Below, piece after piece: positions 1 through 64,000 of a stretch of DNA of 64,000 nucleotides. Under the pieces are notes generated by a model, which was not told where the DNA came from, did not search any database, and was given only the letters and a program-made list of their open reading frames with translations. Within the stretch, counting starts at the first letter, position 1. Every line of letters starts with the position of its first letter. This DNA comes from Okamejei kenojei. Lineage: Eukaryota. A program made the translations under genes and the position numbers. The DNA lies in the NCBI GenBank assembly GCA_035221665.1, contig CM069149.1:44888001-44952000 (forward strand). The letters run 5' to 3'.

Positions 1-270
1 CAATGGGTTAGGGCCCTTCTTCAGACTGATTGTGGTGGATGAGGTGAGGAGAAAGTGGGAAGAGAGGTGAGGGCAGGGCACAATCCGGTCAATGATAGTG
101 AGGTGGTGGGGGGTTGATAGGAAGATGGTCGGACGAATGCCAGAAATGAAAGACAGAAGATGAGAGACAAAAGGATTGAAATGTTGCAATTTGTGACACC
201 AGAAGATGGAAGGGGACGGAGGAGGGGAGAAATAGGTGTAAAACCAAGGGTGCCACAGGGGAGGAAAAAG
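1..270 (-). mobile_element. Penelope-like 3' tail fragment
   Basis: Starts with the reverse complement of CAGTCTGAAGAAGGG, followed by purine-rich sequence resembling the complement of 41130-41360. Confidence 0.55.
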
Positions 271-689
271 CCCCATTTATATTTTGACAACACTTTCCCA
301 AAGCTCATAATCACAACTGTCTCTGCCAATCTAGTTGTCTGAAATCCATTACTCGATGAGCAGTCATTTTTCTCCACTTAAATTACGGAACGACCAAAAC
401 TTTTATCTTTGTCCAGCTGCAGCCCTGGCCCCTGTACTGACCGCTCCCACCACCCTGCTGGCTCTCGTGCTGAACCACACTGTTCACTACCTCAGCATCT
501 TTCTTGCCTTTGAGCTGCACCCACGTGGTATAATCTTGACTAAAACTGACACTCAGCCAAAGAGAACGATGCCCAGTTAGAATGTGCCTGAAACCTTAAT
601 CATAAGTAAGTTATTAAAGAGCATTGATAGGAACAGAGGGAGGCAGTGACGTTTTGGGAGAGGGCTCCTAGAGCTTAGACAGCAAATAA

Positions 690-1033
690 AAGTCACAGAA
701 ATACACACAGACCCTTGTGTCCACCCTGTCCATTCTGACAAGCACTCGTTTATACTTATCATGCAGTAATCTAATCCATCTTTATTATTTCCACATTGTC
801 ATCAGCTATCCCCAGATTCTACCACTCACCTACACATAAGGGGCATTCTGCAGAGGCCAATTAACCTACCAACCCACACGTCTTTGGGATTTGGAGGGGA
901 AAGCAGAGCACCTAGAGGAAACCCACAGGGAGAACATGTAAGTTCCACGCAGACAGCACCTGAGGTCAAGGTTTTGATCTTGGGGTCCCTGACACTGAGG
1001 CAGCGCTCAACAAACTGCGCCTCTCTGCCACCA
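690..1033 (-). mobile_element. tRNA-derived V-SINE (HE1-like)
   Basis: Reverse complement contains a V-domain-like GTGCTGTCTGCGTGGAACTTACATGTTCTCCC...GTGGGTTTCCTC and a tRNA-like head. Confidence 0.75.
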
Positions 1034-2530
1034 TGTGTGGTCATACAAAAAGCCCTTATTGAAATTCATTGCCCTGTATATTTATAAGTCTGGGAAAGAT
1101 TACAGGCATAGGGAGAAGTGAGGCTCAAGGGTGATGTGAAGTACTGTGGGTACTGCATGTTAACGTCAGCAAAGTCCCTTAGTGGCTTTGCCGACATGAA
1201 AGCAATGTCCCAGTTTCGCTCTGAAGAAACAGAATTTGATATTAGAATACTTTTAGCAATAGGAAGCTTAAAACAACATCATGTGCACAATTGTTTTAAA
1301 GCTGCTGATTTGGCCATTTTTCAAATTAGTACCTTTCCTCTCATGAAATGATCTGTCAAACATTTAGTAGCAGATTTGTTTTGTTGCTTATAATGTAGTC
1401 CACCAGAGGCCATTATTCTTGGCAAATCTTTGTTCCTGATCCTTTCACATAGCAGTTACATTGCTATCTGAGCGAACACTGCCAACAGAGGTTTGGCATA
1501 TTACCATCAAGGGCACCTAGAGAAAACATTTAATGTAGCCAAATGTATATCAGCCAAGCAACACAGGAAGGAAGGTCTTAAGTTCAACTCTTGGTCTGTA
1601 TTAAGGAGGCCAGGAAGGCAATAAGGCATCTTAATTAACAGTGATATCCCTACATTAATGTTCCTACTGCTGATTGTTCTCCAGTGAACCCTGCTGGAAA
1701 TTGCACTTTTGGGAAATCAAGTGAGTACAGGGGTCAACTAGCCTCCATGGTCAACTAATCTGTCAACATTCCCTTAGTTCACAGTGTAAACTGGGTGTAG
1801 TAGAGGGGGCTGTGGCCTCTATGAAACTACTTTACAGCAAAAGTCAGTGTCTTCAGGAGAGGAATAGACAGCAGTGCTGTATAAATAATAGGGCTGCATG
1901 CTCCAAACGAGGGACCTTTTTGCATTTTAATTTAACACCAAATGTCCGCAAGGTCTTTATAATAGATATTATTTGTTTCACTCAGCCGAGGTTATGAAGT
2001 GAGGAAATACTTCATTGAGTATTTCAGCTGAGAACAAATCACAGTAAATCACAGAGGGTATTGAGAATGAGGAACTCTGGCATCTGAAATGGCTAATGCA
2101 GAAAGTCCATGACAAGGGAATGCAGATCATCTGTGGAGAGAGGGCAAAATATTTTACAAAGCAGGAAGGTCGAGGTAGAGTGGTAAAGACTTGTATGGGG
2201 TAATGAACACTGGCATCGACTATTTAGGATTGAATCGTTTTTCATTACTCGTGTGGCTGTAAAAATGGTGAAAAATATTTTAAGAGTGTGCTGTCAGATT
2301 TTTCACTCACCTATTTGTGTGCCTACAGCTATCCATCTGTATGCAGTCATTCCCATCTGCTAATAACACAATATTGTTGGAGTGTGGGAACAAATAACTG
2401 TAATCCAATTATTTAAACAGAAAATAAACTTTATTTGGTCCACCAATCATGAACAATATAAGAAAGCTGGCATAGAAAGAATTGCGGGTGTCTGGTGTGA
2501 GTAATTAGCCTCCTTAACGTCTAATTCTAA

Positions 2531-2886
2531 AGGGCCTGTCCCACTGTACGAGGTAATTCAAGTTCTCCCGAGTTTTCCCCTGATCCGAACTCGGAGAATG
2601 TCCGTAGCGGGTCCGTGGGAGTTCGTGGATGTCCCGTAGCGGCTCGTACGAGTAAAAAGTAACCATTTTTTTCATCACGAGTATTTTTTTTACTCGTGGA
2701 CATTTTTCACAGTGTTGAAAAAACGTCACAAGTTTACCGGATTTCCCGAATACCAACTGTTACTCGTACGAGCCGCTACGGGACATTCACGAACTCCTAC
2801 GGACCCGCTACGGACATTCTCCGAGTTCAAATCAGGGGAAAACTCGGGAGAACTCTTGATTTACCTCGTACAGTGGGACAGGCCCT
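2531..2886. mobile_element. PIF/Harbinger-type MITE, ~125-bp TIRs, TAA TSD
   Basis: AGGGCCTGTCCCACTGTACGAGG...CCTCGTACAGTGGGACAGGCCCT. Arms at ~2531-2655 and ~2760-2886; TAA on both sides. Confidence 0.9.
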
Positions 2887-5800
2887 TAAAGCTAGGTTAG
2901 ATGACAAGATACCAAGTTAACAATCATGTGATTTTAGGAGTGATGTAAATTCTTAGGTTAATTTACAAATCGGGCTTTCTGTGTATTTTTTTGGGGTTTA
3001 TAACAGAACTACAAAGCCTTAATAAAATGAAAAGCAAACAGAGATTGAAAAGACATTCATTGCTGATAAGTTAATTGATGTTACATACAATTGGTTTACC
3101 AGAGCAAAGCATGAATTCATTGAATTGAATCTTTTGGAGTCACAGCATTGCAGTTGAATTGTCCCTGAAGCAGGTGAGGAAACAACATTCTAATTTAGCT
3201 CACGCATTTGTCCAACATCACAATCTGGTGCAGAACTAAACCATGCAAAGAAACAAATGTTACATATAAGACTAGTACAGCTTCATTTTATTAATAAAAT
3301 TAGCGTTTTTTGAAAGAAAAAAAATGCTCAAAAATTCTTACTGAACAAAATTGTTATGCTGGTTGTCTTTTTAAAACATGTTTAATGTTTCTAGTGTCAA
3401 AATATTGTAAACAATAAATTTTAATGTGTGTTGAAAGAGTAGTGTAATTCTATAATTGTTAATGTGTTTAATTTTATTTTATTTTGGCCTGTTCATTGTC
3501 TGTGTATTAGAAACTATTTTGGGTTTTTTAGGGTGTGTATTAAATGGGCTTTGGTGCATTACATGAAAATCTTGTATGTTCAACAAATTAACTTCTTTGA
3601 CATTTACTTTGACAAAAAAAGTACTGCCTTCATTTGCCTTTACGATGAAAAGGGTTTTCCTTTTGGTTCTTTTGCTGCAAACTATTGCTGCCGTACAATC
3701 TCCCTCTTTTCTTCGTATGTGTGCACAATATTCACGTGCTTTTTCGCTTTTTCGCTTCTCCCCATTACTTAACATAAATGGATGTCATTGCCAGGATTGA
3801 AATCAAGTCCAGCAAAAACTCTTGCAGTTATACTGTGTTGAAATGTTAGTGTTAATGCTTTATAAACAAGTCATTCATCATCTGGTATTGGAAATGAACC
3901 AATTGGTAACTGATCTGGGATGTGTTCCATGCACGTTAATGGAGAGGACTAGGAAAGTCATCCCATTTCATTTGACCTTATTAAATGATCTAAATTGACA
4001 ACACTCGGATTAACCCCTCAATGTTTGATTTAAAGGTGCATTCCTCAGTAAAATATGTTCCTCAGTTAAACACAAAATGCGTACATATTTTCTCCTTTAT
4101 GCTGAATGACTGTCCTATTGTATATTTCAAGAATGATTCATAGCCTCTCCTTTATATTGTCCAATTTGTAAGATGGTTGATTGGAATAGTCAGGTTGATA
4201 ATTCAAGAATATTAATTTGTACTTTAAAGTAAAGGGAATATTCAGCCCTGCTGTGATTGGCACTAATTGCTGAGTTTCCTGGTGTTACATTGGGGATTCA
4301 TTTTAAAGATAAATGGACAAAGTTAGTCAACTTGAAATTGTTCAAAATGTGAAAAGAAAACTGTCCAAATTTGCTTCCTCCTGAATTGTATGATTGGTCT
4401 CCCTTGTGAAACTTGCAGCTCCTGTCCACATTTGGCATTCTGAGTTAATTTATCAAAGAATAAGCAGAGTTCATCCAGTCCAAGTGCATGGAGAGTGACA
4501 GGCGCAAAGAGACTTCCTAGCATCCATAAGGCAAGTAATTATGTGAAACCGTGTGATCTCTGATCATTCAATCCCTAATCAGTTACTGCTGAGAAGATTG
4601 CATTGAGAATCTGATGACCCTTTTCATTAACATACAGCTTTCTTCATAGATTTATCAATCCATATAGATTTAATTGATGGTAGTTTGTCACTGTGGTGCT
4701 GGCAGGTAATGAAATGAAGATAATCAGCATATGTTCAAGGAGAACAGCCTCGGTCTGACCGGGCTTGGTCTTTATCTGATAACCAGTATTTTAGCATCAG
4801 ACAAAGATTGTGTTGGTGAATCAATAACAGTCATACTGGGAGGCAAACTATCTTCAAAATAAGTGTCACAATGTTGTATGACTTTTAGTCATGTCCAGCT
4901 AAAGTGCAGTTTTAGAAATTCTCAAATTAAATATTGTTTTCTATGTTTCATATTAATATAAGATTAACTGTAAAAACATGCCACTATGAAAATCCTTTGG
5001 GACCTCCATTATTTTCTGTCATTCACATTCCAGCTATGCCGTAAGGCATGGACGTGTATGGTTCTGTCAACAGTGCACTGCAGGTGGCCTTTAAGATGTG
5101 TTCGAGAGAGACATAGGATAATTTACCTCCTGTACATAAAATCACAGATTTGGACTAGCTCTTATAAAAATCTTGTTGACTTTTTATTATAATATATAGA
5201 TCTTAATCATGATGGATAAACCTAAATGTTTCTTCATTTGGATATATTAGGAGGTAGGAAAAGCTTAGTTTATTCAGGATTTACAAGGATTCACTTTTAG
5301 CTTTGGGTCCCGATTTTAATCTTTTCCCAATGTATCAGTGTCCGATGCTCAGATCAAGTTCACACATTGATAACTCAAAAGATAACAAGTATTTGTGCTC
5401 TCCAAAGCCCCTGTACACCTTTTATCTATCCCAGTGTGAATGAAAAGTACCTGGGACTGATCATGTATGCCTGGGGTCCTTGCTCATGTTTTTCTTGTGT
5501 AAACTCCAAGGGTTTACTGCTGGACTGGGGATTCCATATTTGGCCTAATATTGAGGTACAATCTTAAATTATGAGCTCAGGGAAATGGTGCTGGTAAAAA
5601 GCTCGTTTTAGGAGGCACACTTTGGAATGGGAAATTCTGGCCACTGAATACAATCGGAAAACAAAAAATACAATTGACATTTTTGCTGCTGAAGAATCTC
5701 TTACGTAAAACCAAGATGACAACAAAATGTTTTGGAATATGTATCTGCTGTAACAACAATGAATTTATTTTGTTTTGATATATGTTATTCTTCGTAACTC

Positions 5801-6499
5801 TTATTTTGAATTTGAAAATGTAATTGTTCTGTTTGCACAATATTTTGCTGCCCTGTAGATGGGTGTGGATGTGATCTGTTAACTCCACATCAGTGAGGTA
5901 AAGGAACATCTCTTATTTAATGCAAAGCAAAAATAAAAAGATGTCTCCATTATAATTTGCATTTACTTATGTACATTCATTTAAATTTAAGTTATGGGTA
6001 ACTTTTCTTTTAAGATAATAATAGCAAATTAAGCTCCTCCTTCTTGCCTTGATTCAGACATTTACCTTTCTAGAAACCGGACTTTTCTTACCATTGTGTG
6101 TGTTTAATCTTTTGGGCAAGCAATATATATATAACTTGCTATTAAAGTCTGTCATCTGGGCTTTAATTAAATGTATTTAACCAAAATTTGTGTTTGTGTG
6201 TTTCGTTGACATTGCAGTTATACTATTACAAGTCTGCTATGGTTCTTCCACCATGCCCTGTGGACCGTTATACGGTGAGTTTAAATGTGTGTCCCTTCAA
6301 GTCTATCTAACTGCTGTGGCTACAAAAAACAAATACCAGCAAGTGACCATTTCCAACATGAGTCTTAATCACTTCCGTTCAACACCATTGCCATGGTAAC
6401 ATTCCTCCAATATTGACATCATGAGGTTCGATATTAACCGAAGCAGCCATGGACTTAATGTTGGGCAGGTTAGAGGCTGAGTATTTTGTATCAGGTAAC

Positions 6500-6950
6500 T
6501 CCCAAATACCTCCCCACTGTCATAGTTCAGGATCTTGCTGGAATGGTGTCCACCTGCCTGGGTGAGTGCAGCTCCAAACACCCAGGACAAAGAAGGTCAC
6601 GCAACAAGCATCCCCACCCACCTTCCGCTTCCCCCCAACACCGCACACCACAGCTGGAGTGCTAAACATGCAACATGGCAAGCTTATGTCAACTGCACCT
6701 TCCAATCTGCACACAGCAGAACCAAGAAGAGCACAGACACCACATGTATGGGAAAGTTTAAATTCCTCTTCAAGTGACGTATCATTGCTGTCCCAACCCA
6801 AACCAGCTCTACTCACTTGCACTGGGAAGGGTTGATCAAGTGGATGGCAGCAGTTCCAGAAGGCACCATGCCATGACTTGATAAGGAAGATTAGAGATGG
6901 GCAATAAATGCTGGTTATCTCACATCACCACGTCCCTTGAATGAACAACA
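6500..6950 (+). mobile_element. Old LINE 3' end (CR1/L2 group); related remnants at ~23590-23850 (+) and ~35330-35720 (-)
   Basis: WCPPAWVSAAP...QDK RT C-terminal remnant and the tail GGGCAATAAATGCTGG. Confidence 0.6.
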
Positions 6951-7220
6951 ACAACTTAATGTAGATGGTTTTTGTGGAATATTTTAGAGAGATTTCATGT
7001 ACTGTATTTGAGAAAGATTTAAACAGCGAGAAGTGAACAGAGAATCAGAAAGATTTGGGAGGGATTTCAATGAGTGGTCTCAAGTACTGACAGATGACTG
7101 GAAGGAACTGATTGCACAAGAGCTCTTGCAAGGTGAAATGCAGGGCTGGAAATCTCATTTGGAAAGTGGACTGAGGAAGATTTCAAATGAGATCTGAGAG
7201 ATGACGTTGAGCCACTGAGG

Positions 7221-7501
7221 AAATATAGAAACATAGAAAATAGGTGCAGGAGCGGCCATTTGGCCCTACGAGCCTGCACCTGCCATTCATTGTGATCACC
7301 AAATCAGTAACCGTTCCTGCATATCCCCATATCCCTTGATTCCACTAGCGCCAAGAACTCTATCTATCTCTTTTTTTAATTCATCCAGTGAATTGGCCTC
7401 CTACTGCCTTCTGTGGCAGAGAATTCCACAAATTCACAACTCTGGGTGAAAATGTGTTCTTCCCGTCTCAGTTTTAAATGGCCTACCCCTTTATTCTTAG
7501 A
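7221..7501 (-). mobile_element. CR1/HER1-like LINE 3' end
   Basis: Same 3' sequence as 22808-23205, with an ATAGAAAC tail repeat. Confidence 0.85.
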
Positions 7502-8507
7502 TAAGGAAGAAAAAAAGTCTGTGTGCAGCAGAAGGAGTTAGAGGACAAGTTGTCATTGGTTTGGCACTGTGGGAACCTGGAGGTTTGGTGAGCAGCTAAA
7601 TGAAAACGCTAATGAGACTTTAAGAAGCGGAGTTGATGAGGTGGGCATGGGGATGAAGCATTAGATTCATTTTGGCAATGGGCAGGAATCAGTCATGGGT
7701 AGAATTACATCCCGAGGTTGTGGCAAATGAGTGAGTGAGGTTAATGGCAAGAACACAACCTTCGATGCGGTAATTTTCTTTTTAAAATGTTTTGTTAACA
7801 TTTCATAAATCCCGAGACAAAACCTTATCACTCAGCAATATTACTATAATTCATCTGACGTCCAATTATTAATGAAAATAGATTTACATTCGTTTGAATT
7901 CGAATTTGGACAGCACATGAACGGAAATACTGCGTGTCCTAATGTGTGTAATATAGTTTCATCATCAAGAACAAAGGCACTTTAACAGCCTGATTGTTCT
8001 AATAACCTAGACAACTCCACTTTGAGTGTCGGGTGAAATTAAAGTTCCTTGCTGGATCTTCAAAGTTAATAATTAACCTTAATAATTATTTCGAGAAGCC
8101 AGGAAACGTGTCTGCAATTACATGCGCCAACGCCATTTGCTTTACTTTAGCCCTATAACGCGATCATTTAAAACACCATTCCGTGAGCTGGTGTTTTTGT
8201 TTCAATCTTTAGTTGTTCTCCGGGTGAAATAAACACCAGTCGAATGGGAAACGGGACGCCCTTCGCTTCTTTTCTGTCCACACCGTCGTCCGTATCAGCT
8301 CGTCCAACCATTCATACTCATCATTTCGTGCCTCGGAGAACACATACTTACTGGTGTGGCCATCAGTCTGGTCCTGGTGGGTAGAATAATTAGGAAGAAA
8401 AAAGACGGACACTTGGTCCTCTGATTCTGATTCACATTGCTCATTCTCAATTATATTACCATTCCACTGCACCAATCAACTTTAAAACAATAATTGAATT
8501 ATTTTTA

Positions 8508-8682
8508 TGTTTAAGGAAGAACTGCAGATGCTGGAAAAAACGACGGTAGACAAAAATGTTGGAGGAACTCAGCGGGTGAGGCAGCATCCGTGGAGAGAAG
8601 AAATTGGCGACGTTGCGGGCCTTCTCTCCATAGATGCTGTCTCACCCGCTGAGTTCCTACGGCATTTTTGTCTACCATTGAA
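8508..8682. mobile_element. Penelope-tail-derived fold-back element
   Basis: Inverted arms GGTAGACAAAAATG...CTCAGCGGGTGAGGCAGCATC / GATGCTGTCTCACCCGCTGAG...CATTTTTGTCTACC. Confidence 0.8.
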
Positions 8683-10041
8683 ATATCTTAATCCGGTGTT
8701 GTTTTTTATACTAAATTGGCTGTGCTGTTGCGGCCGTTTCTACTGGTATCCCCGTTCCCGCGTTAAAGTTTGTCTCAAATAACTGTCGGCGCGGCCAGAA
8801 ATCTACATCGCTCATAAATGACGCGAATTCGTTCCCTCTCTCTGCCCTATGCTCCACAACAGGGTGGGGCGGGAGAAAGGGAGTGACCCTCAAGTTTCTG
8901 GAAAGGTAACTCTTAACGATACCTGGATCCTATGCAGGTAATTTAAGGTTTAAAACATTTAGGTAAAACAGATTTTTTTAGAAAGATCTATCAGTGCCTT
9001 CAGGTCATTTCTAAAAAGGGTTTGTTGTGAGGTTATTGTCAATGTGTATTATCGGAAATGAAGTGGTTAATATTCAGAAATAGAACCAGTTCCACATCGG
9101 TTCAGACCTAAGTGTTTGAATATGTGAAGAAAGGATGTGTTTTTCTGAATTGGTGCGGTTTGTCAGCGGCACCAAACACGTTGAATTAAAATGCCTGAAA
9201 TATCAAAGTCCGAAAGAAACGCCAGGTTATTTCAAGTAGTCTTCGGAAAACCGATCGACCAAATGTGATGACCTTCACACTGAAAAGATGTCATACCTTA
9301 TTCATAAGAAGGCAGGTTGTAGAAGAGGAGAGAGTTCACCCCCATGCTAACCTGATACAAGCTGTCAACAGGGAATGGTCTACTTTCTAGTTACAGCCTT
9401 AGTTTAAAATAATGAGGTGATTGAAGACGCATTAATGGTTTAAACCGCGGAGACCTTGTCTCCTCCGCCCCCAACTTTAAACGGGAGCTTTGAAGTTAAT
9501 GAGTCTTCAGAAACAGAACTTTACACACGGAAGCAGAAGAGACCAAAGACTGGACTACAAGTGGATCCGAATTTGCAAATGCCTTGCCTTTGAATAACTT
9601 TTCCACTTATCTATGTAGTCTGGTTTGAATAAGACAGCGCCACCTTAGGACGTGGAGCCATATCCAACTGGGAGTCTTCAACGGGGCGGACACATGATAA
9701 TCCCACCGGAATCCCAGCAGGAGTAATGACAACCTGGGTTGTATCTGGCAAAGCAGTCGCGCCAACAACCAATAAACTCTGTCACATTGGTTGTCAAGAC
9801 TTGTTTTCCGGCTCGGTCTACCATTGTTTCTTCTCCAGTTCTGGGGTTTGGGAAGAGTCCTAGAAACTCATGGGAAGAAGATGGACACAAAAAGCTGGAG
9901 TAACTCAGCGGGACAGGAAGGAATAGGTGACGTTTCGGGTCGAGAGCCTTTTTTAAACGGAATAATTAATGGGAAAAATGTTGTTATCTTAAATTCCAGT
10001 GGATTTGGGGCTTGACTTACCCGTATGTCATCTTGAGGGTA

Positions 10042-10064
10042 CCCCCCCCCCCCCCCCCCCCCCC
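10042..10064. repeat. Poly-C tract (23 nt); poly-G tracts also at 24425-24447 and 50061-50078
   Basis: Directly visible. Confidence 0.95.
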
Positions 10065-10188
10065 TTTAGTCTGATTCCACATCATCGGACGAAATTCCCG
10101 AAGGAATATTGGTGCCACATTGGAGATGAAAGATCAGACCTTGGCCATTCTGGGTAATCAGACCCGCGGGCAAGAAACTCGTCAGAAG

Positions 10189-10354
10189 TGTTTAGGAAGG
10201 AACTGCAGATGCTGGTTTGCACCGAAGATAGATACAAAATACTGGTGTAACTCAGCGGGGCAGACTGAAGAAGGGTCTCGACCCAAAACGTCACCCATTC
10301 CTTCTCTCCAGAGATGCTGCCTGTCCCGCTGAGTTACTCCAGCATTTTGTGTCT
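10189..10354. mobile_element. Penelope-tail-derived fold-back element with TSD
   Basis: Inverted arms around a hammerhead-like motif (10265-10292, GAAA mutated to AAAA). Flanks are AAACTCGTCAG(A/T)AG at 10175-10188 and 10355-10368. Confidence 0.85.
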
Positions 10355-10896
10355 AAACTCGTCAGTAGCCCTGACTAATATGTATCTCTGGAGCGATACC
10401 ACCGCCCCTGTTTAAGCAGTAATGGTGATTGCCCGACAGGTAGATCTTGGTTACAAAGTGTTTGAGGGATGTGAAAGGTGCTATCCAAACATACAAGTTA
10501 TTTCTTTCTGAACGACTGCAGCGCCTTATATTTATATTATTGGGGAAATCGTGCTGGAGGAGGCGTACTGTAATGAAACGGGTTATTTACTAAAGTTGTA
10601 TTCAACAATTCGACCTCGATTGTAACAATTTCTGGTTTGAAGTGAGCACCCCCTGTTCCTCTGGGTGTTTCCTGGTGGCGATCTTCGGATCACAAGAAGA
10701 TACTCAGATGCCTCGAATACATTACCATTTCTACATTACCCCATAATATCCAATAGTTCTTTCCCCGGTAAATTATTAATGTCGTGATCTATATTGTGAA
10801 GAACACTCGAAGCGGAATTGTCTTGGTTATTAGTGCAATCATATGTCTCCATAATGACTTTCCACTTTTAAAGCGGCCAGGATTAAAAGTGGGCAG

Positions 10897-10988
10897 GGTA
10901 CACAAAAAGCTGGAGAAACTCAGCGGGTGCAGCAGCATCTGAGGAGCGAAGGAGATAGGCGACGTTTCGGGTCGAGACCCTTCTTCAG
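10897..10988 (-). mobile_element. 92-bp Penelope-tail element with 10-bp TSD
   Basis: Near-identical reverse complement of 41363-41454. Flanked by AAGTGGGCAG at 10887-10896 and 10989-10998. Confidence 0.85.
10961..10988 (-). ncRNA. Minimal hammerhead ribozyme motif, intact core
   Basis: Reverse complement reads CTGAAGAAGGGTCTCGACCCGAAACGTC. Confidence 0.6.
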
Positions 10989-11197
10989 AAGTGGGCAGTT
11001 GGATTGGGCTAACCAGTCATCCTGGATCACTGATTACTGATCCTGGGACATTGCTGCGTCGCACCTGTTCCTCCATCGTCTTCCTTGTCATTACAAACAC
11101 AGAACAGGGAATGTTATTGATCCGGAGAGTTGCCGGTGTATCACTGACGCTTCAATGTAACAAACTGCTGGAGGAAAATGAACAGCTAGTTCCTGCT

Positions 11198-11387
11198 GAG
11201 TTTAGTTCAGTTTATTGTCACATGTACCGAGGTACAGTAAAACGCTTTTTAGTTGCGTGTCCAGTCAGCGGAAAGACTATAAATGATTACAATCAAGCAG
11301 TCCACATTGTACAGACAGATACAGGATAAAGTGAATAATATTTAGTGCAAGATAACAGCCAGTAAAAAGTCCGATTAAAGATAGTCC
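11198..11387 (-). mobile_element. Rex/Babar-like LINE 3' UTR fragment
   Basis: Begins GAGTTTAGTTCAGTTTATTGTCACATGTACC, which is ...GTGACAATAAA plus a short tail on the minus strand. Confidence 0.55.
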
Positions 11388-13052
11388 ACTGTACAGGACA
11401 GAAAGCTTCGATTCAAACAAGAAATCCCTCTGGAGAACAAGACGTGTCATCCATCCTCGCCATTTCTAAACATCCGCCTTGTTCCTTAACTCCTTTCGAC
11501 ACAAATTGAATCCCAACATTAGTATATGGCAGAGATCAGACTAAATTGTGAACCGTGCGGTCCCTTGTGCATTGATACACGATTCTTTGTTACATCTTTG
11601 TTACATCTGTTTGTTTATCTGATTAAAAGTCATAGCATCGGAAACTTTGTAGCGTTTTTATCCTGCTGTGTGCTCCTCTAGTATCTTTGCTGTGTACTAT
11701 TTGAGAATTAATCATATGGCAGAAATGAAACGAAGTATGTTACACAGCTCGTCTGCACACATGGATTTGAAATCTATTTAGATAAAGAATTCCATCAAAT
11801 ATCGTTTCCCCCAAAATGTAATTGGAGGATTGCGTTGCTCTCTGAGACTATTTTTTATTTTTTTAACGTTAAATGCTGACGAATTATTCAACAATAAATA
11901 AAGGCGGTCGTTAACGGGACAGTTAACAACTGCAAAACCCCCACAAACTGGAAAAGTAGGGACTACCTGAAGATAAAGTGGAATAATGTTACATTTAGTG
12001 AGATTAATATAAATTGATTTACATCAAATTCATTGTATCTCTAAATTTGTTTTTCGGTGTATGTTTTATGTATTATAAAACAGATATATATATAAAATAT
12101 ATATATAACAGATATATGTTTTTCTTGAGGTTGAGCAGGAAGTTCGGCTCTTGCAATAGTGTTGTTGGGACAGGTCTTCACGGAATGTAGTTATTGAGCA
12201 GGTGTTTTTATACACAGATGTTGTTTAAGATCTTTAGGATCTTTAGAACGGCCCCAAACGCTTCACGTTCAGTAAAGCACGTTTTGATAAGTGACCACTC
12301 TTCCAAGATAGGGGAGAAAAAGCCAATTAGTCAAGGGTCTGAATGGCCCGTATATCACAAATGGACAAAGAACAGGCACAGGTGAAACTTTGGCGCAATT
12401 ATTTGTTTTTAAGTCCACTACTCAATCCCCAATTGACGTGTTTATATCCTTATAGATGTGAACTATAATCGTGTAAGTGTAGATTGCGCCCAGGTACAAT
12501 GTGTGTGTCTGTGTGTTACAAAATGTATCCGTTCGTACATGTGTAAATATAGACGTGTTTTGAATATATGAGAGTATGTACAATGTATTACTCAACAACA
12601 CAATAATACTTTTATCAGAGATTCCTTAGTAAAAGCAATAACTGGATGTGTGTTTTGTCGAATTCATATCGTTCACAGGGAAATACATTAACGGGAATGG
12701 AACTGGAGAATGCCTCTCCAAAGCGTGTTCGAGAGAGACTTAAATTTGTCGTAAAGCTGTTCAAACGACAACTCAGAAACGATCCTTTGAAAATGAAATG
12801 TAGCATTATAGTTTCTTGCAGTTCCTTGTCTCCACGTTGCAGAGGACAGGTACATGTTCCGAGTTTGTTCCGCCAGGAATTACGCTCGTGTTCACTTCGT
12901 CCGAAAATGTCCCACATGCCAGTCAAGAGATTGAAAGTCCCAATCTCCTCTCTCGGGGTAAACTCAACGCCCCGGGTAAATATTTCAACCAACGATATCA
13001 AATGAGGGCATCAGAGAGGTGAACCAGGCGGTGCCCAAAGGTAGAATCCCAG

Positions 13053-13274
13053 CAAAGTGCTGGAGTAACTCAGATGGTCAGGCAGCATCTCTGAGATAAA
13101 GGATAGGTGACGTTTCGGATCGGGACACTTCTATTTTTTGGTCTGAAGAAGGGTCCCGACCCGTAACGTCGCCTATCCCTTATCTCCAGAGATGCTGCCT
13201 TGACCCGCTGAATACTCCAGCACTTTGTGTCTATCTTTGGTATAAACCAGCATCTGCAGTTCTTTGTTTCTACA
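13053..13274. mobile_element. Penelope-tail-derived fold-back element
   Basis: ~80-bp inverted arms centred on CTGAAGAAGGGTCCCGACCCGTAACGTC (from 13143). Confidence 0.85.
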
Positions 13275-13742
13275 GACGGAGCCAAACCCTTTAGACTGAT
13301 GATTGAACAAGGGATGTGGACTCCAAAACCAACAGATCAGAGGAATATCAGGATAATTTGGGAATGAGCTTGTGTGGAAACAATGTATGTGACGAGTGTA
13401 ATGTTGAAGTGTTGTAATTATCTCTGCTTCATGGTTTTACTTCTTGCCCATGTTCGAAAACAATGTGGTTAACGTTAAAACAATGGCAACAGCAGATTTG
13501 CAACTTTAATTGGGGTAAAACGTCTCAACGGCAACATCGCCTCCCCACGAGGAATTGAATTGAGTTTCGACGCTGACGGGGCTTGTGTTGTGTTGCCCAT
13601 GTGGGCAGGAGCAGTCTCGCTTTAAGGCGCTAACCTGTCACTGGGGCTGTGTGTGGGGCGGCGGTGCGCAGGCGCGCCTGGCTGTCTCAGGTAGCAGAGC
13701 AGAGCAGCGCTGGGCTCAGTCGCAGCAGCGAGCAGCGCCCTG

Positions 13743-13886
13743 GCAGCCCAGCCGGCCCGGCCCAGCCCAGCCCAGCCTAGCCCAGCCCGGAACAGCCCGG
13801 AACAGCCCAGGCCCGGCCCAGCCCAGCCTAGCCCAGCCCGGCCCAGCCCGGCCCAGCCCAGCCCAGCCCAGCCCAGCCCAGCCCGG
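13743..13886. repeat. (GCCCA/GCCCG)n pentamer array; (GGGCT)n G-quadruplex-prone on the minus strand
   Basis: Imperfect pentamer tandem array of ~140 bp, directly visible inside the CpG island. Confidence 0.9.
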
Positions 13887-14902
13887 ACACTGCCTCCTGC
13901 ACAAAGATCCAACAGCAACCACTTGATCGGGAGGAAGGAGAGAGAAACCTTCCAGTTGGAGCAGGAGAAGGATTCAAAACACAGGCAAAAAAAAAAGTTG
14001 CTGCAAAACTCCTAGCAAACTTTGCAGAAGTTTCCATCTTCAACTATCAGTTGCAGCACTTCAGAGTTATTTGTGGGCTCGGTTGAGAGTGAGCCAATTG
14101 TTCCAATATTGGGTGCGTGGCTGTCGAAGTGCGGGCACTTGCTGCAGCGACGGATCTAGTGAGTGAGTGGCTCCGGGCGACTGGAGAAAGGGCGCAAATC
14201 TGTGCACCGGCGAGCGCGGGGTGAGTGGCGTTGCTGCTGCCGCTGGAAGAGGCTGCTTCAAGGCAAACAAAGCGAGAGCAGCGAGTGGAGGGAGGGAGGG
14301 AGGGAGCCGCGGCGCCTTGTGAGCTCCACACTCCCCTCCGCAATCCGTGTGACAGCCGATCGTGAAATGGCTGAACGGCGGTGCGACGGACCCCGGCTCT
14401 GACAGACACGGACTCGCTGGGTGAAGCGGACTCTCGCTTGTTCCTCGGATAAAGTGTGCGGACAAGGGGAGGACACATCATCGGTCGTTTGTATTAAAAC
14501 GCTCAAGGCAGAAGTTGGATAAAGGAGACTCCAGGACGAAAAGAGTCAGATTTGGATTTAAAACACACACAAAAAAAAGCCCCACACAGTAGGAAAGGCC
14601 GGAGATTGGCCGAATGCGTGTGAAGGGGACGTGAGCAGAGCTGCAGGAGGAGCGCGGGCTGTGAGCTCTGTTGTTGTGGAGTTGGGCTGGAAACCTGAAA
14701 GAGTTTCACTAGCAGGTGGAAGATGCTCACACAAGCCGGCCTGGCTGCTCCCGCTGCCCTAGAGTCCTGAGAACCAACTGCTCCGCGGTGGCATCTCCAC
14801 CCTGACCGTTTTATTGCAAACAAACGAGCAAACTGCTTTCCAAGAAAATAAGTCCGATTGGCCTCCAGAGCCTGGAGATTTACCCGACAACCGCAGCTGA
14901 GA

Positions 14903-14908
14903 ATGCAG
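14903..14908 (+). CDS. WNT5B: Putative first coding exon (Met-Gln, 6 nt, phase-0 intron) of Wnt-5b long isoform
   Basis: tgagaATGCAG|gtgagt: A at -3, perfect donor, upstream in-frame stop at 14768-14770. Gene identity is inferred from vertebrate FBXL14-WNT5B synteny and the analogous ATG-AAG first coding exon of WNT5A. No Wnt domain exon lies in the window. Confidence 0.5.
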
Positions 14909-17089
14909 GTGAGTGTCCTCGTCCTCGCCGGACTGTGTCCGCTGATGAGGATTCCAACGCCAAATAATGAACATTGCTCCGCTCACTGATCCTGGAGGTT
15001 GTTTGCGGATGACAGGAGCATGCTCTAGAGTGGAAGCAGCGCCGTATTGTTCTCCTGCCACCCCCGTGTTGTTTTCCCTCCGCTTGGAGTTGTGTTTGCA
15101 GAGTTGAAGGAGCATTGATGAGATGCCTTTCCCCCCTAACCCGCCCCGCCCGCCACTATCTCACCCTGTGCTACATTTAATTTTATGATTTGCCTTCAAA
15201 GGATTCTAGTTTACTTTTTTTTTCAGTGTTTGTGGTTGATTTATGCCTGTTTGTTCACAGCTTCAGAAGTCATTGGAAACGTATTTCAGCCAAACTCTAA
15301 TCTCAGTTGAGAATGGTCAAGTGGTCTTCAGTTTTAGTGGTATCCAGTGGTATTTTAGCCCTAGCTTAGAAACACAATTGCAGATGCTGGTTTATACTAA
15401 AGGTAGACACAAAGTGCTGCAATAACTCAGCGGGTCAGACAGCATCTCTGGAGCCTTCAGAGTTCCAGCCGCGCCATTTCAAACTCTTGCCACAATCGCT
15501 GTGCATGCATGGGTCGCATTTTACAAACCAGTTATCTTGCTGTGTTCTACACTTCAGTTCAGATATATATCCGTGAATAAACCTGAACAAGAAAAGTTTG
15601 TGATAACTTTTTGCCTAGTTTGAATTTCGATGAAGAGCGCGTATGATATCTAGCGCTTCCCTTTCCCAGAGTATCAGTGGGTAGAGTCCAGCTCTCTCTC
15701 ATTCGGAGGGAGTTTGGATCCACGAGGCGGTGATTACTTCCTGCCCTCAGTGTCTTCCATTGTTGAAAGAAGACCAGATATTGGGACGGGACGGTTGTCA
15801 ATGGAAGGAGGCAGTTTTTTCCCCCTTCTTGGAAACTGACTTGACGCACATGTGCCTCCCAGCTGTAAAGTGGGTTGGCTGGGGGGCGAGGCAGACTGCG
15901 CCTTGTGCGAGGTTTGTGTACATTCAGCTCCGGCCCAGTTACATTGGGGCCGTGGACTGACAGGCGATGGCCGGGATACGATTGCATGCAGTTAATCCGT
16001 GTGAGTGGGAGGGAGGGAGGGAGGTGGGGGGAGGCCCCTGGCGGGTTTAGAGACCTCTCCTATCTGCTGTGTAGCGGCTGTTTCCTTGTTTTGGAGGGGG
16101 GGAGGGTAGAGAGGGAACTAGACCTGCAGTGTGCCGGCACCAAGGCCTTAGCTCCAGCACGTTTTCCTCTTGAATAAAATGCTCTGTTGAAGAAATTTAA
16201 ACGCAAACACGCCGACCTCTGCCACAGCGCGCTGGCTGCGTCGCTGAGCGCGGAACAGGGGCGACTCGGGCTTTTAGAGAGAGATGGGTCTCAACTTTCC
16301 ATGGAGTCTTTGTAACTAAACACGTTGAAGCGGTGGCGACTGTGTGAGCAATGGTGACGCGGGGCTTATCAGGTTTACACAGTCACCTGGTATTTACCAA
16401 GTGTCTCCGAATGTCCAAAAAACGGATTATTGTTGAAGTAACGTTTTAATGTAATATAATATTCTCCCAACCATTAAAGTGAGCATCATAAATCACTTTA
16501 ATTTCCTTTTAAAGGCGGTGGAAGGCATTTCCCGACGTGCGGTTCCACACTAACACAGGATAGGTGAAGCGTGGAGGTATTTTAAACGGTTCAGATGAAG
16601 TCAATACAGGGGGATGATGTTGCCTGCAATTGTTGATTAAAACCAGATCTGCCTTCAGTCAGATAGCGGCCCAGGTCCAGAGTCGACCCCCTCCGTTTCC
16701 CTGGCGAAGAAAGGCCTTTGCGAGAGCGAGGTTGCACGATTTATCCTCTACGATGCGCTTGTTCACTAATCACAAGTATAATTAAAAATACTTCGAAAAC
16801 CAATCTTATTGAATCTACTCGTTCCAATTTGGGGGGGGGAGCGCAATTAAATGTTTAAACTGCTAAATGGATCACATTTTACTTCCAGCATCCTTCACAG
16901 ATGGCTAAATTTGTCCAACCTGTTGGCAATTTTCAAGTGAATTATTGTGCAGATCTTGGAACTATTATCGGCGATTTGGCATCGTCTTTAACATGGGTAA
17001 AGAGGTTGCTACAAATATCAAGCGAGTCGTTCAGCGCCAGACATTTTCTGTGAAGTAGAAGCGAGCGAATTGGACGTGGTGAAACTGAG

Positions 17090-17900
17090 ACCTTTAAAGA
17101 GTTAGAACATTTCCGGAGAACTATCCGGTCATATTTACATCGGTGATAAAATAATGAGTCCCATTTAGAGGAGAACGTAAAAAATGTCCAGCAATCAAAC
17201 ATGAGAATGAATGGTCATAACATGGGTCTCAAAAGGGGACGCCTTGTTTGACAAACTGAGATTATAAAACGAGGAGACAAGGGAGTCGTGACTGGGGTAA
17301 TTTACTCCGATTTCGGAGGGGCTTTGGTGAAGGTCAGTGAATGATGTGAGGGCGGGAAGCAAGTGGCGATGTGGCACAATACTTGATCCAACCCCGATAC
17401 CAAGGGCGAATACAGAAGGACGGCTTCCAACAGATTGAAGGTGGAATGTGAGCTTTGAAAAGAATCGGTGCTGAAGCAAGTATTTGTGATTTGCATTAAT
17501 AATTTCGATTTTAGACTCAAAGTCGTTCTTTTTTTAATGTCGAAGTGGCGGTAGGCGGTCTTCAAAAATGCACCAGTAAACTGGGCAAAATCATTGGACT
17601 AGTTTTCACCTGGGATACAGGTTTTGGAGAAAAGTCACATTTGGAAAATAAGGATGGAAATGCAAAGAGAAAAGCATCTCAGAGTAAAATGCACAAAATT
17701 GCAAACAAATCGATGTAAGTTAGTGAAGCAGATTAACAATAAACAAGAACAAAAGCCGCTGTTCTAGAGGATTGGAAGCAAGGAAGTGTGCTAACGGTGG
17801 TAAGGACTGCAGAAAATGGATGTCGACATTTGCAAGATTGGCAGCAGAAACGCGAAGCAAGATTAAGGGTATGGAATAACACAGGGAGTACTGGAAAGTG
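17090..17900 (+). mobile_element. Old CR1 LINE RT fragments
   Basis: Degenerate RT-like segments (GGTCATAACATGGGT..., GTGGAATGTGAG..., CAGTAAACTGGGC...). Confidence 0.5.
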
Positions 17901-17902
17901 GA

Positions 17903-18185
17903 GGAAGGAACTGCAGATACTGGTTTACACCGAAGCATGCTGGAGTAACTCAGTGGGGTCAGGCAGCATCTGAGGAGAAAAGGAATAGGCGACGTTTGGG
18001 GTCGAGACCCTTCATCAAACTTGGTAGAAACAGGTCTGGCACTGTCTGTGGAAAGAGGAATATTTGTGGGGCAGATGAAACGGTCCACTCATAGACACCA
18101 TAAATCAGACACGGGATGAAGAAGTTCTCCTCCTCTCTCCGAGATGCCGCCTCACCCGCAGTTTCTCCAGCATTTTTGTCAACCC
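17903..18185. mobile_element. Penelope-tail-derived fold-back element inserted in an old CR1
   Basis: Left arm GAAGGAACTGCAGAT...GGGTCGAGACCCTTC; right arm GAGATGCCGCCTCACCCGC...CAGCATTTTTGTC. Confidence 0.7.
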
Positions 18186-19009
18186 GGGATCATGAAGAGA
18201 TGTTTTTGGTCAAGGAGTAGATAATGTGAACTTGCCGCTGCAGAATGTGGTGGACTAATGGTGTTGATGCATTCGAGGAAACTAGATATGAGACAAAGGA
18301 ACGGGAGGTACCGGTGATAGTGTTGGGACGGGAGGTCGACCTGGAGACGGAGACATGCAAGCACGGTCTGCAGTCAACGCTCCATGTCCGATTCATTCTA
18401 TGAGGGTGAGCAGTGTGCAATTTGTGCTTTAAAAAACCTCCTCTACGTTATTTCATCAGATTTAACATAGCAATCTCAAGCAGCAATGTGAAGGATTGAG
18501 GAAGGAAAGACTCCAGAAAACCCTTTGCACTCAGGTTCTTGATGTAATATAAATTCCTTCATCGGCAGAACTCTCCCAGTTCGTGTGATTGGATTTGAAA
18601 TCTACACGGACGCTGGGTCTAACGTGTAGCGAATGTTGCCTCTCGCTGGCGGGGCTCTGTTACTGCAACCCTGTCCCGGCCCGACTGGGTTTGGGGGGGA
18701 GATAATTTCCATTACTCGCCGATCCTATTCCAATTACTCAATTTCAATGCACCGTTGACTGTAGAATTCAGTTGTACATTTGTCATTGTTCCATCGTGTC
18801 CAATATGCGCTGAAACCTGATTAATTAACATCAATTGTATTTCTAAGCCCCTTTAATCAAAGGTAGTTGGAACTGTGCTCCTTGATTTGAAACGCAGCCA
18901 CTGGTCGATTCCCTCTGGTTGTACGCTGATCATCTCCTTCCCTGGCCCGAAGAATCTCAGGTCTGGCAGCTGCCCTGAATAACATTCGGGAGCCGTTGCT
19001 TTTTACTGA

Positions 19010-19935
19010 GATGAGAGTTGAGTGAGGACAATTGTTGTTCAGGTTGGAGTCCTGTGTGAGTGGTGTCCCAGGGCTCGGCGCCCATCCACTGTTGTTTGTC
19101 ATCGACATTAACGATTTGGATGACAATGTTGTTAACATGGAGATGCAACGGAATGAAGATAGACTCAATGTGCTGGAGTAACTCAGCGGGTCAGGCAGAA
19201 TCTCTGGACAATAAAGATCGGTGATGTTTTGGGTGAGAAGTCACCCATCCATTTTCTCCAGGGATGCTGGACCTGTTGAGTTACTCCAGCACTGTGTCTA
19301 TCTACATTATAAACCAGCAGTTTATACTGAATGCAAGGAACTGCTGATGCTGGAATCTTGAGCAAAACACAGACTGCTGGTGGAACTCAGCAGGTCAGGC
19401 AGCTTCTGTGGAGGGAATGGATAGGTGACGTTTCAGGTTGGGACCATTGTTTAGATTGATTCAATGTTTTGGTTCGGGATCCCTTTATCATTTTGATTCT
19501 GAAGAAGGGCCCCGACCTGAAAGGCCACCTATCCATTCCCTCCACAGATGCTGCCTGACCTGCTGAGCTACTCCAGCATCTTGCTTTGCTCAGTGTAGTT
19601 AACATGGTTAGTCAGTTGGCAGATGATACAAAAAATGGTGGTGCGGTGGACAGGGAAGAAAGTTATTTAAGAATACAACTGGATCTAGAGGAATCGAGGG
19701 AGTGGGGTAATGAACGGCAGGTGGAATCTAACTTGGACAAGTGTGAAGTGTCACATTTTGGTAAGGGCAGGATTTGCACAGTAAATGGCAGATGTTGTAC
19801 AACAGAGAGACCTCGTTCCCTGAAAGTGGCGATACAGGTAGACAGGGTGGTGAAGGTGGCATTTGGCACTCTTGCCTTCATCAGTCATTGAATACAGGAG
19901 TTAGGGTGTCATGTTATGACTGCACAAGTTTACAT
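19010..19935 (+). mobile_element. CR1 LINE RT fragment interrupted by the insertion at 19141-19593
   Basis: SGVPG...PLLFVIDINDLDDNV upstream and SQLADDTK...LDKCEVSHFG downstream are RT motifs. Confidence 0.8.
19141..19593. mobile_element. Two adjacent Penelope-tail fold-back elements interrupting a CR1 RT fragment
   Basis: Two sets of inverted arms. The block is flanked by TGT(T/A)GTTAACATGG at 19127-19140 and 19594-19607. Confidence 0.8.
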
Positions 19936-21469
19936 ATGAACGGAATGTTTCTTTCTGTTCAGTTCTAGACCCTAAAAGGAAATCTGAAATCTATTTAGAA
20001 TTCCTCTAAATTTAGGAGGAAAGTGGTTTAATATCTATGCCAGAAATGAGTATTTATTAAAAGATAAAGTTGTCTGCATGCTTGCATTTATCTGTTAGCT
20101 ATCTGTTCTCTAAAGTTCTGAATTAATTTGAATTTCTTCCCAACCCTGCAACGTATTGTTCATATATCTAAATGTCTACTTTTAATCACCATAAAATTCT
20201 ACCTTACTATTTTCATGGCATGTTTAATAACATTTTTTCACAACTGACTGTTCAAAACTCATGTTTTCAACTGGCACTTGGTCAATGGCCTCCACCAGCG
20301 ATGACTTGGGATGTTCCATTTTATTTGGATGAAATTTTCTATTCACTTCTAACCTCCTCGTTCTCTTCTTCACCCTTTTCCTATTCTTCCTCCTTTTTCC
20401 AGGGTATACAGAGTAAGTCACTTTACGAATATCATTTGTTATTACTGAATAGCTGCCTGCAACAGTAAAGCTCAAGTCACTAATGTTCAAATGCACTCTC
20501 TATTTTAATATGACTGAGAGTGATGTTTGGGCCACTGTTAACAATAAAAAAAATATTAAAAAGAGAAATGGAAGTTGGACAACCTGTAACTGATAAAGCT
20601 CATGTTTCTGGAATGAGTTGTGAGGGAAAATCTGCAGTAGATTTTATCTTTTTCATTTATGTACTTTGAGTGATATCACATCTGAATTATACCTTACATT
20701 GATGCCAACCATTTAGTTTTACTGACCTGTAAGTAGGAGTGAGACCATTCCTAGATTAAAAAAAAAAATCAATGAGCCCTCTTAAACAGCTATGGAAATA
20801 TAAATGAAATACTAAAGTGAATATATTTTGTGTTAATAGTGACCATTTCTAATAATCTAATCCAAGTAATATCAAGATTCCTATCCTTTTAGTATTATTA
20901 TTAAATACCTGACAAGTTAATGCTTCTGCATACAATCTGTCTTCCTGTTGTATCTAACTGTATTTCATCACCAGATTATAAAACTTAAACTAAGATTAAT
21001 TATAGTGATTTTTATATTGCAACTTTCACATTCATTCAAAAGAGATCATTACACAGTCAATTTGAAATGCTGTAACTTTTCATTAAAAAATACCTCTTTG
21101 ATTGCATCTTCTGTGATATTGTGAACGACTTCAATGTTATTTCAGATGAAGGATGGCTGTACCTTTGAATCCCTAACCTGAAGCTTGTACACTTGAAAAG
21201 ATTGAGTGGGTGGGAAGTGAACCACTTGCCCGACATATTCACTCTCTGAATGATTGTTACTGGAATGATAGATGCAGTAAAACATTGTGTTATCATTGAT
21301 CCCAAAATATCAATGTTTGGAGGCTCAACAATGGAGTTGCCTTTGAATATTGGTGAGATTATTGAGTTTTTTCCTGTTCTGACTGGTCACTGACTGTGAT
21401 CTACCATGTTTCAGCCCATATATGGATGTTGTTCAGGTGACTTCTACCAATAATGCGAATTAAGTATAA

Positions 21470-21890
21470 AAGACAAAGTGCTGGAGTAACTCAATGGATC
21501 AGGCAGCATCTCTGGGGAAGATGGACATGAATGAGCAACAGCGGGCCAGGCTGGGTTTCTACACTTGCGCACGGCAACAGGGAAGAATGGAACATGATGG
21601 AGTTCAGATAGAGGCACTCCAGTCTATCCCGAGGGAGGGGGCGAACTAGCATGGAAATAAATAGGGACCAAGCATGGGCAAATGGGACTAGCTTAGATGG
21701 GGCATCTTGGTCAGTATGGATGAGTTAGCCCAACGGCCTGTTTCTGCGCTGTATGACTCTGTAACTCTAAATGTCTGAACCCAAAACATCGTCAGTCCGT
21801 TCCCTCCCGAGATGCGGCTTGACCCGCTGAGTTCCTCCAGCAGTACGTGTTTTGCTCAAGATTCCAGCATCCGCAGTTCCCTGTGTCTCT
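21470..21890. mobile_element. Penelope-tail fold-back element whose arms are separated by a CR1-tailed insert
   Basis: Left arm ~21470-21530 and right arm ~21775-21890. The insert ends in a CR1-type tail (GGCCTGTTTCTGCGCTGTATGACTCT). Confidence 0.65.
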
Positions 21891-22807
21891 GTCACATACC
21901 ATCCGTATGTGATCACTTATCATCATTCCTTCATTGTCTCTGGTTGAATTCTAGCTAGGGTCACCATAACCAGGAGAACAGGCATGTTTGACAGCTCTGC
22001 CAACATTCTGAGCACAAACTGAAATGATGGTTTTAAAATATGCGACTTCAGATCACATTGACACTTAATATCTTGATTAATTTTTTTCTTCTTCCTTTAG
22101 TATGCTCAATGTTAGTCTTTCTTGGTTACTTCAAAATTATTAATTACTTTGTTCACATAACCATCTGTAATCATTAGGATCGCGGACAGGTTTGCAAAGA
22201 CGGGGTGCATAGGTCAGATGATCTATTGTGAATTCCAAAATGCAGAAAAACATACCAAATGTCAAAAATAACAATTTTCAGAGTGAAGGGTTGCATGCCC
22301 CCAGAACTCTCTGTAAAATAAATCTGGTGCCTTCATTTATTCTCTGCCCTTTTAGTCCTTTGTGGACTGATGTTTCTTTGTTCCATCGTTGTGAGTGAAG
22401 GAATGTTGGGGAAAATCTGCAACTATAGTTACAACAATTATGCAGCCCTCCACATTTGCAGCATAATTACTTTTACTTTGTTTTCAAGGTCATATTTGTG
22501 TGTCTCATTTGTGACTGTGTGCTTCTTTTGGAATCATTTGTCAGCTTTTGCTAATACAGCGGCTCTCCGAGCATCGAATGAACTGACCAACAGAAATCCA
22601 ACGACATTTTAAAAGCACTTTTCAAGTTAGTAATACCTAATTGGTTTTATTTGTTTTATTGTATATAGTAATAACTGGATACTGTATATAGCTTAATTAT
22701 GGGTAGTCTTAGGGTGATTATTCAATGAAATGAACAAATTCTTATGTCTATCTAGAGAAATACAATGTGGCTTACAGATGTTTCTGAGCTTTCAAGAAAT
22801 CGGCTTT

Positions 22808-23205
22808 GAAAAATAGATGCAGGAGTAGTCCATTCGACCCTTCGATCCAACACCGCCATTCAATATGATCATGGCTGATCATCTAAAATCAGTACCCCGT
22901 TCCTGCTTTCCCCCCCCCATATCCCTTGATTCCTTTAGCCCCAAGAGCTAAATCTAACCCTCTCTTGAAAACATCCAGTGAATTGGCCTCCACTGCCTTC
23001 TGTGGCAGAGAATTCCACAGATTCACAACTCTCTGGGTGAAGATGCTTTTGCTCATCTCAGTCCTAAATGGCCGACCCCTTATTCTTAAACTGTGACCCC
23101 TGGTTCTGGACTCCCCCAACATCGGGAACATTTTTCCTGCATCTAGCCTGTCCAGTCCTTTAAGAATTTTATATGTTTCTATAAGATGCCCTCTCATCCT
23201 TCCAA
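22808..23205 (-). mobile_element. CR1/HER1-like LINE 3' end
   Basis: RMRGHLIETYKILKGLDRLDAGKMFPMLGESRTRGHSLRIRGRPFRTEM...FTQRVVNLWNSLP is the CR1 ORF2 C-terminus. Confidence 0.92.
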
Positions 23206-24009
23206 AAATCTTATGGAGAGCTCTCCATATGCAATCCATGTGCACCCCAAGGACTGCTTATGTTTCCCCAAACTGTTCTGTGTGTGTAAATCGCTGGTTG
23301 GCACAGACTCGGTGGGCTGAAGGGTCTGTTTAGGTGCTGGATCTCTAAAGTAATGTAAAAGTCAGGCAACCAGGGCTGATCGGGGAACACAATGCCAATT
23401 GTGGTAATAAAGTGTGTGGTTGAGATACTAAGCATTTTGCATTTTTATCTGAGAAAACGATGATGTCATGGTCACTGTTTGAAATAAAAACAGAATGACT
23501 CGATGTTGATTGAGCTAAACATCAATTATGAGAAGGTTTGAGCAAAGTTGGCTCTACTTTAAAAATTAGTAATCAGGTGTTGGATGGGACCCACACTAAC
23601 CACTCCTCTACTTGTTCACCATTGCACCAGGGCTGCAGTGCTTATTGTCCACATGTTGCACTGCCACCCTTCTCCCCAAATGTGTTGCCACCACCGGCTT
23701 CATGGACAAGGGTAACACCGATAGGGGAATATCTTCAAATCCTCTTCAAAGTTACTCGTTACCAAAAGCACTGCAGATGTTTCCCGAGTGTATAACTGAA
23801 GAGGAAACCCATACCATCTCCGTGGTTATTGGTGAAGGGCAATAAATGGTAGTTTTCAGGGAGAAAATAATCTTTGAGAATCGTACTCCAAGAGTTTTGG
23901 CCAATGAATAAGAGGCTGTACAAAGAGAACGGACTTTTTATTTCTCGTCATGTATAATACTTAGAAATTACAGGGGTAGCAAAGTGTGCTAAATGCACAT
24001 TATAGCGTT

Positions 24010-24130
24010 CTGGGTCCCGACCTGAAACGTCACCTATCCATGTTCTCCAGGGATGCTGCTTGTCTTGCTGAGTTATACCAGCACTTTGTGTCCTTTTGTG
24101 TAAATCAGTAACTGCAGTTCCTTGTTTCCA
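24010..24130 (+). mobile_element. Penelope-tail element
   Basis: GGGTCCCGACCTGAAACGTCACCTATCC...CTGCAGTTCCTTGTTTC. Confidence 0.75.
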
Positions 24131-26295
24131 CTAGTGTTGTTTCCACTGTTGAGTTTAGCCTTGGGTATCATGTATCGAGATGTGACTGAGAAAGAGTATT
24201 GATTGTGTAGTGTTCTCAACTTGGTCACAACCGCAGTTGATACTTGCCAGTTTAGCTTTAGCTGTGCGTGTGCGCGTGTGTACTGTGAGCATGAGTGGTG
24301 CTATCAGGTTCTGGACAAGATACACCTTGGAGAAGCAATGGATGCAGATCACGGCACTAGGGGTGCAGTATGATGTGGAGAATGAGGAAGATAGGGACAA
24401 AGATAGGCCAACCTGGCGGAGAGTGGGGGGGGGGGGGGGGGGGGGGGCGCAAGAGAGGAAAAAGGTCGTGGGGAAGTGGCCTCTACCAAGGATTTTCTAA
24501 AATCAGTTCTTCTGCATCGACATGAAGCAAAGAGTGACGTATCTCCCATTCAGTTAAGGGATCCTCGATTAAATATGGAGGGCACAACTATGATAAAGAT
24601 GGGCCCAGAACACCTTGCTATTCACTGTAAGGTTTATTCAACACTTCTGGCTTTGCCCATCTTGGAGCAGCAAAAAAGCTGCACCATGTTGCAAGTGGAG
24701 GAAGCGGATAATTTTACTCCAGGTGAATAGAATTTATCTGACTTCTCCTCCAGAGGGAGGAGAGACTTTTGGCTTTGATGAGCCTGGGGGCATCCCAGAG
24801 GTGCAGAGTTCCGTTGACTGCACTTTGGTTACATAGTGGGTGAACTTCAAGACACCAGAATGTACTGGTGCTATAGGTGTAGGATGTAACATGATAGTTA
24901 TTTCCGGGGATCCATGTAGCAGTCAGACTGCACCAATCCACAGTGCCATTCATATCTGAGCCAACACACACAAGGTAGGGACTGAATGCGAATTGCCATC
25001 ATCAGTCCCATTCATGTTCTCCAGAGATGCTGCCTAACCCACAGAGTGACTCCAGCATTTTGTGTGTATCGTTGGCATAAACCAGCATTTGTTTCTACTC
25101 GTGCACCAGAACCATTATGGAGGAACCCCGCAGTTTTCTGTAGTAAAGGCTGTCACGATTTGTTGTGGTGCGCTGCATGTTGCTCTGTGTCGTAATGGCT
25201 TTGATTTTACCTTGTTGGCCTTCACAATGTTAAAATATACCCGGCTGACCATAACGAGAATAAAAACATGATCGCAAACCAAGCTGGCAAATCAACTAAT
25301 ATCAAGTAGCCCACGTCTGCTTTCCAATGAGCCCCTTCATACTCATCCAAAAGCCGAGTATTGTCAGCACAGCTATCCTACAGGACGAATAGTACACGAC
25401 ATCTCTCTTCCTTCATGTCTCATTGCTCCAGGCCTTCGCTGTTCTGTCAGAAAACAGTGGGGCCTGCATTCTGCCCTGTTGCATCGCCTCTTGTCAAAAG
25501 CTGCAATCACCTTAGAATTGACTTCCTCCAAAGCATGTCCTCTGTAAGTGGTGCAGGCTGTCTTTAATTAATGTTCCCCAACTCAAACGGTTTGAACCTC
25601 TCGCAGAATTGTGCCCCTTGGAAACAGTCAGCAGCATAGTTAGTGACAGCTGAACACCAAAATTAAAAGAGCAATATGAGAACATGTTATTGTTCGTGAT
25701 AAGTGGCTGGATGGTGATCTTAACCAGTACACTTTAAATGAATTAAGAGCTCCATTAAAATAACTGATAAAGCAATTTGGTGTGATTGTGTTACAAATTC
25801 TCGGTAATTTCAAGCATATGTTTAAAAGTTTAAAAAAACACAAAACATTGTAATGCAATTTTAAGTTGTAGCAAAGGGAAAAGACATTTAGCCGACAAAA
25901 TCTGTGCCAGATCACTGGTAGAACTCCCTTACGCTTTCTATCCATGTATCTCAGATTGGGAATGTAAACTACCGCCCTTCACATTCCCAATCTGAGAGAT
26001 AAAAACTCCTTCATCTGTGTCATAAATGGGTGATGCCATGTTCTGAAATGGGGAGGTGCTGGAGGCAGATATAGTAGCCTCTTAAATGGCTCTCGAAGGC
26101 ATTTACAGACTTTTACATCGCCGCATGGACATGCAAGAATAAGAAGCATGTGCAGTCAGAGGAGGTTAGTTTAACTTGGCAAGGACATTGTTGGCTGATG
26201 AGCCCGTCCCTGGGGTGTTCCATTCAATGCTCTGTTCTATAAATGGTGTGTGGAAAACTGCACATAGGTGGAGATAATGGAACCAAGGAGAGGGA

Positions 26296-26609
26296 TCAGT
26301 CTGAAGAATGGTCTCGACCCGAATCGTCTCCCAATCCTTCTCTCCAGAGATGCTGCCTGACCCGCTGAGTTACTCCAGCAGTTCAAGTGTTCAAGTTCAA
26401 GTGTTCAAGTGAGTTTATTGTCATGTGTCCCTGATAGGGCAATGAAATTCAGCACACAGAACATAGTAGGCATTTACTACAAAACAGATCAGTGTGTCCA
26501 TATATCATTATATAAATACATACACACATGAATAAATAAACTGATAAAGTGCAAACAACATTTTGTGTCTACCTTCGATTTAAACCAGCATCTGCAGTTC
26601 TCTCCCACA
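26296..26609 (+). mobile_element. Penelope-tail element with nested Rex1/Babar-like 3' end (~26381-26558, minus)
   Basis: Flanked by CAAGGAGAGGGA at 26284-26295 and 26610-26621. The internal insert starts with GTTCAA repeats plus GAGTTTATTGTC and resembles 42520-42670. Confidence 0.8.
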
Positions 26610-27069
26610 CAAGGAGAGGGAATGATAACTGAATGCTGGAAATGATCAAGGTTGCAACGTGCAACAGATGAGATGCTGTGTTTTAGGCTTGTGGTGCATT
26701 TCATTGGAAAAGTAGAGGAAGCCAAAGATGGGTCAAAATGGGATGGGCTGGAGAATTGACGAGAGTGGCATTTGGAAATTCCGGTCGCCCTTGTGTACCA
26801 AAGAGGTTTTCTGTGAAGTGACTGCCCATACCTGCATTGGGCTATCATCATGTAAAGGCGATCACACATTGTAAGCACTGAATGTGATACACTAGTCTGA
26901 GCAAAGTTCAAGTTAATTATGCTTCACCTTGAAATGTTGGGGTCCTGGATTGTGGGAAAGGATTGCCAGAGTTTAGAGTTTTCAACATTGTGCTCAATGC
27001 TATCTTTTTTCATGCTAAGTAGTATAAAACATGTAATAACTTGAAAAGTTGTGACAACTTGGATTTTAG

Positions 27070-27405
27070 ATGCACTTAGATGGACAAGGGCTGATTAGGG
27101 ATAGTCAGCATGGTTTGGTACATGGGATAGCATCTACACTATCAACAATACCACCTACTTTAGTGTCACTTTGGGAAGTCTAACATGGGCAGGACCTACA
27201 CAGTGAATGGGAATGAGCCACCGGCAGAGGTAGTTGAGGCAGGTACGATCACAATATTTAAGACTCGTTTAGACAGGTACATGGATAGGATGGGTTTAGA
27301 GAGATAAGGGCTAAACACAGGCAAGTGTAGATGGGACATGTTGGTCGGTGTGAGCAAGTTGGGCAAAAGGGCCTGTTTTCTCGCTGCAAGACTCGTATGA
27401 CTCTA
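27070..27405 (+). mobile_element. CR1 LINE fragments
   Basis: RT remnant (AGTCAGCATGGTTT) followed by a CR1-type 3' tail. Confidence 0.65.
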
Positions 27406-28549
27406 AATGGTCAACAACTAAAAGACATTCAAAAGTAGGGAATGAAGGATCGTATCTGGCCATTGCACTGAACCCAGTGCTGATGTAAGTACCCTTTCAT
27501 TTCCAATTGCAACAGTTGAATTTTTGGCATAATTCAGAATATCATTCAAGCCAACATTCCACCAGTTAAATAAGGTCATGTAAAATATTCTGGCAGTTCG
27601 GGAGACTGAAGGGCTTTAGACTTTACATTGATGAACACCATCCACTAACAAAAGCTAAAGGGGTAGAGAATTATTAGCATAAGCCAATGAGCAATAAAGT
27701 TGAAAAAGCATTTGACTCTATAACCAAGGATAGTGCGCTTGAACACTGAGGTATTTCGCAAAGGATTGGATTGAGGCTGCGTGAATGGGGAAAGAGATCC
27801 TGCTTGATGTTTTAAGAGTTAATGATTTTGGCAGACAGGGTTTTCAACAAGGTATTGCATGAAATCTCACACAAAAGACTGTCACGTTTGTGAAGTTCAT
27901 GGAATTGAAGCAAATTTTTGACCTGGTTGGGGAATTGGCTCAGTGCCAGGAGGCAGAGTTGGGATAACTGGGCAAATAGCCAATTTGGCAGGAACCAAGA
28001 ATCTGTGTTGGGAAACAACTATTAAACATATTTGTAAAAGATGGAAGGTGAAGTTATATATCCATGTCTGTTGATGAGAAACAATGGTCAATTGGACAGC
28101 ATTTGTTTAAAGCAGTTAGTCGCAAATAAATATTAGCAGTTTTAGCAAATTGTCAAAACTGTAATCAAAGTTTTCAGTGTGGACAATTGTGAAGTTATCA
28201 AGTTTGGATTGGGGTACTTTCTAACTGGTGAAAGGCTGATGGTGGAGATTCTGAATTTCATAAAGGCTTGTGACCATTGTATTAAAAACATAATGGAAAA
28301 AACAGCAGTTCGGCATTGAAGTTGAGCTATAGCATTACAGTGTATTGGTTAGACCAAAGCTGGAATTTGTTAAGGGAGTTCTGGATACCACAGGTCAGGA
28401 AGAGTATATCTGGCCTCCGTGAAGCTCTGGCTGGAACGTGGGTGGTGTGCGTGAATGTGAATGAACAAATTATTTTTACCATCAGTCATATAAACTGCTG
28501 CCCAAGGCTTTCCAGGCAGTGACCGCGATATAAATGGCAACTGTTTTTC

Positions 28550-28607
28550 TGTGTGTGTGTGTGTGTGTGTGTGTGCGTGCGTGTGTGTGTGTGCATGTGT
28601 GTGCGTG
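28550..28607. repeat. (TG)n microsatellite, imperfect
   Basis: Directly visible. Confidence 0.95.
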
Positions 28608-29164
28608 CTGGCAGTTGAGGCAACACGCACACACACTTGTTGTTTAGGTTTTTAAGAATCTATGTTTTGCTCTTCTTCTCCAGTAGTTACACCAGGGCTA
28701 CCATGGGTTTTCGGGGAGGAATGGCCACATTTAGCAGATGGGGAGATGTCTTTGAAGGATGCTGGATGTTGTCATCACACCAGCTGCAAAGCCCTCCACA
28801 GACGGAGCCTGTGTTCACCAGGGCTGCCCGTGGCATTGAATCTTCAAGATTCAATCAGTGCAGGAATTAGTGTAAAATAAATCACTGATGCCTTTTTGTA
28901 TAAACAACTGCAATTCCAAATTCTTGGCAATTTTATCAGCAGATTTAGAAAGCCGTTTTGTTTTGAGTTTTTCGATTCCCAAAGGAATTTTATGGTGCAC
29001 AACATGAAGATGTGGCCCTACATGCTGCAACGTGCAATACCCAGACCCATATGTACAGGTCAGGCATTTGTGACCATTGGTGCTGAATTCTATAAGTTAG
29101 TGCTTATTATCAAGATGGAAGTAATAGTCCCCATATTTTTAACTAACAAGCCATTGCCTAATAT

Positions 29165-29950
29165 TTAACCCTTGATGATACAAAACTAGGTGAGATTGCA
29201 AGTTCAGAAGATGTAAAGATGCTTCAAGATTATATAGACAATTTGAGTTGGGGAAGGTGGAATATAATATGAGAAAATGCAAGGTTATTGACTTAACTGC
29301 ACAAAAGAACTGTATACTAAAAGGGCTTGTATACTGAAAGCTAACATGCAGGTGCAACAAATAATTATGATAGCAAATGGTATATTGGCCTTTATTAAGA
29401 GTAGTTGAAAACAGGAGGTCTTACTGAAATTGTGTGGGTGAGTTGAGACTGCCCTGAAGTGTACATTTTTGGTCTCCATATGCTCTTGCCATGGAGGACG
29501 TGTAGCGGAGATTCGATAGACTGGTTCTGGGGATGGTTGGTTTAACTCTGAGAGTGAGCAGACCAAGCCTGTATTCTCTCAAATTTAGAAGACTCATTGA
29601 CATTTATCAAATTCCTAGAGGACTCAACAGGCTGGATACAGGGATTGGGGTGATTTCCCCTGGCTGTTGTGTGTAGAACAAGAGAACATGGTCTCAGATT
29701 AAGATGGAGCCTGTTTAGGACTGAGATGAGGAGAATTTTCCTCATACAATGGGTGGTGATTCTCTCAAATTAATCCTGTGGAGGCTCAGTCAATGAGTCA
29801 TTCAAAACAAAGTTGGAATGAATATGACTGTCTTACTCTAATTAAGGGAATTAACGAATAAAGAGATAAAGGCTAGGCTGTGATCTTGATGAATGGCAGA
29901 GCAGGCTCGAAGGACTGGATGACCTACTCTTGACCCTATTTCTTCCCTTA
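29165..29950 (+). mobile_element. Old CR1 LINE 3' portion
   Basis: DDTKL-like start, then GTATTCTCTCAAATTTAGAAG...GGACTGAGATGAGGAGAATTTT and a 3' tail. Confidence 0.75.
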
Positions 29951-30244
29951 TTATGTCTCAGGAAAATATCTGATTCATTCCTCGTGTCGGGTGCTATTTC
30001 AGGATGCTAACTATGTATAAATAAAATAAAATGCCTGCATTTAAAGTAATTACAGAGCACATTGCAGCAGTATTTCAGATTCTTCTGAAGGCATCCTGCA
30101 ATATGTCTTGTTAAATGTTTCAGATTTCTTGTTCCGCGCGTCGACAGATTCTTCTCAAAGGAGGTTTCCTTTGCACCGAAACAGCTTGGAGCAGCATTAA
30201 GATAAGAGAAATAGGAAGAGAACTGACTGGAGAATAAAATGTTG

Positions 30245-30482
30245 AAACCAGGAACTGCAGATGCTGGTTTACAAAGAAGGACACAAAGTGCTGGAGTAAC
30301 TCGGCAGGTCAGGTAGCATCTGTGCAAAACATGGATAGGTGAAGTTATGGATTTGGGACCCTTCTTCAGAGAATAGAATGTAATAAGTTCTGACACCTCT
30401 CCATTGACCCAAACCAAATTGTCACCCATCCAAGTTCTGCACGGATGCTGCCTGACCTGCTGAGTTACTCTAGCACTTTGTG
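30245..30482. mobile_element. Penelope-tail-derived fold-back element
   Basis: Inverted arms CACAAAGTGCTGGAGTAACTC... / ...GAGTTACTCTAGCACTTTGTG. Confidence 0.8.
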
Positions 30483-30934
30483 ACTTTTCATTAATAAATC
30501 CTGTTCCTGGATCTAAGAGCCATCTAGCCACTTCTCATACAAAAATGCCCTCTCTTAACTCAACAATACAGCCACTTATTTATAGTCTACATATTGCCCC
30601 GTCCTCCATCAATATGCCATCACCTTAATTCCATTAATTCTTCTAAGAAGTACTTCAATGTCATATTTGCACCGACTGATAACATGTGCCTGAATACTAT
30701 TGGATAAACATTCTCCGGAGAAAGCTTCAGCTATATCACATATTTTAAGTTCTACAATAAGTCTACTTTGTGACAATATATGATTTATATTACTTGTTAA
30801 TGATCGGAGAATGATTTAAGGATTAGCTTTTGCCCGACACATCAGCAGAATTCCTTCATGCGTCGTGGAACGTTGAGAGATTGAAAGGCATTGGTGTGCT
30901 GAGGGACTTCCCTGCCCTTCCACACACATCATCG

Positions 30935-31216
30935 GGACAGCTGGTAGAGCTGCTGCCTCACAGCGCCAGAGACCCAGGCTCGATCCTGATCTTGGGTGCT
31001 GTCTGTGTGGTGTTTGCATGTTCCCTCTGTGACCATGTGGGTTTTCTTTGGCTGCTCTCCCACATCCCAAAAGCATGTGGGTTTGTAGGTTATTTAGCAT
31101 CTGCACAATTGCCCCAAATGTGCAGGGATGGATGAGAAAGTGGGATAACATAGAACCAGTTTGAACAGGTGATCATCAATGGTCGGTGTGGACTCTGTGT
31201 CTATTTCCATGCTGCG
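30935..31216 (+). mobile_element. tRNA-derived V-SINE (HE1-like)
   Basis: Head CAGCTGGTAGAGCTGCTGCCTCACAGCGCCAGAGACCCAGGCTCGATCC (A/B-box-like), V-domain GTTTGCATGTTCCC...GTGGGTTTTC and a CR1-like tail. Confidence 0.85.
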
Positions 31217-31254
31217 CCTCCAATTGACACTCAGTCACTAATGTTCACAACGTG

Positions 31255-31400
31255 TAGGATGGAACTGCAGATGCCTGTTTAAACCAAAGAGAGACACAAA
31301 AATCTGGAGTAACTCAGTGGGTCTGGAGAAAAATAATATGTGACGTTTTGGTCTGAAGAAGGGTCTCGACCCGAAACGTCACCTATTCCTATTCCCCAGA
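31255..31400. mobile_element. Penelope-tail-derived element containing an intact hammerhead motif
   Basis: GTAGGATGGAACTGCAGATG... left arm followed by a sense-orientation motif. Confidence 0.8.
31353..31380 (+). ncRNA. Minimal hammerhead ribozyme motif, intact core
   Basis: GGT-CTGAAGA-A-GGGT-CTCG-ACCC-GAAA-CGTC-ACC; flanking GGT/ACC can form a short stem I. Confidence 0.65.
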
Positions 31401-33534
31401 GAATAAAAGATCAGCTGTAGCACTGAATGGCAGAATAAGGGCAGAATGACCTGGTTCTGCTTCTGACTCTCATGATTTTTCTTTGCCTCTTGCCTCTTTA
31501 TTTTTCTTGCAAGATTGAGCTGCGATCCTGTTTGCACAATTACTTCATACGATCCAATATTTCCTGAGTCCTTGGATGATTGACGCTGCTTCAAGGGTTT
31601 GGTTTACTGTGGATTATTTCCGTCAGATTTAAATCTACTGCCATCAGAGTTTAGGTCAGGAATTGTTTTGTCTTGATAACGACAGGTCAAGTTTGACCAC
31701 TGAGAGTTGTTCCACCTTTATGACGATGCTGTGCATTGATCCAAATGATAAAATGTGAGACATAAAAGTCTTACCACTGCACACCACGGGTGAATGGCAA
31801 ACATTTTACACAAACAGAGTTACAATAAAAATGGTCTCATCATGGCAGCATTCTGAATTTAAAGAATGAAAATAAATTTGCTGATACAATGAAGGTGAGA
31901 TAATCCCCAGTTTTGACCCTATAAAAAGAACTGCAGTTTTGTGTAAGAGGTATTGAACATGAGGCTAAAATTAATATTTGAGAATAGGTTATTTTTGAGA
32001 ACCAGCAATGGATCCTTTCGCAGCTGTATTGAGATACCCATCTGTGCTTTCAAAATATGGCAGACTGTTTCAGAGTTAGTTTAATTGGAACACGTAATAA
32101 AATTCTAATTTAAGATGTGGCAAAAACAAATTTTTTTTGTATCTCATCTCAAATTTAAAAATAATCCTTTGAGAATTTATTCAAAGTGATGTACTGAGGT
32201 GTGCTGCTTCATTTAACAATTCCACACAACACTAAAAAAGCACACCATCGTTTAACATTAAATGTAACGTCGAAGCTGCAGTGTCTTTTCAATGCAATGT
32301 GCAAATATGAATTTACGAATTTCCAGTCATCTTAAAGGATGTATATTTTGAATAACTCAGTTTAAATGAGCTGATATGAATGCAAAATAAGGCGGCAGTA
32401 AGTTGATTTGAACCAACCAATTAGAACAATGGGCTGAATTTACGGGAAAGTACTGGCAGTTCTATACTGAAATGACAGGAAGTCAGGATTGAAGTGGTGG
32501 TGAACTTGCTGGCTGCCCTTTGCATGGGATTTGCTGCCTGTGTTCCAACATTGGGATCGCCACAGAGTGCAGTGATAGAATGCAAATCTGCTGCAGTTCC
32601 TCATTACCTACGCTGGGAAGCCTGCCCACTGAACCTTAACACAGCAAGTCCATTTATTTTGATAGGGAGGAACAGCTGCAAGGAATATGCATACTAGAAA
32701 ATTTCTGTTTGTGAATTAATTGTGTTTTGTAGAGCTGTGCACAAATTCTACATCTGCTCCTTTGCTACAAGATTACAAGGCAGCATTCCATTAGCTTTTT
32801 CTGATTTATTTTCAGTGCCTCTCCCAGGCATGCTAATAATTGCTCCATGTGGAACCACTACATTTCTTAGGCCTTCCCTTGCTTCTAGGTTTTCAACATT
32901 TGCAAGGAACTCAGTTCTACTCTTTAGTCACACCAGTCTAAATTTGCTGCATTTTTGTCCATTTGCGTAAATCAATTAGTGTAATTTAATGCTTCTGCCT
33001 TCATTTCATACCATGCTGCCTATCTTTCTGTCAGTAGAAAACTTAGATATGTGACTATCCTTCCCAACATTTGAGTCATTTGGAAATATGATGACTGGTG
33101 CCCAGAACTGTGTATCAATCGTATTCCATTCTTTCCCATCCACCTGATCTTTCCTCATCCAGGACTGATTTTTTTTTTTTTGCTCTAATTTCCACCTTTT
33201 TTGGCCTTGTCCGAAAGATTGTTGGTTACCTCGGACTCCGTTTCAAGAAAGATGATGACTAATTTTGGTTTAATTTATTTTGATTTGCAAACACCAAAAT
33301 CTTGTTGCTTAAAGGTGGATATGCAACTTAGGGCTCCTTTTCCCTCTCTTTGGTTAAAAACTTGACCTTGGGAATTTTTATTCTGCATATTGATGCAATC
33401 AAGAGCCTGTATCCTACCAAGCAGTGATGTTTTGGTATTATATGCTTGAGTGATTTACAGTAATTTACTATATTAAAAAAACTGGAAAACAGCTGAAAAA
33501 TACTTAATCTTTTAAACACAATAAATTAAAACAA

Positions 33535-33560
33535 AATAATAATAATAATAATAATAATAA
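33535..33560. repeat. (AAT)n microsatellite
   Basis: Directly visible. Confidence 0.95.
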
Positions 33561-36489
33561 GGAAAGAGGGGTTGATGTATGACTGGAGGAATGGTGTGGG
33601 CCAAATGGCCTCAGAATCCCAAGACATTGGAAGATGCCCTGAGGTATGAGGGATTTATACAATAATAGTTTGCATCAACATTGAGACTATTGACCTTGCA
33701 GTGTTGCTTAAAGAAAATGAGAGACAGGCACAATATATCTGTATTCAATTTATTCAAGAAAGACGAAAAGGACTCATTTCCCCTTCCACAGATGCCTCCT
33801 GAACTGCAGAGTGTTTCCAACATTTTCTGTTTTTATTTCACTAAAGAGGATGCTGCTGATGCATTAGTAAACAGTGAAGCTATAAGGTAATTGAGTTGGC
33901 TAAAGATTGAGGAAAAGGATCATGGTAGTTAAGTTCTGATATCGAGGCAGTCCAATTTCATAAGGTTGGACATGGATCAGGACTGGCAACGAACATTGAA
34001 TGATCAAAGGGAGGCCTTGAAAGAGGAGATTGATGGAGTACAGATTGGAGACATTCTCAGTCAGGGGAGAGATGAACTTTGTTGATGAAAGACAGAGAGC
34101 AATGGAAAGAAAGCTTGATGGCAAATCCTAGTTATGACGTAGTAGAAACCAAGTTAAATATAAAATAAACCAGGAAAATACAGAACAAGACATCCATGAA
34201 TGAATCAATAACACAATGTGGAGAAGGGGGGGACAATCAGGAATCAGGGTGGTCAGACCTGAACACAAAGATACGAGTGATCTTTATGATATGGAAGCCC
34301 CTTCCAGCATGTGATTTTTTTAAAAATAGTTTTGCCTGGGGATTGACTACTTACCATCAACTTAGTTACTCCCAGAACAATGCGATTCCATTTTCTACTC
34401 AGGAGTGTAGAATTAAGTTACATAACCAAGGAGTTAGACAACCGATGTACCGGCCAAATTTCCAAAACAATGTTGAACATGACTGTGGCTACCTCCTTGC
34501 AATTAATTGATCCATATTGGATCTCATTGAGCTTGATAAATGCATCGCGGGCTCCAATATCTCCTCCACCTGTACTGTGCCAGCAGAGGGCAGGGCTGTG
34601 GTATTATACAAGCACGTTGCATCTACCTTCACCATAAAGGAAACTGAAAATAAAAAAACTGTAGATACTGGAAATCTGACACGAAAACAAAGCACTAGAA
34701 ACACTCAGCAGGACTTTGGAGCTTCAACCTGAAACGTTAACCCTGTCTCCCCTTCCACAGATGGCCCCTGAACAGCTTAATATTCCCAACAATTTTGGTT
34801 TTTATATCACTGATGACGATGCTGTTGATTCTTTAGTAAACAATGAAACTGTAAGGTAATAGAACTGAGTAAAAATAGATCATGTCGAAGTACAAAGTAG
34901 TTTGGCAGAGTCCAAAGTAGATAAGTCACCAAGTCTGGACGTGACGTGTCTTGGCTTTCTGGGAACTAAAGGTTGAAGTGTCTGAGCGCACACACAGTCT
35001 TCCAATTTTGTTTAAATACGAGTATGATGCCAAAGGGTGAGGGAGCTGTAAATGTTGCAAAAGGTCAAAAGTGCAAAAGGGAATAAACAACAACTGAAGG
35101 CCAGTCAACCTAAAATCAATGGAGGGGGAACCTTTCGGGGATTCGAACATCGTTACAAAATAAATAGATATTTGGCTGAAATTTAGCTGAACAATTAGCA
35201 TGGATCTACTAAAGGTGGATGGTAATTGACTGTGTTTTTTTGGAGTTATTTGAATGAAAGGAGATTAATGGGAGATTGGGTAATGTGTGGATATATGTGT
35301 GCAATATATTTCTGAGCCAAGTGATGATACTTCCATGCTTAGCTGCTTTTGTCCTTCTCGCTGGTAGAGGTCATGGGTTTGGAAAGTGTTTCACTTTCCA
35401 AGATTTCACACACTTCCAGATCTCTCTCAACCTGAAACACCTTTAAAATTGTGCTATTTCGTTTCTCTTCACTCGGCCTTCAGTTCTATGTTAAGATTTA
35501 CTAGCCTTTTGTGAGTGGTGCACACTGCATCCAGTGCTGAAAGGATCGAATGCTTGGGGGTGACAATTGCTCAGGCTGCATTGCCCTGGATGGTGGAAAG
35601 GCTTTGGGGCATCAGGAGGTGAGTTACAATGGAAGGTTCCGGGCACAATGGAAAAGCAGGGAGAAGGAAGACCGCAGACTTCATATTGGCATTGTTGTCT
35701 CCGGATCAGCGAAAAAAAAAAAAATGTTTATTGGATTCATTTACTTAATGGCCCAAACAAAAATTAATTGCATTTACTGATAAGATTATTTCCTACCTTT
35801 CTGGGTCAAATGGGTATGAATTCATCTCCCAGAAGAGAGGGGGAAATGATCTAACACCCGGTGACATTCAGCCACTCATGGAAGAGTAGAGAATTAATTT
35901 AATCTTAATGGGCAATGTTTAAACCAATACCCAAAGGTAAAATAGCAGTGTGCCAACAGACTGTGGCAAATCATATTCAGCAAAAAAACAAAAAGCTTTA
36001 TTTAGTCAGTATGGAGTGACTGTAGCATATGCCCTGGAGAAGGAAGTAATTTGTGCCAACCAGGTCCATTACAGTGAAGGGAATCTTCTTTAATTTATCT
36101 CACTTGAATTCAAAAATATATCTAGTGTTGGGGAGGAAAACTGGACCAGCCAATTAACATCCCAACAGCCAAGCTTGTATGCTTTCCTAGCTGGGCTGGA
36201 ATAGAACGGAGAAACCAAAAGGCAATAACTAATATGCTGGTCTTCTGCTGTATTGGCGTATTAATATATTATGCAGAGCCTAGCAGAACTCCTAAGATGT
36301 ACAGTGGATTGTCAATCATTCGGAGCAAAAGTTACAATGGGTCAATGATGTTGCAGCAACAATTGTTTACGTTGCTTTATTTTATTACCGACCTTTTTTC
36401 TTTTGATCCAGTTTTCTTTGAACTGTGTATAGTTCTGATTGAAAGTTTACATTGTAAAACAACTGAAGGAATACTTTTTATAAGGTTAC

Positions 36490-37047
36490 AAGACATTGGA
36501 GCAGAAGTAGGCCATTCAGCCCACCATGTCTGATCAATTTCTCCTTCAACTCCATTCTTCTGCCTTCTCCCTGTAACCTTTGACACCCTTGACAACTCTC
36601 AATCTCTGCTTTAAAATTACCCAATGACTACATCCACAACTGTCCGTGGCATCTGGCTAAAGAAATTCCCCCTCATCTCCATTCTGGGGCTGTGCCATCT
36701 TGTCCTAGGTTCTCCCACTACTGACAACATCCCAACATCCTCTCCACATCTACTCTATCTAGGCCTTTCATTATTTGGTAGGTTTAAGGTTTTATCTGAG
36801 GAACATTCCTTCCTCAGATATGGGTCACAATACTGCTCACAATACTCCAAGTGCACTCCAACCAGCACCTTATAAAGCCTCAGCATTACATCCTTTTATA
36901 TTCTAGTCCTTTCAAAATGAATGCTAATGTTCCATTTGCTTTCCTTACTATCGACTCAACCTGCTAATTAACCTCTTGGGAATCGTGCACCAGCAGTCCC
37001 TGGTCCCTTTGCATCTCCGCTTTCTGAAGCCTCTCCCCATTTAGAAA
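36490..37047 (-). mobile_element. CR1 LINE 3' portion, internally deleted
   Basis: GGAGCAGAAGTAGGCCATTCAGCCC tail; AATACTCCAAGTG...GCCTCAGCATTACATC. Confidence 0.75.
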
Positions 37048-37304
37048 ATTACTATTTTTTCAAGATCAATGATGACAAAGGCAGAAAAGCTCAGAGGAAA
37101 GCATTTTGAAAAGAAACTTGTTCATTTCATTAGAATAATTTGTAAGCACAATACTTTATCTAACGTCTAAACAAAGTAGTGACCGACCCTGCCCAGAGAC
37201 TGCATCGTTTGTATTCACATTTTTGCTACCTTCACTTATACATTTTCAAATTATGAGAACGATGCCCTTCATCTGAGGACTTATTGTAGATTGTTGCACA
37301 AAAA

Positions 37305-37585
37305 TCAAGATAACTGGACCCATGTTCAATCCCTGCCGTGGGTGCTGTCTGTGTGGAGTTTGCACATTCTCTCTGTGACGATGAAGGTTTCGTACAGGCG
37401 CTTCAGTTTCCTGCCATATCCCAAAGGTTGGTGGGTTAAATGGCCATTGAAAATTACCCCAAATGTGTTGGTGAATGGTAAAACCGCGGTGAGTGGAAGG
37501 GAATGTGAGGAGATTTTTTTAAATGGTTTGATGGTTAGTGCAGACTCGGTGGGATGAATGGCCTGTTTCCATGTTGTATATCTCC
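37305..37585 (+). mobile_element. tRNA-derived V-SINE (HE1-like), diverged
   Basis: GTTCAATCC...GTGCTGTCTGTGTGGAGTTTGCACATTCTC...GGCCTGTTTCCATGTTGTAT. Confidence 0.75.
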
Positions 37586-37615
37586 ATAATTGTACATTGA
37601 CAGAGGGACATTGAA

Positions 37616-38159
37616 AGACCTGGAGTATTGCGTCCAATTTTGGTCTCCTAATTTGAGGAAGGAAATCCTTATGATTGAGGCAGTGATTGAGGTTCACAAG
37701 ATTGATCCCTGGGATGGCGGGACTGTCATATGAGGAAAGATTGAAAAGACTGCACTTGTATTCACTGGAGTTTAGAAGGATGAGGGGGAATCTTATAGAA
37801 ACTTATAAACATTTAAAAGGACTGGACTAGCTAGATGCAGGAAAAATGTTCCCAATGTTGGGCAAGTCCAGAACCATGGGCCACAGTCTTAGAATAAAGG
37901 GGAGGCCATTTAAGACTGAGGTGAGAAAAAACTTTTTCACCCAGAGAGTTGTGAATTTGTGGAATTCCCTGCCACAGAGGGCAGTGGAGGCCAAATCACT
38001 GGATGGATTTAAGAGAGAGTTAGATAGAGCTCTAGGTGCTAGTGGAATCGAGGGATATGGGGATACGGGTTATTGATAGCGGACGATCAGCCATGATCGC
38101 AATGAATGGCAGTGCTGGCCGAAGGACCTCCTCCTGCACCTAATTTCTATGTTTCTATG
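37616..38159 (+). mobile_element. CR1/HER1-like LINE 3' end
   Basis: MFPMLGKSRTMGHSLRIKGRPFKTEVRKNFFTQRVVNLWNSLPQ, with a TTTCTATG tail repeat. Confidence 0.92.
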
Positions 38160-38217
38160 AAACACCACATCCGTAAAATATTTTGCTGAAATGTAATGAT
38201 TGCATGTTATACAGATC

Positions 38218-38752
38218 AAGACCCGAAACGTCGCCTATTCCTTCGCTCCATAGATGCTGCCTCACCCGCTGAGTTACTCTAGCATTTTTGTCTACCTTCG
38301 ATTTTTCCAGCATCTGCAGTTCTTTCTTAAACATTAAACGTCACAAGAAACATGTTTTTTTATCTTATTTGGAAAATACAGTTGCAGCTTGACTCAATTG
38401 GTAGCATTTTCAAGAGTCAATGGTTCAAATGTTTTGCCACATTGTTTAAGTGATAAATGGTACATTTATTGAAACCCAAATTGCAGCCGAACAGATGGAT
38501 TAAAAATGAAAAGGAATTTTGATCAGAAAAATGAAAGGAAATTAACGTACAAAGTGAGTACATTCAACTTGGGGAGGAAAAAAGGCACAAAGTTCTGGGG
38601 TATCTCAGCGAGTTGGGCAGCATCTCTGGAGAACATGTTCTGGCAACGTTTCACATCGAGACCCTTCCCTACAGATGCTGCCTGACCCGCTTAGCTACTC
38701 CAGTACTTTATGCATTTTATTGTAAACTAGCATCTGCAGTTCCTTGTTTTTA
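38218..38752. mobile_element. Two Penelope-tail elements (38218-38332 and 38585-38752)
   Basis: Family motifs GACCCGAAACGTCGCCTATTCC and CAGCATCTGCAGTTC. Confidence 0.75.
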
Positions 38753-38914
38753 CATTCAACTGGAGTTATTTTGGAAAATAGTCTCCACCCAGGGTTGAAA
38801 GATATCCATCTGCCATAAAACCATTATACTCTAAGTTAGAGATATACTGATTGCCACTGGGTGATATATCACATGGAGATGCAGGAATTATCTGTACAGG
38901 GTTCACAACATAGA

Positions 38915-39200
38915 TAGATAGCGATACTGCGGCCGACACCACCTTGAAGCTGCGGTCTCCGGTAGGGAAGTACCGATCCGGGACTTACCGTGCCTGTACA
39001 TCTGGCCGCCCACAGCGGCGACGGGGGGAAAATGGAGGAGGAGGACTGACTGGACATTGTGCCTTCCACCACAGTGGTGAATGCTGTGGTGGATGTTTGT
39101 GTTAAATATTTATTGTGTATTCGTTTTTCTTGTACCGCTGCTGGCAAGTTCATTTCACTGCACTTTATTGTGCATGTGACGAACAAATCTGACTATTGAC
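38915..39200 (+). mobile_element. Non-autonomous retroposon fragment with a Rex-like tail
   Basis: CpG-rich 5' part in CpG-poor surroundings, ending TGTGCATGTGACGAACAAA-TCTGACTATTGAC. Confidence 0.5.
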
Positions 39201-40727
39201 ATGAGATAAGCAGAATAATTTACTGAGTTAGTCCTGCTCTGGATTAATTTAGTACAATGCAACACCCTGCATGTCCGAGTTCAATTCCATCTGCCGTTCC
39301 TATACCTCTTTCCCCACTTCATCTCGATCCTGTTGAAATCTTACAGTAAATGTCGAATGGCTTAAAACGATCCAAGGATGGAGGAAACATAATTTGCCAC
39401 AGGCTGTTGGACCAGAACCCTGGCATTGTGAACAATAGCAATAAACACAGGCAGCAAAATCAGATGAAGTAGATCTCCATTCATTGTAGACATAAGGAAC
39501 TGCAAATACTGGAATTTTGCATAGAACACAAGAACAGTATCTCAGCTGGCCAGGCAGCATCTTTGGAGCACATGGTTACATTTTGGCTTGGGAAGCACCT
39601 TCATTTATTCCCACGTTTTACGTCCCTTCTCCGTTTACTGTGGTGTATTGCAACAGTAGAGCGAATGGCAACATGCAGTGCCTGCTGATATGCAAGGAAG
39701 ATATTTTCCAGAAGGTAAAGCGATAGAAGAAAGCTACAATATTGCCTCATCCGGTTAAGAGATCTCAGTTCGTCTTTCGAAAAGCAGAGAAATGGTTAAC
39801 CACTGAACAAGAACACATCAACATTTGCTAAGCATGCAAACCTTCAAGCTATGCGGAAACATTTATTTAAGTTGTTAAATGCCAAGAGAAGCAAACAATC
39901 TGTTCAGAAGAAATTAGCCCATCTTCTTTTCTCAAAATATCTTTGCAATTAAACTGCGGATTTTGTTGTTATATGGGAAAGAATCATTAAGATGCAAGCC
40001 CATCTACAAGCCTGGCATCCAAAACAACGTTATTAGACAGCAGTCCACTGTTCAACTCCTGGGTTTTCAAAAGGTAGTTGCAGCAATGAGTTCAGTTCTG
40101 TCAATAGCTTTCCAAAATTTAAACCACTATAGAAAAGGCAAGGGACACTTAATACTACAGTCACAAAACCCTTCTGAATCAGAGACTTCAGGGAACAAAC
40201 CAACTAGTACTGTTTGCCAACTTGTAGTAATTAGAGTAAGAAAGCATGCAAAAGAGAATACAGAATTGAAAAAAAAAAGTCAGGCAACATCTCTGGGGAA
40301 CATGGATAGGCAAATGATTCAAGTTGGGACTTGAATTATATAGAAACTGACTATAAATAATATTACCAAATATGAAAAAAAAGAAAATAAGGGATTGTCA
40401 GAATTAATTCATGCAGTTGGGAAAAGGAATGGTGGCTAGTAAAATTGAAACAGTGAACAAATCTCTTTGCAAATAAACTCCGAAGATCATGTGCTCAAAT
40501 TAAAATTCTTAAAGAATGGTAGTAGAGCCACCATTTGTAAAGAGAACTGAGATTTGAGTTATACACTACGGTGACACAACCAACACTATCCATAGCCTAT
40601 AAATCACACAATAGAGCAGATTAGTGGAGAATTCCAATGCAACATCAGTAGAAGAGCAAACTACAGCCAAAGCCAGCCAAACTACAGCAATCCCAAATTG
40701 AAAGAACATCTAATTCCAACAGGAACA

Positions 40728-41455
40728 ACCACAAGAGATGATACACTTGTCCCTTCACCTCCCCCCTCCACTCCTTTCAGGGACCTAAGCAGTCCTTCCA
40801 GGTCCGACAGAGGTTCACCTGCACCTCCTCCAACCTCATCTACTGCATCCGCTGCTCCAGATGCCAGATGATCTATATCGGTGAGACCAAGCGGAGGCTT
40901 GGTGATCGTTTCGCCGAACACCTCCACTCGGTCCGCATTAACCAACCCGACCTCCCGGTGGCTCAGCACTTCAACTCCCCCTCCCATTCCGTATCAGACC
41001 TCTCGGTCCTGGGCCTCCTCCACGGCCAGAGTGAGCAACACCGCAAGTTGGAGGAACAGCACCTCATATTCCGCTTGGAGAGTCTGCATCCTCTGGGCTT
41101 GAACATTGAATTTTCTCAATTCTGTTAACCCTTGCTGTCTCCTCCCCTTCCCACCTCTCCCTCAGCCCTCGGGCCCTGGCATTCCCCCTCTCTCTATCTC
41201 TCCCCCACCCTAGTCGCACTACCTTCTCATTTTCACACTACAAACAGCTTACAATGGCCGGTTTCCTTTATCATCGATACTTTTTTGCATGTATTTCATT
41301 CATTGTTCTTTATCTCTCCACATCACCGTCTATATTTCTCATTTCCCTGATCCCTAACCAGTCTGAAGAAGGGTCTCGTCCCGAAACGTCGCCTATCTCC
41401 TTCGCTCCTTAGATGCTGCTGCACCCGCTGAGTTTCTCCAGCCTTTTGTGTACCG
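40728..41455 (+). mobile_element. 5'-truncated Penelope-like retroelement (GIY-YIG endonuclease end plus 3' tail)
   Basis: Frame 40742-41128 reads YTCPFTSPLHSFQGPKQSFQVRQRFTCTSSNLIYCIRCSRCQMIYIGETKRRLGDRFAEH...LGLNIEF, typical of a PLE GIY-YIG. Flanked by the 13-bp direct repeat TCCAACAGGAACA (40715-40727, 41456-41468). Confidence 0.92.
41363..41390 (+). ncRNA. Minimal type-I hammerhead ribozyme motif in the Penelope tail
   Basis: CTGAAGA-A-GGG(TCTCGT)CCC-GAAA-CGTC: CUGAnGA core, stem II, GAAA and a GUC triplet. Minimal hammerheads are known from PLE pseudo-LTRs. Confidence 0.65.
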
Positions 41456-41953
41456 TCCAACAGGAACATGCCATGTTCAAAGAATGACATCTTGGGCAAA
41501 CCAGATTAAGTGATTTTATTTGGTGGAGACGTTGTGCTTATTTAACTATTCGCATTGGAGCTATATCCAGACTTAATATATTGACTTAATGTTCAGCTTC
41601 TGAGGAGGGAGATGAATCACTAATGAATTAAAATCTGCTATTCAGATGAATCAAAAAATGAGCCCTGGTTGATCTCTTTGGAGTAAAATGAGCTTCATAA
41701 CAAAGACCATATTTAATCTTCCTGAATACCCTGAAATAGCATGTTGTAGGAGTTCTGGGGGTGGTGGTTGCACAGAGCAAAGGACTGGAAAAAAAAAAAT
41801 CAGTCATGATTGAATGGTGGAGTGGACTCGATGGGCTAAGTGGCTTAATTCTGCCCCTACTTCTTATGGTCTAAAAATTCTTATGGTCCTAATTTCTTAC
41901 CTTTGATTTTCTTCCATTTTGAATAATTATTTCCTCCTGGTTTAAAAGCTATC

Positions 41954-42320
41954 ATAGACAATAGGTACAGGAGTAGGCCATTAGGCCCTTCGAGCCAGCA
42001 CCGTCATTCAATGTGATCATGGCTGATCATCCACAATCAGTACCCCGTTCCTGCCTTTTCCCCATATCCCGACTCCGCTACCTTTAAGAGATCTATCTAA
42101 CTCTCTCTTGAAAACATCCAGAACCGGCCTCCACTGCCTTCCGAGGCAGAGAATTCCACTGACTCACAACCCTCTGTGTGAAAAAGTTTTTCTTCATCTC
42201 TGTTCCAAATGGCTTGCCCATTATTCTTAAACTGTGGCCCCTGGTTCTGGACTCCCCCAACATCGGGTACATGTTTCCTGTCTGTAGCATGTCCAAACCC
42301 GTCATAATCGTATTTGTTTC
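41954..42320 (-). mobile_element. CR1/HER1-like LINE 3' end
   Basis: MYPMLGESRTRGHSLRIMGKPFGTEMKKNFFTQRVV. Confidence 0.9.
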
Positions 42321-42519
42321 AGATGGGCACTTGCCATCCCATTCTCTTACAATTTTGCATATATCATAATTAACCATCTCCCTTTAATCCTCTAGAATTA
42401 CCCATTAGATGCTAATTCTGAAAGCAGTGACAATAACTTACAAATTCTGAACCCCTATTTTATCCTGTTTACATTTTCACTTCTTACTCTTTCTGCGGGT
42501 TCATTAATTGTGCAACACG

Positions 42520-42783
42520 AAGAGTCAAAGTCAGAGGAGTTTATTGTCGTGTGTCCCTGACAGGACAATGACATTCTTGCTTTGCATAGCACAACAGAAC
42601 ATAGCAGGCATTGACTACAATTATATACGTAAATACACACATTAATTAATAAATTAATAAAGTGCAAATAACAGATGGAGGGGTATTAATTAATGTTCAG
42701 AGTTTTGTCCGAGCCAGGTTTAATAGCCTGATGGCTGTGGGGAAGTAGCTATTCCTGAACCGGGTCGTTGCAGTGCTCAGGCA
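42520..42783 (-). mobile_element. Rex1/Babar-like LINE 3' end
   Basis: Minus strand encodes RFRNSYFPTAIRLL, typical of the Rex-Babar RT C-terminus, then a UTR ending in GACAATAAA plus short repeats. Confidence 0.75.
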
Positions 42784-42920
42784 ATAAAAGACTTTATAAA
42801 CTGCTTTTGGGGTGGAACGAAGGTAGATTGTGCATCTGCCAGCGGAGGTAGTTGGCCTTGTCCATGAAACGGGGCCAGCTTGTTAATAATATTTAAATTG
42901 CCCCGCCTTGTACTTGCTAA

Positions 42921-43108
42921 AGGGCCTGTCCCACTTGGGCGTTATTTGCGCTTCATTTACGTGACATAATGTACACGTCACGACGCACAACGCGTGCATT
43001 ACGTGTGCCTGCCGCGTGGTGAGACGTGGCGGCTTAGGCAGTGATGGGATTTGGGATTCTCAAAATCCTTGCGTGTCACCTGCGTGACGCCTAAGTGGGA
43101 CAGGCCCT
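42921..43108. mobile_element. PIF/Harbinger-type MITE, ~25-bp TIRs, TAA TSD
   Basis: Same terminal 15 bp AGGGCCTGTCCCACT as the element at 2531-2886 but a different interior; TAA flanks. Confidence 0.88.
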
Positions 43109-44359
43109 TAAGTACGTGTTGGAAGGGTGAGTTCCCAGAGGTGACAATTATCCACACCAGAATTTTACATGCCATTTTCTTTTGAAGTTGGGTCAGAGGG
43201 AGGAGAGGGATGAGAGCTGCCAAAGGAAAGTAGGAAGGTGGGAAGTGACAGCAACCCAACCTTGGTGTTTGAAGTCAACTTTCACAAAAATATGAGATGA
43301 CTTAAGGCAATTTAACATTTTCTCAAAGGATTTCAAATTAATTATATGCATGTGGAATGGGTATGGATATTCGATTGCTTTATGTAAAATAACTTTCACA
43401 TCTATTAAACATGAGGCCTGGTGTGAGTTTGGGAACAGTTTGTGGATTGATTCCTACCAAATTACAGTACATGGTAGCAGTTTGCATTTGGACAATCTAA
43501 GAAACTGCATTATGCCTGATAATTTACAGTGCCTGCTATGGCATCTACAGTCATATAGGGCTGTGCATATGGTCCAGATAACAACATCAATCACAAATAA
43601 ATGTTTAAAACAAAAGAGAGAGCAGCAGTCAGCTACTTCCTGGTGGATAAACAGCCAAAGGGGCAAATGAAGGGGTGTAAGCTTAGGTAAAGTAACAGCA
43701 GATTTGTTAGAGAATATACTACAAAACTCTGAACAACTTTGGCCAGAAAATGATATGTATTGCAGGATATTTTGTAGGCAAGAAGAACTTGTCAAGAAAA
43801 GTATAACCATCTGATTTTTAATGATTATGGACAATTTTAGACTAGTACTTTTATAGCTCAGGGGAAATAGGGGTTTAATACATTCATCTATGATGGGATA
43901 AAATCCCAATAGTTTGTACTCCTTGTAGATTCTGGAGAAATGCTTCTGGTACAATTCCTTGTCTATGTAGATGAAGGATGTACTGTATTTCAGATCAGTT
44001 ACCATTACTTGTGGATCGTTAAAAGAACGTAAGAAATAGAAGCGATTGTAGGCATTCAGTCCTTAACATTTGCTCTTCAATTGATTAAATTCAGACCTTT
44101 TGACTCGGCATTACTTTCCTGCAATAATTTTATATTACTAAATTCCCTTAATATCTAAAAAGCTACTAATCTTTGCCTTGAATATATTCACTGACTGAGC
44201 CTCCACAACTCTCTTGGGTAAAGAATTCCAAAGATTCACTGGCATCTGGGAAGGAATTTCTTGTCCACTTGATCCTGAATGATGAAGCCTGAATGATGTT
44301 GCTTTAGGAATGTGATCCCTATTCCTAGCGTCCCAGTCAGGGGAAACATCTATTTCAGG

Positions 44360-44595
44360 TCAAAACATAATGATGCAGGAACTCAGTGGGTCAGGCAGCA
44401 TCTTTGGAGGGAATGGACAGATTATCTTTCAGGGTCTTCGGAGAATTTTTCAGACCCTTCTGTGTCTAAAGAGGGGTCCCAATCTAAACAGTTGTCTTGT
44501 CCATTCCTTCCAAAGATGCTATCTGACCCACTGCGTTCCTGCAGCACTTTATGTTTTGCATAAGATTCCATCATTTGTAGTCTCTTGTGTCTCCA
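44360..44595. mobile_element. Diverged Penelope-tail fold-back element
   Basis: Inverted arms GCAGGAACTCAGTGGGTCAG / CTGACCCACTGCGTTCCTGC. Confidence 0.7.
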
Positions 44596-46571
44596 TGATA
44601 TCAATATCAAATCCCTTAAGAATTGTCTATGTTCGAATGAGATCAGCATTCATTCTTCTAAATTTGAGACAGTATATGCCCAGTCTGTTCAATCTCTCCT
44701 TCTGCAAAAAACCTACATCACAGGGAAAAATAAACTGGTTGTATTTTTTGTCAGTTATATTAGAGCTCCAAAGTGAATTAAGTATTAGGGAATACAACTC
44801 TGTATCTACCACCCAACGATCAGATTACAGCAACTTGGCAGTGACTGAAATATCTTTTTTTTTTGGTCCAGTGTTTAACTGCCAAAGATAATTAAGACTT
44901 GCAATATTTTGATCACCTTGATGTTTCTTCTATTCCCTTTTCCCTTTGTGAAATTCATTCTCGAGACCACTCAATAATTGTGCAACTCCATTCTGCTTTA
45001 CCTGCAAGAACTTTACAGAAAGGACATTTTTTTCCAACCATGTCAAAAGCTACAGAGATCAAATAGGATTAACTCAGATGCCACTTCACCATAATTGTAT
45101 TGCTGTGAATAATCGTTTTATCAACATAGAACTAAATAAGGTGTTTAATTTAGATAAATGGACTAAACATGTAGCATCAACATAGCATATACACATATCC
45201 AGGGAACATTATTACGAGGCTGGGAGAGGTAAAGATCTTGGTTGTATTGAACACAGGTTCCTTATGTTTCAAGGACATGGTAGTCAAGATGAACAAAGCA
45301 ATGGATTTATTTACTAGGTCGTCAGTATGAGCAGAAGGATTGAATTTTGACTCCCATGTGGCTCAGTGTCCAATTGGCTTCCCCACGTGGAGAATGACAG
45401 AGGGGGGGGGGAAAGTCTAATGGAGAACCATTATAGAGTGATTCATGGTTTACAGCAATTCTCAGATATGATCAAGGACCTTGTCATCTTTACTTCTGAG
45501 TGCATAGATTTAAAAATAATCCAAGAGAGTCCATAAAATGATTAAAGGGCTGGATAGAGTTCCTAGTGTCACATTGATTCCAGTTTAACAGACAGGGAAG
45601 GAGTAGAAGGTGGTTCAAACCAAGTATGAATAAGTATAGACTTGACATTAGACAATGCAGGAAGTATTTTCTATAGAGTTACTGGAATACGTTGTCTGCT
45701 GTGATTAGTCACCACACCTTGCTTGTCTTCAAGAGGAACCTGACCCGGTTCCTGACCGGAGCAGAGATTCGACCCTCAGAAGGTAAGAGTTTTTATCGGT
45801 ACCATTTGGTTTCAATCACTTGGGTGGATTAAAGAGTACTTTTTTTCAGCAAACTTTTCCTCATTGATCCTGAAACTTTAAAATGTACTAAAAATCATGT
45901 GACATCAGAAGTGAACCCAGGGTGGGGGGAGGGCTGTAGGAAGAGGGAAGAGGCATGTAGTCTTGAGGGTTCTGTGGCCATGAAGTTGCGCAGACTTGAT
46001 AGAACAGTTAGCCTTTCCCTTCTTAATAATTCTGCATGTTCAGCATAATACCAGAGTGGTGTTTACTTCTAGTGCAGTGTAGAAAGCATGACTATGCAGA
46101 CTTCAATCTAACATCCAGATCTTGGAAGTTTAAGCATCACACTGGCTGCTGTTAATACAAGGTCAAGTTTGAACTCTTTCATTTCCCTCATTAATAAAAA
46201 GATGGATATTTAATTTCCAAGAAATCTAAGTTTGTCTCACTATATCTTTTTTTACCTAATTACGTATCATGTCTTTTATATGAAGTGCTACGAATGGTTC
46301 TGTCTGACTTCCTTTCTTATGTATATGGTCCTCCCTCTCCATATGTCTCACTTTGTTCCCTTCAGGCCTGACTTGTTCTGTATGTCTAGATACGTTGCTG
46401 GTTACTTGACACACCCAGCTGTCAAATATTAAGAATAGAATTCAGCACTATTCCCATTCCTCTGTGAAAAGTAGAGAATGGCAGAAGAGGATGGGTGTAA
46501 TCTAGACTCCAATCAACAATGAAAGTTCTCTCATTGCAATTTTTACTTCCCTTGTGCAGTTCAGTCTGCAA

Positions 46572-46772
46572 TGTGTAGGAAGGAACTGCAGATGCTGGTT
46601 TAAACTGAAAATAGACACAAAAGGCTGGAGTAGCGCAGTGGGTCAGACAGCATTTCTAACAATATGGAATGGGTGACGTTTTGGGTCGAGACCCTTCTTT
46701 CTGAAATTCACCCATTCCTTTTCTACAGAGATGTTGTCTGACCCGCTGAGTTACTCTCTCTTTGTGCATATC
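46572..46772. mobile_element. Penelope-tail fold-back element with TSD
   Basis: Flanked by TTCAGTCT(G/T)CAA at 46560-46571 and 46773-46784. Confidence 0.8.
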
Positions 46773-47214
46773 TTCAGTCTTCAAAATTTTTGATTTTCAA
46801 AAAAGAGCCATTTAAATCAAATAGGTTTCCAGTGCTCGATTCATATAGATTCATGGAAAAATCCAACCTACATTTAGCAGCATAAATCATTATGATTTGT
46901 GGTTGTCAAAGCAGTGATGTCTTTAATTGGATCCATGCATTCCCCCCACCCATCCTCTTGAGGGTTAAACCCTTTGTAATGCCCAGTTGGGAATGTCTGC
47001 AGAAACTGTGGACAAGCCCTACAGATTTCTCCACAGATTCCTGCTACTATCGCCATTTTTGATTGCTTCCTTTCAAATTGCAGTATTAACTCTACAGAGC
47101 AATTATGTGACTTTGGCCAAACAGTACAAGTTATGTTACAGCACAAACTAATCTAGAGCATGAGCAGAATCGTCATATTTAATCTATCTGCATGAATGAA
47201 TAGTGGTTCAGTTC

Positions 47215-47335
47215 ACAATGCTGGAATAACTCAGCGGGTCAGGCAGCATCTTGTGAGAACATGGTAAAATCTGAAGGGATCCATGATCTCGTGAAATCCT
47301 GCCTGACTCGCTGAGTTACTCCAGCATTTCGTGTC
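47215..47335. mobile_element. Short Penelope-tail fold-back element
   Basis: AATGCTGGAATAACTCAGCGGGTCAGGCAG / CTGCCTGACTCGCTGAGTTACTCCAGCATT. Confidence 0.75.
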
Positions 47336-47462
47336 TGAATATGAGTAATATGGATTGTATCTGCTTAATAAATATAAATGGAATTCCACACATCAGTCAT
47401 CCATCTCTAAATGGGACCATAATCTGCTGTGATTATACTATCAAAGACGAGTTGTTTCTCCT

Positions 47463-47858
47463 AAACAATAGACAATCGGTGCAGTAGGCCATTCGGCCCT
47501 TCGCACCAGCACCGCCATTCAATGTAATCATGGCTGATCATCCAGTCAGTACCCCGTTCCTGCCTTCGCCCCATATCCCTTGACTCCACTATCTTTCTGA
47601 GAGCTCTATCTAACTCTCTCTTGAAAACATCCAGAGAACTGGCATCCACCGCCCTCTGAGGCAGAGAATTCCACAGACTCACAACTCTCTTTGTGTGAAA
47701 AAGTTTTTCCTCATCTCTGTTCTAAATGGCTTACCCCTTATTCTTAAACTGTGGCCCCTGGTTCTGGACTCTCTCAACATCGGGAACATGTTTCTTGCCT
47801 CTAGCATGTCCAAACGCTTAATAATCAAATGTTTCAATAAGATCCACTCTCATCCTTA
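47463..47858 (-). mobile_element. CR1/HER1-like LINE 3' end
   Basis: LWNSLPQRAVDASSLDVFKRELDRAL and the family 3' UTR. Confidence 0.9.
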
Positions 47859-48534
47859 AAAGACATACATTCTTTCAGAATAGATACCATGACTTTGTTC
47901 ACACACGTCAGAAGCAATTTTCCTGATGGGATAAATGCACCACCTGTCCATTGACCATGCTAACCAGAAATAACCAGGTTTGAATCCCAGTCTGTTAAAT
48001 TAATTGGAAATGCAATGCTACATTTTTCACAGCCTTCTGGGACTTTTGGAGACAGTGGTAGTAAAGTGCAATCAAGTGTTCTGTTCATCATCTCCGTCCA
48101 GTGATCCTTGTTGGAAAGTGCACATGCTGACATTAGGTCCATGCATGATACTTAGCTGTCATGCATGGTCAAATAACTCACTGACCCAAGCACATTGTTA
48201 CCCGTCACTGTGGAAGCAGTCTTCACCAAAGGAGAATTCCTTACAAGAGGAGAGATTTAAATCTCTCGCCATTCCTTCAATTCTTTAACAACCATGTGAT
48301 AGCATTGAGTTTTAGCTTTACACAAAAGGGAAATATATTGTATTATATTGTAAATGCTGCTGGTCCTGCAGGTGTATTTGTATCAGTAATGTGCATTTTA
48401 AAATTGAAACAATGAGGAACAGCAACAAATAAACCTGCAAGAATTCAGTATGAGAAGGTAACTCAATTTCTCATTTGTTCAGGATTATAAAATTTCTGAG
48501 ACTTGATTTTTCTGTGACCTTAGTTCCGATTCAA

Positions 48535-49270
48535 AAATAACGTTGTACAGTACTTCTAATAAAGCAACATGTTCCAATCCAATTCGCAGAACATCTCAGA
48601 TAAAGTTTGATGCAAAGCCACATGTTACTGTGTAGTTAGCCAAATGCTTGGTCATAGGAGCTTATTGCAAATAGTATCTCAAAGAAGCATGTCAGAAAGG
48701 TTAGTGGTCGGATTTCCAGAGCTTAAAACCTTGGTAGCTGGTATGTGATTTAATTCGGGGATGATCAAGAGGCCAGAATTGAATAAACACAGATTTCTCC
48801 AAGGGTCATAGGACTGAAGGAGATTACAGGAAATATCATAAGGTGTGGCAAGGCCATTAAAAGATTTTAAAACATTGTCCTAATGCAGCATTTTTAAATT
48901 ACGTGTTGCTTAACCCAGGACCAAACTGAGGCTACTCATACAAAGTTCCTGAGTAGAGAGTTATTGGTGGGAATTAGAATATAAGTAGCAAAGCTTTATA
49001 TGATTTAAAACATAAAATAAAATGGGGAAAGTCAGAACACTTTGCAAAATACTTACTTCGATATGAGAGTTTAGTAGCCAATGACCTAGAACAGGGTTGA
49101 AGTCCTCTAATGTTGCAGATATAGAAAGAGATGGGTCATCACTTGGTGAGTTGTGACACCAAGGCTATAAACAAGTCTGGTCAGGTCTGACAGTAAAAGT
49201 GATAGTCTGTAGCAGGGAATTCAGTAGCAGGAGAATGACGTTTGTGGTGTTCATCAAAATCAATAGCTTT
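48535..49270 (-). mobile_element. Old L2-like LINE fragment
   Basis: TTCCAGAGCTT...GATGATCAAGAGGCCAGAATTG...GCAAGGCCATT resembles antisense L2 3' regions; recognised by eye. Confidence 0.5.
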
Positions 49271-50286
49271 TGTCTCCCCCTGTCCAATGTCAAATAGTTT
49301 ATGCTATACCACTTGAGTTTCTCTCTCAAATTTGCTCCATATTTACTGTAATTTGCAAAAAAAAGTCACACCAGATATAACATGCTATTATGCCACAAAT
49401 CGATTGACTCCAGAAATTGGGCAATTCCTCGTTGATGAGGGTCTTACAGCATTTTATTTACCCGACTTAAATTAAACAAGAATTATATTTTCCTTAAAGG
49501 CAAATTTATTTGTTTTTTGTTCAAATTATTTCTGAATCACACAAGTAACTATCCTCTGATGTCACTGGACAATTTGCTTGTATACTTCCCACTTACTCAG
49601 TTACACCTTTTCTCTTCCAAGCTATCCTGATATTCTTGTGGTTATCAAGTTACTGACTTTACTTTGGTAACATCACAATTATTAAAAATGTCTCTTTGAT
49701 CTATATTTTATGATAGGCACACCCTACTTAGTATGCTTGATCTGTGATGTTAGCTCTGTACTTTGATTCCCAGATCATGAAATAACCATTTGGCATGGAA
49801 TAATTTGTTACAAATGAACCTGGATCCATAGACTATTATGACCATCTTTACTGATAATTAAATTATAGCCCAATATTATAAAGAAGGGGGAGGTTTAACT
49901 GGCGTTTATAATTCAACAGCCTGACAATTATACTAATTTATACATTTGTTCTTTGATTCCTTCATACTAATTACATCCATTTGAACTACTGGACATACTA
50001 GCCAACTATTCCTGAAGTTCCTGTATGAAAAAAAAAACGTGCCCCTCAGGTTACCGGAGAGGGGGGGGGGGGGGGGGGAGGTTTCTAGAACATCAGATGT
50101 ACAACGTATTTGTAATGCAAACCTGTATCATCTGTCCCTGCGTTAAGAAATGTGAGTAGAAATGTTGAAGATAAATTTTGTGTTGATTTATTTACATTTT
50201 TTCCATGAGAGCCAATTTTATTCCACATCTCAAATTTTTGGCAAGTGACTTGTGAATATTGCCAGGACAAATTTCTGTAATGCAGG

Positions 50287-50382
50287 ATAGACACAAAATG
50301 TTGGGGTAACCCAGCGGATTAGGCAGTATCTCTGGAGGAGGAGGAGTGGGTGATGTTTCAGGTCGAGACCCTTCTTCAGACG
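50287..50382 (-). mobile_element. Penelope-tail element
   Basis: Ends in GATGTTTCAGGTCGAGACCCTTCTTCAG, the reverse-complement hammerhead-like motif. Confidence 0.75.
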
Positions 50383-51256
50383 GGAAGGGAGGATGCGGGA
50401 GTTGCCTGTATTAACAACATTGACAAATCTGAAAACAGACGCTGGTAAAAAAGTATTTCCCCATATCCTTGCCACATTTAAAACTGGTTTTGTCAATCAT
50501 CATTCTTCAATTTCGCACTTTATTGTCCAATGGGAGCCTTGGTGCTGTCGCCTATGAGCTGACCTTCCCTGCAAAGAATTACTCAATCTTTACTTCCTTG
50601 TCTTGAGGATTTCACATCAGTGTGATTAGAACACCACATTCTGCCTTGCCTGCATTGCAGTTTACAAAGGAATACCCACTGTATGTTCAAGTCTGATTAT
50701 GTTTAAAGATCAGTCCTTTTGGTTTTCAGATATACAGGTTCAAAATTCTTTTCAGAATTACAGCAAAGGGAAAACAAAATCCTGTACACTGTAGATCAGC
50801 AGGGCGAAAAGGCTAATTAATATTGCAATCAGCAACAATGCTTTGTATTGGAGAATGGTGCACTCTTAATAATATATTTTTTAATGTTGGCTCTTCAGCA
50901 GTTTCAGTAAAGGTTATTTCTATAAACAAAATAATAACAATTTCCCCAATTTCAACCATACAATTCAGTTTTTGAATTACTCTAAAGGCATCTGGTGGCA
51001 ATTGATAATAATTAGTCTTAATATTAAAAATAAAATTCATTATCAATTTTGATGGATTTTGTAGTTAACCATTTCTTCTATGACTCGAATAGTTTCACTG
51101 AACAATGCAACATTTTAAACAGAGGCATATAGAACTGCAGGTTGATTTTTAGCATTACAAGTAATTGTCCTCATACCCTGTAAAATAATATGGTATATTT
51201 GTAAAAGCAAATAATTCCTCAATTGCCTATGACAACCTCATCAATTCTATTCCACT

Positions 51257-51316
51257 ATATATATATATATATATATATATACATACATACATACACCTAT
51301 ATATACACACACACAC
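51257..51316. repeat. Compound (TA)n/(CATA)n/(CA)n microsatellite
   Basis: Directly visible. Confidence 0.95.
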
Positions 51317-53639
51317 TTGTATATGTGTGTGTGTTGCTCATTTTTCACACTGATGTATAAAACTCAGGTTGCCAATACTGTGAACAACAGCAGTACTGAT
51401 GGAGGCATATTAAGTTTTAGCCTTCAGTGGAAACTGGATCAGTATTTGAAAAGAAAGAACTTGCATAGCAATGAGGTGAGGGTGGGGAACTGGGTCCAAG
51501 TAGATTGGTGTTATGTGGAACTGGAGCACGTGTCTGTTCTAGGTCAAAAGACTTCCTTCGTGATATAACCATTCTGTAATGTAATAGGTGTAATGTCTCC
51601 ACTAATGTATCACAGTTTTCACAAACAGTGCCACTGTGACCAGGTACACAATACTATGACAAGGTTTTTCAGTATCATGGAATACCATTGAAATAAATTA
51701 ACAATTAAAATCAAGTTGTGCGTAGTTTAATTTTGTGATTTGGATCTCCTCACAATACTGATATGGTACTTCCGTTCTTTAATATTATCATGTTAAAATT
51801 AGGTATTTTTGCTGCAGTTGTTACAATGTACAGAAACCTGTTAATCTGCCACGATTGACAATGTTACATCTCAATTATCGGAATCTACATTGAATTGTTT
51901 TAAATTTCTCATGGGTAGCCTATAGCCCCATCAGTCAGGATAGATTGCCATTAGGTGTGAATTACCAAGCTAAACCGCAGTCTTCCACAATTAAGGAGTG
52001 GTTTCACATCTTGTATTTTTCCCCTAACTGTGGGTCCACCTTTGTCTGATGAAGTTCAACCTAAGGCAGCTTGTGGGTGGTCGTAAATAGATAGGTGAGG
52101 CATCTTGGTCACCAAAGACAGGTTGGGCTGAAGGGCTTGTTTCCATGCTGTGTGACTCAAAGACCACAATCCACTCACTGCCAACTAACTTGCCTTGTTG
52201 CTCTTTCATTTACAATAATAATCTGTAGTGGTTGTGAATTGCCATGCCACATTTTTGGTGTTAATGGACATGTTTAAAACACTGAAAACTTTAGTATGAA
52301 ATGGCTGTTTAGCAGAATTGTTAGCAATGGATGGATTACGCGATCTAGTTTGGTATAAGGCAACAGCATCATGGCCAAAAGAAGTACATTTTAATCTATT
52401 TAGCATCCTTGTAAGGACTCAAGCCACTGTCTGCTATTAGCTGAAGTCAGCACTAGGCACAGAAATGTTGGCTATTTTTTTTTCTAGTTAGAAGATATTT
52501 TGTAACAGAAGTAATTCAAATCTAATTTCACAAGCGCATGAATTATAGGTGATTGACAATTTGAAAGAGGTACATTTTCTAAAATTCCCAAGTGAATCAG
52601 TTGGCTTAAATTTGTTTGCCATTCTCATGATGACATTGAGTCTCATGATGTAGTGACCCAAATGGATAAGAATTACATATTTACTTCACTTAAGACCATT
52701 AACTAGCCAGTTGGAGTTCAAATTATGTCAGATATTAAATTACTATTAAACAAATGAAAATAATGGTTCAATTTGAGATCCAAGTGCAGTTAGTCATCAA
52801 AAACTATATATTCTCCCTTTTTCAATTTTGTACCTTAATGTTCAAATAAAGATGTGATGATATCCTGTAAAGCAGATTGAGATATAGCCCACCAAAAGGT
52901 GACCTTAGCTCAGTTACTTTTACTTTTTAATTAATACTAGTTAATTTAATATTTATTAATCTATTTCAGACAAATAATTCATATTGACCTATTTTTGAAA
53001 AGGGTTTGTTTAAACTATAATATTAAAGTTTTTATGGCGAGTCTTGGTCAAATATTATAAACACATGAAAATAACCTGCATGTTCCAATTGAATTGCCAT
53101 TTTTATGATAAAACTCAGACCATGATAGATTATGGTTATAAGCAGCCTATTAAACCACAAATACATTGTTACCTGATGCTTTGGGTTATACCATAAATGT
53201 ACCCCTGGCATTTTACAGCCATTGCAAATCTCAAAGAAAACTAAATTCAGGAGTATTTATTAAAATGGTGGCTGAAAAATTCCAGACTTTGGGGGCGGGC
53301 AAGGATTTGTGGGAGGAACATCGCTAAAGTTTTTCATTTTCAAAAGGCTTATTTGACCAAGTTAGCAAGTTTTTTTTAATGTACCAATATGTCTGTTAGA
53401 AATAGAATGCTGTGATTTATTAAAATCCAGCAAAAGATCCTATTTTAAAATGATAAAAGAATGAGTGAACCTCAATAATTCAAATTATCACTTAAAAAAA
53501 AAGAAACGATGTTAAAATGACATGTACCCACAGCAACTTGGAAAACGTATTCCCCAAACCAATTAAATTTTCTTAAAGTATGGCCCAGTCAATCTAGGAG
53601 TAAGCTTGTTCCCTTCTGCTTGAAAAACTGATTCGAAGC

Positions 53640-54050
53640 GCATTCAGAAATGGACAGGAATGCTTTAAAAAAAAACCCTCCAGCATGGGCAGGGAGGCCG
53701 CGGATCCCGGGGGAGCCGCACACTAAGCTATTTGGTATGCATGAGTGGGCCGGCAGAAAAGACCAGCGCTGTAGCTTCTTAACTTTACTCAACAATGCAG
53801 CGCCAGCACCGGGCTCGCCCTGCCCGACAACTTCCCTGCTGCTGCTTCCTCTTCCCCCTCCCCTTCCAGTAAAATGCGCCAGAAAGTCGCAGCACACGGT
53901 TCCGTCAATGTAGAAGAGAGCAAGACCATCCGGGTGAAGAGGAAACCTGGCCGGTGCTGCGCTCCACAAAGCTGCCCTCGTCACTGACAAGGCGCCATTG
54001 GCCCACTTCCACCACCGTACTTTTCAAAATGATCACACACACAATGGGGG
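53640..54050. promoter_or_regulatory. Small GC/CpG-rich island just beyond the FBXL14 poly(A) region
   Basis: Local CpG enrichment. ATTGG (CCAAT) at 53997-54001, CACTTCC (ETS-like) at 54004-54010, ACAATGG (SOX-like) at 54041-54047. Confidence 0.45.
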
Positions 54051-54079
54051 CACTGACACTTGTCTTTTTTTTTCCAAAA

Positions 54080-55012
54080 CATACTTCATAATTTCCCGTC
54101 TTTATTATATAAATATCAGCTTTTAACGTTTACTGTAAGAATATAAAACGTTTAAGTATCATTTACAAATTCACATACAGTACAATTCAAATATAGGTTG
54201 ATCAGCAGGATATTTTATTTTCCTCTCTTTTTCCTTCAGCAACTACCTGTCTCTGCATCATGGCCCTTTTTACAGGCAAATCAGTCCTCGGGAATCGATG
54301 AGTTTTCTTTTGACGAGCTCCCCCTATTTAAGGTAGACTAGGCTTTCATAATTTCACAAAAGGGGGAAAAAGCCCCCCCCCCCCCAAACTGGCGCAAAAT
54401 GTCGATCAAAAAATAAGCCTGCACAGCTGCCAGATCAAGGCGTCTAGAATCCAAATTCAGTCCTTTTCCTTTGCATAAAACTATAGTTCGCGATTCTGAC
54501 TTGGGTGCAGCCAAGACTGCAAAAACCAGCCTCGTGTGCTTCAGAATTTCTTGTAAAAATGTTGCCGGCCAACTTATTTTCATCGAATATCTTTTGTTTT
54601 GTTTAAGTCCAAAAAGGGTAGTAACCAACCAGCGAGGAGGGGCAACGTTTGCCTAGGCAGATTTTACTGTTAAACTCCTCAATTTCAGGGCACAAAAAAA
54701 AACGAGGTAGCCTTGAATGTGTCTATCAGCAATATGCATACCATCTACAAAACAAAAAAAAGTATGAACCAGTTTCCATAAACAAATGTAACCAGTGTCA
54801 GAAATACTTCGTTATGAAAACTATGTTGAAGGATGGGAATACTGCAACTTATTTGATAGCACAGTGTGGAAAGACTGTCTTGCAAGTTACAACAGAACAA
54901 TCACCTTTTTTGTTTTGTCGTTTTTGAGTCAATTTTTGGAGAGAAAAAAACCCAATACTCTTGTTTTGACAGCAATGGCGATAATTATTAAGCATTTTTA
55001 AGGAAAAAAATT
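54080..55012 (-). other. FBXL14: FBXL14 3' UTR with poly(A) signals
   Basis: Repeat-free AU-rich sequence after the stop codon. Minus-strand AATAAA at 54214-54219 and 54101-54106, followed by U/GU-rich sequence. The exact end is inferred. Confidence 0.6.
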
Positions 55013-56215
55013 TCACCTCACTTTTTCACTTTCAGTCATCTGCCAGAGTCCCAAGTTAAGAACTTTAAGGCAGGGCAATTGCGTAATTCTTTCCAAACCC
55101 CTTTTGGTGATTTTTGTGCAGCCATAGAGATCAATGCCAGTCAGCTGGGTCAAATGGTCAGCTATGAGCTCCAGTCCTTTGTCTGTAATCCGCACACACT
55201 GGCCGATATTTAGGGTCCTTAATTCGTGCATCTGCCGGGCCATTTTGTTGATGCCGTCATCACTTATGTGGCAGGAGCAAAGGGAAAGCGATTTGAGTTG
55301 ATATAAGCCTTGCGCGATATAAGCCAGGCTCTGGTCCCCTATCTTATCGCAGAAGGAAACGTCCAACCCACTCAGTCTCAAGCTACCCATGGCCAAATGC
55401 ATGATGCCGGTGTCGCTGATGTTGTCACAGGACCTTAGGTTGAGACTCCACAAACTCGTCATGTGTGAAAGATGCAGCATACCCGCGTCTGAAATCCCAC
55501 CGCAGAAACTCAAGTTGAGTACCTTGAGTTTGGTCAGGCCTTTGGAGATGTGTTTTAAGGAGAGGTCGGATAGTTTCTGGCAGTCTTGTAAAGTCAGATA
55601 TTCCAGGTTTAAGCAGCCTTCCGCAGCGCTTCTAGTCATGCCTGCCAAATGGCCGATTCCTACATCCGAGACATGCCGGCAACTCCTCAGATTCAGGCTC
55701 TTTAGTCTGTGCAAGCCCCAGGCAATCAACAGAAGGCCTGTGTTGGTGATATTGCTGCAGCCGCCCAGCTCCAGCACCTCCAGATTCTTGAGATATTGTG
55801 CGATCCTCCCCAGACTACTGTCCGTGATCTGTTTGCAGAGGCTCAGGTTTAGCACGTTCAGGGACGGGATCTCTTGCACGAAAGCGTGGCCCAGGCCGAT
55901 GTCCGTCAAGTTGTAGCAGCCGCTGAGGTTCAGGCTCTCGATGTTGGGCATGCCTTGGATCACATAGCTGAGGCTGCGGCGCAGGCTGAGGATCTGCACC
56001 CGCCTGATACCCCGTGCCTGCAGACTGGGGAAAAGGGACGGGTTGGCTCTCCTCAAATGCAACTTGGCTTCGACCCCTCTCCAGACGGATTTGTGGTAGG
56101 CAGCGTCCCTCCAAGCCGCGCACACTTGCGCCGCCCGCCCTTTGTCCCGGACGTCCAGGTAGCTGAAGATCATGGCTAAGATCTCGGGGAAGAGACACGA
56201 GATGTGCGTCTCCAT
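55013..56215 (-). CDS. FBXL14: F-box/LRR-repeat protein 14 (SCF substrate receptor; Ppa homologue), single coding exon, 400 aa
   Basis: Uninterrupted ORF METHISCLFPEILAMIFSYLDVRDKGRAAQVCAAWRDAAYHKSVW (F-box), then tandem LxxLNLSxCxxITD-type LRRs, ending LNLGLWQMTESEKVR. Closely matches vertebrate FBXL14 as I recall it. ATG at 56215; the ORF-track extension to 56332 starts at a GTG and is treated as 5' UTR. Confidence 0.97.
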   Translation of the reverse strand: METHISCLFPEILAMIFSYLDVRDKGRAAQVCAAWRDAAYHKSVWRGVEAKLHLRRANPSLFPSLQARGIRRVQILSLRRSLSYVIQGMPNIESLNLSGCYNLTDIGLGHAFVQEIPSLNVLNLSLCKQITDSSLGRIAQYLKNLEVLELGGCSNITNTGLLLIAWGLHRLKSLNLRSCRHVSDVGIGHLAGMTRSAAEGCLNLEYLTLQDCQKLSDLSLKHISKGLTKLKVLNLSFCGGISDAGMLHLSHMTSLWSLNLRSCDNISDTGIMHLAMGSLRLSGLDVSFCDKIGDQSLAYIAQGLYQLKSLSLCSCHISDDGINKMARQMHELRTLNIGQCVRITDKGLELIADHLTQLTGIDLYGCTKITKRGLERITQLPCLKVLNLGLWQMTESEKVR

Positions 56216-56720
56216 GTTGCGGCGCTGCTTCCCCCCCCTCCCCGGCCCCCTCTCGCCTTTCTCTCTCGCTCGCTCTCCTTCTCGCTGCCGCCTCCGCCAA
56301 TCGATCAGCTCGCGATCCGGGCCGCGCGTCACGTGACCCGCCGCCTTGCGCAGTCGGCCGCGAGCAGCCGGCGCCGGCGGTTGGGCGCGAAGCCGGCTCC
56401 GTAACGCGGGGGCCCTCGAGCCGCCGCCGCCAACGGCCGACTAACCTCGCATCACTTCAAAAAATTCTCTCCCCCCCCCCTTTCCCTCCCTCCCTGATGC
56501 TCGCAGACTTGTGCTTCTAGTCTTCAATTAGCGCCGCCCTCGCAGCCCCCCATCGGAGCGCGCTCTCTCTCACGCCCGGCCGCCGGAGGCCTTCCTGCGG
56601 CCTTTGTCTGATCTTTTCAAACCCACTTGGCAGGCGCGCAGCATTTTCCATTGCGGGGGTGTCCCCGGAAATTAGAAACAGAAAAGAAACGCGCTGCCAG
56701 AACTCAAACCTCATGTTATG
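56216..56720 (-). promoter_or_regulatory. FBXL14: FBXL14 CpG-island promoter / 5' UTR
   Basis: Very GC- and CpG-rich sequence directly upstream of the ATG. Palindromic GTCACGTGAC E-box at 56328-56337, CCAAT at 56297-56301 and a TCGCGA core near 56310. Confidence 0.8.
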
Positions 56721-59283
56721 CTTAGGCATAGTCAGGATTATTAATACAGGCCATTTACTGGTGCAAGGAGAAGAGAAAATAAAAGGTTTGAGGAGCGAGT
56801 ACATGGCGTGGAGCTCTCGGACTCCCCCGCGGTTGAGTTTGCCATTGGTCTCGCTCGGATGGAACGGTAAGGACAGTTCCCTAGGTAACCAAGTTCTTAC
56901 AATCCGGTTCACTTTACATTAACTCCTTAGTTACTTGCCCCACAGAACAATCCTCCACCTGCAAATCACCAGGATTGAATTACATAAATTCCCAAAATTA
57001 TTCAATTTCGACTATGCATAGTCAAAATTTTGCATTTAATAATTTTGAACCCATTAAAAAAAAGAATTGGCGCATTCCTAAGTGTTGGAATGGCATGTTC
57101 GCACTCTGCAAAAATTTGCATTTACAAATTATCCGCATACTTATGCTTTTCTGCAATTTTGAAATAATAGCAGGTTTTTTTTCGCAGTGAAATAACATTA
57201 TAAACCAAAATAACCATATTACATTTTAATACATCTACCACAAATTTTCAGCCTCTCGCTTTCCAAATGGAAGTCTGATTTTAAAAAACATAGATTTGCA
57301 TAACGACTGATGGAAATAAGCATAGTTGCATTTTGTTTGGTTTTTGCAGAGGAAAACACATACTTAAACCCTTAAAAGTAAATATTTTAGGTTCATTTTA
57401 TTTTCCCAACTATTTAAACTGCCAATTAATTGTATTAGAGGTTTGTGTTCCATCAGTTAATGTTATGTAATCTCTTCAACTTGTACCATGTACTTGAACA
57501 TGACTACATCGCACAATAGCCCCATCTTTAGCATTTGAAAAAAAACGGCGCCACCGTTCCTTAACATTGGTCAATAAAAAAATAAAACACTTTGTGATGG
57601 CGACGAACAGATTGTCAAGGAGGATCGTCTAACATCAAAGAGTTAATTAAAAAAGAATAGCAGTGGAAAGAGGCCTTTAGAGGTAGGGGACAGGGGGAGG
57701 AGACTGAAACCAGTGTGAAAAATTGCCTCTCGTGGCGCATGTTCCAATTGGCCTCAGGACGGAATAGTAGTGAGAAGTGAGAATTTTTGTTTCGTCAAAG
57801 CGCTAGTCTAAATACAAATGATGCAGTCGCGAAGATGAATAATGCATGTTCTCTAATCATTTCGAGTACATTCTTGTCAATTAGTTCCATATACATCAGT
57901 GACAATAACATTGGTGGGCCACAGTTGCTAACACATTGTGCGCAAAAGGCCTAGTAAATGATTCCAGAGAATGGGTTTTTTTTTGTGAACACAGGGTTTT
58001 TGTCAAGAAGATAGTGGGATTCAAAAAATAAGTTTCTTGATATTTTTGTTGCTTAAAATAGGTGTAACTTAGTCCGAACGACGATGAGTAGCTTTGCAGA
58101 AAAGAACAAAGTTACAGTTTTGAGTTAAATGAAAAATTACTTTCCCATGATTTTCAGAATGCTGAATACAAGTATATTATTTTCACTCAGTGAATAGAAT
58201 TCTTCCCCTCTCCAATTCCCCTGCTGTGGGGGAAGGCGAGGCACATCTGTTCGTATATGGTATTGTTGGCTGTTGGAAGAAACCACACCTCATCATTTCT
58301 GTCTTCCTGTCTCCCGAAGTTGTTTCTCTTTAATGGGAACAGACAATAGACTGCCCCCTCCCGGTTGGTCTGGACGCATTGCAAGAACAACATTTCCACA
58401 GTATCACAGAGAGGAAGTGGATGTTAAGATTTGTAATAATAGTGAAATATTGAAAATTCTCAAATGTAAAGTCCAAACTGTTTAGCATTTTATCTGTTAC
58501 TGTAAAATAATAGGAAATTCTCTGCACTCAAACTTTAAAAAAGAGCTCATCATTTTAGAATAGAAATACGAATTATCGATTTTCTGTTATTAAAAAATAC
58601 TTCTTCATTGGAAATACTTGGTTATTTAGCAACTCTTTATTTGCTGTTTGGAAAAAAATGTTAGTGTAAAGACATTTGTTAGAGTTGTGTTAGAGTTAGT
58701 ACAGGCAACACAATCCATCTAGGCCATTTTGAAAGTAAAATGGCTCCCCGATTGTGGTCAAGTTGCCATAAGAAATATGAAAAAATATATATCAAGTCTT
58801 CACAAGCTGTATAACTGCATCTCATTGTCCTGCGACTAGCTGGTAATATGATACTTGGCTGTGACGTCCCATTTTCTTGTTTATTCCAAAGTTAATTGTC
58901 CCCTTGGTATAGGGAAGATAAAAAATCATCAGTCTTCGTCAGAATCTTTGTAATTATCTTACCCCCAAAGGTGATAGAAGCCAGACCATTGGTTGTATTT
59001 AAGGCAGAGATAGGTAAATATTTGAAAGCATGAATTGCAGTTTATACACACACAGTGGAGAAGTCAAAGGGAGAATAGTTCAGCCATGACCATATAGAAT
59101 GGTGGTGCATGCTTGAAGGGCCAAGAGGCCTACAGTTCCAATATTCATGTGTTCCCAATCATTGTTGGTAATTTCTACAGCAAAACATTTTATGTGGCTA
59201 CCATGAGTATGATTACATTCTTTGGTCAGGCTCATGTGATATTTGGCCACTTTGATTCAATACCAGGCATCTATTGATGAGGG

Positions 59284-59444
59284 TAGACAAAAGTGCTGGA
59301 GAAACCCAGTGGGTGAGGCAGCATATATGGAGCGAAGGAAACATTGCCTATTTCCTTCGCTCCATAGATGCTACCTCACCCGCTGAGTTTCTCCAGTACT
59401 TTTGTCTACCTTCGATTTTCCAGCATCTGCAGTTCCTTCTTGAA
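59284..59444. mobile_element. Penelope-tail fold-back element with 16-bp TSD
   Basis: Flanked by CATCTATTG(A/T)TGAGGG at 59268-59283 and 59445-59460. Confidence 0.85.
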
Positions 59445-60464
59445 CATCTATTGTTGAGGGATCATTACGCTGACTTGAATTGTTTTATTGAGGAGAGGTC
59501 TTGAAGAGTAATTGGAAAATCAGTTAAAGGGAATTAGCCAAATATAAAATATTTTCCAGATATCTTTTGGAATATTTAGTTTCCTGAGGATGCAATAATC
59601 ACCTTTTTACTTCACAGTAGTACTGGTACCTCTATAGAGAATTGAGCTTGTTAAAGGAGCCATCTTGACATCACATTCACAATTTTGATTTTCTGATTTT
59701 CTTTCCTTTTTTTTGTGTTTTCTTAGGGATGGTGAGTGCTATGACCAACCAGAGAAAGTGACTTTTGCATTTTTTCCAACTCCTGAGTATTCTAGTCCAT
59801 AGTCTAATAGGCTAATAGTTGTGCCCTCTTATTGCACTAATCAGTTTCAGTTAATTCATTAAAAAAACAGGAATTGAAATTGTAGTATTATTAGTCTGTA
59901 CTTTTTTTTACAAACTCACATCACTCTAATAGTTCGGATGTCAGATCAATGACATACTATGGTTAAGGTTTGTAGTTATTTAAACTCTGAATTTACTGAG
60001 AATATTCACACATAATTGCATAGTTTAAAATGCATTGACTCGAAACGGTTCCATCATTACAAAATGTTGGTATAATATGTTCTATGTACATTTCCTTTAA
60101 TAAAATGGACTGAGTACATTACAATCTGATATTTTTCTAACATTGCAAGGATGGATTTACATTACTTTTCGAATTGTAGCCATTGTTGTAATTCAGTGAC
60201 TTTAAAGTGCCTTGGGATGCACTGTGGTCATAAAATGTGCCACTAAACCAAGTATTCTCTTATTCCTGCTGTACAGAAAGTAAGGAAGGCTTGATAGTTA
60301 TACAGTGCAAATCTATGCAGTGGAAAGGAAGGAACAAAGAGCAACCAATTAATAATCCTTAATGTGTATGTTGCTAATTTTGGCTGTACTATTGGGAAAG
60401 CACAGAATGTATGTAATCAACAGTTAAATCATCTAAAAACACAACTTTTGTTTGTATCCCTCTT

Positions 60465-60605
60465 TTCCAGTTTTCTCCCCTCTACCACAGTTACTCTGAA
60501 GAAGGGTTCCGACCCAAAACGTTACCTATCCATGTCTTCCAAATATGCTGCCTGACTCACTTTGTGTTTTGTTTGTAAACCAGTATTTGCGGTTCCTCAT
60601 GTCTA
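60465..60605 (+). mobile_element. Penelope-tail element
   Basis: CTGAAGAAGGGTTCCGACCCAAAACGTTACCTATCC. Confidence 0.7.
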
Positions 60606-61717
60606 CGATGGGAATGCCACCAACAGGGTGACATTGTTCTCCATTGGGAATACCATTGGTGTGGTTACAGTTAATACTGTTCCTTAGTTGCCTTAAAATT
60701 TCTTTATAGAATGTTGATGGCTGGTAATCATGTTATAGAAATGTTAACTGCCACAGGAAAGCATAAGCCTAAATGTTGTTGGACCCTTCTAAAGGCTTAA
60801 ACAAGCTACTGTAGAGCTGAAAATTTGTCATAAATAAATAGTTCCACATCTGGCATTCGGGCAAAAGAAAAATATGGATTAGTTAGGCAAAAATGGTTGA
60901 ACTAAGGGATCCTATCAGGAAAGACAGTTGCAACATAGTCCTGGGGCTATGATGATAGATTGGCCTCAATCAATTAGAATTATCTTCCCCATATTGCATC
61001 AGCCTCAATTTTGCTGGCACATTTGGTGCTTTAATCACTCAATTGGCATCATAATGTTGATGGTAGTTAGAACTCCACTTTTTCTTGGACTGAACTTTAG
61101 TCCAAGAAGTTGGATGACAGAATCAAGGTTATCGTAAACCTGAAGGTGATTAATGAGTTCTGAAGAAAGGTCATTGACTTGAAATGTTAGATCAGATCAT
61201 GCTGAATCCAGACTCCCACTTGGAATTACCACATACAAGTATTCACAATTCAGATGTAGGGGGCCATTCTGGCCCAGGTGGGAAAAAGTCAACTGTGATT
61301 AGACTCAGGCAGTATCGCATGGCGGTTAATATGGCTGCACAAAAAGATTCACCAAATGTCAAAGGTGTTAAAAATATAGAGATTTTGTCTTTAAAGGAAA
61401 GATAAAGGTAATTAGACCCCCAAAATGTAGTAACAACAAATTACTTCTGAAGTAAAGTAAAATAATTTAAAATATTTTAAATAAAATATTATTTGTTCTT
61501 TCCCTCTTAATTCTCCAGGCCTGGAATCCCCATTGTCATGTTCGATTGGTGTAGGATTAGGACAGTGATTTACTAGCAATGCTGGGCTCTGCTCCTGGAC
61601 ATGCAGAGTCTATCAGTGGAGTGCAATCACAGGTAGCATCTGCCACACTAAGTCTTGGTCTTCAACATTCAATATTATGGACGGGCAACTATTAATAAAT
61701 GATTTGGGATTTTTGCT

Positions 61718-62224
61718 ATTCTTGCTATTGAGGAAATGCAGCGTAGGTTCACAATGTTAGTTCCTGGGATGGCGGGACTGTCATTTGCTCAGAGAATGGA
61801 GCGGCTGGGCTTGTATACTCTGGAATTTAGAAGGATGAGAGGGGATCTTATTGAAATATATAAGATTATTAAGGGTTTGGACACGTTAGAGGCAGGAAAC
61901 ATGTTCCCGATTTTGGGGAAGTCCAGAACCAGGGGCCACAGTTTAAGAATAAGAGGTAAGCCCTTTAGAACGGAGATGAGGAAACACTTTTTCACACAGA
62001 GAGTTGTGGGTCTGTGGAATTCTCTGCCTCAGAGGGCAGTGGAGGCTGGTTCTCTGGATACTTTCAAGAGAGAGATAGATAGGGCTCTTGAAGATAGCGG
62101 AGTCAGGGGATATGGGGAGAAGGCAGGAACGGGGTACTGATTGTGGATGATCAGTCATGATCACATTGAATGGCGGTGCTGGCTTGAAGGTCCGAATGGC
62201 CTACTCTTGTACCTATTGTCTATT
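61718..62224 (+). mobile_element. CR1/HER1-like LINE 3' end
   Basis: MQRRFTMLVPGMAGLSFAQRMERLGLYTLEFRRMRGDLIEIYKIIKG...GYGEKAGTGY, with a CTATTGT tail repeat. Confidence 0.93.
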
Positions 62225-64000
62225 AATCATTTTTTCCACTTACCTTGAATTAATGGCATTGGGATTGTTAGTTCAATATTGCAGTGATTATACTACTGTT
62301 ATAGCATTCATAATGGCAGATTGATGATAGTGTTGGCTTAGGTACAAACACATAGTGAAACAGTACATATATATACATATATATATTACTAGGGAACCTC
62401 CCATTCCAAAGGTTGATGGTCTGCATCTTGCTTTGTTAAACATTGTCTGATGTGAACAAGGCCTCACTGTGTTACGGCAATTTCTGCCACACATACTGCA
62501 AGGGAAGACAATGCTGAGGAGTTTTGCTAAATATAGTTTTCTCAAACCCTCTAAGACAGCTGAGTTTTCCATTTATTTTCTCTGCTGAATACTCCTTCAC
62601 CATCCTGAATAATCAAATCTAAAAGGTTCTAACTTTTGGGGACTTTGAGCAAGATTTTGGTTGCGGCAGCCTTGGCCATTTAGTTTCACACCAATCTACA
62701 GCAAAGCAGTTTGAGATCAAAGTGCTGCTTCTTCACACCCATTTTATCCAACAGCCAGTTCCGATGAAGAGATCCAGACCTGAAGTGTTAACCATTTCTC
62801 TTTCTATAGATGTTGCCTGACCCACTAAATCTTTCAAGCATTTACTACTTTTATTTCATATTTTTAGTATCTGCATTTTTTGATTTTCTAAATTATATGG
62901 GAGTCTGCAGAAGTAGACATGTGACTAACAGTAGTTAGACAAGACTATGCACACGGTTGCTTCACTCATTATTAGATAGTTCAGTTTCATTTATTTTCTA
63001 AATTAAAGTATTTATGGTTAATGACTAGCAAGCATTCTTTTAGATATTGCAAAATAGTGAGATTATGGATTAATGCCAAGATGTGTGAACTCAGCCAGGC
63101 ATGTTTTTCTGTTTTGGGAACTGTTTGTTGTTGCAAAAGGGAAGATATATAGACACACGAGAGACTATAGCTGGAATTTCTAGCAAAACATACAGTGCTG
63201 GAGGAACTCAATGGAGGGAATGGACAGTCAACATTTTGGCTTGGGACTGATTGTTTTCTCGATGTCAAATGTATGGATTCCCAGCTAAATGATTCTCGTA
63301 AAATCCAAATTTGGAATGGACCATAGGCAGGTTGATGGAGTGGAATTCTTCCACTTTCACAAGCACTGCTGGATTGCCTTTGAAGTTGAATATACCCTTT
63401 AGCTGAAGAAAGTCACCAAAGCCACAATCCAGACATCCGTTTGTTCCGACTGACATTGCCAATGGCAAAGATACATGTCCTTTATGGACATTGAAGTGTC
63501 ATCTGACTAATATGTCCTTTGTTCCTCTGCATTCTTTCTCTATTTTCTTTCCTTCCATTCACTGCCTCCCTTATACCCTTTCTCTCCTCTATTCTTCCTC
63601 TTCCTTCCTGCTCTCATTCCCGCCACCCATCCCTCCCTCTTCCACTTCTCTCCATTTCCCTCCTTCCTTCAGAAGCTCAAGAGTTGATTAGCCCTGGTCT
63701 GAGTAACGGGCTGGTAAAAGCTGGTGCATGGGATTTGTGAATTGTCGTGATGTTGGGTAGATCACGGAGGGCCTGCTTTGCATTGCAGGGAAGGATTTTC
63801 AGACGCAGTTCCAGAAGTCCCTACTGAGATCAAAACCAAATGCAACCAAACCAAATCATAATGTTATTCCTGGCCCAGGGCATGATCTTTACGGACAAAG
63901 ATCAAGGAAACCAAATATAAAATGTGGCATGCTGTACCGATGTCCTACAGCCAATTGCTATTTATTTATTTACTGGGTGCTTCATTCAGTGTGGAACTGA

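Follow-up and report, generated by a model that had tools for sequence, protein, structure and literature searches.

Canonical insertions of EN+ Penelope-like elements (PLEs) consist, in the sections of the reports cited here, of a pLTR with an adjacent inverted, 5'-truncated copy and a tail at one end only, all within a single TSD (PMC3846280; PMC8557442). The cited part of a later study explains the tail as the stretch between two RT start sites, without need of ribozyme cleavage, and demonstrates internal RT starts in vitro for an anole element, with the same start sites on both strands (PMC11167929). The Neptune clade is defined, in the portion of the source cited, by a Cys-rich CX2-5CxxC linker between RT and EN (PMC8557442). 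Metazoan PLEs also carry minimal hammerhead motifs: those of fish Neptune and Poseidon elements are mostly solo, and in Schistosoma opposite-strand hammerhead pairs lie 100-700 bp apart (Cervera and De la Pena 2014, PMC4209133).

We analysed a 64,000-nt stretch of DNA (the window), in which a profile search identified 46 arms in 32 loci, spanning 8515 to 63247 and covering 4338 bp; the reversed window, used as a control, gave 0 profile matches. These arms of a ~128-nt PLE 3' unit make up 6.8% of the window, and their insertions amount to one locus per 2 kb (Table 1). The 28-nt hammerhead motif has 8 matches with at most 3 mismatches, against 0 in 100 shuffles. Head-to-head fold-backs account for 14 of the 32 loci, and the remainder are solo arms, pieces, or one long copy. 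By their sequence, the short repeats are 3' ends of a PLE, single or paired head-to-head. The initial annotation of this DNA had described about 30 elements over this span, homologous to the PLE end, and our counts bear this out; it missed the head-to-head architecture. The homology that it described to the terminal region of the PLE at 40728-41455 is real but confined to ~41354-41455, the tail being absent from this long copy, and the upper end of its 90-450 bp size range reflects two adjacent fold-backs (~440 bp, 19154-19595) and not one element. Pattern scans of metagenome, viral and prokaryote collections returned 0 loci. About 7% of the window is PLE-end debris and, as it stands, a matter of repeat annotation: the copies are real but ordinary members of a known insertion type.

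Table 1. PLE-end copies and related features, with position, strand (a point for fold-backs) and support
Feature	Position	Strand	Support
Fold-back, tail on left arm	8515..8683	.	weak 10-bp TSD, 1 mismatch
Solo arm, no tail	9878..9955	-	profile
Fold-back, tail on left arm	10195..10362	.	14-bp TSD, 1 mismatch
Solo arm, no tail, exact motif at 10961-10988	10899..10989	-	10-bp exact TSD
Fold-back, tail on right arm	13052..13268	.	profile; TSD looked for, none found
Solo arm with tail	15376..15453	-	profile
Fold-back with less certain pairing; left arm tailed, spacer of 120 bp	17904..18184	.	profile
Fold-back, partial tail on right arm	19154..19319	.	profile
Fold-back, tail on left arm; extra partial motif copy in spacer	19333..19595	.	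profile
Solo arm, no tail	21466..21527	-	profile
Solo arm with tail	21769..21885	+	profile
Solo arm with tail	24012..24125	+	profile
Solo arm with partial tail	24974..25091	+	profile
Solo arm, tail not seen; 2 mismatches in motif	26300..26393	+	motif, profile
Tail-only piece	26556..26603	+	profile
Fold-back, tail on left arm	30247..30498	.	profile
Fold-back, tail on left arm; right arm ends at unit position 51	31257..31402	.	profile
Exact hammerhead motif in right arm of a fold-back	31353..31380	+	
Old solo arm fragment	33782..33840	+	profile
Fold-back, old and weak; 48% identity between arms, E 8e-4 for left arm	34657..34806	.	profile
Solo arm with tail	38213..38327	+	profile
Fold-back, tail on right arm	38577..38748	.	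11-bp exact TSD
Solo arm with tail	39492..39603	-	profile
Solo arm fragment	40279..40330	-	profile
5'-truncated PLE copy: ORF end, 3' UTR, hammerhead motif	40728..41455	+	13-bp TSD at 40715/41456
GIY-YIG endonuclease end of PLE ORF, 128 aa stop to stop	40742..41128	+	Pfam GIY-YIG
Start point of short copies; pyrimidine tract plus CAG	41358..41364	+	loose contig ends at 41359-41361
Minimal hammerhead motif, one stem II mismatch, catalytic letters intact	41363..41390	+	
Fold-back, tail on right arm	44355..44588	.	profile
Fold-back, tail on left arm	46578..46777	.	12-bp TSD, 1 mismatch
Fold-back, tail on neither arm (single exception)	47212..47346	.	profile
Solo arm without tail; catalytic letters retained, ACGT palindrome not	50281..50380	-	motif, profile
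Fold-back, tail on right arm; arms 91% identical	59279..59440	.	16-bp TSD, 1 mismatch
Solo arm with tail; 45 nt upstream pyrimidine-rich	60495..60600	+	profile
Old solo arm with tail	62767..62876	+	profile
Old solo arm with partial tail	63170..63247	-	profile

Among the solo arms, the tail-only piece at 26556 may once have belonged to the 26300 arm and been separated from it by a different repeat at 26411, and the pyrimidine-rich sequence before 60495..60600 is possibly the UTR of another subfamily.

The long copy terminates at the inner of the two 3' sites, without the tail. In tblastn searches 40727-41122 matches PLE RT-EN proteins (E about 1e-49), and the ORF end matches an 889-aa RT plus GIY-YIG protein (E 7e-26). 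Its Pfam GIY-YIG match (E 4e-4, 21 bits) falls marginally below the cut-off of 22.6, and the best matches of the same frame, 61-87% identical, are PLE-type proteins of chondrichthyans. The window copy, being truncated, does not reach the RT; homologues P0023 and P0005 carry RVT_1 plus GIY-YIG. A Cys linker, C-x4-C-x2-C, precedes GIY-YIG in the close homologues P0001, P0003 and P0005 and also in P0023; the window copy starts within this Cys-rich linker, where it has an in-frame stop. On the strength of the linker in its homologues, the parent element is probably a Neptune-type Penelope-like retrotransposon. In related genomes the ORF end has apparently been absorbed into gene models (P0001, P0004).

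The fold-backs show a consistent asymmetry. A ~35-nt tail is carried by 23 of the 46 arms, and in 13 of 14 fold-backs it lies on exactly one arm, with 0 of 14 having it on both (binomial p 0.0009 against independent arms). The only case of (+,-) neighbours is that of two separate fold-backs. A TSD score of at least 10 is reached in 6 of 32 loci, compared with 2.3% of 300 mismatched-edge controls, and 4 of these 6 TSDs flank an entire fold-back; in the other 26 loci a clear TSD was not found. Arms of the same pair are more alike than re-paired arms (0.79 vs 0.72 +/- 0.012, p 1e-4); only 2 of the 14 pairs consist of mutual best matches. Head-to-head arms inside one 10-16-bp TSD, a one-arm tail of ~35 nt (30-40 bp in the published cases), heavy 5' truncation and a GIY-YIG ORF end in the longer copy all agree with canonical EN+ PLE insertions as set out in the cited parts of those reports (PMC3846280; PMC8557442; PMC11167929). 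Unlike the units described there, the arms here measure at most ~130 nt with no ORF between or behind the fold-back arms, and they occur at the density given above with 5' ends piled up at the hammerhead edge, features for which the cited passages give no counts. The fold-backs are a very short form of the published "inverted copy plus tail" PLE insertion.

We consider it probable (roughly 80%) that the short copies are dead-on-arrival products of the ordinary target-primed insertion of a Neptune-type PLE, not a self-propagating unit; the initial annotation was right to treat the copies as PLE 3' ends and to suggest that PLE RT and GIY-YIG made them. The GIY-YIG of the element would nick target DNA ~10-16 bp apart (TSDs are seen in 6 loci), RT would start inside the RNA at one of two sites ~35 nt apart, and, with both target strands primed, the outer site would serve for one cDNA and the inner site for its partner. 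Joining of the two short cDNAs would give a hairpin with a tail on one arm, which is the pattern observed. The template being uncleaved, most cDNAs would end within the hammerhead motif or immediately 5' of it; by our own estimates there is an even chance that the RNA begins there, about one chance in three that RT stalls at structure, and about one in seven that another cause, such as splicing, is responsible. In the cited part of the in vitro study, the template RNA must run well beyond the RT start site (PMC11167929), so the inserted ends would be without the protein-binding part. Several observations count against this explanation. Of the 46 window arms just 1 has ORF sequence attached, where gradual truncation should leave far more; the arms share a sharp 5' edge; and the many loci lacking a clear TSD, the few mutual best matches between paired arms and head-to-tail joints in contigs (see below) all fit it poorly. 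The strand equivalence of the anole start sites does not by itself predict the one-tail rule. This rule, together with the sharp 5' edge, could inform how the PLE dimer uses two RT start sites in vivo, and the edge also bears on where PLE RNA begins; the in vitro study left both steps open.

The 3' ends of arms fall at two fixed sites, ~35 nt apart, and 5' ends accumulate at the 5' edge of the motif, both in the window and in genome-wide contigs, with 18 arms starting at unit position 5 or lower. When 15 short arms from these 18 were compared with the long copy (38577 and 46578 being omitted because their upstream sequence is the partner arm), they matched at most 7 nt upstream of the core. 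Breakpoints are therefore not random, and a short dedicated template RNA keeps some plausibility. The initial annotation had named random, unique breakpoints without subfamilies as the mark of simple truncation; the 14 fold-back junctions do all differ, albeit in a small sample over several subfamilies, but the ends are non-random, and the identical internal junctions that it proposed to look for were shared by none of the fold-backs. The letters of the start point at 41358..41364 would suit either a 3' splice site or an initiator-like word, and we infer that at this edge of the motif either the RNA has its 5' end or RT comes to a stop. The case for an RNA start is weak, since the initiator-like word recurs, 6 times within 238 nt here, and since transcription in D. 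virilis starts not at the hammerhead but 46 bp ahead of a 75-bp intron whose end lies there. Splicing was rejected for joints that skip from the UTR to 41357-41360, as the skipped parts lack an initial GT and subfamilies with another UTR fit equally; a spliced first exon was not found on the copies, where the best upstream 30-mer scored 19 and the 99.9th percentile of the background is 20.

Contigs of two DNA runs cover the ORF end heavily, have loose ends at 41359-41361 and 41454, and rise 3-4-fold in summed depth at 41363, although contig depth does not measure copy number and subfamilies with a different UTR contribute to this step. Such a step, the sharp 5' edge and the 45 of 46 arms without ORF sequence would also be expected if a dedicated non-autonomous RNA of ~130 nt, running from the hammerhead edge to the tail plus some downstream sequence, were made at few source loci and inserted by PLE protein in trans, with fold-backs made at insertion; non-autonomous PLE derivatives are described in the cited parts of two reports (PMC8557442; bioRxiv 2026.07.22.740005). 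We regard this as unlikely. The short copies cluster by sequence, and the ORF-bearing copy belongs to one of these groups: the 10899 arm shares 96.8% identity with the long copy and stands next to it as sister in the arm tree (support 100/97). Whole-genome contigs contain ORF-end sequence in great abundance, neither a source locus nor a special head was seen, and the 5' leader of an ordinary PLE RNA would yield identical products. It is similarly doubtful that such an RNA is a SINE-like parasite of Neptune elements, for which the protein dimer would use the outer start site on one strand and the inner on the other. The arm tree, with 4 well-supported branches of 37 and 6 arms shorter than 60 nt left out, leaves the number of subfamilies not fixed.

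The consensus of the arms has the core letters CUGAnGA, GAAA and UH plus an extra nucleotide after A9. It resembles the minimal hammerheads of metazoan PLEs in its CUGAnGA and GAAA boxes, the extra nucleotide between 9 and 10.1, G10.1-C11.1, the palindromic 15.2-16.2 and the mostly solo, dispersed copies (PMC4209133). Helix II has 4 bp here compared with 7-8 bp in Schistosoma PLE hammerheads, and helix I has 2 bp as in the D. virilis variant (PMC4209133). Of the 8 matches just 2 are free of mismatches (10961-10988 on the minus strand, and 31353-31380); a third core previously called intact, 41363-41390, is mismatched in stem II. The elements had been described as built around a hammerhead, which identifies the minimal type-I motif correctly but overstates its part, since the whole core is aligned in 11 of 46 arms and CUGAnGA/GAAA/UH is retained in 4 of those 11. 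The copy at 10961-10988 begins at the core itself, directly adjoining its TSD, and is therefore without the 5' strand of stem I, and the 31353 copy is predicted to pair with the opposite arm of its fold-back. Checked in 10 copies, stem I runs to 0-3 contiguous pairs, the long copy having 2, which is short of the usual 4-5 bp of helix I. Across 14 selected arms 94% of helix II cells are paired and 0 pairs have changed at both positions, no better a result than shuffles give; RNAalifold favours a different pairing, and stem II is predicted not to form (pair probability at most 0.02). Cofolding of two copies gave no canonical stem-III dimer, a kind of prediction that is weak for the hammerhead motif, and an Rfam search returned no hammerhead family at E up to 1, only sub-gathering hairpin or low-complexity matches. 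The motif is likely a passenger in the inserted copies, a predicted ribozyme. As a cause of the 5' ends, ribozyme cleavage was rejected: the ends ignore the predicted cut site, with 35 of 46 arms starting upstream of it and 1 of 46 within positions 28-33.

Non-LTR retrozymes are likewise short, non-coding and PLE pLTR-related, with a type-I hammerhead (PMC7229834; bioRxiv 10.64898/2026.07.22.740005), and retrozymes are reported in the sole chondrichthyan sampled. Tandem units would here self-cleave as dimers, circularise and reinsert as monomers, a route to which the ACGT palindrome of the type-I motif and the head-to-tail joints from 41454 to 41360 (9 and 18 contigs of the two DNA runs) would conform. 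We think it very improbable. Retrozymes are head-to-tail tandems cut to unit length at the ribozyme, whereas the copies here are solo or head-to-head, with neighbouring arms on opposite strands; no tandem array of the unit appears among 9 TRF rows for the window, the ends miss the cut site and the unit instead ends at PLE start sites with TSDs, and stem II is not predicted to form. Among the 15 contig joints listed (241 further, and some joints uncounted) there was no dominant fold-back joint, an observation that was not used as evidence, hairpins assembling poorly.

The hairpin itself could in principle be the mobile unit, either MITE-like or Pol III-transcribed from antisense A/B-box-like words. 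TSDs do enclose whole hairpins, and word pairs resembling the A-box/B-box consensus are present 4 times in the window, in each case within an arm and antisense to the unit. The junctions, however, are 14 different ones, the ends are asymmetric, the B-box-like word is hammerhead stem II and varies between subfamilies, and ARAGORN finds no tRNA; we give this reading hardly any credence. SINEs are short, abundant sequences, retro-inserted with TSDs, that have a Pol III (tRNA-like) head and a 3' end in common with an autonomous element. The PLE-end copies are alike in being short, abundant and TSD-flanked with such a 3' end; they differ in that the unit is collinear with the PLE end, its ends follow PLE start sites, and no tRNA-derived head was found (ARAGORN 0 genes; no structured-RNA family at the Rfam gathering score). 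The independent SINE- or retrozyme-like unit put forward in the initial annotation is not supported, because neither tandem arrays nor a tRNA head nor shared junctions were found in the window. Searches for RNA families can be misled by hairpins of this kind, one of which drew a match to a plastid hairpin family of Rfam at E 3e-5.

The short copies of the Penelope-like element (PLE) in the window are end insertions of the ordinary type, and their population is real and very dense. When the long copy, a 5'-truncated PLE at 40728-41455 (+), was compared with the window by BLAST, 31 matches were obtained beyond the self-match, all confined to 41354-41455. An iterated profile search lengthened this unit, the PLE 3' end, to about 128 nt and recovered 46 copies (hereafter arms) at 32 loci, which add up to 4338 bp (6.8% of the window); the reversed window gave 0 matches. 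The element count, span and density put forward in the initial annotation are borne out by this search. The 28-nt minimal type-I hammerhead motif, found in the long copy at 41363-41390, has eight matches in the window at up to three mismatches (two exact), compared with none in 100 shuffled windows.

Fourteen of the 32 loci are head-to-head arm pairs (fold-backs), the others being solo arms. Arm 3' ends form two groups, an inner site coinciding with the end of the long copy and, roughly 35 nt further out, a second, outer site (profile positions 87-103 and 109-126; two deleted arms end at 51 and 62), and an arm was counted as carrying this outer extension, or tail, if it reached profile position 108. 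One arm is tailed in 13 of the 14 fold-backs, neither in 1 and both in 0 (p = 0.0009 against independent arms); among the 13, one tail is partial and in one other pair the untailed arm is deleted. Tails are present on 10/18 solo arms. Target-site duplications (TSDs) scoring at least 10 flank 6 of the 32 loci, versus 2.3% of 300 controls, and were not detected at that score around the remaining 26; four of the six surround a whole arm pair, and those pairs are therefore single insertions. Identity within pairs is 0.79 versus 0.72 for re-paired arms (p = 1e-4), with mutual best matches between partners in only 2/14 pairs. Identical internal junctions, sought among the short copies as a sign of subfamilies, were not shared by any: all 14 fold-backs differ. 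An inverted copy with a tail at one end, within one TSD, is the typical form of PLE insertion (PMC3846280, PMC8557442, PMC8969392), and the fold-backs likewise take this form.

The long copy is flanked on both sides by an exact 13-bp duplication and is the only arm joined to ORF sequence; tblastn with four proteins found no other ORF pieces in the window. It contains an ORF end with a GIY-YIG match (E = 4e-4, slightly below the Pfam cut-off), a 230-nt UTR and the hammerhead motif, and aligns with the C-terminus of an 889-aa reverse transcriptase (RT) plus GIY-YIG protein. The named proteins closest to the frame at 40742-41128 belong to Leucoraja, Mobula and Rhincodon (61-87% identity), which suggests that the window, eukaryotic DNA, comes from a cartilaginous fish. 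In homologues, the endonuclease is preceded by a C-x4-C-x2-C linker, a type described as a Neptune mark (PMC8557442, PMC3846280), and on the basis of this linker the long copy would be assigned to Neptune. Three annotated chondrichthyan homologues (P0001, P0004 and P0009) fuse this PLE's endonuclease end to unrelated domains, probably as gene-model artefacts or by exonisation.

The two fixed 3' ends, the TSDs, the one-tail rule, the unique junctions and the 5' ends upstream of the cut are established directly here; the mechanism would carry over by analogy from the anole Poseidon element (PMC11167929) to a putative Neptune element. In that system the tail is bounded by two neighbouring positions at which RT initiates within the RNA. 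The two strands of the target are each cut and extended, a dimer is predicted for the protein, and insertion is normal in ribozyme mutants. Each fold-back would then represent two joined short cDNAs, one per RT start site, each primed on a different strand of the target; in the anole study the strands did not differ in RT start site (PMC11167929). The anole RNA is required up to +172 while RT starts near +111-118, and inserted ends would lack the downstream binding region and be dead on arrival.

Arm starts (n = 46) fall at unit position 5 or below in 18 cases, at 6-29 in 17 and at 30 or above in 11, local alignment eroding the apparent starts of old arms; the predicted hammerhead cut lies between positions 29 and 30, a zone (28-33) in which just one arm has its start. 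In 15 short arms that reach the core, the upstream match to the long copy is at most 7 nt, and no upstream sequence is common to them; two (50281 and 60495) have pyrimidine-rich flanks, which may derive from the UTR of a different subfamily. When contigs from the DNA runs X1 and X6 were mapped on the window sequence at 82% likeness, summed depth was 3.0 and 4.1 million immediately upstream of 41363 and rose to 13.3 and 12.3 million immediately downstream; these sums are not copy numbers, and their step stems partly from subfamilies with other UTRs. Prominent loose contig ends lie at 41359-41361 and 41454. ORF-end sequence is abundant genome-wide in these contigs, showing that the genome has many protein-coding parents, in fragmentary form if not intact.

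Arm 5' ends would gather at the motif edge if the RNA begins there, in which case RT, starting near the mRNA 5' end, would run off after 95-130 nt; with ordinary mRNA giving such products, a separate element would be unnecessary, and a short dedicated template RNA behind the short copies seems improbable. An RNA start agrees with an initiator-like word at 41358 and with the sole TATA word of the 3' UTR, 29 nt upstream of the short-copy start point (41331-41361), a pair similar to one remarked in a rotifer pLTR (PMC3846280). Such initiator-like words are common, however (6 in 238 nt), and the D. virilis transcript starts some 120 nt upstream of the motif and contains an intron whose 3' end is at helix I (PMC4209133). 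The 41331-41361 stretch doubles as a pyrimidine tract plus CAG. The main alternative to an RNA start is that RT stops at the structured motif.

The motif consensus comprises CUGAAGA, an extra A, a 4-bp stem II, GAAA and CGUC. Fish elements of the Neptune, Poseidon and Xena groups are known to carry minimal hammerheads, which also occur dispersed across genomes; the extra nucleotide is a conserved trait that the window consensus shares, and in vitro activity is low (PMC4209133). Eleven of the 46 arms span the core, four with catalytic letters intact; stem I measures 0-3 bp (10 copies checked), 14 selected arms contain no two-sided pair changes, and the folding probability of stem II does not exceed 0.02 in any of five contexts. 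The 31353 copy is predicted to pair with the left arm of its own fold-back. At 41370-41400 the purine-rich core is predicted to pair with the post-cut pyrimidine run and not to form stem II, possibly an off-state of the motif. Poor predicted folding would be compatible with protein-assisted cleavage of the predicted ribozyme, as demonstrated for an anole element (PMC11167929). Because fold-back partners lie on opposite strands, no cis dimer is possible between them. Contig joints from 41395-41398 back to 41359-41365, present in all four runs, are short same-strand hammerhead duplications, and an additional, partial copy of the motif lies within the spacer of the 19333 fold-back (19455-19497); two same-strand motifs about 37 nt apart are the only arrangement that might function as a cis dimer.

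The SINE- or retrozyme-like nature suggested in the initial annotation is not supported: no SINE head was found for the unit, and whereas retrozymes are head-to-tail tandems (PMC7229834, bioRxiv 2026.07.22.740005), no such array of the unit occurs there. Joints from 41454 to 41360, head-to-tail repeats of a 95-nt unit, appear in 9 (X1) and 18 (X6) contigs and could stem from a template used repeatedly or be the beginnings of retrozyme-like arrays. Word pairs resembling A and B boxes, with at most one mismatch per word from the consensus, occur at four places in the window, all antisense to the unit.

In the literature covered, largely outside subscription journals and judged partly by titles and abstract openings (two whale shark genome papers included), no paper was found that deals specifically with this family in chondrichthyans or gives counts for the one-tail rule. 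The family may already be catalogued in Repbase or Dfam, and the min-HHR alignments of PMC4209133 or the retrozyme tables of preprint 2026.07.22.740005 could already include it.

Other features located in the window
Feature	Coordinates	Strand
475-aa stop-to-stop frame, F-box and leucine-rich repeats (LRR)	55013-56440	-
Second repeat family, 370-480-bp pieces	22810-23206, 37690-38158, 41953-42321, 47463-47857, 61745-62224	
(CAGCC)n array, 28 copies	13744-13884	
Unclassified repeat pieces	817-1017 with 30938-31126; 7225-7501; 26411-26611	
A-box/B-box-like word pairs	17946-18010, 46631-46694	+
A-box/B-box-like word pairs	26310-26372, 10274-10336	-

Two frames of the second repeat family gave no match in Pfam; frames of this family resemble LINE (CR1/L2-type) 3' ends. 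The 475-aa frame resembles a host F-box/LRR gene without introns, presumably FBXL14-like.
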